Shown: piece after piece, positions 1-21,841 of the stretch | Layout of the letters: every line of letters begins with the position of its first letter | How positions within the stretch are numbered: position 1 is the stretch's first letter | Program-made: the position numbers and the translations under genes | Assembly (NCBI GenBank): GCA_026387835.1 | Contig: JAPLKZ010000001.1 | Span: 1-21,841 of the forward strand | From: Candidatus Saganbacteria bacterium | Lineage (GTDB): Bacteria > Margulisbacteria > WOR-1 > JAKLHX01 | Length of the DNA stretch: 21,841 nucleotides | Reading direction: 5' to 3' | The notes under the pieces: generated by a model | The model's database searches: none | Seen by the model: the letters and a program-made list of their open reading frames with translations, nothing else | Told to the model about the DNA's origin: nothing

Positions 1-210
1 GATCAGCTTACGAGAATGATGGATGATATACGCGGTGAGATAGACAAGCCAGCAGACAAGAGGGATATACCCAATCTTGACGCTGTGTTGGGCGAAGTGC
101 TGGATTCATGCAGGGAGCAGATACTGGAGATAGAGTCATGGAGGCCATCGAGATATGAGGCGTTGGAACTCGTCGATGTTCTCAGCTCCGCTGAGTCGGG
201 GAAGCACTGA
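1..210 (+). CDS. 3' end of a hypothetical protein (reading frame open at window start; ATG at 16 is an alternative start)
   Basis: Frame 1 is open from base 1 (gat cag ctt acg aga atg atg...) to TGA at 208-210. No recognisable motif. The stop lies 1 nt before the ATG at 212 of the next gene, suggesting coupling. Confidence 0.35.
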   Translation, partial: DQLTRMMDDIRGEIDKPADKRDIPNLDAVLGEVLDSCREQILEIESWRPSRYEALELVDVLSSAESGKH

Positions 211-211
211 A

Positions 212-508
212 ATGACAGCGGATGAATTAGCATCAAGGCAGAGAAAAGCTATGTCCTTGAGTGTTACTGTGGTTGAGGATGGATATTCAGTGCCATCTTC
301 AAATGGCGGGGAGTATATTGTATCTTATGCGGATGATGGAAGACTTGTCTGTAAATGTGTGGATTTCGTCATACACAAAGCCGATTTGGATTGGCAGTGC
401 AAGCACATCCTTGCAGTCACCCTATTCCAGCAGAGAAGCAATATATCCCATCCATCACCGATCAGACCGATCAAGAGGACAAGGTATGACGTTATCGATC
501 TGGGTTAG
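212..508 (+). CDS. small SWIM-type zinc-finger protein
   Basis: The peptide contains CKCVDFVIHKADLDWQCKH, which fits the SWIM CxCxnCxH signature. The ORF track starts it at ATG 155, overlapping the upstream ORF by 56 nt. ATG 212 is in the same frame, 1 nt after the upstream stop, with ggggaag upstream, so I prefer it. Confidence 0.55.
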   Translation: MTADELASRQRKAMSLSVTVVEDGYSVPSSNGGEYIVSYADDGRLVCKCVDFVIHKADLDWQCKHILAVTLFQQRSNISHPSPIRPIKRTRYDVIDLG

Positions 509-534
509 ATATAAAAAAGCGAGGTGATGAAAGA

Positions 535-744
535 TTGAGAGAGGAGAAGATACGGATAATTATTATGCCAGATGGCAGCAGCTTAGTGGAAGTGCTGGGC
601 GTCAAAGGCAAACGGTGCCTCAAGATAACTGAGGAGTTGGAAGGGGAGTTGGGCAATGTCACAGAGAGGAAAGCGAAAGCGGATATGCAGGAAAAAGAAA
701 ACACTGTCGTTACCAATCAGCAGCAGAATTTACATAGACGATGA
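535..744 (+). CDS. DUF2997-like small protein
   Basis: 69 aa. IRIIIMPDGSSLVEVLGVKGKRCLKITEELEGELG resembles the DUF2997 pattern as I recall it (I.PDG.V...V.G..G..C...T..LE..LG). TTG start with a strong SD (gaggtg, 521-526) 8 nt upstream. Confidence 0.5.
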   Translation: MREEKIRIIIMPDGSSLVEVLGVKGKRCLKITEELEGELGNVTERKAKADMQEKENTVVTNQQQNLHRR

Positions 745-1379
745 CAGTGCGTCAAGATAACTAATATTGCAATGCCAAGAATATGGCTATTCTCTAATCC
801 TAATAGTGAATAAGGAGAACCAGATGGGCAAGGGAGAATGAGTAATAACTTGTCCAAAGCTCTGGTGAAAAGGCAGATAAGGGGCAAACGTTGAATGTCA
901 CCAAGACGGTCTGCTTACCTGTGATTGGAAATGGCTAAGGTGAGGTCGTGCGAACTTGAATCCGTGTTTGAAATCTCGTGATCTATGAACATCTCAAAAC
1001 AACGATATGGGATGTAGTAAAAAAGGTAATCCTTAATGCCGTCATGTAAGGATGAAAATCATATTCCCGAATGATGAAGCCTCTGGTTAAATTAGGATAT
1101 AAACCATGCTCTTTTTACGAGGGCGTAAAGAACGTAAAGATTAGAATCAAATCAATAAGACTCTATCCCTAAAACGGGGTGTAGCGGAAGCCTAAAACCA
1201 ATCGAAACAGTGCAATATTGGAACTTGAGAACTTCACATCTCGGTCAGAAATGACTGGATTAACTGCAATTGATGTGAGATGTGAAGGGCGGAAGATTCG
1301 TAGTAGTCTGAAGTATGGAAAGCATACTACAAGGCAAAGGAATCTAGCTAATCTAAAATTCTAAAAGGAAGTAGGGAGT

Positions 1380-2318
1380 ATGTTAGACATAGCCCAAAAA
1401 CAAAAGAATTTGGCTCTTAAAGCTAAAGAAAGACCAAAAGAAAGAATTGGTGGACTTTATTCCCTTATAAGTCAAAAAGAATGGATAATACAGTCCTTGT
1501 GGAATGTGCTACAAAATAGTGGTGCAAAAACAGAGGGTGTTGATGGAAAGGTAAAAGAAACGTATTACGATACAGCAAGACAATCACCAACACCTCAAGG
1601 AATAAAATTGGTAGAGGAAATATGTAGAGAATTGAATGAAAATCTATATAAACCCCAACCTGTGAAACGTATATACATTCCAAAAGCTAATGGGAAAATG
1701 AGACCTATCGGAATTCCAACCATCAAAGACCGAGTGGTGCAAGAAGCAATCAGAATGGTATTAGAACCAATATATGAGTCTGATTTTCTTGGTTGTTCAT
1801 ACGGATTCAGACCAAACAGAAATACGATGGATGCCATCTCAAACTGTTATAGGATGATGAACATACGACCTAAATACTACTGGGTCATTGAAGGTGATAT
1901 AAAAGGATGTTTTGATAATATTGATCACAAAATATTAATGAAACTCATCAAAAATCGGATCGCCGATAGAAAATTAGCGGATACAATTTACAAGTGTCTC
2001 AAAGCGGGTTACCAAGAGGATAATGGGCAAATATGTAAACCCAATGTGGGAACACCACAAGGTGGAATCATATCGCCATTACTAGCAAACATATACTTGT
2101 ATGAAATGGATAAATGGTGGGAACAAAACTACCACCTAAGCAAAAACAAAAGGACAACCCGCAGAAATAGAGGGCTAGGGAACTTCTACCTAATCCGCTA
2201 TGCAGATGATTTCATCATCCTTAGCAACGGAAAGAAAGAGGAAGTTTATAGATTCAAAGAGGAACTATTCAATTTCCTAAAAACAATGAAGCTAGAACTC
2301 TCAGAGGAAAAGACCTGA
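1380..2318 (+). pseudogene. group II intron reverse transcriptase, N-terminal fragment (RT domains 0-6, ends prematurely)
   Basis: Motifs present: MRPIGIPTIKDRVVQ, YGFRPNR, IEGDIKGCFDNIDH, GTPQGGIISPLLANIYL and RYADDFIIL. The ORF stops right after LELSEEKT, where RT7 and the thumb/X domain should follow. Confidence 0.85.
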
Positions 2319-3125
2319 ACTGATCGAAACCTTGAAAAAATTGGACAGAGAATCCAAAAAGCTACAACCAATGGACTTCTACGATGAGAGTTACAGAAGA
2401 CTGAGATATTGTCGCTATGCAGATGACTTCATACTTGGCGTCGTCGGAACGAAAGATGAAGCAAGAGAGATCATGGAGAATGTCAGGAATTTCTTGAATT
2501 CAGAACTAAATCTCCGAACCGCAAGCGATAAGACAGGCATTAGCTCAGGTAAGGAAGGCACACAATTCCTGAGTTATAGTATCTCCATGTATAGCACCGA
2601 TAAGCTGGTGCGTATAAAGGTGAAAGGGAGATACATAAAGCGAAGGACAGTCTCTAACCGAGTATCTCTCAGAGTGCCAGATGGTAAAGCACAGAATTTC
2701 TGTCAACGATATGGCTATGGTAATTGGCAAACCAATAAGCCTACCCATAGCCAATACTGTATCAATCTTCTGACTTGGAGATTATCAGCACGTATAACGC
2801 AGAGCTAAGAGGATTGGCTAACTATTATTGTCTTGCTAATGATGTTAAAATGAAGCTAGGAAAATTGGAATATATTTGCAATTACAGCTTATTCCATACA
2901 CTTGCCGCAAGACATAATACCAAAAAGTCAACAATCCTGAGAAAGCTCAAAAGAGGGAATGAGTATGTTCACCGATACGATGTTAAAGGTGAACAGCGTG
3001 AGATCAAAGTTTTCAGGCTCAAACATATAGATAGAAAGCCAATAATGTGGAATGTCGACGAAGAACCCAATCCTCTATGTCTGAAATCAACCAGAAATGA
3101 ACTGGTGAAAAGGTTAAACTATTAG
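2296..3125 (+). pseudogene. second, LtrA-like RT (domains 4-end to 7) plus maturase X-domain fragment, frameshifted
   Basis: LKKLDRES...RYCRYADDFILGV gives a second YADD motif. Next come DKTGISSGKEGTQFLSYSI (RT6/7) and, in another frame, SSDLEIISTYNAELRGLANYY (X domain). The frames switch between 2751 and 2775 (ORF-track pieces 2332..2808 and 2775..3125). No En or DNA-binding tail. Confidence 0.8.
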
Positions 3126-3226
3126 GGAACACGTGCCCTACTCTGTTACTATCCAATCTGCTTATATCCACAACTCATGACCCGCTTGCAGGTCTGCTTG
3201 GCTCAAACACAGATGGGAAGATATAC

Positions 3227-4207
3227 TTGGCAGCGACAGACCTTGAGATCGGTATACGGGTTTCCGTAGATGGTCAGGTGACAGAGGGTGGCCCTATTAC
3301 AATACCAGCAAAGAAATTCGCTGCGATGGTGAAGGAGATGACGGATTCTGAGATACACCTGGTGACAATGCCGGAAGATAAGATAAGCATTACTTGTGGT
3401 TCAGCGAGGTTCAAGATAGCTGGATTACCCGCTGATGAGTTCCCTCCGTTAATAAATGAAAAAGATAATGATAAGAAGCTATCTTTTGTCTCTATGGACT
3501 CCAACGTATTGCTGACTATGATCCAGCAAACGTCATTCGCCGCTTCGAGAGAAGAAACGAGGCATTTCCTGAATGGCGTTCACATCAGCCTGAAAGAAAT
3601 ACTGGTAAAGATGGCAGCGACTGATGGCAAGAGATTGGCTGTGGCTACCGCAAACTTGGATGATGCAACTACGGAAGAGAAACAAGGTATAATACCTACC
3701 AAGGCAGTGGAGCGTCTCAAGGAGATGCTAACATACACTGTTATTGTGAAGATATGTTTGGACAATAGCCGCATAATCTTTGATATGGGTGATATTACAC
3801 TTGTTTCAAGGCTTATCGAGGGTGAGTATCCCGATTATGAAAAAGTGATACCAGTAGAGAACGGCATAAGGCTGACTATGGATACACAGCGACTGCTTTC
3901 CATAATTAAACGAATTGGGACGATGGCTAACCCAAAGACACCGGGTTTGACGATGGAGACTACAGGCGACATCCTAAAGGTGAAAGCATCAACACTGGAA
4001 TATGGCGAGGGCTGTGAGGAAACGCAAATAAAGAAGGAAGGCGACGACATAAGCATTGGACTCAATGCTCAGTATCTAATGGACATCCTGAAAGCCACTG
4101 ACAGAGATGAAGTGGTGTTTAGCATGAGTGATCCACTCAAGCCTATCCTGATGAAACCAGTCGGCAACGATGGCTATGTCTGTGTGATCATGCCGATGAG
4201 GTTATAG
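3227..4207 (+). CDS. dnaN: DNA polymerase III beta sliding clamp, 5'-truncated (homology extends upstream to about 3134 with no start codon)
   Basis: ATDLEIGIRV, TIPAKKF, RHFLNGV, ATDGKRLA, GEYPDYEKVIP and the C-terminal YVCVIMPMRL match the DnaN pattern (E. coli ends YVVMPMRL). The upstream in-frame peptide CPTLLLSNLLI aligns to E. coli RPTLPILGNLLL (about residue 25). No ATG/GTG/TTG occurs between the stop at 3098-3100 and TTG 3227. Confidence 0.8.
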   Translation: MAATDLEIGIRVSVDGQVTEGGPITIPAKKFAAMVKEMTDSEIHLVTMPEDKISITCGSARFKIAGLPADEFPPLINEKDNDKKLSFVSMDSNVLLTMIQQTSFAASREETRHFLNGVHISLKEILVKMAATDGKRLAVATANLDDATTEEKQGIIPTKAVERLKEMLTYTVIVKICLDNSRIIFDMGDITLVSRLIEGEYPDYEKVIPVENGIRLTMDTQRLLSIIKRIGTMANPKTPGLTMETTGDILKVKASTLEYGEGCEETQIKKEGDDISIGLNAQYLMDILKATDRDEVVFSMSDPLKPILMKPVGNDGYVCVIMPMRL

Positions 4208-4278
4208 CCCTTTAATATAGCTCATTAACAAATGCGGAAGGCTTTAATTCGAAAGCCTTTAGCTAAAGAATTTATATA

Positions 4279-4313
4279 GCGTCAATGACCTGAGTGTTAT
4301 TGACGCTTTTTTT
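4279..4313 (+). terminator. rho-independent terminator downstream of dnaN
   Basis: A 9-bp stem agcgtcaat (4278-4286) / attgacgct (4299-4307) with a 12-nt loop, running into a 7-T tract (4307-4313). Confidence 0.65.
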
Positions 4314-4367
4314 ATTGCTTATGACTGCATAAAAATCTGACGCATTCTCTTATGTCAAATTTTTCTA

Positions 4368-4396
4368 TTGACAGTCTCACATACGAGATTTACAAT
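4368..4396 (+). promoter_or_regulatory. near-consensus sigma70-type promoter for the paralog array
   Basis: TTGACA (4368-4373), an exactly 17-nt spacer, then TACAAT (4391-4396). It sits in an AT-rich intergenic region about 84 nt upstream of ATG 4480. Confidence 0.6.
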
Positions 4397-4479
4397 TTGT
4401 GAAGAATAGATCCTTATGGATTAGATATAAGACAATAAATCATAATAGCTGATTATTTTAGGTGAGAAAGAGAATCATA

Positions 4480-7400
4480 ATGCAATGCCCAAAGTGTAAG
4501 CACGATAATCGAGAAGGCAGGAAGTTTTGTGCCAAATGCGGCGCCAAAATGGGATGGGTATGTCCAAAGTGTGGCTTTGAAAATGAAGCAGATGAGCTGT
4601 TCTGTGGTGAATGTGGAACTAAGCTTGGAGAATTTCAACCACCAATACAACCTACTATTCCCAAACTAGAGGACATGCAAAGCAGACTATACATCCCGGA
4701 GCCGCTCAGGAAGCGAATGGACTCAGCTATGCAGGAAATGGAGGGTGAGAATCGTCTCATTACTACACTCTTCGCTGATATATCGGGCTTTACCCAACTA
4801 TCGCAGGAACTATCACCAGAGGATATAGTAGAGAAGGTCAACCAGTGTTTCCAAGCGATAACTGACGCCATCTATCGCTGTGAAGGCAATATCAATCGTT
4901 TCATTGGTGACTGCGTATTAGCGTTCTTCGGCGCTCCACTTACCCATGAGGATGACCCGTATCGTGCTGTCATGTCTGGACTGGATATGATAAGTGCAGT
5001 ATCCAATATTGGTCTGAATATCAAGGTTGGCATCAACACTGGCATGATGTACTTCGGTCCCATCGGCACACAGGAACACAGTGAGATCAGTGCTTATGGT
5101 GAAGATATAAACCTTGCTAAACGCCTACAAGAGTCTGCACAGCCCGGTCAGGTCATCGTGGGAGAGAGGACACACCGATACACCCGCAAAGCCTTCGAAT
5201 TTGAGCAATTGCCACCATTGGAACTTAAAGGCATAAAGAAACCCATATCAGCATATATAGCCATCAAGCAGTTGTCAAAGCCAGAGAAGATAAGGGGTAT
5301 AGAAGGCTTGAGAGCAGAGATGATAGGTCGTGATGAGGAACTTGGTAAACTCAAAGAATCGCTTGATGACGTGATACATGGTCGTGGTCAGATGGTATCA
5401 ATCATAGGCGAAGCTGGAGTCGGTAAGTCACGTCTGGTAACTGAACTGAAGAAGCTTGCTCTTAACACTGATAATTCAGGTCCATTATGGTTAGAAGGTC
5501 GCTGTCTTTCATTGGGAGTGACAGCAAGCTACTGGGCATTTATAGACATATTCAGAGAATACTTCGGATGGGGAACTGATGAATCAGACACTACAAGGGC
5601 AGAGAGTATAGTCTCATGCTTGAAGGATATAGTATCTCAAGGTGATATGACGGAGGATCGCTATGATGAGATAGGACCAATGCTAGGGAATTTGTTATCT
5701 GTCAAGTTTGGCAATGACTGGGACGATAGGCTTAAAACCGCAGACCCACAGCAGATCAAGCACAGGACGTTCATGGCAGTTAGAGATTTCTTCATCGCTC
5801 TTTGTAAACGCCAACCTGTTATACTGGTGTTTGAGGATTTGCACTGGGCAGACAGCCTATCGCTTGATTTGATCTCATTGCTTATGGAAGCGTTAACGCT
5901 TGCACCTTTATTCTTAGTATGCGTGTATCGTCCGGAAAAAGAGCATAAGTCATGGCATCTAGGAACGATAGCATCACAGAAATGCTCGGAGAGATACACA
6001 GAGATCCATCTTAGAGAACTAACACATCAGCAAAGCCAAAGGCTAATAGAGTCATTACTAAGAATTGAGGACTTGCCGGTATCTGTTAAGGAAATGATAT
6101 TGAGTAAGTCACAGGGCAACCCATTCTTCGTAGAGGAAGTCATCCGTTCATTGATAGAGATGGGAATGGTATACAGAGAGAACGACAAGTGGTTCGCAAG
6201 GGCAGGCATAGAGTCAATCGCCGTTCCAGAGAGTATTCAAAGCGTAATACTGAGTCGTATAGACAGGCTGGAAGATGAGTTACGGCATATCCTTCAGAGC
6301 GCATCGGTCATAGGGTGTTTATTCCGTAGAAACCTTCTTGAGAGAGTGACACAGCAGGAATCAGAATTGGAGCGTGACTTATGGGATTTAGAAGATCATG
6401 AGCTAATCTATCAAGAAAGAATAGTTCCAGAGGAGGAGTATTCATTCAAGCATGCCTTCACACAGGAAACGGTGTATGGAAGTATCCTATCACGCAGGCG
6501 TTCAGCGTTCCATCAGCAGGTGGCGGAAGCTATGGAACTGTTATATGGAGACAGCCTAAGCGAATATTATGAGCAGTTGGCATATCATTATGACAGGAGC
6601 AGTAATGCAGAGAAAGCAGTGGAATATCTGTTGAAGGCTGGTGAGAAGTCACGGGAAGCATACTTGAATGATGATGCTATCAGGTATTTCCAGTGTGCAT
6701 TAGAGCGACTTAATACTTCTAAGTTGAGTGAGTCAAGAAAGGATTTGAAATTATCCGCACTCAAAGACTTGGGACAGGTCTGCTTTGGAACTGGAAAACT
6801 TATAGAAGCTGAGAATTTCTTCCGACAAGCGATCTCTTTAGGGAAAGAAATGGATTTAGCTATCCGTGAATTAGTGCGGATTTATTATTGTTTAGGGGAT
6901 GTATTTTATTATCAAAGCCGATATGATGAAATGCTTCATATAGGAGAAGATGGATTAGCACTTTTGGGTGATGACACGGAATCTGTGGAATCTGCTTTGA
7001 TGAATGATACTATAGCACAAGGTTATGATTCCAAAGGAGATAATAAAAAATATCAGGAATTTATGTTACGGGACGTGCAACTCATTCAAAGATTACCCTA
7101 TTCGGTGGAAATTGTTGGTATTTATTCTCACATTGCTGAAATGTATTCAAATTATGGAAATTTGGAAGATACAATGAAATGGTTACAAATCCAAGAACAG
7201 AAAGGGATACAATATCATGATTTGAGAGTATTGGCTGAGATGCACTTATTTACAAGTTTCACCATTTCTGAAAAAAAAGGTGATTTTCGTGATGGTATTT
7301 CACACCTTCAATATAGCTTGGAACTATTCACTAAAATAGGGGATGTTAAACAAATAGGCACTTCTTTTACTATTATGGGATATTATTTCTTACAGCTTGG

Positions 7401-8427
7401 AGAGTTTCAAGAAGCCGAGGAATATATATACAAAGCACTAGAGATTGTAAAGAGCATAAACCATAGGAGAGATATAGGAATATCATACCTTTTTATTGGT
7501 AATCTCTCACTTTATAAGTGTTTGTTTGAAAAAGCTATAGACAATTATCAAAAAGCCATTCAAATCTTTCAAGAGATTGGTTTTGTTATACTTGAGAAAT
7601 GGACATTTATCTGTTTAGGTCGCGCATATTTGGCCTTTGGAAAACATCAAGAAGCTCTAAAACAATTTCAAGGGACAATTGATTATGATCTCGGTGGTGC
7701 ATTAAGCGGGTTGGAAGAGATTTATATAGCAGAGGAATTCCAAGCCTTCTGTCGTAGCTTCAGAGAGGAGCATCCCTACGCTGGAGGCTCTCAATTCGTC
7801 CAATGGTTTCTGGAACCGTCAGAAGCCAGAGATTTCCCAAGAAGACTATTCCTTGACGATTTTGCAGAATCTCTTTCATCATGGAACTGGAATGATCCGT
7901 TTGGTGATTGCTCACACACAACAAATAATGATCTGGAAATTCATGCGGCAAATGGACGAAATCTCCAGTATCTTAATCTGAGTGCACCAAGAATTCTTCG
8001 ATTAGCAGAAGGGAACTTCGCTATCCAGACTGTTTGTATTCCTGTATCGGAAGATAAACCTACCATCGGTGGAATCCTGATCTGGAAGGATAAAGATAAT
8101 TACCTTCGCCTCGACAGAGGAACAAGGGGTAAATATGAGATCAACTTCTCAGGCTTCATTATAAACCAGTACTTAACCTTCGGTCGTGGGCGTCTGGTTT
8201 CTGATAGAATATTCTTGAGGCTTGAGCGGATTGATAACACAGTCAATGCCCTTTGCAGTCCAGATGAAAATGAATGGTTCACTGTCGGTCATGTAGAATT
8301 CCTTGTTGATGATCCTGTAGAGATTGGGCTTTTCGCCATCGGTATGATAGACCGCACCATCTATCACGGCGCATTTCCTGATGGAACAGCCATCATGTTT
8401 GAGTCATTCGAGTTGTGGGGACAATGA
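4480..8427 (+). CDS. paralog 1: double zinc ribbon - class III nucleotidyl cyclase - STAND/AAA NTPase - TPR-like repeats - ConA-like (DUF1349-like) C-terminal domain
   Basis: All paralogs begin M[QKR]C[PL]KC, so ATG 4480 is preferred over GTG 4462. Zinc ribbons (4x CxxC) 4486-4617. Cyclase about 4750-5270 (TLFADISGFT, RFIGDCVLAFFGAP, INTGMMYFGPIG, YGEDINLAKRLQ). Walker A GEAGVGKS 5407-5430. Walker B ILVFEDLHWAD 5821-5853. GNPFFVEEVIRSL begins at 6115. Helical/TPR-like region about 6520-7700. C-terminal beta-sandwich-like domain about 7850-8424 (WNWNDP, GGILIW, FLRLERIDN..ALCSPDENEW). Confidence 0.9.
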   Translation: MQCPKCKHDNREGRKFCAKCGAKMGWVCPKCGFENEADELFCGECGTKLGEFQPPIQPTIPKLEDMQSRLYIPEPLRKRMDSAMQEMEGENRLITTLFADISGFTQLSQELSPEDIVEKVNQCFQAITDAIYRCEGNINRFIGDCVLAFFGAPLTHEDDPYRAVMSGLDMISAVSNIGLNIKVGINTGMMYFGPIGTQEHSEISAYGEDINLAKRLQESAQPGQVIVGERTHRYTRKAFEFEQLPPLELKGIKKPISAYIAIKQLSKPEKIRGIEGLRAEMIGRDEELGKLKESLDDVIHGRGQMVSIIGEAGVGKSRLVTELKKLALNTDNSGPLWLEGRCLSLGVTASYWAFIDIFREYFGWGTDESDTTRAESIVSCLKDIVSQGDMTEDRYDEIGPMLGNLLSVKFGNDWDDRLKTADPQQIKHRTFMAVRDFFIALCKRQPVILVFEDLHWADSLSLDLISLLMEALTLAPLFLVCVYRPEKEHKSWHLGTIASQKCSERYTEIHLRELTHQQSQRLIESLLRIEDLPVSVKEMILSKSQGNPFFVEEVIRSLIEMGMVYRENDKWFARAGIESIAVPESIQSVILSRIDRLEDELRHILQSASVIGCLFRRNLLERVTQQESELERDLWDLEDHELIYQERIVPEEEYSFKHAFTQETVYGSILSRRRSAFHQQVAEAMELLYGDSLSEYYEQLAYHYDRSSNAEKAVEYLLKAGEKSREAYLNDDAIRYFQCALERLNTSKLSESRKDLKLSALKDLGQVCFGTGKLIEAENFFRQAISLGKEMDLAIRELVRIYYCLGDVFYYQSRYDEMLHIGEDGLALLGDDTESVESALMNDTIAQGYDSKGDNKKYQEFMLRDVQLIQRLPYSVEIVGIYSHIAEMYSNYGNLEDTMKWLQIQEQKGIQYHDLRVLAEMHLFTSFTISEKKGDFRDGISHLQYSLELFTKIGDVKQIGTSFTIMGYYFLQLGEFQEAEEYIYKALEIVKSINHRRDIGISYLFIGNLSLYKCLFEKAIDNYQKAIQIFQEIGFVILEKWTFICLGRAYLAFGKHQEALKQFQGTIDYDLGGALSGLEEIYIAEEFQAFCRSFREEHPYAGGSQFVQWFLEPSEARDFPRRLFLDDFAESLSSWNWNDPFGDCSHTTNNDLEIHAANGRNLQYLNLSAPRILRLAEGNFAIQTVCIPVSEDKPTIGGILIWKDKDNYLRLDRGTRGKYEINFSGFIINQYLTFGRGRLVSDRIFLRLERIDNTVNALCSPDENEWFTVGHVEFLVDDPVEIGLFAIGMIDRTIYHGAFPDGTAIMFESFELWGQ

Positions 8428-8446
8428 TATTGTATGAGGTTTCATT

Positions 8447-11400
8447 ATGAAATGCCCGAAATGCCAAAGCGAATATCAGGTAGGAGATAAATTCTGTAGA
8501 GAGTGTGGAACGAAGCTACCATCCATCTGCCCACAATGCAGACACGAAGTGAGTCCAAAAGATAAGTTTTGTCCCGAATGTGGAACCGACCTTGTAAAGA
8601 CCCAGAAGGTTGACCAAAAAGTAACTGCTCCAAGTCTGGAGGATTTATATACTAGGCTTCAGCGCTCCATGCCGCAATCCCTTGCCGAAAAGATTCAGAC
8701 TGCCATTGCTACAGAAGGTGAGAACAGGATATTGTCAATCCTATTCGCTGACGTCACCAATTCTGTTGCTATCACTGAAAATATGCCTCCGGAAGATTCT
8801 GCTGACCTGATCAGCGAATGTCTCAAGTCAATGACAGATCCGATACTCAGGCATGGCGGATTCATCAATCGCTATCTAGGAGACAGCGTTCTGGCATTTT
8901 TCGGCATACCTGAAACCCATGAAAATGATCCAGAAAGGGCTATATTGTCCGCACTGGAAATGCGAGATGCTGTAACAAAGCTGAATCTGAGCATAAAGAT
9001 CAGCATCAATACAGGCATGGTTTTCGTCGGCGCCATAGGTCCAGACTCTCATAGCGAGTTTACAGCTATGGGTACTGCAGTGAACCTTTCCGCTAGATTA
9101 AAGGACATAGCGGAACCGGGGCAGATCCTTGTAGGTGAAACCACGTATCGCTCAACGAGACGCTCTTTCGAGTTCCAGCCATTGCCTTTATTGACAATCA
9201 AAGGCATCAGCGAACCCATACATGCTTATGAAGTGATAAAGCCATTGCCAAAGCCAGAGAAAATTCGTGGCATCGAGGGCATAGGGTCAGAAATGATCGG
9301 CAGGGATAAGGAGTTCTCGGAACTAAAAGAATGTGTGGATGAGTTACTAGCCGGCAAGGGACAGATCGTCTCAATTATCGGGGAAGCAGGTGTTGGTAAA
9401 ACCAGATTGGTATCTGAGTTGAAAGAGTATCTCAGACAAAAAATAAAAGATAAAAAGGGATCCTCAATCTTTCATCCTTATTTAGAAGGTCGTGGCGTTT
9501 CCATTGGTGAATCTGTCGGTTACTGGGTATTCATTGACATTCTGAGAAGTTATCTGGAATTCTCTGAGCAAGACAGCCTTGATGACCGCAAAAAGAAAAT
9601 CATAGACAGGATGCAATCGCTTTTCCCGCAGAGATGGGAAGAGATTGTTCCCTACATAGGCAACCTGCTTTCGGTCAGATTTGACAATGAATGGGACGAA
9701 AAGATCAAGTATCTCCCACCGGAACAGGTTAAGTATCAGACTTTCCTTACGTTGAGGGACATATTTCTCATTCTTGCGCAGCAGAACCCGCTTCTGCTCA
9801 TTTTTGAGGATTTACATTGGGCAGATAACCTGTCATTAGATATGATAAACCTTCTGATGGATATTCTCACCATCTCACCGCTTATGATACTGTGCATATA
9901 TCGTCCGGAGAAGGAACACAAAAGCTGGCACATCGGGACACGTGCATCAGGCAAATGCCTTGAACGGTATAGGGAGATAACGCTCAGAGCATTGAACCCT
10001 CATGAGAGCAGGATGCTGATAGAGTCACTACTCACCATAGAAAACCTTCCTGAATCAGTTAAGCAGACTGTCACAAACAAGGCAGGAGGTAATCCATTCT
10101 TCGTTGAGGAAGTCATAAGGTCGTTGATAGAGAGAGGTGTAGTCTATCAGGACGGGGATAGATGGATCGCCAAGGAAGACATCAATGATGTAGAGGTGCC
10201 AGATACCATTCAGAGTGTTATCATGGCAAGGATAGACAGGTTAGAGGAGGAGGTTAAGTATGTGCTTCAGAGCGCATCGGTGATAGGCAGGCTATTCCGA
10301 TACAATCTGTTGCGATATATCACACAGCAGGAGGGAAATCTGGACGGTTACCTTTGGCAGTTAGAGGAGAGGGATCTGGTATATGAGGAGCACGCTATAC
10401 CTGAACTGGAATACAGTTTCAAGCATGTCCTTACGCAAGAGACAGCATACAACACAATATTATCGCGCAGGCGCAGAGAATTCCATCGCAAGGTGGCAGA
10501 GGGATACGAAGCATTGTATTCATCGCGCATAGAGGAGTGTTACGAGGAACTGGCATATCATTACAGCAGAAGTGATGATAAAGATAAAGCATTGGATTAT
10601 CTTGTGAAGGCAGGGGATAAATCTAAAAAGGTTTATGCCAATGAATCGGCTATTGAGTATTACAATCAGGCATTAAAGCTGGCTGAAGTTTCGGAATCAA
10701 AATCTGTTGATGTACTTGGGCATATCTACCAGAGCTTAGGGGAAATATACTTTCCGATGGCAAGGCATAAAGAGGCATTGGAATATTGTCATAAGGCATT
10801 AGAGTATATCACCAATGGGAAACTCCGATCCAGGATCTATGCAATAATGGGTTGGGCTTGTGAACGAGAAGCCAGGTATGATCAAGGATTGGAATATCTT
10901 AATGCTGGAGTTACCGAGCTTGGGGAAGACACAAATTCTGTTGAAATGGCGCGGATATGTATTCCCATGTCATGGATCAAAGGCGATCAGGGAAAGCTGG
11001 AAGAAGGCATAAAGATAGCGAAAAATGGGCTGAAAGTAGTAGAAGGAACTGATTCCATTCCCGAAATACAGGATTTACTCATCTTCCTTGCCCTTGTAGT
11101 CTGTTTGTCCGGTGATACAGATAAGGCTTTCGAGTATGCGCGAAAATCGGTGGAGGTTGCTGAGAAATCCGGGAATAGCTATTTTATCGCGAACACAACT
11201 CTCCATCTTGGATGGGTATACTGGTATGCTGGTGAGGATGATGTTTCTATTAGACTCATGGAAAAGGCATTAGAGATTTTCAAGAAGCTAGATTACCAGT
11301 TTTTCATTGGTCAAGCCTGCTCTTATATTGGGCGAGTGTATTATGGAAGGAACGATTGGGATATGGTTATTATATACTTTGAAGAGTTTCTAAAAATGCC

Positions 11401-12322
11401 CAATCATCCATGGTTTATAGTTCATTTGTATTTACTTGGTTTTGTGTATCTTTTGAAAGGAAACACAGAGAAAGCTATCGAGTATAGCAAAAAGGCTTTG
11501 GAGTGTATTGGTCTACCCAATAGCTCAAAAGTTCATAATTCTGTTTTCTTTGGTATATTGTATACTCTAGAAGAGGCTTATATTCTGGTTAAGCGATGGG
11601 ATGATTTTATCTCTTATTGGGAAGCAATCAAAAAAGAAAAAGCGGATTTCATCCAGGAGTTTGGTTCTGTTAAATGGTATCTTGAATCGAGGGAACTATC
11701 AGGACATTTTATTGAACCAAGTTTTATAGATGAATTTGCTGAACCTGGTTTAAAGCCTGAATGGAAATGGGAAGATCAGGGAGGGAAGGCTAGTTATAAC
11801 TTTTCGAGTAAAGCCGGTTGGCTGGAAATTCGCACAGCTTCTCCCCGAACCTTTTCTGGTCTGGGAAGAAAATTTATTACCTCTGGAAATACATCTATGC
11901 TGCTTCAGGAAATATCAGGGGATTTTGCCGTTGAGACAAAAATGACACTCGCTGCTGATAATTTACCATCGGTTGGGGGTTTTGTTGTCAGAAAAGACGG
12001 AGAATATCAGGTTCAACTTGAGATGAAAATGGAAGGTATACATAATATCAGTTTGGTAGGTAATATGCGAGGGATATATAATGTTTTTGGAATAGGTGTT
12101 CTGGTTTCCGACGTCGTATATCTCCGATTTGAGCGAATAGGTGATAAATTTATAGCATACTGTAGTGATGATGAGAGGAAATGGATGACTTGTGGTGAAT
12201 TTAGTTTCCCTGTTGAAGATCCAATCCAGGTTGGTCTATACACCGTTGGAGTTGCTGGAGTGTTCGGACCTACTAATACTGATTTTGTTACTCATTTCGA
12301 CTGCTTTCGAATATTCAGGTAA
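8447..12322 (+). CDS. paralog 2: double zinc ribbon - divergent cyclase - STAND/AAA NTPase - TPR-like repeats - ConA-like C-terminal domain
   Basis: SD gaggt 8436-8440; 19-nt gap from paralog 1. Zinc ribbons 8453-8584. Cyclase about 8717-9240 (ILFADVTNSV, RYLGDSVLAFFGIP, INTGMVFVGAIG, GTAVNLSARLK). Walker A GEAGVGKT 9380-9403. LLIFEDLHWAD and GNPFFVEEVIRSL are present. C-terminal domain about 11755-12319 (WKWEDQ, ISGDFAVETKM, YLRFERIGDKFIAYCSDDERKW). Confidence 0.9.
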   Translation: MKCPKCQSEYQVGDKFCRECGTKLPSICPQCRHEVSPKDKFCPECGTDLVKTQKVDQKVTAPSLEDLYTRLQRSMPQSLAEKIQTAIATEGENRILSILFADVTNSVAITENMPPEDSADLISECLKSMTDPILRHGGFINRYLGDSVLAFFGIPETHENDPERAILSALEMRDAVTKLNLSIKISINTGMVFVGAIGPDSHSEFTAMGTAVNLSARLKDIAEPGQILVGETTYRSTRRSFEFQPLPLLTIKGISEPIHAYEVIKPLPKPEKIRGIEGIGSEMIGRDKEFSELKECVDELLAGKGQIVSIIGEAGVGKTRLVSELKEYLRQKIKDKKGSSIFHPYLEGRGVSIGESVGYWVFIDILRSYLEFSEQDSLDDRKKKIIDRMQSLFPQRWEEIVPYIGNLLSVRFDNEWDEKIKYLPPEQVKYQTFLTLRDIFLILAQQNPLLLIFEDLHWADNLSLDMINLLMDILTISPLMILCIYRPEKEHKSWHIGTRASGKCLERYREITLRALNPHESRMLIESLLTIENLPESVKQTVTNKAGGNPFFVEEVIRSLIERGVVYQDGDRWIAKEDINDVEVPDTIQSVIMARIDRLEEEVKYVLQSASVIGRLFRYNLLRYITQQEGNLDGYLWQLEERDLVYEEHAIPELEYSFKHVLTQETAYNTILSRRRREFHRKVAEGYEALYSSRIEECYEELAYHYSRSDDKDKALDYLVKAGDKSKKVYANESAIEYYNQALKLAEVSESKSVDVLGHIYQSLGEIYFPMARHKEALEYCHKALEYITNGKLRSRIYAIMGWACEREARYDQGLEYLNAGVTELGEDTNSVEMARICIPMSWIKGDQGKLEEGIKIAKNGLKVVEGTDSIPEIQDLLIFLALVVCLSGDTDKAFEYARKSVEVAEKSGNSYFIANTTLHLGWVYWYAGEDDVSIRLMEKALEIFKKLDYQFFIGQACSYIGRVYYGRNDWDMVIIYFEEFLKMPNHPWFIVHLYLLGFVYLLKGNTEKAIEYSKKALECIGLPNSSKVHNSVFFGILYTLEEAYILVKRWDDFISYWEAIKKEKADFIQEFGSVKWYLESRELSGHFIEPSFIDEFAEPGLKPEWKWEDQGGKASYNFSSKAGWLEIRTASPRTFSGLGRKFITSGNTSMLLQEISGDFAVETKMTLAADNLPSVGGFVVRKDGEYQVQLEMKMEGIHNISLVGNMRGIYNVFGIGVLVSDVVYLRFERIGDKFIAYCSDDERKWMTCGEFSFPVEDPIQVGLYTVGVAGVFGPTNTDFVTHFDCFRIFR

Positions 12323-12350
12323 AAATCAAGATGGCAAGAGGTGAAAGATA

Positions 12351-15300
12351 ATGCGATGTCCGAAATGCAGACACGAAAATCGTGATGAGGCTAAGTTTTG
12401 TGAGGAATGTGGGGAGAAGCTACAGCATAAATGCCCCAACTGCGGCGCTGAACTGAGACCAAACGCCAAATTCTGTGATGAGTGTGGAACTAAAGTTTCG
12501 GAGCAATCCTCTGCAAAAACCACTGCTATTCCCAAGCTCGAAGATATGCACGCACAACTGCAAAGCCTGATACCTGACGCCTTAGCTCAGAAATATCTAT
12601 CCGCAACACAGCAGGCTATTGGTGAGAACCGTCCCATAACTGCGCTGTTCGCTGACATATCAGGATTCACCCCTCTATCAGCTTCCCAATCATCAGAATC
12701 CGTATTCCAGTTGGTGCAGGAGTGCTTCAAGCAACTGGTTAGTATTGTCGCCAGTTATGAAGGAAGTATCAGCGGATTTCGTGGTGACGGTCTGCTTGCC
12801 CTATTTGGTGCGCCTATCCTGCATGAGAACGATGCTGAGAGAGCAATTCTAGCGGCAATAGATATGAGAAAGATGATGGAAGACAGACAACTTGGTATAT
12901 CTATTGGCATCAATACTGCCATGATGACTGTCGGTGAGATACAGACCCAGCTGCATAGTGAATATACTGCTTATGGAACAGATATTAACCTTGCCAAGAG
13001 ATTACAGGAAGCCGCTATGGCTGGCCAGATACTGGTAGGATCAGGAACTCATCGTCTTACCAGACGTGCATTCGACTTTCAGGAAATACCATCGCTGGAA
13101 CTGAAAGGATTCAGCCAACCAGTTACAGCTTATGTCCTACAACATATAAAATCACATCCTGAGAAACTGCGTGGTATCGAGGGATTGCGAGCAAGGATGG
13201 TTGGCAGGGATAAAGAATATGAGGAACTCATAGACGTTACAGAGGAATGGATTGCTGGCAAGGGACAGATAATATCTATCGTGGGTGAAGCAGGGATCGG
13301 CAAGTCAAGACTGGTATCTGAGTTGAAGGGTCACCTTGAAACAGATAGCAGTCATGCTCATCTATATCTCGAAGGGCGTTGCATCTCCATTGGACAACCT
13401 ATCAGCTACTGGCCGTTCCTTGACATTCTGAGAAGCTGGTTTAGTCTGAGTGAGGAGGATACCGAAGCTGAAATGGCAAATAAAGTTAGACAGCAGATAG
13501 AATCATTCATGCCAGATAGGACTGATGACATTCTCCCATTCTTGGGACAGCTTATGAACCTTCAGTTCGGTGGAGAGATAGACACAAGATTAACACATTA
13601 CAGTCCAGAGCAAGTGAAACAAGGAATAATGATGCGCCTGCGGGACATATTCGAGGCACTGTCACAGCGTAATAATCTGATGCTGATCCTTGAGGACCTT
13701 CATTGGGCGGATGAACTGTCACTTGACCTTATATCCTTACTGATGGATGAATTGATGGCGCATCCACTGATGTTAGTGTGTGTATACCGTCCAGAACAGG
13801 GACACAATGTCTCAAGGTTGAGCAGTATAGCTCGTAGGAAGTGTCTTGAGAGATACACGGAGATCGCACTCAAACCACTGCCTGATCCCGAAGGCAGAAG
13901 GCTTGTGCATGAACTTCTAGCGATAGATGACCTTCCAGACAGCGTGCGAGATATGATCCTTGCTAAGTCAGAGGGGAACCCGTTCTTCATTGAGGAAGTG
14001 ATCCGCTCATTAATGGAACAAGGGTTGGTATACAAGGATGATGACAGTTGGGTGGCAAAGGCTGACGTGATTGAGGTTCAAGTTCCGGATACGATACAGA
14101 GCGTTATACTAGAGCGAGTAGATAGGCTGGAATCAGAAGCCAAATATGTATTACAGTGTGCCAGTGTTATAGGCAGGCTGTTTAAGTATCGGTTATTAGA
14201 TCACATAACCCAGAAGCAGAAGGAATTGGATGGATACCTTGATGAATTCGAGGAGCGTTATCTTGTGTATCCAGAGCGAACAGTTCCAGAGATGGAGTAT
14301 GCCTTCAAGCACGTACTGACACAGGAAGCTACATATCAGGGGATACTGGAACAGAGAAAGCAGGCATTCCATCGTAATGTGGCGCTGGGTATCGAAAGGC
14401 TATATAAAGAACGTATAGAGGATTTTTACGAGGAATTAGTTTATCATTGGGAACGAAGCAAGGACAGAGAGAAAACACTTGAGTATCTTGTGAAGGCTGG
14501 AAAGAAATCGGCAAAGCATTATTTGAATCAGGTCGCTATTGATTATTATACCCTTGCAATTAAAATGGCTAATGAAGTTGGCATATTGGAGGATAGGTTG
14601 GCTGAGATATACGAAGCTAGAGGATGGGTTTATAATGATATGGGTTTTTACGAAGAATCTATATCTGATATGATGAAAGCAGCGGATTTTTATGCCAATA
14701 AATCAAAGCGTGCTAATATGTATAGGCAGATTGCTCGTAATTATTGGGCACGTATTACTGATATAGAACAAGGTTCCCAATATTTCTACAAAGCAATAGA
14801 GGAGATCGATCCTTCGGATAAATCCCGAGAGACTGCTGGCATTTATGAAGATGCGGGAGCATTCTTCATCTACATGGGTGGAGATACAAAAGAAGGGGAG
14901 CGCCTTTTGCGGAAAGCCATCGCTATATCAGAAGAGATGGGATATAATGATCTATTGGCTATGCATTACAGGTGGTTATATATACTCAATTGGAGTTCTG
15001 ACGAGGAGGAATTCAGGAAACAACGACAGTTTGCACGAGAAAAAGCAATTTCCTATCTACCTTACCTCAAACCTAATCTGTCCCAATATGCGGAAGTATG
15101 TGGTCAATTGGGGTGGGGTTTTCATTTCGATGATCGCTTTCTGATAGAAGCTTTTGAATCTGCTGTAAAGTCCGAGAATAACTGGTCGGTTGTGGCGTTT
15201 GGGTCAATGTTGGCAATCATATATTGTGGTCAGGGAAAGATTCAGAAAGCTATTGAAGTATACGAACAGGGATGGCGATCCGCCGTATTATCAAGACAGC

Positions 15301-16676
15301 TTCAAGGAGGGCATGTCATACGACTTACAATTGGTCTTGTTGGTATGTATGTATCACGAGAAGATCGATCCAGATTGTTGGACATGATGCTCCAGATGGT
15401 AGACTCGACCATAGAATTGCATAGTAAGTCAGAAGTTCATCCAACAGTTCAGCACCGGTGGAATGAAATATTAGAGGGTATATATAAGATAATTCATGCA
15501 ATGGCTCCGGAAATATACTATGAACTGGAGCATTTGCTGGAATCACATCTGAACGAAACCAATACCGATGGTGTGAGATTTTTCTATTATGGACAACTCA
15601 TGCTGTTAGCTTTACTAGATGGTCGTCCTGTTGATGCAGAATCCTATATGCAAGAATTACTAAAGCTACATCCATATGCAGGAAGCTTTGCCCAACGAAT
15701 ATCAAAAAAATTATTATATGATATCGAATTAATGAACGCGCTGTCAGAACAGCGAATGTCAATAACTACAAATTTGCTTAGATCTTCTGAGAAATTCGAT
15801 GATTTTGAGAAAGCCCTGGATGCCATGAGCTGGGTGTTGACAAAAGACGAAATCTCTGCCGCTATAGATTGGACTCACCTGAATTATACCGTCTTGAATG
15901 AGCTTCAGAAGCAACGCCGATTGCTTCTCATATATTCTGAAAGAAGCGATATACTGCGAGATGTGGAGTATATCTATGATTGTTATGATTATAGAAGCAA
16001 ACTTCAATCGCTGGCAGACCAAGTTCAGCAGACAGCTGCTAACGCTCTGCAAGAGGAAGGGATAACCCAATTATTTCTCGAACAGATGGAACCGTTGGAA
16101 ATTGGCTTACTTGAGTTAATGGATCAATTCAAGCAAGATCCTACAACTGCTGGTTGGGAATGGGTGGATCCCACAGGATATTGCCGCTATAAATCAGACG
16201 AAGAAGGTTACTTGCAGATTGACGTTCCGCCAGGACATGAATTGAGTGAAGGATTTTATATGCGTAATGCCCCCCTTATGTTACGGACTATTTCAGGTGA
16301 CTTTATCCTTGAGACGAAGATTGCTGACGGTTCCACCGGTATAAAGCGTGGCGGATTGCTCCTATGGAATTCAGAGACTAACTTTGCTCGTTTTGGGGTT
16401 GATTTTGATTATATATCTTATAAAGCAACTGCAAATGGAAAATTCATCAGTCCCGGAGTGCATCCATTTAAGGCAGAAAGAGTCTGGCTTAGGTTAGAAC
16501 GCAAGGGATCTCGTTTCACTGGGTATGTGAGTAATGATGGTAAATATTGGTATCGCTGTGGGTGGGCTGATATCACCATGAACGATTCTATCAAAGTGGG
16601 TATCTACGCTTCTTGTTTTTATCCACCGGCGACATCAACAAGATTTGAATATTTCAAGATATATAGACCCAAGTAA
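12351..16676 (+). CDS. paralog 3: double zinc ribbon - class III cyclase (type b) - STAND/AAA NTPase - TPR-like repeats - extra helical module - ConA-like C-terminal domain
   Basis: SD agaggtga 12337-12344; 28-nt gap. Cyclase about 12630-13140 (ALFADISGFT, SGFRGDGLLALFGAP, INTAMMTVGEIQ, YGTDINLAKRLQ). Walker A GEAGIGKS 13284-13307. MLILEDLHWADELSLDL and GNPFFIEEVIRSLME are present. C-terminal domain about 16150-16673 (WEWVDPTG, ISGDFILETKI, GGLLLW, VWLRLERKGSRFTGYVSNDGKYW). Confidence 0.9.
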   Translation: MRCPKCRHENRDEAKFCEECGEKLQHKCPNCGAELRPNAKFCDECGTKVSEQSSAKTTAIPKLEDMHAQLQSLIPDALAQKYLSATQQAIGENRPITALFADISGFTPLSASQSSESVFQLVQECFKQLVSIVASYEGSISGFRGDGLLALFGAPILHENDAERAILAAIDMRKMMEDRQLGISIGINTAMMTVGEIQTQLHSEYTAYGTDINLAKRLQEAAMAGQILVGSGTHRLTRRAFDFQEIPSLELKGFSQPVTAYVLQHIKSHPEKLRGIEGLRARMVGRDKEYEELIDVTEEWIAGKGQIISIVGEAGIGKSRLVSELKGHLETDSSHAHLYLEGRCISIGQPISYWPFLDILRSWFSLSEEDTEAEMANKVRQQIESFMPDRTDDILPFLGQLMNLQFGGEIDTRLTHYSPEQVKQGIMMRLRDIFEALSQRNNLMLILEDLHWADELSLDLISLLMDELMAHPLMLVCVYRPEQGHNVSRLSSIARRKCLERYTEIALKPLPDPEGRRLVHELLAIDDLPDSVRDMILAKSEGNPFFIEEVIRSLMEQGLVYKDDDSWVAKADVIEVQVPDTIQSVILERVDRLESEAKYVLQCASVIGRLFKYRLLDHITQKQKELDGYLDEFEERYLVYPERTVPEMEYAFKHVLTQEATYQGILEQRKQAFHRNVALGIERLYKERIEDFYEELVYHWERSKDREKTLEYLVKAGKKSAKHYLNQVAIDYYTLAIKMANEVGILEDRLAEIYEARGWVYNDMGFYEESISDMMKAADFYANKSKRANMYRQIARNYWARITDIEQGSQYFYKAIEEIDPSDKSRETAGIYEDAGAFFIYMGGDTKEGERLLRKAIAISEEMGYNDLLAMHYRWLYILNWSSDEEEFRKQRQFAREKAISYLPYLKPNLSQYAEVCGQLGWGFHFDDRFLIEAFESAVKSENNWSVVAFGSMLAIIYCGQGKIQKAIEVYEQGWRSAVLSRQLQGGHVIRLTIGLVGMYVSREDRSRLLDMMLQMVDSTIELHSKSEVHPTVQHRWNEILEGIYKIIHAMAPEIYYELEHLLESHLNETNTDGVRFFYYGQLMLLALLDGRPVDAESYMQELLKLHPYAGSFAQRISKKLLYDIELMNALSEQRMSITTNLLRSSEKFDDFEKALDAMSWVLTKDEISAAIDWTHLNYTVLNELQKQRRLLLIYSERSDILRDVEYIYDCYDYRSKLQSLADQVQQTAANALQEEGITQLFLEQMEPLEIGLLELMDQFKQDPTTAGWEWVDPTGYCRYKSDEEGYLQIDVPPGHELSEGFYMRNAPLMLRTISGDFILETKIADGSTGIKRGGLLLWNSETNFARFGVDFDYISYKATANGKFISPGVHPFKAERVWLRLERKGSRFTGYVSNDGKYWYRCGWADITMNDSIKVGIYASCFYPPATSTRFEYFKIYRPK

Positions 16677-16690
16677 TCTGGAGTATTGAT

Positions 16691-19600
16691 ATGAAATGTC
16701 TTAAATGCAAGCAAGATAATCCGTCAGAAGCTCTGTTCTGTATGAAGTGCGGGACAAAGCTTGAGCGAAAGTGTCCCAACTGTGGAGCAGAATATCCAGA
16801 AGAAGCTGCATTCTGCATGAAATGTGGAAAAAAACTAAAGGAAGCACCAGAATCGGCAATCCCCAAGCTAGAAGACATGCAAGATAAACTCTACATCCCA
16901 GAACCACTCAGGCAGAGGATGGATACTGCCAAACAAGAGTTACAGGGAGAAAACCGTCTTGTCACAGCGTTATTCGCAGATATATCAGGATTCACTCCTC
17001 TATCCAACCAACACTCTCCTGAGAATGTGGTAAACATAGTGAACGACTGCTTCAAGGTCATAGTTGATACTATATTCAGATACGAAGGCAATCCTAATCG
17101 GTTCATAGGCGACAACGTCCTAGCATTCTTCGGTGCGCCAATAACACATGAGAACGATCCAGAACGTGCTATTATGTCAGCACTGGAAATGCGTGATAAA
17201 GTCAGAGAACTATCACTTAATATATCAGTTGGCATTAATACTGGAATGATGTATTTCGGACCCATCGGCACTAAGGAGCATCTGGAAGTCAGCGCATACG
17301 GACCAGACATCAATCTTGCCAAGAGATTGCAGGAGATAGCAAATCCCGGTCAGATACTGGTAGGTTCTGGGACATACAGGCTTACCAAGAGAGCATTCGA
17401 CTTCCAACAGACACCATCACTTAACCTGAAAGGCATAGATAAACCCGTGACTGCTTATGAGGCAGCAAAGATAAAAGAGCATCCAGAGAAGCTCAGAGGC
17501 ATAGAGGGCTTACAGTCACGCATGATCGGCAGGGAACATGAATTTACCGAGTTGAGAGACACAGTGGATATGTGGCTATCCGGTCAAGGACAAATGGTCA
17601 GTATAATAGGTGAAGCGGGTATAGGCAAGTCAAGGTTAGTCAAAGAGATAAAGGGGTTTATCAACGATAAGCCATGTCTATGGCTAGAAGGACGTTGTAT
17701 ATCCATAGGACAGCCCATAAGCTATTGGCCATTTATTGATATGTTCAGAACGCTATTCGATCTGAAGGAGGATGATAACGAGAAGGATATTGCTAGGAAG
17801 TTAAAGGATAATATAACAGAGCTATTCCCTAATAGAGCAGATGATATATTGCCATTCATAGGACACCTTATGTCCATCCAGTTCGGAGATGAGCTAGACA
17901 GCAAGCTTGATGGATATGGTTCAGAGCAGATCAGGTATCAGACTATGGTGAGACTGAGGGACATATTCGCAACCATAGCAAGAAGCAAGCCTTTATTACT
18001 CATACTGGAGGACTTGCACTGGAGTGATGAGTTATCCCTTGACCTAATAGCGATGCTGATGGATGAGCTTGTTACCAGTCAGATGCTTCTGTTGTGTGTT
18101 TACAGACCGGAGCAGGATCATAAGTGCTGGAAACTCAGTGGGATGGCACAGCGTAAGTGCTTTGAGAGCTATACTGAGTTACAGTTGAAGAAGCTCAACA
18201 GGACACAGAGCTATGAGATGGTTCACTCACTTCTTGCCATAGATGCCCTTCCAGATAGTGTCAGGGATATGATCCTTGTCAAGTCAGAGGGTAATCCATT
18301 CTTCATAGAGGAAGTGATACGTTCACTCATGGAGAGGGAATTGGTGTATAAAGATGGTGATAGATGGACAGCGAAGTCAGGCATAGAACATATAGACGTT
18401 CCCGACACAATACATGGGGTGATAATGGAGCGAATTGACAGGTTAGAGACAGAGACGAAGTATGTCCTACAATGTGCCTCTGTCATCGGCAGATTATTCA
18501 GATACAGGCTTCTTGATCACTTAATGAGCCATGAGCGTAAACTGGATGATTATCTCGATGAGCTAGAGGGTAGGGAGTTAGTGTTAGAGGAGCGTGCTAT
18601 GCCAGAGCTAGAATACACGTTCAAGCACGTACTGACACAGGAAGCGACCTACCAGACCATCCTAGAGCAAAGGAGAAGGCAGTTCCACAGACAGGTTGCA
18701 GAAGGCATAGAACGATTGTATCAGGATCGGATAGAGGAATTCTATGAGGAGCTTGCTTATCACTGGGAGCGAAGCAGGGATCAGGAAAAGACGTTAGAAT
18801 ATCTTATAAAGTCTGGGGAGAAAGCCACAAAAAACTACCTAAATGACATTGCTATTGACTATTATACACGGGCAATTCAGTTGGCGGAGGAACTAAGGAT
18901 TACCGGTGACAGGCTTGCAGAAATATACGAAAGGCGTGGAGGTGTATACCAATCCATCGGTTTTCTGGAGGAATGTGTCTCCGATACCACTGAGGCTGCG
19001 GATCTTTACACACAGAGAACTAGGCGTGCCAGCATGTATGCGCGGATTTCCCGTCTTTATTATGGAACTATATGTCAAGGGCAGGCAACAGATGAAGGTC
19101 TAATCTATTCTCGTAAAGCCATTGAGGAGATTGACCCGACAGATAGATCACGAGAAGCTATTATGACGTATCTACGTGCAGGCTGGGTCCGTAGTCTGGA
19201 AGAATGGGAGCCCATTCTGAATAAAGCCATAGCTATTTCAGAGGAGGAGGGATATAGAGATCTCCTTGCCCACCTACATGCGCTTCTATACTATCTACGC
19301 CTGGGAGTGGGTGGACTAGAAGAGCAAGCTAGGCTTGAGCGGGAAAAGGCTCTCTATTATCTACCGCACCTCAAGCATGACTTAACTGAATACGCAGCAG
19401 CTTGTAGTTTATTGGCGTTTTGGGGGAGTGAGAATGAGCGAATTAGCCTTGCAAGGGAAGCTATGGAAGCCGCGGCTAAATCCGGGAAGAGCTGGTCAAC
19501 TGTGGTATCGGCAGATCAACTGGGCACATATTATCTCCGCCAGGGAGAGACTCAAAGAGCCATAGAGATATTTGAGGAAGGATGGCAGGCTGGCGTCCGA

Positions 19601-21001
19601 AGCAGACAGCTTCACTGGACTATGATCGGAGTTACTCGCAACCTTATGCACCTGTATGTCTCCATCGGGCAGTCTTCAAAGGTTCACGAAATGATGCTCC
19701 AGATGGTGGATTCCACGTTTGTAATGCACGGCAAGTCCATAGTTTACTCTATAATGCGACAAAGATGGAATAACCTGGTGGAAGAGACCTATGAATTCCT
19801 GTACACTATTGCTCCGGAGGTATACTACCAACTGAAACAGTCACTGGAATCCTGCTTGAGCGAAGCTGATACTGATAGTGTGCGGTTCTTCTACATGGTA
19901 CAGGTCATACTGCTGGCTTTACTGGGTGGTCGCCAGGAGGACGCAGAGGTACTAGCACAGGAGCTAATGGAATTGCGACCTCGGGCAGGAAACTTTGCAA
20001 AGAGGGTTTCTCAGAGGGTCGAATATGCCGCTGAATTGTTGAATTCTCAAAAGGACCAAAGACCGATGATAGCAAGAAAACTCTTGAGTTCACTTGATTC
20101 TTTCGAGAATCTACATGAAGCCCTGACTGCTCTGTCCTGGGTGCTTCCAAAGGGCATAATTGCGCAGGCAGTAGACTGGAACCATGCGCAGCGGCTGGCA
20201 CTGGATTACATCAAGGGGCATATTAAGCATATACTGGATATGGTCTCACCAGTATGGATACAGGTAGGGCGTATTTTCAGACGATATGACCGTGAAGATG
20301 ACCTGCGTTGGATACTGGATCAGATACAGCAAACCGAACCAGATGGTATGAGGAAATATGATCTCACTCAGTTGCTGCTGGAACCAGTGGAATTAAAAGA
20401 ATCAGGTTTTCCTGAGTTGTTAGAGCAATTCACTCAGGACCCAGTATCTGCTGGTTGGGAATGGGTGAATCCTGTGAAAACCAACAGTTACTCGACGGAG
20501 AAGGATGGTTTGCAGATTACTGCCCTTCCATACCCTCATTCTAGTTATCTTGAGGATCATGATTTTCCACGGATGTTGAGATACATTTCTGGCGATTTCA
20601 TAGCTGAAACGAAGATTTTTGACGGGGATAACGGAAAGAAGTCCGGCGGCCTGCTTGTGTGGAAGAATGAGGTTAAATGCATCCGTCTTGAGGTACCGTC
20701 CAATGATTTGGAGGAAGATATAGTCTGTTATTGGGCAAGTTCCGCAGGAAAACCTATAGACGCGGGCACACATCCCTTTGAGGCAAAAGAAGCCTGGCTG
20801 CGGTTAGAGCGAAAGGGAGATCGATTTGTCGGATATGTGAGTTCCGATGGGGAAAATTGGTATCGCTGTGGTCAAGTGGACGTCCCAATGAAAGACCCTA
20901 TCCAATTGGGGATTCTCGCCTGCTGCCCCCGAGGGCCGACGACTTCGACGCGTTTTGAGTATTTCAAGATATATAGACCTGATAAACAGACCGATTCATA
21001 A
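16691..21001 (+). CDS. paralog 4: double zinc ribbon - class III cyclase (type a) - STAND/AAA NTPase - TPR-like repeats - extra helical module - ConA-like C-terminal domain
   Basis: SD tggag; 14-nt gap. Cyclase motifs ALFADISGFT, NRFIGDNVLAFFGAP, INTGMMYFGPIG, YGPDINLAKRLQ. Walker A GEAGIGKS 17609-17632. LLILEDLHWSDELSLDL and GNPFFIEEVIRSLME are present. C-terminal domain about 20452-20985 (WEWVNP, ISGDFIAETKI, GGLLVW, AWLRLERKGDRFVGYVSSDGENW). Confidence 0.9.
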   Translation: MKCLKCKQDNPSEALFCMKCGTKLERKCPNCGAEYPEEAAFCMKCGKKLKEAPESAIPKLEDMQDKLYIPEPLRQRMDTAKQELQGENRLVTALFADISGFTPLSNQHSPENVVNIVNDCFKVIVDTIFRYEGNPNRFIGDNVLAFFGAPITHENDPERAIMSALEMRDKVRELSLNISVGINTGMMYFGPIGTKEHLEVSAYGPDINLAKRLQEIANPGQILVGSGTYRLTKRAFDFQQTPSLNLKGIDKPVTAYEAAKIKEHPEKLRGIEGLQSRMIGREHEFTELRDTVDMWLSGQGQMVSIIGEAGIGKSRLVKEIKGFINDKPCLWLEGRCISIGQPISYWPFIDMFRTLFDLKEDDNEKDIARKLKDNITELFPNRADDILPFIGHLMSIQFGDELDSKLDGYGSEQIRYQTMVRLRDIFATIARSKPLLLILEDLHWSDELSLDLIAMLMDELVTSQMLLLCVYRPEQDHKCWKLSGMAQRKCFESYTELQLKKLNRTQSYEMVHSLLAIDALPDSVRDMILVKSEGNPFFIEEVIRSLMERELVYKDGDRWTAKSGIEHIDVPDTIHGVIMERIDRLETETKYVLQCASVIGRLFRYRLLDHLMSHERKLDDYLDELEGRELVLEERAMPELEYTFKHVLTQEATYQTILEQRRRQFHRQVAEGIERLYQDRIEEFYEELAYHWERSRDQEKTLEYLIKSGEKATKNYLNDIAIDYYTRAIQLAEELRITGDRLAEIYERRGGVYQSIGFLEECVSDTTEAADLYTQRTRRASMYARISRLYYGTICQGQATDEGLIYSRKAIEEIDPTDRSREAIMTYLRAGWVRSLEEWEPILNKAIAISEEEGYRDLLAHLHALLYYLRLGVGGLEEQARLEREKALYYLPHLKHDLTEYAAACSLLAFWGSENERISLAREAMEAAAKSGKSWSTVVSADQLGTYYLRQGETQRAIEIFEEGWQAGVRSRQLHWTMIGVTRNLMHLYVSIGQSSKVHEMMLQMVDSTFVMHGKSIVYSIMRQRWNNLVEETYEFLYTIAPEVYYQLKQSLESCLSEADTDSVRFFYMVQVILLALLGGRQEDAEVLAQELMELRPRAGNFAKRVSQRVEYAAELLNSQKDQRPMIARKLLSSLDSFENLHEALTALSWVLPKGIIAQAVDWNHAQRLALDYIKGHIKHILDMVSPVWIQVGRIFRRYDREDDLRWILDQIQQTEPDGMRKYDLTQLLLEPVELKESGFPELLEQFTQDPVSAGWEWVNPVKTNSYSTEKDGLQITALPYPHSSYLEDHDFPRMLRYISGDFIAETKIFDGDNGKKSGGLLVWKNEVKCIRLEVPSNDLEEDIVCYWASSAGKPIDAGTHPFEAKEAWLRLERKGDRFVGYVSSDGENWYRCGQVDVPMKDPIQLGILACCPRGPTTSTRFEYFKIYRPDKQTDS

Positions 21002-21018
21002 TATAGAGGATATGGTTT

Positions 21019-21841
21019 ATGCAATGTCCCAAATGCAAATATGAGAATAGAAAAGGTAGAAAATTCTGCTCTGAATGTGGAACTGAACTTGGTTGGGTAT
21101 GTCAGCACTGTGGTTTTGAAAACGAACCGAACGAAAAATTCTGCGGCGGATGTGGTAAACCTTCTGATACAAAACCCTCTACGGAAACTGTAGAAACGAA
21201 CATCCCGACGTTAGAGAAAATTCATTCAGAATCTAAGAACTGGATACCCGACGCCCTTGCACAGAAATATCTGTCAGCAGAACAACAATATACTGGAGAG
21301 AATAGACCTATCACAGCATTGTTTGCTGATATATCAGGATTCACTCCGCTATCCGCTACCAAGTCGTCTGAGACGATATTCCAAATGGTGCAGGATTGCT
21401 TTAAGCAATTGGTCAGTATCGTTGCTAAATATGAAGGTAGCATAAGCGGATTTAGAGGCGATGGACTGTTAGCACTATTTGGTGCCCCAATACTCCACGA
21501 GAACGATGCTGAACGTGCTATCCTGTCAGCAATTGATATGCGTAATGTCATGCAGGATTATCAATTGCAGGTATCTATAGGTATCAATACAGCAATGATG
21601 ACCGTTGGAGAGATACAGACACAATTGCATAATGAATACACAGCCTATGGAACAGATATTAACCTAGCAAAGAGATTACAGGAATCAGCGGGAGCTGGAC
21701 AGATACTCGTAGGTAGTGGAACACACCGTCTTACACGCCGGGCATTTGATTTTGATATAATTCAAAACCTTACAGTGAAGGGATTTGCTCAATCTGTCAC
21801 AGCCTATTCCGTTAAGCAAGTGAAGGCGCATCCTGAGAAGC
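21019..21841 (+). CDS. paralog 5 (5' part only, runs off the window): double zinc ribbon - class III cyclase (type b)
   Basis: Absent from the ORF track because no stop is reached. ATG 21019 with SD agagga 21005-21010; 17-nt gap. My translation: MQCPKCKYENRKGRKFCSECGTELGWVCQHCGFENEPNEKFCGGCG...IPDALAQKYLSAEQQYTGENRPITALFADISGFTPLSA...SGFRGDGLLALFGAPILHENDAERAILSAIDMR...INTAMMTVGEIQTQLHNEYTAYGTDINLAKRLQ...KAHPEK. The frame is open to base 21841. Confidence 0.85.
   Translation, partial: MQCPKCKYENRKGRKFCSECGTELGWVCQHCGFENEPNEKFCGGCGKPSDTKPSTETVETNIPTLEKIHSESKNWIPDALAQKYLSAEQQYTGENRPITALFADISGFTPLSATKSSETIFQMVQDCFKQLVSIVAKYEGSISGFRGDGLLALFGAPILHENDAERAILSAIDMRNVMQDYQLQVSIGINTAMMTVGEIQTQLHNEYTAYGTDINLAKRLQESAGAGQILVGSGTHRLTRRAFDFDIIQNLTVKGFAQSVTAYSVKQVKAHPEK

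Follow-up and report, generated by a model that had tools for sequence, protein, structure and literature searches.

A tandem array of at least five putative STAND-gated class III cyclases in Candidatus Saganbacteria

What might a bacterium do with a head-to-tail series of large cyclase–ATPase fusions? The question is raised by a 21,841-nt stretch of Candidatus Saganbacteria DNA (hereafter, the window), in which the initial annotation saw a candidate NLR-like sensor array with cyclic-nucleotide output. We favour, with a probability of roughly 0.55, the reading that the locus encodes a set of soluble, STAND-gated class III cyclases, at least five in number and paralogous to one another, that take part in ordinary second-messenger signalling.

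ORF listing and translation of the window yielded four complete genes and one that is cut off, all on the + strand (G1 to G5). G1 (4480..8427, 1315 aa) carries zinc ribbons, a cyclase, an AAA_16 ATPase, TPRs and a ConA-like end, and G2 (8447..12322, 1291 aa) is built in the same way, with a GH43_C2/DUF1349 end at aa 1095-1287. G3 (12351..16676, 1441 aa) has a longer, weakly TPR-like helical middle and DUF1349 at aa 1299-1437, and G4 (16691..21001, 1436 aa) shares the architecture of G1-G3, with DUF1349 at aa 1269-1427. G5 (21019..21841) comprises zinc ribbons and a cyclase in its first 274 codons and has no stop where the window ends; the array therefore runs on, as first annotated. The intergenic gaps are exactly 19, 28, 14 and 17 nt from G1-G2 to G4-G5, and every gap contains a Shine–Dalgarno sequence of the GAGG/GGAG/AGGTGA type, which bears out the described layout of five same-strand genes that each have their own ribosome-binding site. 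The ATG start of G1 gives MQCPKC, in line with the starts of the other four proteins, and an alternative GTG lies upstream at 4462. The G3 protein is identical to P0005 and the G4 protein to P0001, which comes from a Candidatus Saganbacteria MAG; the G5 fragment, used as a query, found no identical protein. Logan contigs with G2 extend to only 4.3-4.5 kb.

A terminator-like hairpin with a T-run (4278..4307, + strand; 12-pair stem, 5 GC pairs) lies 3′ of a dnaN-like gene and probably marks the upstream boundary of the transcription unit of the array. It is followed by the best sigma-70-like match (4368..4396, + strand; TTGACA-17-TACAAT, 11/12), about 84 nt 5′ of the G1 ATG, which we take from its consensus match to be the putative promoter. 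Two further promoter-like matches (12018..12082, + strand; 10/12 each, also by consensus only) lie in the 3′-terminal part of G2, some 300 nt upstream of G3, and are a possible internal start for G3-G5. The totals in the window are near chance, both for promoter-like sites (55, versus 41.8 ± 6.3 in shuffled sequences) and for terminator-like sites (12, versus 10.7 ± 3.6). The annotated arrangement of one promoter and no internal terminator is therefore plausible as judged by a consensus scan, its sole basis; the site named as the promoter is the best match, but the two sites in G2 qualify the claim that it is the only one. No Rfam family matched the window at the gathering score, and Rfam gave no riboswitch or leader upstream of G1. 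A Qrr-like Rfam match on the terminator hairpin (positions 1-4500, E <= 1) was dismissed as a chance match, and a search of the window for a 5′ exon of the dnaN-like gene gave nothing convincing.

All full copies share one domain order: a double zinc ribbon, a class III cyclase, an AAA_16 STAND ATPase, a TPR/helical region and a ConA-like end. Pfam detected DZR/Zn_ribbon in every copy, Guanylate_cyc (PF00211) at 58.4-81.4 bits in G1-G5 (cut-off 21.9) and AAA_16 at 75-95 bits (cut-off 32.6), so that both enzymatic assignments exceed their cut-offs wherever a copy reaches the regions concerned. TPR_12 scores 90-95 bits in G1 and G2, whereas the TPR matches in G3 and G4 are weak; TPR_MalT matches are also present in the array proteins. 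No HTH family, LuxR included, was found by Pfam in any copy. DUF1349 (PF07081) scores 44.0 bits in G3 and 44.9 bits in G4 (cut-off 32.4), and GH43_C2 scores 34.9 bits in G2 (cut-off 22.7). The ConA-like end of G1 is visible only through alignment with its paralogues (24-28% identity, E 1e-14 to 1e-18). The common layout described initially is thus confirmed in outline, with strong TPRs confined to G1 and G2 and a sub-threshold ConA-like end in G1.

The C-terminal 237 aa of G4 (20288..20998, + strand) comprise a short helical linker and a ConA-like β-sandwich, which AF2 modelled with a pLDDT of 90.6. The best Foldseek matches are GH43 C-terminal domains, the DUF1349 structures 3o12/3mep and CBM66, and these uphold the lectin-like end of the earlier description. 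The domain has conserved motifs (WxW, WKD, RLER and YxSxDGxxW), a set that suggests that it may be a constant module rather than a variable sensor.

The NOD module of G4 (17498..18970, + strand; aa 270-760) contains a Walker A (GEAGIGKS), a Walker B (LLLILEDLHWSD, versus …HWAD in G1-G3), a GNPFF motif and helical and winged-helix parts; the family motifs GEAGxGKS and EDLHW(A/S)D are invariant. Sequence searches of the PDB with this module returned nothing meaningful, with no detectable similarity to any solved STAND. Its AF2 model (pLDDT 77.5) matched PAB2304, the STAND-TPR protein 6mfv (PH0952-type), ORC, Avs4 (8dgf), CED-4, MalT (8bob) and plant NLRs in Foldseek, with E values of 5e-6 to 5e-4 but TM scores of only 0.25-0.35. 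The Pfam architecture supports the effector–NOD–sensor order of NLR/STAND proteins that was noted at the outset, and the predicted fold may point the same way.

The structure closest to the cyclase domain is Cya2 (2w01, E 8e-23). Alignment to it shows that the two metal-binding Asp and the transition-state Asn and Arg are kept in G1-G5; in the G4 domain (16958..17452, + strand; aa 90-254) these are Asp97, Asp141, Asn208 and Arg212. Both metal Asp, the transition-state Arg and Walker A and B are invariant in 12 family members, and the Asn is kept in 90 of 118 homologues and replaced in about a quarter. From these residues, the cyclase and the ATPase appear to be catalytically competent in all copies. 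A second cyclase ‘domain’ at about residues 490-530, indicated in most proteins by a custom cyclase HMM, was spurious. Canonical cyclases specify ATP with a Lys/Asp pair and GTP with a Glu/Cys-type pair. Neither pair occurs in the array, which has Arg/Ser in G1 and G4, Arg/Thr in G2 and Gly/Thr in G3 and G5, and the family is split about evenly between these two pocket types, Arg/Ser-Thr and Gly/Thr (R 53 and G 58 of 118). Because the substrate-specifying residues are non-canonical, the product could differ from cAMP or cGMP.

Our best reading of the proteins is that they are a variant of the Rv0386-type cyclase–ATPase fusion. The Mclx proteins (Rv0386, Rv1358 and Rv2488c) consist of a class III cyclase, an AAA/NB-ARC-type ATPase, in some cases TPRs, and a LuxR HTH, and share with the array proteins solubility and the succession of an N-terminal cyclase, a STAND-type ATPase and a helical region. 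The array proteins differ in the absence of the HTH, in their additional N-terminal double zinc ribbon and C-terminal ConA-like domain, in their arrangement as five or more genes and in their Arg/Ser-Thr or Gly/Thr pockets. The substrate-specifying residues of Rv0386 are reportedly also non-canonical. MalT/LAL-type regulators have an AAA_16 NOD and a TPR-like sensor in common with the array, together with a proposed ligand-gated, ATP-dependent oligomerisation, but their output is a C-terminal DNA-binding domain rather than an N-terminal enzyme. The cyclase, AAA_16 and helical core is also shared with the TOMM kinase/cyclase fusion model TIGR03903 (260-275 bits over about 660 aa); this match covers model positions 266-928 only and is far below the cut-off of 705.75, the kinase domain is absent and no TOMM genes are nearby.

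The N-terminal module of about 740 aa recurs, at 31-43% identity, in ZnR–cyclase–AAA_16–TPR proteins of about 1100-1300 aa from Desulfobacterota, Chloroflexota and rhizobial/Cupriavidus megaplasmids. Most of these lack the ConA-like end, some occur in tandem sets of 2-4 and their sole annotation is ‘adenylate/guanylate cyclase domain-containing protein’; our literature search found no characterisation of them. The ConA end is present in 95 of the best 120 metagenome matches, and the ATPase module alone falls into 37,496 clusters (50% identity, E <= 1e-30). Members of the family occur widely, and replicons of soil bacteria carry several copies each. The initial suggestion that such an array had not been described is partly right, in that the search found no paper on the architecture; the architecture itself is very common in public data, where it is annotated piecewise. 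To our knowledge, no full-length member has been studied biochemically. The plasmid matches are to megaplasmids/chromids of soil bacteria, and say nothing about mobility.

The array paralogues are 39-53% identical overall (G3 and G5, 73% over 274 aa). For each copy, the closest orthologue elsewhere, at 57-82% identity, exceeds any paralogue within the array, and the array is therefore not a recent expansion. On this sequence comparison, the five copies are best described as old, separately conserved subfamilies.

We examined the neighbourhoods of relatives at 80 related genome loci with 118 immediate neighbours (raw counts). The most frequent Pfam family among these neighbours is cNMP_binding (8), followed by HATPase_c (6), and 97 of the 118 are singletons; a search for a conserved protein partner therefore yielded mostly singletons, and only the cNMP-binding group stood out. 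Fifteen cNMP-binding ORFs were found in 14 of the 80 loci, every one on the strand of the cyclase and within 2.75 kb of it, 10 of them within 500 nt. Their fused domains are a histidine-kinase ATPase, Crp HTH, SpoIIE phosphatase, rhodanese, an MFS transporter and one patatin. The co-orientation of these genes supports the cyclic-nucleotide output that was first proposed. In L095 and L006, the loci of the closest G3/G5-type relatives, the neighbouring gene encodes a cNMP_binding+SpoIIE protein (13 nt away in L095); these are the only 2 of about 12 ConA-type or closest-relative loci with such a partner, and most of the linkage comes from shorter relatives without the ConA end. ConA-type relatives are mostly surrounded by housekeeping/carbohydrate genes, with scattered toxin–antitoxin and restriction–modification genes. 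Examples include a GH51 arabinofuranosidase 21 nt upstream (L090), nearby CBM9 and Laminin_G_3 genes (L092) and nearby sugar isomerases (L096).

In the signalling mechanism that we propose, the C-terminal TPR/helical solenoid and ConA-like β-sandwich would bind a ligand, perhaps a glycan or some other small or surface molecule, to judge from the fold and from certain neighbourhoods. Binding would free the AAA_16 NOD for nucleotide exchange and oligomerisation, as in MalT, Apaf-1 and Avs. Class III cyclase domains work only as dimers, so that active sites would form once oligomerisation joins the N-terminal cyclases, and a cyclic nucleotide would be made; the residues are present, and from them we infer the activity and its product. 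The product would be read by classical cNMP-binding regulators of the cNMP-histidine-kinase type, Crp and cNMP-SpoIIE, as linkage in the loci of relatives suggests. The array most likely lets various inputs converge on one or two messengers. NLR-style ligand-induced oligomerisation would thereby turn binding directly into a diffusible second messenger. Cyclase–STAND fusions are a very large family and could serve as a simple test of the idea of an oligomerisation-gated dimer enzyme, and the array would offer five natural variants of one switch in one operon, with two pocket types.

An alternative that we consider unlikely is that adjacent Arg- and Gly-type copies are obligate partners, forming heterodimeric cyclases or sensor/helper STAND pairs. 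The near-even division of pocket types in the family is consistent with this idea, as is the adjacency of G3 (G/T), G4 (R/S) and G5 (G/T) in the window. Another contig (L088) has a G3 orthologue followed by a G4 orthologue, again 14 nt apart, and at L005 an R/S gene precedes a G/T gene; however, these two loci may be close relatives with inherited synteny. Proteins of about 2250-2350 aa consist of two whole units fused, with a degenerate second cyclase. By contrast, all five copies in the window have a full catalytic set, and the window therefore lacks the complementary degeneracy that is the signature of heterodimers. Moreover, the neighbours G1 and G2 share the Arg type. Tandem sets of 2-4 are known elsewhere among relatives; P0079, an orthologue of G2, is solitary, like many others. 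In a wider version, which we hold only as a rather improbable speculation, the tandem copies would form a hetero-oligomeric Arg-pocket/Gly-pocket network (sensor/helper or heterodimeric cyclases) that might be an NLR-like surveillance battery. Such a network is compatible with the recurring G3-G4 adjacency, the alternating pockets and the natural two-unit fusions, and its Arg/Gly pairs would make different or unusual cyclic nucleotides.

We find it similarly improbable that the array is antiviral, with the TPR/ConA end of each copy sensing a phage protein, oligomerisation following, and the cyclic nucleotide then made switching on an effector that kills the cell or arrests its growth, in the manner of Pycsar/CBASS. 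The proteins have the tripartite order of Avs/AVAST, and the NOD fold matches include Avs4 and plant NLRs, but their effector is a cyclase instead of a nuclease, protease or TIR, and PADLOC Avs/NLR models matched neither the NOD nor the sensor. The cyclase is class III-like, as in Pycsar, and matches PycC models with E values down to 4e-18; these matches reflect the generic cyclase fold only, and PycC proteins lack the NOD–TPR–ConA regulatory body. Beyond PycC, PADLOC returned a generic TPR model and marginal matches on the array, none of them full-length. The non-canonical base pockets and the tandem diverged copies would also suit immunity, but instead of diversifying fast, the copies fall into subfamilies that are conserved as groups of orthologues. 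Toxin–antitoxin, Uma2 or restriction–modification genes accompany some relatives, and one relative (L067) is linked with a cNMP-binding patatin phospholipase; against this, several contexts are plainly housekeeping, and of the 15 cNMP-binding proteins linked to relatives, 14 have non-lethal domains (12 kinase, Crp, phosphatase or rhodanese and one MFS transporter among them). The partners of relatives are thus regulators, not the TM/TIR effectors or other killers of Pycsar type, and a scan of the window found no cNMP-binding gene. Among the 118 neighbours, PADLOC matched Pycsar effector models over their cNMP-binding part only and otherwise gave about six singletons, with no defence-island signal across the 80 loci, and phage records contain at most a bare cyclase domain. 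The immune reading in the initial annotation is therefore not supported, and an NLR-like layout with a cyclase is insufficient for calling a locus immune.

Highly improbable is a role of the cyclase domain as a nucleotide-binding regulatory module in proteins that act through their zinc ribbons or ConA end, for example as scaffolds: this role has been proposed for Rv1358 and Rv2488c and is raised in the Mclx literature for copies without catalytic residues (PMC4452763), and the non-canonical specificity residues and the frequent replacement of the transition-state Asn among homologues would fit it, but both metal Asp, the Asn and the Arg are kept in all five copies, and the co-oriented cNMP-binding genes beside relatives favour a diffusible cyclic nucleotide.

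Five giant paralogous genes (G1–G5) follow one another on the forward strand of the Saganbacteria contig. ORF calls and translation bear out the initial annotation of this array, with gaps of 19, 28, 14 and 17 nt that each contain a Shine–Dalgarno-like motif. G1 (4480–8427), G2 (8447–12322), G3 (12351–16676) and G4 (16691–21001) are complete and G5 (21019 to beyond 21841) is truncated; G3 and G4 are identical to NCBI proteins of a Candidatus Saganbacteria metagenome-assembled genome. We set the start of G1 at ATG 4480 rather than GTG 4462 because all copies share the N-terminus M-x-C-P/L-K-C. The five genes plausibly form a single operon. The proposal of a sole promoter without internal terminators is plausible: the best promoter-like site in the region (4368–4396, forward strand, 11/12 consensus match) precedes G1, but two forward-strand sites (10/12 each) lie within the 3′ end of G2 (12018–12082), and totals of promoter-like and terminator-like sites in the window are near those of shuffled sequences. 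A terminator-like hairpin (4278–4307, forward strand) occurs downstream of a dnaN-like gene.

Pfam searches recovered a double zinc ribbon, a Guanylate_cyc domain (58–81 bits; cut-off, 21.9) and the AAA_16 STAND ATPase module (NOD; 75–95 bits; cut-off, 32.6) in every copy that reaches the region concerned. The remainder of the proposed zinc ribbon–cyclase–STAND–TPR–ConA-like architecture is less uniform, as TPR matches are strong in G1 and G2 but weak in G3 and G4, and the C-terminal end matches DUF1349 and/or GH43_C2 in G2–G4 but is recognized in G1 by paralogue alignment only. The last 237 residues of G4 yielded a confident AF2 model (pLDDT 90.6), for which the closest solved folds are the ConA-like C-terminal domain of GH43 beta-xylosidase, the DUF1349 structures 3o12 and 3mep, and CBM66. 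The NOD model is less confident (pLDDT 77.5) and matches, with low TM-scores, PAB2304, the PH0952-type STAND–TPR protein 6mfv, ORC/Cdc6, Avs4, CED-4, MalT and plant NLRs; a sequence-profile search of the PDB with the NOD region gave no match. Three motifs are invariant: Walker A (GEAGxGKS), Walker B (EDLHWAD/SD) and GNPFF.

Alignment to the Cya2 cyclase (2w01, E = 8e-23) shows that both metal-binding Asp residues and the transition-state Asn and Arg are kept in all five copies. Two further cyclase residues normally read the substrate base. G1, G2 and G4 have Arg paired with Ser or Thr at these positions (motif NRFIGD), and G3 and G5 have Gly paired with Thr (motif SGFRGD). The two types divide 118 homologues nearly equally (53 Arg-type versus 58 Gly-type). 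The two pocket types are sharply separated, and in SGFRGD the Arg is shifted by two positions. Neither pair is the canonical ATP or GTP pair, and the product of the G1–G5 cyclases cannot be predicted from sequence. Recurring adjacency of the two types, as on the metagenome contig L005, where a Gly-type gene comes after a G4-like gene of the Arg type, and natural two-unit fusions suggest that Arg-type and Gly-type proteins could be obligate pairs. However, the catalytic sets are fully intact in all copies, and orthologues also stand alone, including the solitary G2 orthologue P0079.

The enzyme–NOD–sensor layout of G1–G5 is that of STAND switches, and class III cyclase active sites form upon dimerization. 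Given this layout and the need of the cyclase to dimerize, ligand-gated oligomerization is the most economical mechanism. A ligand would trigger ATP-dependent oligomerization, oligomerization would assemble active cyclase dimers and the cyclic nucleotide would be read by ordinary cNMP-binding regulators.

The genes beside relatives, together with the intact cyclase residues, uphold the predicted cyclic-nucleotide output. Although no cNMP-binding gene is present inside the window, a local HMM search found 15 such ORFs in 14 of 80 genome loci, all on the cyclase strand and within 2.75 kb, and 10 within 500 nt, so that the linkage in relatives resembles that of an operon. Their partner domains are mostly regulatory: histidine-kinase-type ATPase (seven), Crp HTH (three), rhodanese (two), and SpoIIE phosphatase, MFS transporter and NTE-type patatin (one each). 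At the loci of the closest relatives of G3 and G5, a gene combining cNMP_binding and SpoIIE domains lies 13 nt (L095, 2638–3828) or 344 nt (L006, 8452–9651) upstream. This phosphatase (PP2C; about 400 amino acids) may serve as a dedicated receptor, and such a role would point to an output by partner switching.

An immune role, raised initially, is possible but unlikely, as its positive support ends with the NLR-like architecture. In the window proteins, PADLOC matches (to PycC models) were confined to the cyclase region. The closest genes flanking the family gene on either side at the 80 loci encode 118 proteins, among which PADLOC recovered scattered singletons and the part of Pycsar effector models that covers cNMP binding. 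All-against-all BLAST left 97 of the 118 as singletons; the largest cluster comprises signalling proteins with common PAS, SpoIIE or cNMP-binding domains, and the commonest Pfam domains are cNMP_binding (8) and HATPase_c (6). At L067 (9167–11434), the cyclase strand encodes, 2.7 kb downstream of a relative, the sole partner resembling a defence-type effector: a protein that combines two cNMP-binding domains with a patatin phospholipase and an NTE-type P-loop. Loci of the ConA type have housekeeping neighbours (L093) or carbohydrate-related neighbours (a GH51 enzyme 21 nt upstream at L090, CBM9/LamG proteins at L092 and sugar isomerases at L096), with scattered toxin–antitoxin, Uma2 or restriction–modification genes. 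Small toxin–antitoxin-type genes (PIN, HicA and DUF433/DUF5615) and Uma2 endonuclease genes recur just downstream of ConA-type genes at L086, L090, L092 and L100, and may simply be common throughout such genomes or hint weakly at variable regions. At three loci (L028, 6943–9762; L036, 1879–4791; L069, 4147–7611), the cyclase–STAND gene adjoins a different, AfsR-like STAND regulator (BTAD, NB-ARC and TPR).

The window array, with five or more genes, is the largest set found. Within about 10 kb, 73 of the 80 genome loci have one family gene, six have two, one has three and one has four; on metagenome contigs, L005 carries a tandem pair and L094 two convergent genes within 10 kb, and L088/L089 is a further case. 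Recent duplication is ruled out, as each copy is closer to a full-length outside relative (G1 to P0108, 64%; G2 to P0079, 61%; G3 to P0008, 67%; G4 to P0002, 82%, and P0003, 57%; the G5 N-terminus to P0057, 78%) than to any in-array paralogue (39–53% identity). The gene order is partly conserved across organisms: L088/L089 (9744–15534), from another organism, carries a G2-like 3′ remnant, a G3 orthologue and a G4 orthologue (75% identity over 388 amino acids), the latter two separated by 14 nt as in the window. The G2-like remnant, a 77-amino-acid fragment without a called gene, may be a decayed copy.

Proteins with the full architecture are numerous in public data. The homologue search yielded 5,266 proteins at E ≤ 1e-10 among 8,000 candidates scored, and 95 of the 120 best matches have the ConA-like end. 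A NOD module profile matched 37,496 representatives of 50%-identity clusters (E ≤ 1e-30). Species-representative genomes contain at least 580 loci (Chloroflexota, Desulfobacterota, Poribacteria, NC10, Rokubacteria, Actinomycetota and others), mostly encoding proteins of 1100–1300 amino acids without the ConA end. Megaplasmids of Sinorhizobium, Rhizobium, Cupriavidus and Burkholderia also carry the N-terminal 740-amino-acid module (338 records, 31–33% identity), and phage records contain bare cyclase domains only. In JGI annotation the parts of the proteins are already named separately: class 3 adenylate cyclase, predicted ATPase, TPR and ‘regulation of enolase protein 1 (concanavalin A-like)’. 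Full-text literature searches returned no paper on the full architecture or on DUF1349 in such a setting, and among described kinds the mycobacterial cyclase–ATPase–LuxR (Mclx) group (PMC4452763) comes closest. The array belongs to the known cyclase–STAND kind, with novel features: the front zinc ribbon, the ConA-like end, the lack of an HTH and the array of five or more genes. Its family is very common yet unstudied. Some members (P0262, P0270, P0279, P0290, P0296, P0316 and others; about 2250–2350 amino acids) are single-chain fusions of two complete cyclase–NOD units. The first cyclase usually has Lys/Thr with D/D/N/R, although several are degenerate there too (for example, P0279, P0294, P0263 and P0274), and the second has lost its catalytic residues, an arrangement that recalls the C1/C2 pseudo-heterodimer found in animal cyclases.

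Upstream of the array, the dnaN-like gene (3101–4207, forward strand) has all three DNA_pol3_beta domains, and its alignment to DnaN starts only at about residue 30–45. Its frame opens directly after a decayed reverse transcriptase/maturase of the group II intron type, which is broken up into three forward-strand frames (1380–2318, 2332–2808 and 2775–3125). Rfam searches detected no ribozyme domain of a group II intron, and a search of the window for a 5′ dnaN exon gave nothing convincing. Two small forward-strand ORFs upstream of the reverse transcriptase (155–508 and 535–744), one with a SWIM-like CxC...CxH motif without a Pfam match and the other encoding a DUF2997 protein (49 bits), look like mobile-element cargo adjoining the intron remnant.

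Follow-up and report, generated by a model that had tools for sequence, protein, structure and literature searches.

The five tandem paralogs analysed here carry five different combinations of modules, and the members of their family are mosaics in which three or more blocks can be exchanged: a double zinc ribbon (DZR) of about 45–60 aa, a nucleotide cyclase domain of about 200 aa, and a core of NTPase and helical domain, behind which lies a sensor tail, itself replaceable. It is likely that these mosaics arose by recombination. The segments disagree in their histories and do so at localised breakpoints, divergence at synonymous sites falls into blocks, and replaced tracts are flanked by homologous DNA; because the synonymous sites follow the same block pattern as the amino acids, recombination is the best explanation of the differing segment histories. 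Exchange has taken place family-wide, and its events range from intermediate age to old, with dS between about 0.3 and saturation.

The window, that is, the whole stretch of 21,841 nt from a Candidatus Saganbacteria contig, holds at positions 4480–21841 five same-strand (+) paralogs in tandem, as seen from the ORF list and translations. P1 to P4 are full-length and P5 is cut by the window end at 274 aa, neighbouring paralogs lie 14–28 nt apart, and all neighbours within the array are further paralogs by ORFs and domain search. The architecture per paralog is DZR, class III nucleotide cyclase, AAA_16 STAND ATPase, TPR-like solenoid and DUF1349 ConA-like domain. The array comprises the following features:

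4368–4396, + strand: predicted sigma-70-like promoter ahead of the array (TTGACA-17-TACAAT, 11/12 matches, top-scoring site in 17.7 kb)
4480–8427, + strand: P1, 1315 aa; DZR class A (GW.C..CGF.NE), cyclase type a, 'short-tail' NTPase, TPR, ConA-like C-terminus
8447–12322, + strand: P2, 1291 aa; DZR class 'KFCRECG..PS.CP', cyclase type d, short tail
12351–16676, + strand: P3, 1441 aa; DZR class FCEECG/FCDECG, cyclase type b, long tail
16691–21001, + strand: P4, 1436 aa; DZR class FCMKCG/FCMKCG, cyclase type a, long tail; protein P0001 is identical
21019–21841, + strand: P5, cut by the window end; DZR class A, cyclase type b

The NCBI protein P0121 is identical to P1 and starts from the ATG at 4480. 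Homology to an orthologous array (L010) begins at 4331, with about 150 nt upstream conserved and the flanking genes different; the tandem array at 4331–21841, of five paralogous genes or more, is probably co-transcribed. The adjacency of the end of P1, P2 and the start of P3 was recovered in Logan contigs. A scan of genome contigs with P3 found a distant relative of 29% identity as its sole match and no reference genome carrying the array, and the matches to the P5 fragment were for the most part short, partial proteins (best 76% identity), with no full-length P5 ortholog among them. A diversity-generating retroelement was considered and rejected: the upstream reverse transcriptase is a frameshifted group II intron RT/maturase (TIGR04416, 292 bits; GIIM and maturase matches), and the repeat search found no TR/VR-like repeat pair in the window. 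Rfam gave no group II RNA domains.

An initial annotation of this DNA had sorted the genes by motif into two zinc-ribbon types and two cyclase types occurring in all four combinations (P1=A+a, P5=A+b, P3=B+b, P4=B+a), a scheme that agrees with the distribution of the motifs but is oversimplified, as the five genes represent four DZR classes and three cyclase classes. The motifs themselves were found where they had been placed. GWVC..CGFENE is common to P1 and P5 as quoted, and the type A that it marks is a genuine, family-wide class; LYIPEPLR.RMD, NRFIGD.VLAFFGAP and INTGMMYFGPIGT, defining cyclase type a, occur in P1 and P4, and IPDALAQKYLSA, SGFRGDGLLALFGAPILHENDAERAIL and INTAMMTVGEIQTQLH, defining type b, in P3 and P5. 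Further downstream, EGRCISIGQPISYWPF and GNPFFIEEVIRSLME are common to P3 and P4, which have the long tails, and GNPFFVEEVIRSLIE to P1 and P2, which have the short ones. KCPNCGAE is likewise present in both P3 and P4, but the 'type B' based on it is not one class: it lumps two family-wide DZR classes, with the P3 DZR grouping with that of protein P0057 and the P4 DZR with that of P0020 (9:0:0 sites; bootstrap 1.00).

The modules and junctions to which the breakpoints below refer are these:

4486–4617, + strand: P1 double zinc ribbon, aa 3–46
4657–4677, + strand: P1 IPKLEDM linker, DZR/cyclase breakpoint (max-chi2, after residue 62)
4678–5277, + strand: P1 cyclase domain, type a (Pfam Guanylate_cyc, E = 8e-23; catalytic D, D, N, R present)
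5281–5307, + strand: P1 PEKIRGIEG linker, a conserved junction sequence between cyclase and NTPase
5278–6654, + strand: P1 AAA_16 STAND NTPase and helical module (Pfam AAA_16, E = 1e-26)
6655–8424, + strand: P1 TPR sensor and C-terminal beta-sandwich (TPR_12, E = 3e-27)
14723–16433, + strand: P3 internal sensor cassette (TPR-like region and part of the ConA-like domain), without nucleotide homology to P0008
16709–16879, + strand: P4 tract replaced relative to its ortholog P0002, about codons 7–63 (DZR and linker), between MKCPKC and IPKLEDM
17483–17509, + strand: P4 PEKLRGIEG linker, cyclase/NTPase topology switch between residues ~219/250 and ~287/302
18791–20998, + strand: P4 long tail, a TPR-like solenoid of about 29 helices followed by a DUF1349 ConA-like beta-sandwich (AF2 model, pLDDT 88)

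Separate trees for the segments, which had been expected to disagree if modules were shuffled, are incongruent by quartets and bootstraps, with significant breakpoints by max-chi2. Counting parsimony-informative sites in the order (14|35):(13|45):(15|34), the quartet P1, P4, P3, P5 gave 37:0:1 in the cyclase, favouring (P1,P4|P3,P5), against 2:1:5 in the DZR (Fisher p = 1e-4), although the DZR has only about 45 aa with eight fixed Cys, so that window-only support for it comes to few sites. With P0057 in the place of P5, the cyclase again favoured P1 with P4 (36:1:3), whereas the NTPase plus helical segment (8:8:22) and the TPR plus C-terminus (4:2:53) favoured the alternative topology (Fisher 1e-17). 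In neighbour-joining trees of 96 taxa, outside homologs included, P1 joins P4 by cyclase (bootstrap 1.00), while P3 joins P4 by NTPase (0.96) and C-terminus (1.00). All trees were built by neighbour-joining or parsimony, and the homolog sets are the top matches to P4, P1 and P5, and as such neither phylogenetically independent nor unbiased.

Max-chi2 analysis of P1 placed the best breakpoint after residue 62 (29/0 vs 26/230), and that of P4 after the same residue (22/3 vs 17/571); triplets gave further breakpoints after residue 43 in P5 (12/6 vs 4/75) and P1 (14/4 vs 10/54), all with permutation p <= 1e-4. The breakpoint after residue 62 falls at the IPKLEDM linker, where it had been predicted from the motifs, and nucleotide alignment concurs. 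A second switch lies at the cyclase/NTPase junction near PEK[LI]RGIEG and a third at about residues 670–725, at the start of the TPR region. The switches coincide with short islands conserved in all paralogs: MKCPKC at the start, IPKLEDM, PEK[LI]RGIEG and the YEELAYH..RS region before the TPRs.

Comparison with orthologous arrays, which the initial annotation had proposed, showed that syntenic near-orthologs in other metagenomes differ by clean internal replacements with homologous DNA on both sides. The array that shares the upstream region carries counterparts of P1 and P2 (82.9% over 4.9 kb), with the P2 ortholog following P1' at 91% identity; a second (L011) carries a gene in the P3 position, then P4' and the start of P5' (82.4% over 4.7 kb); and two more (L005 and L006) carry P3''-P4'' with an identical 14-nt gap. 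For example, P4 and P0002 are 80–89% identical in nucleotides outside the DZR (pS 0.23–0.56), but only 55% within it, with 35% third-position identity and saturated synonymous sites (pS 0.76). P3 and P0008 align over 12351–14723 (the N-terminal 2.4 kb, 83%) and again over 16433–17635 (78%, including the last 250 nt of P3), while the sensor between these flanks gave no alignment (pS 0.76, as against 0.26–0.55 in the flanks). Relative to its near-ortholog P0108, P1 has an unrelated DZR (45%) and a replaced TPR and C-terminal region (breakpoint at about residue 724); at the same time, its DZR is 95% identical in amino acids to that of a gene in another array (P0092 of L007) to which P1 is about 50% identical over the remainder. 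Between P4 and the L005 gene, dS is 0.50 in the DZR and 2.0 in the cyclase, and saturated in the NTPase. Such clean replacements flanked by homologous DNA are the footprint of cassette replacement by gene conversion or double crossover. All dN/dS values are below 1, with the highest in the sensor repeats (0.22–0.33).

Recombination of these module types extends over thousands of homologs in many different metagenomes. In size, the family exceeds 5,000 homologs (E < 1e-50, among candidates that were scored), and a single metagenome scan gave over 566 of its loci. Across its members, the DZR class is nearly independent of the cyclase type, as seen in the contingency of DZR class against cyclase a/b (chi2 p = 0.47) and in Mantel correlations of 0.18 for DZR–cyclase, 0.61 for cyclase–NTPase and 0.87 for NTPase–helical distances. 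In an independent, distant array (L027), adjacent genes have cyclases 83–100% identical in amino acids, one behind a DZR and the other behind a helical N-domain. Within the DZR, residues of the first and second zinc ribbon co-vary. Conversion between the two ribbons of one gene was rejected: their identity within genes, 54–63% in nucleotides, is no higher than that between genes.

The motif combinations had been attributed to recombination or gene conversion between array members, of which recombination as the source of the differing segment histories stood, while recent exchange among the copies of this window did not: they are 50–74% identical in nucleotides, with no pair above about 74% over long stretches and no exact match longer than 26 nt (blastn, repeat and exact-match searches). 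Tandem same-strand copies so closely spaced, with junction sequences conserved in every copy, are a favourable substrate on which the five genes could recently have undergone gene conversion or unequal crossing-over with one another, and the neighbours in the distant array do have cyclase blocks 77–81% identical in nucleotides. This origin of the four combinations is nonetheless unlikely, as the near-identical tracts that mark concerted evolution are absent from the window, the nearest relative of every module is in an outside metagenome and never another window paralog, and the P3–P5 cyclase identity of 85% is not above that of either to foreign b-type cyclases (86–90%). Moreover, syntenic arrays in other samples already have the combinations of P1 (A+a), P2, P3 (its N-terminal half) and P4 (FCMKCG+a). 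Repeated independent fusion of small N-domains (DZR, SARP, receiver, helical) to cyclase-STAND cores would account for homologs with SARP/BTAD or REC in place of the DZR and for the mixture of DZR and helical N-domain in the distant array, but as the main source of N-terminal diversity it is quite improbable: the same discrete DZR classes, conserved to as much as 95% aa, recur within the family before different cyclase and NTPase types, so that transfer between family members is required. Independent fusion and exchange among members are not mutually exclusive.

Two further accounts dispense with recombination in nature altogether. On a single gene tree, shuffling could be imitated if only a few DZR and cyclase 'states' were permitted and selection converged on them, or if some lineages evolved faster than others, as with a fast b-type cyclase; the DZR is a short domain under heavy constraint, domain-specific rate shifts can mislead triplet tests used alone, dN/dS is below 1 throughout, and in the window-only tree the placement of the cyclase relative to P2 is divided (0.45 vs 0.54). 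Against this, four-taxon sites, with states common to both pairs, change topology sharply at domain borders, the same blocks appear in synonymous and third-position divergence, collinear homologous DNA lies on either side of the replaced tracts, and the P1-like DZR sits in a protein otherwise half identical, which together leave this account very doubtful. Rate acceleration as the source of the P1/P4 cyclase similarity, in particular, was ruled out by quartets with outside a- and b-type members. Assembly chimeras, with paralogs switched at conserved stretches, have to be considered since all sequences come from MAGs or metagenome contigs, and short Logan contigs end within P3. We regard them as extremely improbable: the exact matches between window paralogs are too short (at most those 26 nt), P2 with its flanks recurs in four Logan runs, P1'-P2' and P4'-P5' are found in JGI 3300062553, and P3''-P4'' in two assemblies, one from ENA and one from JGI.

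Pfam Guanylate_cyc scored 58–81 bits in 5/5 paralogs (cutoff 21.9), and the cyclase domain matched PDB entry 2w01 (E = 8e-23) as well as ADCY10 and bacterial cyclases. The two metal-binding Asp and the transition-state Asn and Arg, which we take to be D97, D141, N208 and R212 (P4 numbering) on the pattern of Rv1625c-type cyclases, are present in P1–P5. Class III cyclases have canonical specificity pairs, Lys/Asp for ATP and Glu/Cys for GTP; the pair is non-canonical here (type a, R/S; type b, G with R two residues later/T; type d, R/T), so that the substrate is not predictable. AAA_16 matched with E = 1e-21 to 1e-27, and Walker A (GEAG[IV]GK[ST]) and Walker B ([LF]EDLHW) are invariant, which places the ATPases among STAND NTPases. 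AAA_16 is the best match, NB-ARC giving one faint match in P3 (E = 0.0077 over 28 residues), and P1–P5 fall outside the NACHT/NB-ARC definition of NLR-like receptors. The modelled P4 tail has as its best Foldseek matches 3o12 and 3mep (TMt 0.76–0.80), C-terminal domains of GH43 and the LGN TPR.

By analogy from this domain content, we tentatively suggest an NLR-like sensor with a cyclic-nucleotide output. The TPR/ConA tail would sense a ligand in the manner of a STAND/NLR-type switch, and ATP-dependent oligomerisation would bring cyclase domains together, leading to synthesis of a cyclic nucleotide; cyclase domains of this kind are obligate dimers. Types a, b and d retain the catalytic residues and differ at base-specifying positions, so a swap may alter output or regulation, and the DZR, which is small, N-terminal and freely assorting, may be a tag for pairing, targeting or regulation. 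The window holds no effector or cNMP receptor gene. A bolder reading, which we think rather unlikely, is an NLR-like sensing repertoire in which three independently assorting module classes, namely a zinc-ribbon 'tag' (perhaps for pairing, insulation or targeting between co-resident paralogs), cyclase types with different base-specifying residues and so perhaps different cyclic-nucleotide outputs, and TPR/ConA-like sensors, are joined at conserved junctions acting as recombination joints, with arrays selected for non-redundant combinations.

That domains or cassettes are exchanged in mosaic evolution is a familiar principle, in STAND/NLR-type receptors as in other multigene families. The novelty here is that a very large, unstudied DZR-cyclase-STAND-TPR-DUF1349 family behaves as a combinatorial kit with defined joints, that its smallest block, the DZR, assorts almost freely, and that single cassette replacements are captured in syntenic arrays of related organisms. 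Our literature searches found no paper on this architecture, and a Nature 2026 survey of STAND proteins does not mention cyclases. Experiments can now draw on concrete chimera boundaries and on a testable prediction: the products of cyclase types a, b and d, or the way these types are regulated, should differ. If their role proves to be immune or environmental sensing, the proteins would represent a bacterial repertoire built by module exchange with a second-messenger output.

Several known systems resemble the array in part. The best-scoring curated family is the TOMM system kinase/cyclase fusion (NCBIfam TIGR03903), whose model positions 267–928 match the cyclase and ATPase core; with 261–272 bits against a cutoff of 705.75, a DZR instead of the protein kinase and no TOMM genes nearby, the paralogs do not belong to it. 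The cyclase is homologous to the PycC models of Pycsar (E down to 4e-18), but a Pycsar system pairs its cyclase gene with a second gene, for an effector activated by cNMP, whereas the window has no such effector and the cyclase is embedded in a STAND protein of 1300–1440 aa, so membership fails here too. As in cassette-type families (polymorphic toxins, surface-antigen gene conversion), discrete classes are recombined in tracts bounded by conserved junctions; unlike them, the array has no adjoining silent or orphan cassettes, its gaps are 14–28 nt and the events are old (dS >= 0.3) rather than ongoing. STAND NTPases of the AAA_16 or MalT-AfsR type with TPR sensors include cyclase-ATPases such as M. 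tuberculosis Rv0386, Rv1358 and Rv2488c and the C-terminal region of mammalian soluble adenylyl cyclase (PMC2447327). The window paralogs share with this group a class III cyclase immediately before a P-loop STAND ATPase, with helical/TPR repeats after it, Walker motifs of the form GEAGxGKS and ..EDLHW, and matches to Pfam TPR_MalT; they differ in adding the N-terminal DZR and C-terminal DUF1349 ConA-like domain, in lacking a LuxR HTH and in forming tandem arrays of at least five diversified copies. The comparison with NLR clusters drawn in the initial annotation is reasonable as an analogy, given the STAND ATPase, the variable sensor with raised dN/dS and the tandem arrays, but PADLOC recognised only PycC homology in the cyclase domain and no defence-system model beyond it. 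NLR-like families (plant and animal NLRs, bacterial Avs and bNACHT) likewise have an N-terminal output, a STAND ATPase and a C-terminal repeat sensor, and NLR clusters are tandem paralogs with exchanged N-terminal and sensor modules; P1–P5, which show no sign of a defence function or a defence-island setting, differ from NLRs in the AAA_16 clade of their ATPase, their nucleotide cyclase output and their extra, swappable zinc-ribbon block.

ORF calling on the + strand of the window gave seven long ORFs, of which four complete and one incomplete make up a head-to-tail array of paralogs, listed here with the interval of the double zinc ribbon (DZR) in each:

P1, 4480-8427, + strand, complete; DZR at 4486-4617
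P2, 8447-12322, + strand, complete; DZR at 8453-8584
P3, 12351-16676, + strand, complete; DZR at 12357-12488
P4, 16691-21001, + strand, complete; DZR at 16697-16828
P5, 21019 to the window end, + strand, cut by the window end; DZR at 21025-21156

The intergenic gaps are 19 (P1-P2), 28 (P2-P3), 14 (P3-P4) and 17 nt (P4-P5). The paralogs share the Pfam architecture DZR/Zn_Ribbon_1, Guanylate_cyc (class III cyclase), AAA_16, TPR repeats and DUF1349/GH43_C2 (ConA-like), with invariant Walker A and Walker B motifs; NCBI lists identical proteins under the name 'MAG: AAA family ATPase [Candidatus Saganbacteria bacterium]', from a contig of 23,871 bp. In an AlphaFold model of its residues 701-1436 (19 homologs, pLDDT 88), the long tail of P4 consists of about 29 helices forming a TPR-like solenoid and then a beta-sandwich, whose top structural matches are the DUF1349 proteins 3o12 and 3mep (TMt 0.76-0.80).

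The initial annotation had described two zinc-ribbon types, A (P1 and P5) and B (P3 and P4), and two cyclase types, a (P1 and P4) and b (P3 and P5), in all four combinations. All the motifs it quoted are found in translations of the paralogs it named, and its grouping agrees with the amino-acid identities of the segments: in ZnR2, 64% for P1-P5 and 56% for P3-P4 against 36-48% for other pairs, and in the cyclase core, 85% for P3-P5, 68% for P1-P4 and 53% for P1-P3. The two-by-two scheme is nevertheless too simple. Type A (GW.C..CGF.NE) stands as a genuine class, with 19 sequences, but type B falls apart, the P3 DZR (FCEECG...FCDECG) grouping in the wider family with the homologous protein P0057 and others and the P4 DZR (FCMKCG...FCMKCG) with homologs P0020, P0078 and P0123 (quartet 9:0:0, bootstrap 1.00). 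Between them, P1-P5 represent four classes of DZR and three of cyclase (a, b and d), combined differently in each of the five. The paired ribbons of one protein resemble each other around the second CxxC knuckle (FCMKCG/FCMKCG, FCMECG/FCMECG, FCGKCG/FCGKCG); over the window DZRs and 187 homolog DZRs, ribbon identity is 0.407 within proteins versus 0.308 between proteins (permutation p <= 2e-4, the sequences being non-independent), which hints at a paired function, and the window genes have no excess nucleotide identity between the two ribbons to match this co-variation.

Different segments of these proteins support different relationships. For the quartet P1, P4, P3 and P5, parsimony-informative sites divide 37:0:1 for the cyclase against 2:1:5 for the DZR, the first count being for (P1,P4|P3,P5) (Fisher p = 1e-4), and in max-chi2 triplets P5 and P1 each have a breakpoint following residue 43 (permutation p <= 1e-4 for both); downstream of the cyclase, (P1,P2|P3,P4) is favoured 64:11:12, with bootstraps of 0.96-1.00. 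These three kinds of result show that the incongruence of modules claimed at the outset is real and beyond chance. From the window sequences alone, the cyclase tree with P2 has no clear grouping (0.45 vs 0.54), and the conflict between cyclase and NTPase is decisive only once outside sequences are added. In quartets that combine long-tail members (as P3 and P4) and short-tail members (as P1 and P2) having a- and b-type cyclases, the topology flips at the cyclase/NTPase border: (P4,P0020|P3,P0057) is favoured 47:2:1 in the cyclase and (P4,P3|P0020,P0057) 53:14:6 from the NTPase to the C-terminus, while (P1,P4|P3,P0057) is favoured 36:1:3 in the cyclase and its alternative 4:2:53 in the TPR region and C-terminus (Fisher p = 1e-17). 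Per-segment NJ trees over 96 taxa, a check proposed initially, uphold both conflicts with bootstraps of 0.96-1.00.

The breakpoints fall in three regions, all matching Pfam domain borders: the IPKLEDM linker (P1 residues 60-66, P4 residues 57-63), where the N-terminal breakpoint had been predicted and where breakpoint test and nucleotide alignment both place it; a stretch from P4 residues ~219/250 to ~287/302, around PEK[LI]RGIEG; and the start of the TPR region, at ~668-724.

The family from which outside sequences could be drawn is very large: of 8,000 scored candidates in each search, 5,190 proteins reached E <= 1e-20 with P4 and 5,700 reached E <= 1e-50 with P1, and a single metagenome scan gave at least 566 confirmed loci; source names of homologs include Poribacteria and Chloroflexi. 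Nearest neighbours in this family are strikingly discordant from segment to segment.

Amino-acid identity of array members to homologous proteins, by segment (for P0092, 23 upstream codons absent from the prediction were added back from its contig, L007)
P4 and P0002: DZR 45%, cyclase 86%, NTPase 90%, helical segment after the NTPase 97%, C-terminus 86%
P4 and P0123: DZR 91%, cyclase/NTPase/helical about 50-55%, C-terminus 29%
P1 and P0122: 84-94% in all segments
P1 and P0108: DZR 45%, cyclase 85%, NTPase 81%, helical 89%, C-terminus 61%
P1 and P0092: DZR 95%, remainder ~50%
P3 and P0008: ~90% to residue ~690, 45-58% past it

Other homologs (P0132, P0133, P0140-P0144, P0043, P0046 and others) have SARP/BTAD with Trans_reg_C (DNA-binding), or a receiver domain, in place of the DZR, so the N-terminal slot takes unrelated kinds of module; some DZR-less homologs are close, at 46-51% identity to P1 across >93% of its length.

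The same blocks are seen in DNA. Between P4 and P0002 (encoded on contig L011), the DZR has 55% nucleotide identity, 35% third-position identity and a saturated pS of 0.76, versus 80-89% identity and pS 0.23-0.56 elsewhere in the gene. P4 and the gene 3' of P0008 on contig L005 have dS 0.50 in the DZR, 2.0 in the cyclase and saturation in the NTPase, and P3 and P0008 have pS 0.26-0.55 to about residue 700 and 0.76 afterwards. Because synonymous sites carry these blocks, selection or rate effects are very unlikely as the cause; the mosaic pattern is best explained by recombination, and the initial annotation was right in substance on this point. Window 16425-21068 aligns collinearly to L011 at 82.4%, from the end of the P3-position gene through the spacer and P4 to a P5-like start, and within it only P4 codons about 7-57 fail to align, in a tract bounded by ATGAAATGYCC.AAATGCAA (MKCPKC) and the IPKLEDM-coding stretch. 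Likewise, P3 aligns with contig L006 at 83% over its first 2.4 kb and at 78% over its last ~250 nt and the next gene, while 14723-16433 is unalignable. The differences in the P4 DZR and P3 sensor are thus internal replacements between homologous flanks, the product expected from gene conversion or double crossover. Among the segments of presumed orthologs, dS differs several-fold (0.27-1.25), a hint of additional exchanges beyond those recognised here.

The more specific claim, that array members had exchanged modules with each other, is mistaken or at least unsupported. Nucleotide identity comparisons of P1-P5 gave no sign of recent exchange: the P3 and P5 cyclases have the highest long identity in the window, 73-74%, other pairs being at 55-68%, and the P3-P5 and P1-P4 cyclases are no closer to each other than to foreign cyclases of their own type. 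At the same time, assortment is seen family-wide, with Mantel correlations of 0.18 for DZR-cyclase, 0.61 for cyclase-NTPase, 0.87 for NTPase-helical and 0.41 for NTPase-C-terminus, and DZR class against cyclase a/b fits independence (chi2 p = 0.47). The family as a whole has therefore long been shuffling its modules and continues to do so, and this array is one sample of that.

Assembly chimeras are an unlikely origin of the mosaics: independent assemblies repeat the array arrangements, P2 and the downstream P3 start are found in four Logan contigs, and exact matches between paralogs are at most 26 nt. One JGI sample (3300062553) has counterparts of P1-P2 on contig L010, homologous to the window from 4331 and including the promoter region, and a long-tail gene followed by counterparts of P4 and P5 on L011; one ENA and one JGI assembly have counterparts of P3-P4, again separated by a 14-nt spacer. 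This comparison with orthologous arrays, also proposed initially, thus finds gene order conserved and single blocks different (the DZR of the P4 counterpart, the P3 sensor). In the Logan contigs (L001-L004, each from an independent short-read assembly) P2 is 100% identical; they begin <=15 nt upstream of it and stop 128-198 codons inside P3, shared ends that suggest strain variation or repeat-induced breaks there. More distantly, contig L027 has a five-gene same-strand tandem array (493-18726, ~32% identical), in which the cyclases of two neighbours are 83-100% identical in amino acids while their N-termini are a DZR and a helical domain; one member has the DZR and four the helical domain, which is conserved (MD....LDQV.ALLQ..GRV.Y..LK.QF.LD). 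A three-gene same-strand tandem array lies at 730-12525 of L015, and relatives on these two contigs are ~30-37% identical.

Ahead of P1, the region's best sigma-70-like site (TTGACA-17-TACAAT, 4368-4396) follows a terminator-like hairpin (4278-4307) located after dnaN, so the array is probably a single transcription unit. The ~150 nt leader before P1 is conserved in L010 (5014-5162) despite unrelated upstream genes, dnaN/RT in the window and Kelch/FG-GAP in L010, with the conserved unit beginning on its left at window 4331. Further upstream, a group II intron-type reverse transcriptase/maturase at 1380-3125 is broken across three frames (1380-2318, 2332-2808, 2775-3125; TIGR04416 292 bits, slightly below the cutoff of 300), probably through intron decay or sequencing frameshifts; an Rfam search of window 1-4600 detected no RNA domains of a group II intron. 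The dnaN match (DNA polymerase III beta, 3140-4207) starts at profile position 45, its first ~44 residues absent, and its frame is open back to ~3140, immediately 3' of the maturase remnant, a layout that may reflect insertion of the intron in or beside dnaN; no 5' exon was found in window 1-1400. An ORF at 155-508 has a SWIM-like zinc-finger pattern (CKCVDF...CKHILAV) and no Pfam match at E <= 0.01.

All P1-P5 cyclases retain the two metal-binding Asp and the transition-state Asn and Arg. At the base-specifying positions (P4 numbering), type a has R137/S201, type b G137 with R139 plus T201, and type d R/T, residue differences that suggest different substrates or regulation; since the types are conserved yet differ there, exchange of a cyclase block may alter product or regulation. 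Type c has Asp where the transition-state Asn is expected (P4 position 208). dN/dS peaks in the TPR/sensor region (P1 726-1110 vs L010, P4 721-1235 vs L011), at 0.22-0.33 versus 0.03-0.11 in the cyclase, NTPase and helical segments, with similar dS. Class III cyclase domains work as dimers. By analogy with STAND switches, which have the same domain order, the TPR/ConA-like tail would bind a ligand, upon which the ATPase would oligomerise and unite cyclase domains for synthesis of a cyclic nucleotide.

Among curated families, the TOMM kinase/cyclase fusion (TIGR03903) comes closest, but the array proteins match it at 272 bits, far short of its cutoff of 705, and lack the kinase; PADLOC matches are to PycC-type cyclase domains only, and PDB sequence matches are confined to the cyclase. 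Cyclase-STAND-TPR architectures are already known from mammalian soluble adenylyl cyclase and, in mycobacteria, from the Rv0386 group (PMC2447327), and cNMP cyclases have been noted among signalling domains of NTPase-centred conflict systems (PMC7159879); our literature searches returned no paper on a DZR-bearing cyclase-STAND family or its mosaicism. The array thus shows, clearly and with good support, a known evolutionary mode at work in a protein family that is very large and uncharacterised. The likeness to eukaryotic NLR clusters, drawn in the initial annotation, extends to architecture and evolutionary mode but not to membership, as the ATPase belongs to neither the NACHT nor the NB-ARC type.

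Follow-up and report, generated by a model that had tools for sequence, protein, structure and literature searches.

Substrate prediction for class III nucleotidyl cyclases currently relies on a two-residue code, in which Lys paired with Asp or Thr indicates ATP and Glu paired with Cys or Ser indicates GTP. The active site of these enzymes forms in a head-to-tail dimer, and stimulation by bicarbonate/CO2 is a biochemical property of class IIIb. The sequence signature of class IIIb is Thr (or Ser) in place of the substrate-binding Asp (PMC2613629; PMC7384201), as in CyaC (Arthrospira platensis, 1WC0), CyaB (P. aeruginosa, 3R5G) and mammalian soluble AC. In M. tuberculosis, Rv0386, Rv1358 and Rv2488c fuse an N-terminal class III cyclase to an AAA_16/MalT-type STAND ATPase and a LuxR helix-turn-helix; in Rv0386 the helix-turn-helix ends the chain, and a preprint, as an indirect source, gives it a Gln-Asn pair in place of the canonical residues, with guanylyl cyclase side activity (bioRxiv 10.1101/2024.03.06.583649). 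EaPycC of Elizabethkingia anophelis is a cytidylate cyclase of clade E Pycsar (8JSF; PMC11224242).

The window, the whole 21,841-nucleotide stretch of DNA that was analysed, holds a tandem of five giant sensor genes, each with one cyclase domain. Rfam finds no RNA families in it. The contig is a composition outlier, and its host is therefore uncertain. The features are as follows.

4462..8427, + strand: paralog 1 gene, 1321 aa (ORF list, translation, Pfam).
4744..5280, + strand: paralog 1 cyclase domain, subtype RIS (Arg146/Ile148/Ser210; Pfam, PDB HMMER).
4897..4899, + strand: paralog 1 Arg146, codon CGT, the adenine-selecting Lys position, which is Lys in CyaC/CyaB, Glu in Cya2 and Arg142 in EaPycC by alignment.
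5089..5091, + strand: paralog 1 Ser210, codon AGT, the Asp/Thr position (class IIIb type), opposite Thr of CyaC and CyaB.
5110..5124, + strand: paralog 1 N217-L-A-K220-R221, the transition-state Asn and Arg with the clade-specific Lys (alignment).
8447..12322, + strand: paralog 2 gene, 1291 aa, architecture as in paralog 1 (Pfam).
8717-9253, + strand: paralog 2 cyclase domain, subtype RLT (Arg142/Leu144/Thr206; Pfam, codon read-out).
12351..16676, + strand: paralog 3 gene, 1441 aa (Pfam).
12621-13157, + strand: paralog 3 cyclase domain, subtype GRT (Gly142, Arg144 at +2, Thr206; Pfam, HMMER, codon read-out).
16691..21001, + strand: paralog 4 gene, 1436 aa (Pfam).
16946-17482, + strand: paralog 4 cyclase domain, subtype RIS (Arg137/Ile139/Ser201; Pfam, codon read-out).
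21019..21841, + strand: paralog 5 gene, N-terminal 274 aa inside the window (ORF list, Pfam).
21295-21831, + strand: paralog 5 cyclase domain, subtype GRT (Gly144, Arg146, Thr208; Pfam, AlphaFold, Foldseek).

Paralog 1 consists, in order, of a double Zn-ribbon, a class III cyclase, an AAA_16 STAND ATPase, TPRs and a C-terminal ConA-like region (Pfam). PF00211 and PF13191 occur in one chain in paralogs 1-4, whose translations contain readable Walker motifs (A, GEAG[VI]GKS; B, EDLHW[AS]D). This agrees with the likeness to Rv0386 drawn in the earlier note: both belong to the same cyclase-ATPase superfamily and depart from the canonical residue at the Lys site. They differ in that the paralogs carry Arg (or a shifted Arg) with Ser/Thr, begin with Zn-ribbons, and end in TPR and DUF1349/GH43_C2 ConA-like modules (Pfam, full-length paralogs), without a LuxR-type helix-turn-helix. 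An alignment of about 660 residues (E 8e-81) also links the cyclase-AAA_16-TPR core to TIGR03903, the 'TOMM system kinase/cyclase fusion protein', but its score of 272 bits is below the cut-off (706); the paralogs have neither the kinase domain nor the TOMM gene context.

To judge from their residues, all five domains look like class III nucleotidyl cyclases of class IIIb type that are competent for catalysis. PF00211 matches each at 58-81 bits, above its curated cut-off of 21.9; in paralog 1 the match covers residues 100-266 (E 8e-23), within an interval, 4750-5270, that corresponds to residues 97-270 of the ORF (4462-8427). Against PDB chains, this domain retrieves CyaC (8.5e-26), Cya2 (3.7e-25) and CyaB (1.3e-23) by HMMER. 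The AlphaFold model of the N-terminal part of paralog 5 (pLDDT 83) has the cyclase fold βααββαβ, with a Foldseek probability of 1.00 against CyaB, CyaC and Cya2 and a top match to CyaB 3r5g (TM 0.85, rmsd 1.8 A). Residues were equated from HMMER/MAFFT alignments with solved chains, free of gaps, and from the strand assignment of the AlphaFold model; the six canonical positions map without gaps onto CyaC 1wc0, Cya2 2w01 and CyaB 3r5g (HMMER). Codon read-out places the key residues at D106, R146 (F147, I148), D150, S210, N217, K220 and R221 in paralog 1; D102, R142 (Y, L), D146, T206, N213, A216 and R217 in paralog 2; D102, G142 (F, R144), D146, T206, N213, K216 and R217 in paralog 3; D97, R137 (F, I), D141, S201, N208, K211 and R212 in paralog 4; and D104, G144 (F, R146), D148, T208, N215, K218 and R219 in paralog 5. 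Both metal Asp residues and the transition-state Asn and Arg are thus kept at canonical positions in 5/5 paralogs (HMMER, MAFFT), as the earlier note had read, and the motifs it listed (LFAD, NRFIGD, NRYLGD, SGFRGD, [IV]SAYG, FTAMG, YTAYG, INLAKR and VNLSAR) are all present at codon level.

The same note held that both members of the purine-selecting pair were non-canonical. Half of this stands. In MAFFT alignments with CyaC, CyaB, Cya2 and EaPycC 8jsf, the column that holds Lys in CyaB/CyaC and Glu in Cya2 has Arg or Gly in the paralogs, and the column that holds Thr in CyaB and CyaC has Ser or Thr. The Ser (paralogs 1 and 4) or Thr (paralogs 2, 3 and 5) is the class IIIb hallmark and hence ordinary; the true departure is at the Lys position, where class IIIb enzymes retain the adenine-binding Lys and the paralogs have Arg (1, 2 and 4) or Gly (3 and 5). 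The Gly/Thr reading of paralogs 3 and 5 was correct as far as it went but overlooked a co-varying Arg two residues on (G-F-R-G-D). A proper alignment might have put Lys/Asp or Glu/Cys at these sites; the alignments to solved cyclases show neither. The nearest structures and sequences are nonetheless CyaC and CyaB, both class IIIb adenylyl cyclases, together with Cya2. The fold (Foldseek TM 0.76-0.85), the metal Asp pair, the Asn/Arg pair and Thr/Ser at the substrate-Asp site are common to the paralogs and to CyaC, CyaB and soluble AC, as is a full catalytic set per chain. Unlike these enzymes, they have a shorter α3-β4 insertion, a double Zn-ribbon at the N-terminus and a regulatory STAND-TPR-ConA-like region at the C-terminus.

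The departure at the Lys site is a conserved variant of class III cyclases, in which Lys is replaced by Arg or by Gly with a shifted Arg. In a tree of 311 cyclase domains, a single 142-leaf clade (support 0.88), flanked by Lys/Thr-Ser clades, contains 133 of the 140 Arg/Gly sequences. Nested in this arginine clade, RIS, RLT (support 0.97) and GRT (43/43, support 1.0) are old, well-supported clades, and their Lys- and Asp-site states are 100% conserved: Arg/Ser (n=62), Arg/Thr (n=26) and Gly/Thr (n=43). Where Gly occupies the Lys site, Arg stands at +2 in 45/48 sequences and Gln in the remaining 3; elsewhere, Arg at +2 occurs in 8/274. The two positions share one β-strand (residues 141-146 of the AlphaFold model), and an Arg moved two residues along it would therefore lie on the same strand face. 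Other pocket positions change with the Lys site. In 91-93% of RIS/GRT sequences the residue before the catalytic Arg is Lys, where Lys-type sequences, class IIIb enzymes included, have Ala/Ser; a Tyr follows the Thr/Ser in 88-97% of RIS/GRT, where Lys-type sequences, class IIIb enzymes among them, have Met/Ile/Leu; and, as a third coupled change, Asp becomes Asn/Ser just before the Lys site. Hundreds of sequences belong to the arginine clade, from uncultured Chloroflexota, Poribacteria and Acidobacteria, among others. Our literature search found no assayed member of the clade and, in sources that included the abstract of an actinobacterial survey (PMC2447327), no report of a class III adenylyl cyclase whose Lys site holds Arg.

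Paralog 4 is a mosaic: its cyclase is 69% identical to that of paralog 1, and its STAND and C-terminal modules are 63% and 48% identical to those of paralog 3. The proposed split into type a and type b cyclases therefore does not track sensor architecture.

The best explanation, to which we give slightly better than an even chance, is that these are competent class IIIb-type cyclases of the arginine clade, with conversion of ATP to cAMP as the likeliest reaction. Ligand bound by the TPR/ConA-like C-terminus would trigger ATP-dependent oligomerisation of the STAND module, which would pair two N-terminal cyclase domains and start production of a 3',5'-cyclic mononucleotide, to be read by proteins with a cNMP-binding (CNB) domain. 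Given a full catalytic set in each chain, a homodimer would have two active sites. In subtypes RIS and RLT, Arg would stand in for the Lys that binds adenine N1; in GRT, the Arg two residues along the strand would take over its role (an "arginine shift"). Arg, like Lys, is a cationic hydrogen-bond donor, and Glu is absent from the Lys position in all five paralogs (codon read-out); for these two reasons we regard ATP to cAMP as the single likeliest reaction. The Glu-Cys pair occurs in only 1 of about 200 neighbouring domains.

The product itself cannot be read from the sequence, on which we agree with the earlier note. Class III specificity is reported to arise in catalysis and not on binding (PMC7384201), which makes residue codes poor predictors, and conserved remodelling at four pocket positions counts against a neutral Lys-to-Arg swap. 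As the main product, cAMP falls just short of an even chance; cCMP/cUMP is unlikely, relaxed or dual specificity somewhat more so, and cGMP, like an inactive domain or some other outcome, is improbable.

An unlikely alternative is that the domains are cCMP/cUMP synthases that, like Pycsar PycC enzymes, would choose a smaller base by means of the Arg together with the gained bulky Tyr and Lys. The earlier note had reason to list a pyrimidine product: EaPycC, a cytidylate cyclase, resembles the Arg-type paralogs in that its Lys site, four residues ahead of the second metal Asp, holds Arg, and its R142-L-Q144-G-D146 motif, with Thr opposite that of CyaB/CyaC, gives the Arg/Thr code of paralog 2. 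It is the sole characterised class III-like enzyme that we found with this code, and its making cCMP counts against cAMP. An F100A/R142A/Q144A triple mutant of EaPycC makes no cCMP, clade D PycC has 'bulky residues' at neighbouring positions, and cUMP, like other pyrimidine cNMPs in Pycsar, can be read by CNB domains (PMC11224242). PADLOC, run on the window proteins, returns PycC-domain matches only; its PycC models match all four full-length proteins (E 4e-18 to 1e-4), more weakly than do PF00211 and CyaC/CyaB. However, EaPycC shows only marginal similarity overall (E 0.005, compared with 1e-25 for CyaC), Gln144 at +2 becomes Ile/Leu in the Arg-type paralogs, and EaPycC has Ser/Lys where the paralogs retain canonical Asn/Arg. 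EaPycC is also a stand-alone enzyme with a cNMP-activated killing effector, whereas the paralogs are multidomain sensors; the window, which ends inside paralog 5, contains neither a receptor gene nor an adjacent CNB-TM/CNB-TIR effector, and relatives have histidine kinase, PP2C and CRP-like signalling proteins as neighbours instead of killing effectors. A defence role, Avs/NLR-like with a cyclase as effector, is a possibility; a 2026 survey of STAND proteins does not mention cyclases.

By analogy with Rv0386, the domains could instead be relaxed-specificity adenylyl cyclases, or guanylyl cyclases, a reading that we also think has a low probability. The shared superfamily architecture and the activity of the Gln-Asn pair favour it, as does variation at the Lys site across the wider Zn-ribbon-cyclase-STAND family (among ORFs from 80 genome loci, 37 have Gln, 22 Lys and 24 Arg). 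Arg often donates hydrogen bonds to guanine O6/N7. The clade-specific Lys (K220 in paralog 1) aligns with a guanine-contacting Cya2 Tyr that raises guanylyl cyclase activity (PMC4215837). Against guanylyl cyclases, the Lys site is without Glu, whose contact to N1/N2 is described as what chiefly determines the use of GTP (PMC7384201). Very improbably, the domains could be pseudo-cyclases, which would bind nucleotide or dimerise without catalysis and serve solely to regulate the STAND ATPase. Conflict systems are described as having catalytically inactive cNMP cyclase domains (PMC7159879) and 11/123 same-clade relatives have lost the transition-state Asn (to Ile or Asp), but the metal Asp pair, Asn and Arg are intact in all five copies here and the whole pocket is strongly conserved.

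At the Lys position, the arginine clade breaks the two-residue code, and does so in a conserved and compensated manner (Arg, or Gly with a shifted Arg). If its product is cAMP, as we favour, the code gains the entry 'Arg = Lys'. It is doubtful, though worth stating, that the clade is a large unrecognised group whose main product is something else (cCMP/cUMP or a mixture), with RIS, RLT and GRT each making a different messenger within the array; pyrimidine or mixed cyclic-nucleotide signalling would then extend far past phage defence and take in ordinary signal transduction of the STAND type.

Candidate receptors appear near relatives. The genome's only cNMP-binding gene is on another contig and encodes an MBL fold fused to two CNB domains; we rejected it as receptor, as its phosphate-binding Arg positions hold Lys and Cys. 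In the closest clade, neighbouring genes have no CNB domain at the 5 loci checked with Pfam (L008 among them), and none is listed at a sixth (L091). The residue equivalent to CRP Ser128 in partner CNB domains is presumably variable (Asn, Gln, Glu), going by a hand alignment to E. coli CRP that is too weak for reading nucleotide preference. Across 82 related loci, 14 have cNMP-binding genes within 8 kb. In 7 Chloroflexota loci, the gene immediately downstream of the Arg-type gene encodes a CNB-histidine kinase; a kinase of this kind is encoded beside a relative at locus L083 (8465-10312). At L010, which holds the closest named relative of GRT type, a CNB-PP2C gene (6419-7651) lies immediately upstream, and one also lies near RIS genes at another locus (L009).

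The stretch 4750-5270 is the cyclase domain of the first of five consecutive genes that run on one strand from base 4462 to the end of the window. The source genome comprises 1.5 Mb in 13 contigs, and the window covers bases 1-21841 of the 23871 bases of one of them, contig C7.

Genes of the array, from the ORF list
4462-8427, same strand as paralogs 2-5: paralog 1
8447-12322, same strand as the other paralogs: paralog 2
12351-16676, same strand as the other paralogs: paralog 3
16691-21001, same strand as the other paralogs: paralog 4
21019 to past the window end, same strand as the other paralogs: paralog 5

The complete genes, paralogs 1-4, encode proteins of 1291-1441 residues in which Pfam recognizes a double zinc ribbon, a PF00211 class III cyclase, an AAA_16 STAND ATPase and TPRs; three of the four add a C-terminal DUF1349/GH43_C2 ConA-like domain. 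The translations of all four contain Walker A (GEAG[VI]GKS) and Walker B (EDLHW[AS]D) motifs. Inside the window, paralog 5 consists only of the zinc ribbons and cyclase domain. The genome has no PF00211 match beyond these five. The cyclase module of paralog 4 is closest to that of paralog 1 (69% identity), and its STAND and C-terminal modules to those of paralog 3 (63% and 48%). This mosaic indicates that modules have been shuffled and implies module exchange within arrays. Cyclase subtype is not coupled to sensor type across the paralogs, and the split between type a and type b cyclases suggested in an earlier note does not run along sensor architecture. Residues ~64-90 of each paralog (window 12540-12620 and equivalents) form two short helices ahead of cyclase strand 1, placed at residues 65-75 and 78-88 by the paralog 5 model. 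Their motif, L-Q-S-L-I-P-D-A-L-A-Q-K-Y, resembles the cyclase-transducer element found in class IIIa/b enzymes, which would be unusual for proteins with C-terminal sensors.

Comparison with solved structures defines what is altered in these active sites. HMMER alignments to CyaC (1wc0/1wc1; E 8.5e-26), Cya2 (2w01; 3.7e-25) and CyaB (3r5g; 1.3e-23) are gap-free across both motifs, and aligning the five domains with these enzymes and the Pycsar cytidylate cyclase EaPycC in MAFFT yields the same column equivalences. The top structural neighbors of the paralog 5 AlphaFold2 model (pLDDT 83) are CyaB (TM 0.85, rmsd 1.8 A), CyaC and Cya2, in agreement with the equivalences first drawn by eye. Read codon by codon, all five paralogs keep the two metal-binding Asp residues and the transition-state Asn/Arg pair (D106/D150 and N217/R221 in paralog 1), as originally reported. 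The position of the adenine-selecting Lys is indeed non-canonical, with Arg in paralogs 1, 2 and 4 and Gly in paralogs 3 and 5. The substrate Asp site, occupied by Ser in paralogs 1 and 4 and Thr in paralogs 2, 3 and 5, had also been called non-canonical. However, Ser/Thr is an ordinary, canonical state there, being the mark of class IIIb enzymes (PMC2613629). The closest solved structures, CyaC and CyaB, are Lys/Thr enzymes, which the paralogs match at Ser/Thr but not at Lys. The domains are thus of class IIIb type, and the true anomaly is the absent Lys. What is new here is thus a missing-Lys variant of a known cyclase class, bearing either Arg or Gly with a shifted Arg. The earlier note assigned Gly/Thr to paralogs 3 and 5 correctly but missed the Arg two residues after the Gly (S-G-F-R-G-D). 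In the paralog 5 model, Gly144 and Arg146 share one β-strand (141-146), so that both side chains would be expected to point to one side; we infer that the shifted Arg may reach the base pocket.

These substitutions are not confined to the array. A cyclase-region search of a 5.8-billion-protein collection returned 596 full-length relatives of the same architecture, nearly all metagenomic, the few named ones coming from Poribacteria, Chloroflexi, Acidobacteria and Spirochaetia. We also searched 50%-identity representatives and added the nearest other cyclase domains. The 123 closest sequences show the patterns Arg-x-Ile...Ser (RIS), Arg-x-Leu...Thr (RLT) and Gly-x-Arg...Thr (GRT), and farther neighbors mostly have Lys with Thr, Ser, Ala or His. 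With FastTree, 311 domains (175 columns) resolve into the following groups.

Clades of the cyclase-domain tree
Arg or Gly at the Lys site: 142 leaves, holding 133 of 140 such sequences; support 0.88; all five paralogs
GRT (Gly type): 43 leaves, 43 with the state; support 1.0; paralogs 3 and 5
RIS (Arg/Ser): 72 leaves, 62 with the state; support 0.84; paralogs 1 and 4
RLT (Arg-x-Leu/Thr): 16 leaves, 14 with the state; support 0.97; paralog 2

Recent duplication followed by active-site drift therefore does not account for the five copies; they belong to three old subtypes, which co-occur on contigs of other organisms too. Where the Lys site is Gly, the residue at +2 is Arg in 45 of 48 sequences and Gln in the other three, and Arg occupies +2 in just 8 of 274 non-Gly sequences. 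This pattern looks like a compensated relocation of one functional group. Three further positions co-vary with the Lys site. Immediately before it, 83% of Lys-type sequences have Asp, whereas 98% of RIS carry Asn and 95% of GRT carry Ser; the residue two past Ser/Thr is Met/Ile/Leu in the Lys type and Tyr in 88-97% of RIS and GRT; and the residue preceding the catalytic Arg is Ala/Ser in the Lys type and Lys in 91-93% of RIS and GRT. In Cya2, a Tyr at this last position raises guanylyl cyclase activity (PMC4215837). The transition-state Asn is replaced by Ile or Asp in 11 of the 123 close relatives, with the rest of the site intact; such copies may have lost activity or play a regulatory part in their arrays.

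Our scan of species-representative genomes recovered 80 loci of zinc-ribbon-cyclase-STAND genes from Chloroflexota, Rokubacteria, Binatia, Myxococcota, Cupriavidus, Dictyobacter and others. At the Lys site, 37 ORFs have Gln, 24 Arg, 22 Lys and one Gly; a residue other than Lys is thus a general feature of cyclases linked to STAND modules. Rv0386, raised in the earlier note, is the only one known to have been studied, and reportedly uses a Gln-Asn pair and has guanylyl cyclase side activity (bioRxiv 10.1101/2024.03.06.583649). EaPycC (PDB 8JSF) offers a second comparison. Its metal ligands are D102 and D146 (PMC11224242), which puts R142, four residues before D146, at the Lys position. The triple mutant F100A/R142A/Q144A of this enzyme makes no cCMP (PMC11224242). 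In the alignment with the PDB chain, its R-L-Q-G-D falls on R-F-I-G-D of paralog 1 and G-F-R-G-D of paralog 3, and its Thr on the Ser/Thr of the window paralogs. EaPycC is therefore an Arg/Thr enzyme with the same code as paralog 2. Yet the likeness is local (overall E 0.005, versus 1e-25 for CyaC): EaPycC has Gln where the paralogs carry Ile/Leu and lacks the canonical Asn/Arg pair that they keep.

Each chain carries the full catalytic set, and a homodimer would thus, as is general for class III enzymes, form two active sites. In analogy to STAND proteins, a ligand bound by the TPR/ConA-like end should trigger nucleotide-dependent oligomerization, which would draw the N-terminal cyclase domains into contact to produce a 3',5'-cNMP. 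We tentatively place cAMP first as the main product, because Arg resembles Lys as a cationic donor able to bind adenine N1, and because the Glu that dominates GTP recognition (PMC7384201) is absent. Still, the remodeled pocket and the precedents of EaPycC and Rv0386 allow several products, and the earlier view that the product cannot be read from sequence stands. Of these alternatives, pyrimidine products are the likeliest, though well behind cAMP; relaxed specificity is somewhat less likely, and cGMP less likely again.

Partner genes in relatives favor a cyclic nucleotide signal of some kind. A gene for a cNMP-binding (CNB) domain lies within 8 kb in 14 of 82 related loci (1.02 Mb surveyed). 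At seven Chloroflexota loci, a CNB-histidine kinase gene sits directly downstream of an Arg-type cyclase-STAND gene on the same strand, including the following.

CNB-histidine kinases downstream of Arg-type genes in Chloroflexota
L083, 8465-10312
L081, 14089-15957
L021, 5581-7098
L032, 9180-10622
L027, 13343-15205
L082, 13033-14574

This pairing looks like an undescribed cNMP-to-two-component relay; some of the kinases end in a CoA_binding_2 domain. The closest named relative (L010; GRT, 54% identity) has a CNB-PP2C phosphatase gene directly upstream, a CNB-SpoIIE gene stands two genes upstream at L009, a locus with a pair of RIS genes, and CRP-like regulators are present at two loci. CNB loci hold 8 of 24 Arg-type, 1 of 22 Lys-type and 3 of 37 Gln-type ORFs, an excess that is only indicative as related genomes are not independent. 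Among seven additional closest-clade loci (L008, L090, L091, L092, L093, L094 and one lacking DNA), no CNB gene was found, and the link is therefore real within part of the family rather than universal. It points to 3',5'-cNMP in ordinary signal transduction but is silent on the base, since CNB domains read cUMP as well (PMC11224242). At L092, on a 288-kb contig, a CYTH-domain gene (9026-9679) lies directly upstream of a RIS-type cyclase-STAND gene. The CYTH domain has the triphosphate tunnel / class IV cyclase fold.

The array itself may have come from elsewhere. C7 has a GC content of 43.0%, versus 45.8-49.3% in the other contigs, and in tetranucleotide usage it lies at a distance of 0.028 from the genome mean, more than 6 SD beyond 56 24-kb pieces of those contigs (0.0078 ± 0.0032), none of which is as extreme. 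PF00211 is absent from all seven same-family genomes searched, and the nearest homologues occupy contigs whose genes carry FlgD_ig, Por_Secre_tail and 3-keto-disaccharide-hydrolase domains. Composition and gene content thus mark the array as a foreign island or a mis-binned contig. The genome's only cNMP-binding protein, an MBL-fold protein with two CNB domains, is encoded on another contig (C5 86842-88626; locus L006, 52-1839) and was not found in the seven same-family genomes searched. Its two CNB domains carry Lys and Cys, respectively, in place of the phosphate-binding Arg, and we therefore leave it out as a receptor candidate. Its architecture is that of the Dictyostelium cGMP-stimulated phosphodiesterases.

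Other genes precede the array. At 1380-3125, a reverse transcriptase/maturase of the group II intron type is divided among three successive ORFs (1380-2318, 2332-2808 and 2775-3125), apparently broken by frameshifts; the genome has one other RT-like match (C9, 31% identical). Directly upstream of the array, 3227-4207 encodes a DNA polymerase III β-clamp-like protein of 326 aa with 28% identity to the genome's other dnaN-like gene (C3), and is thus a second, divergent clamp. A small SWIM-type zinc-finger ORF occupies 155-508, and a SWIM gene (L091, 18912-20075) also lies just downstream of a two-gene array on a related 165-kb contig.
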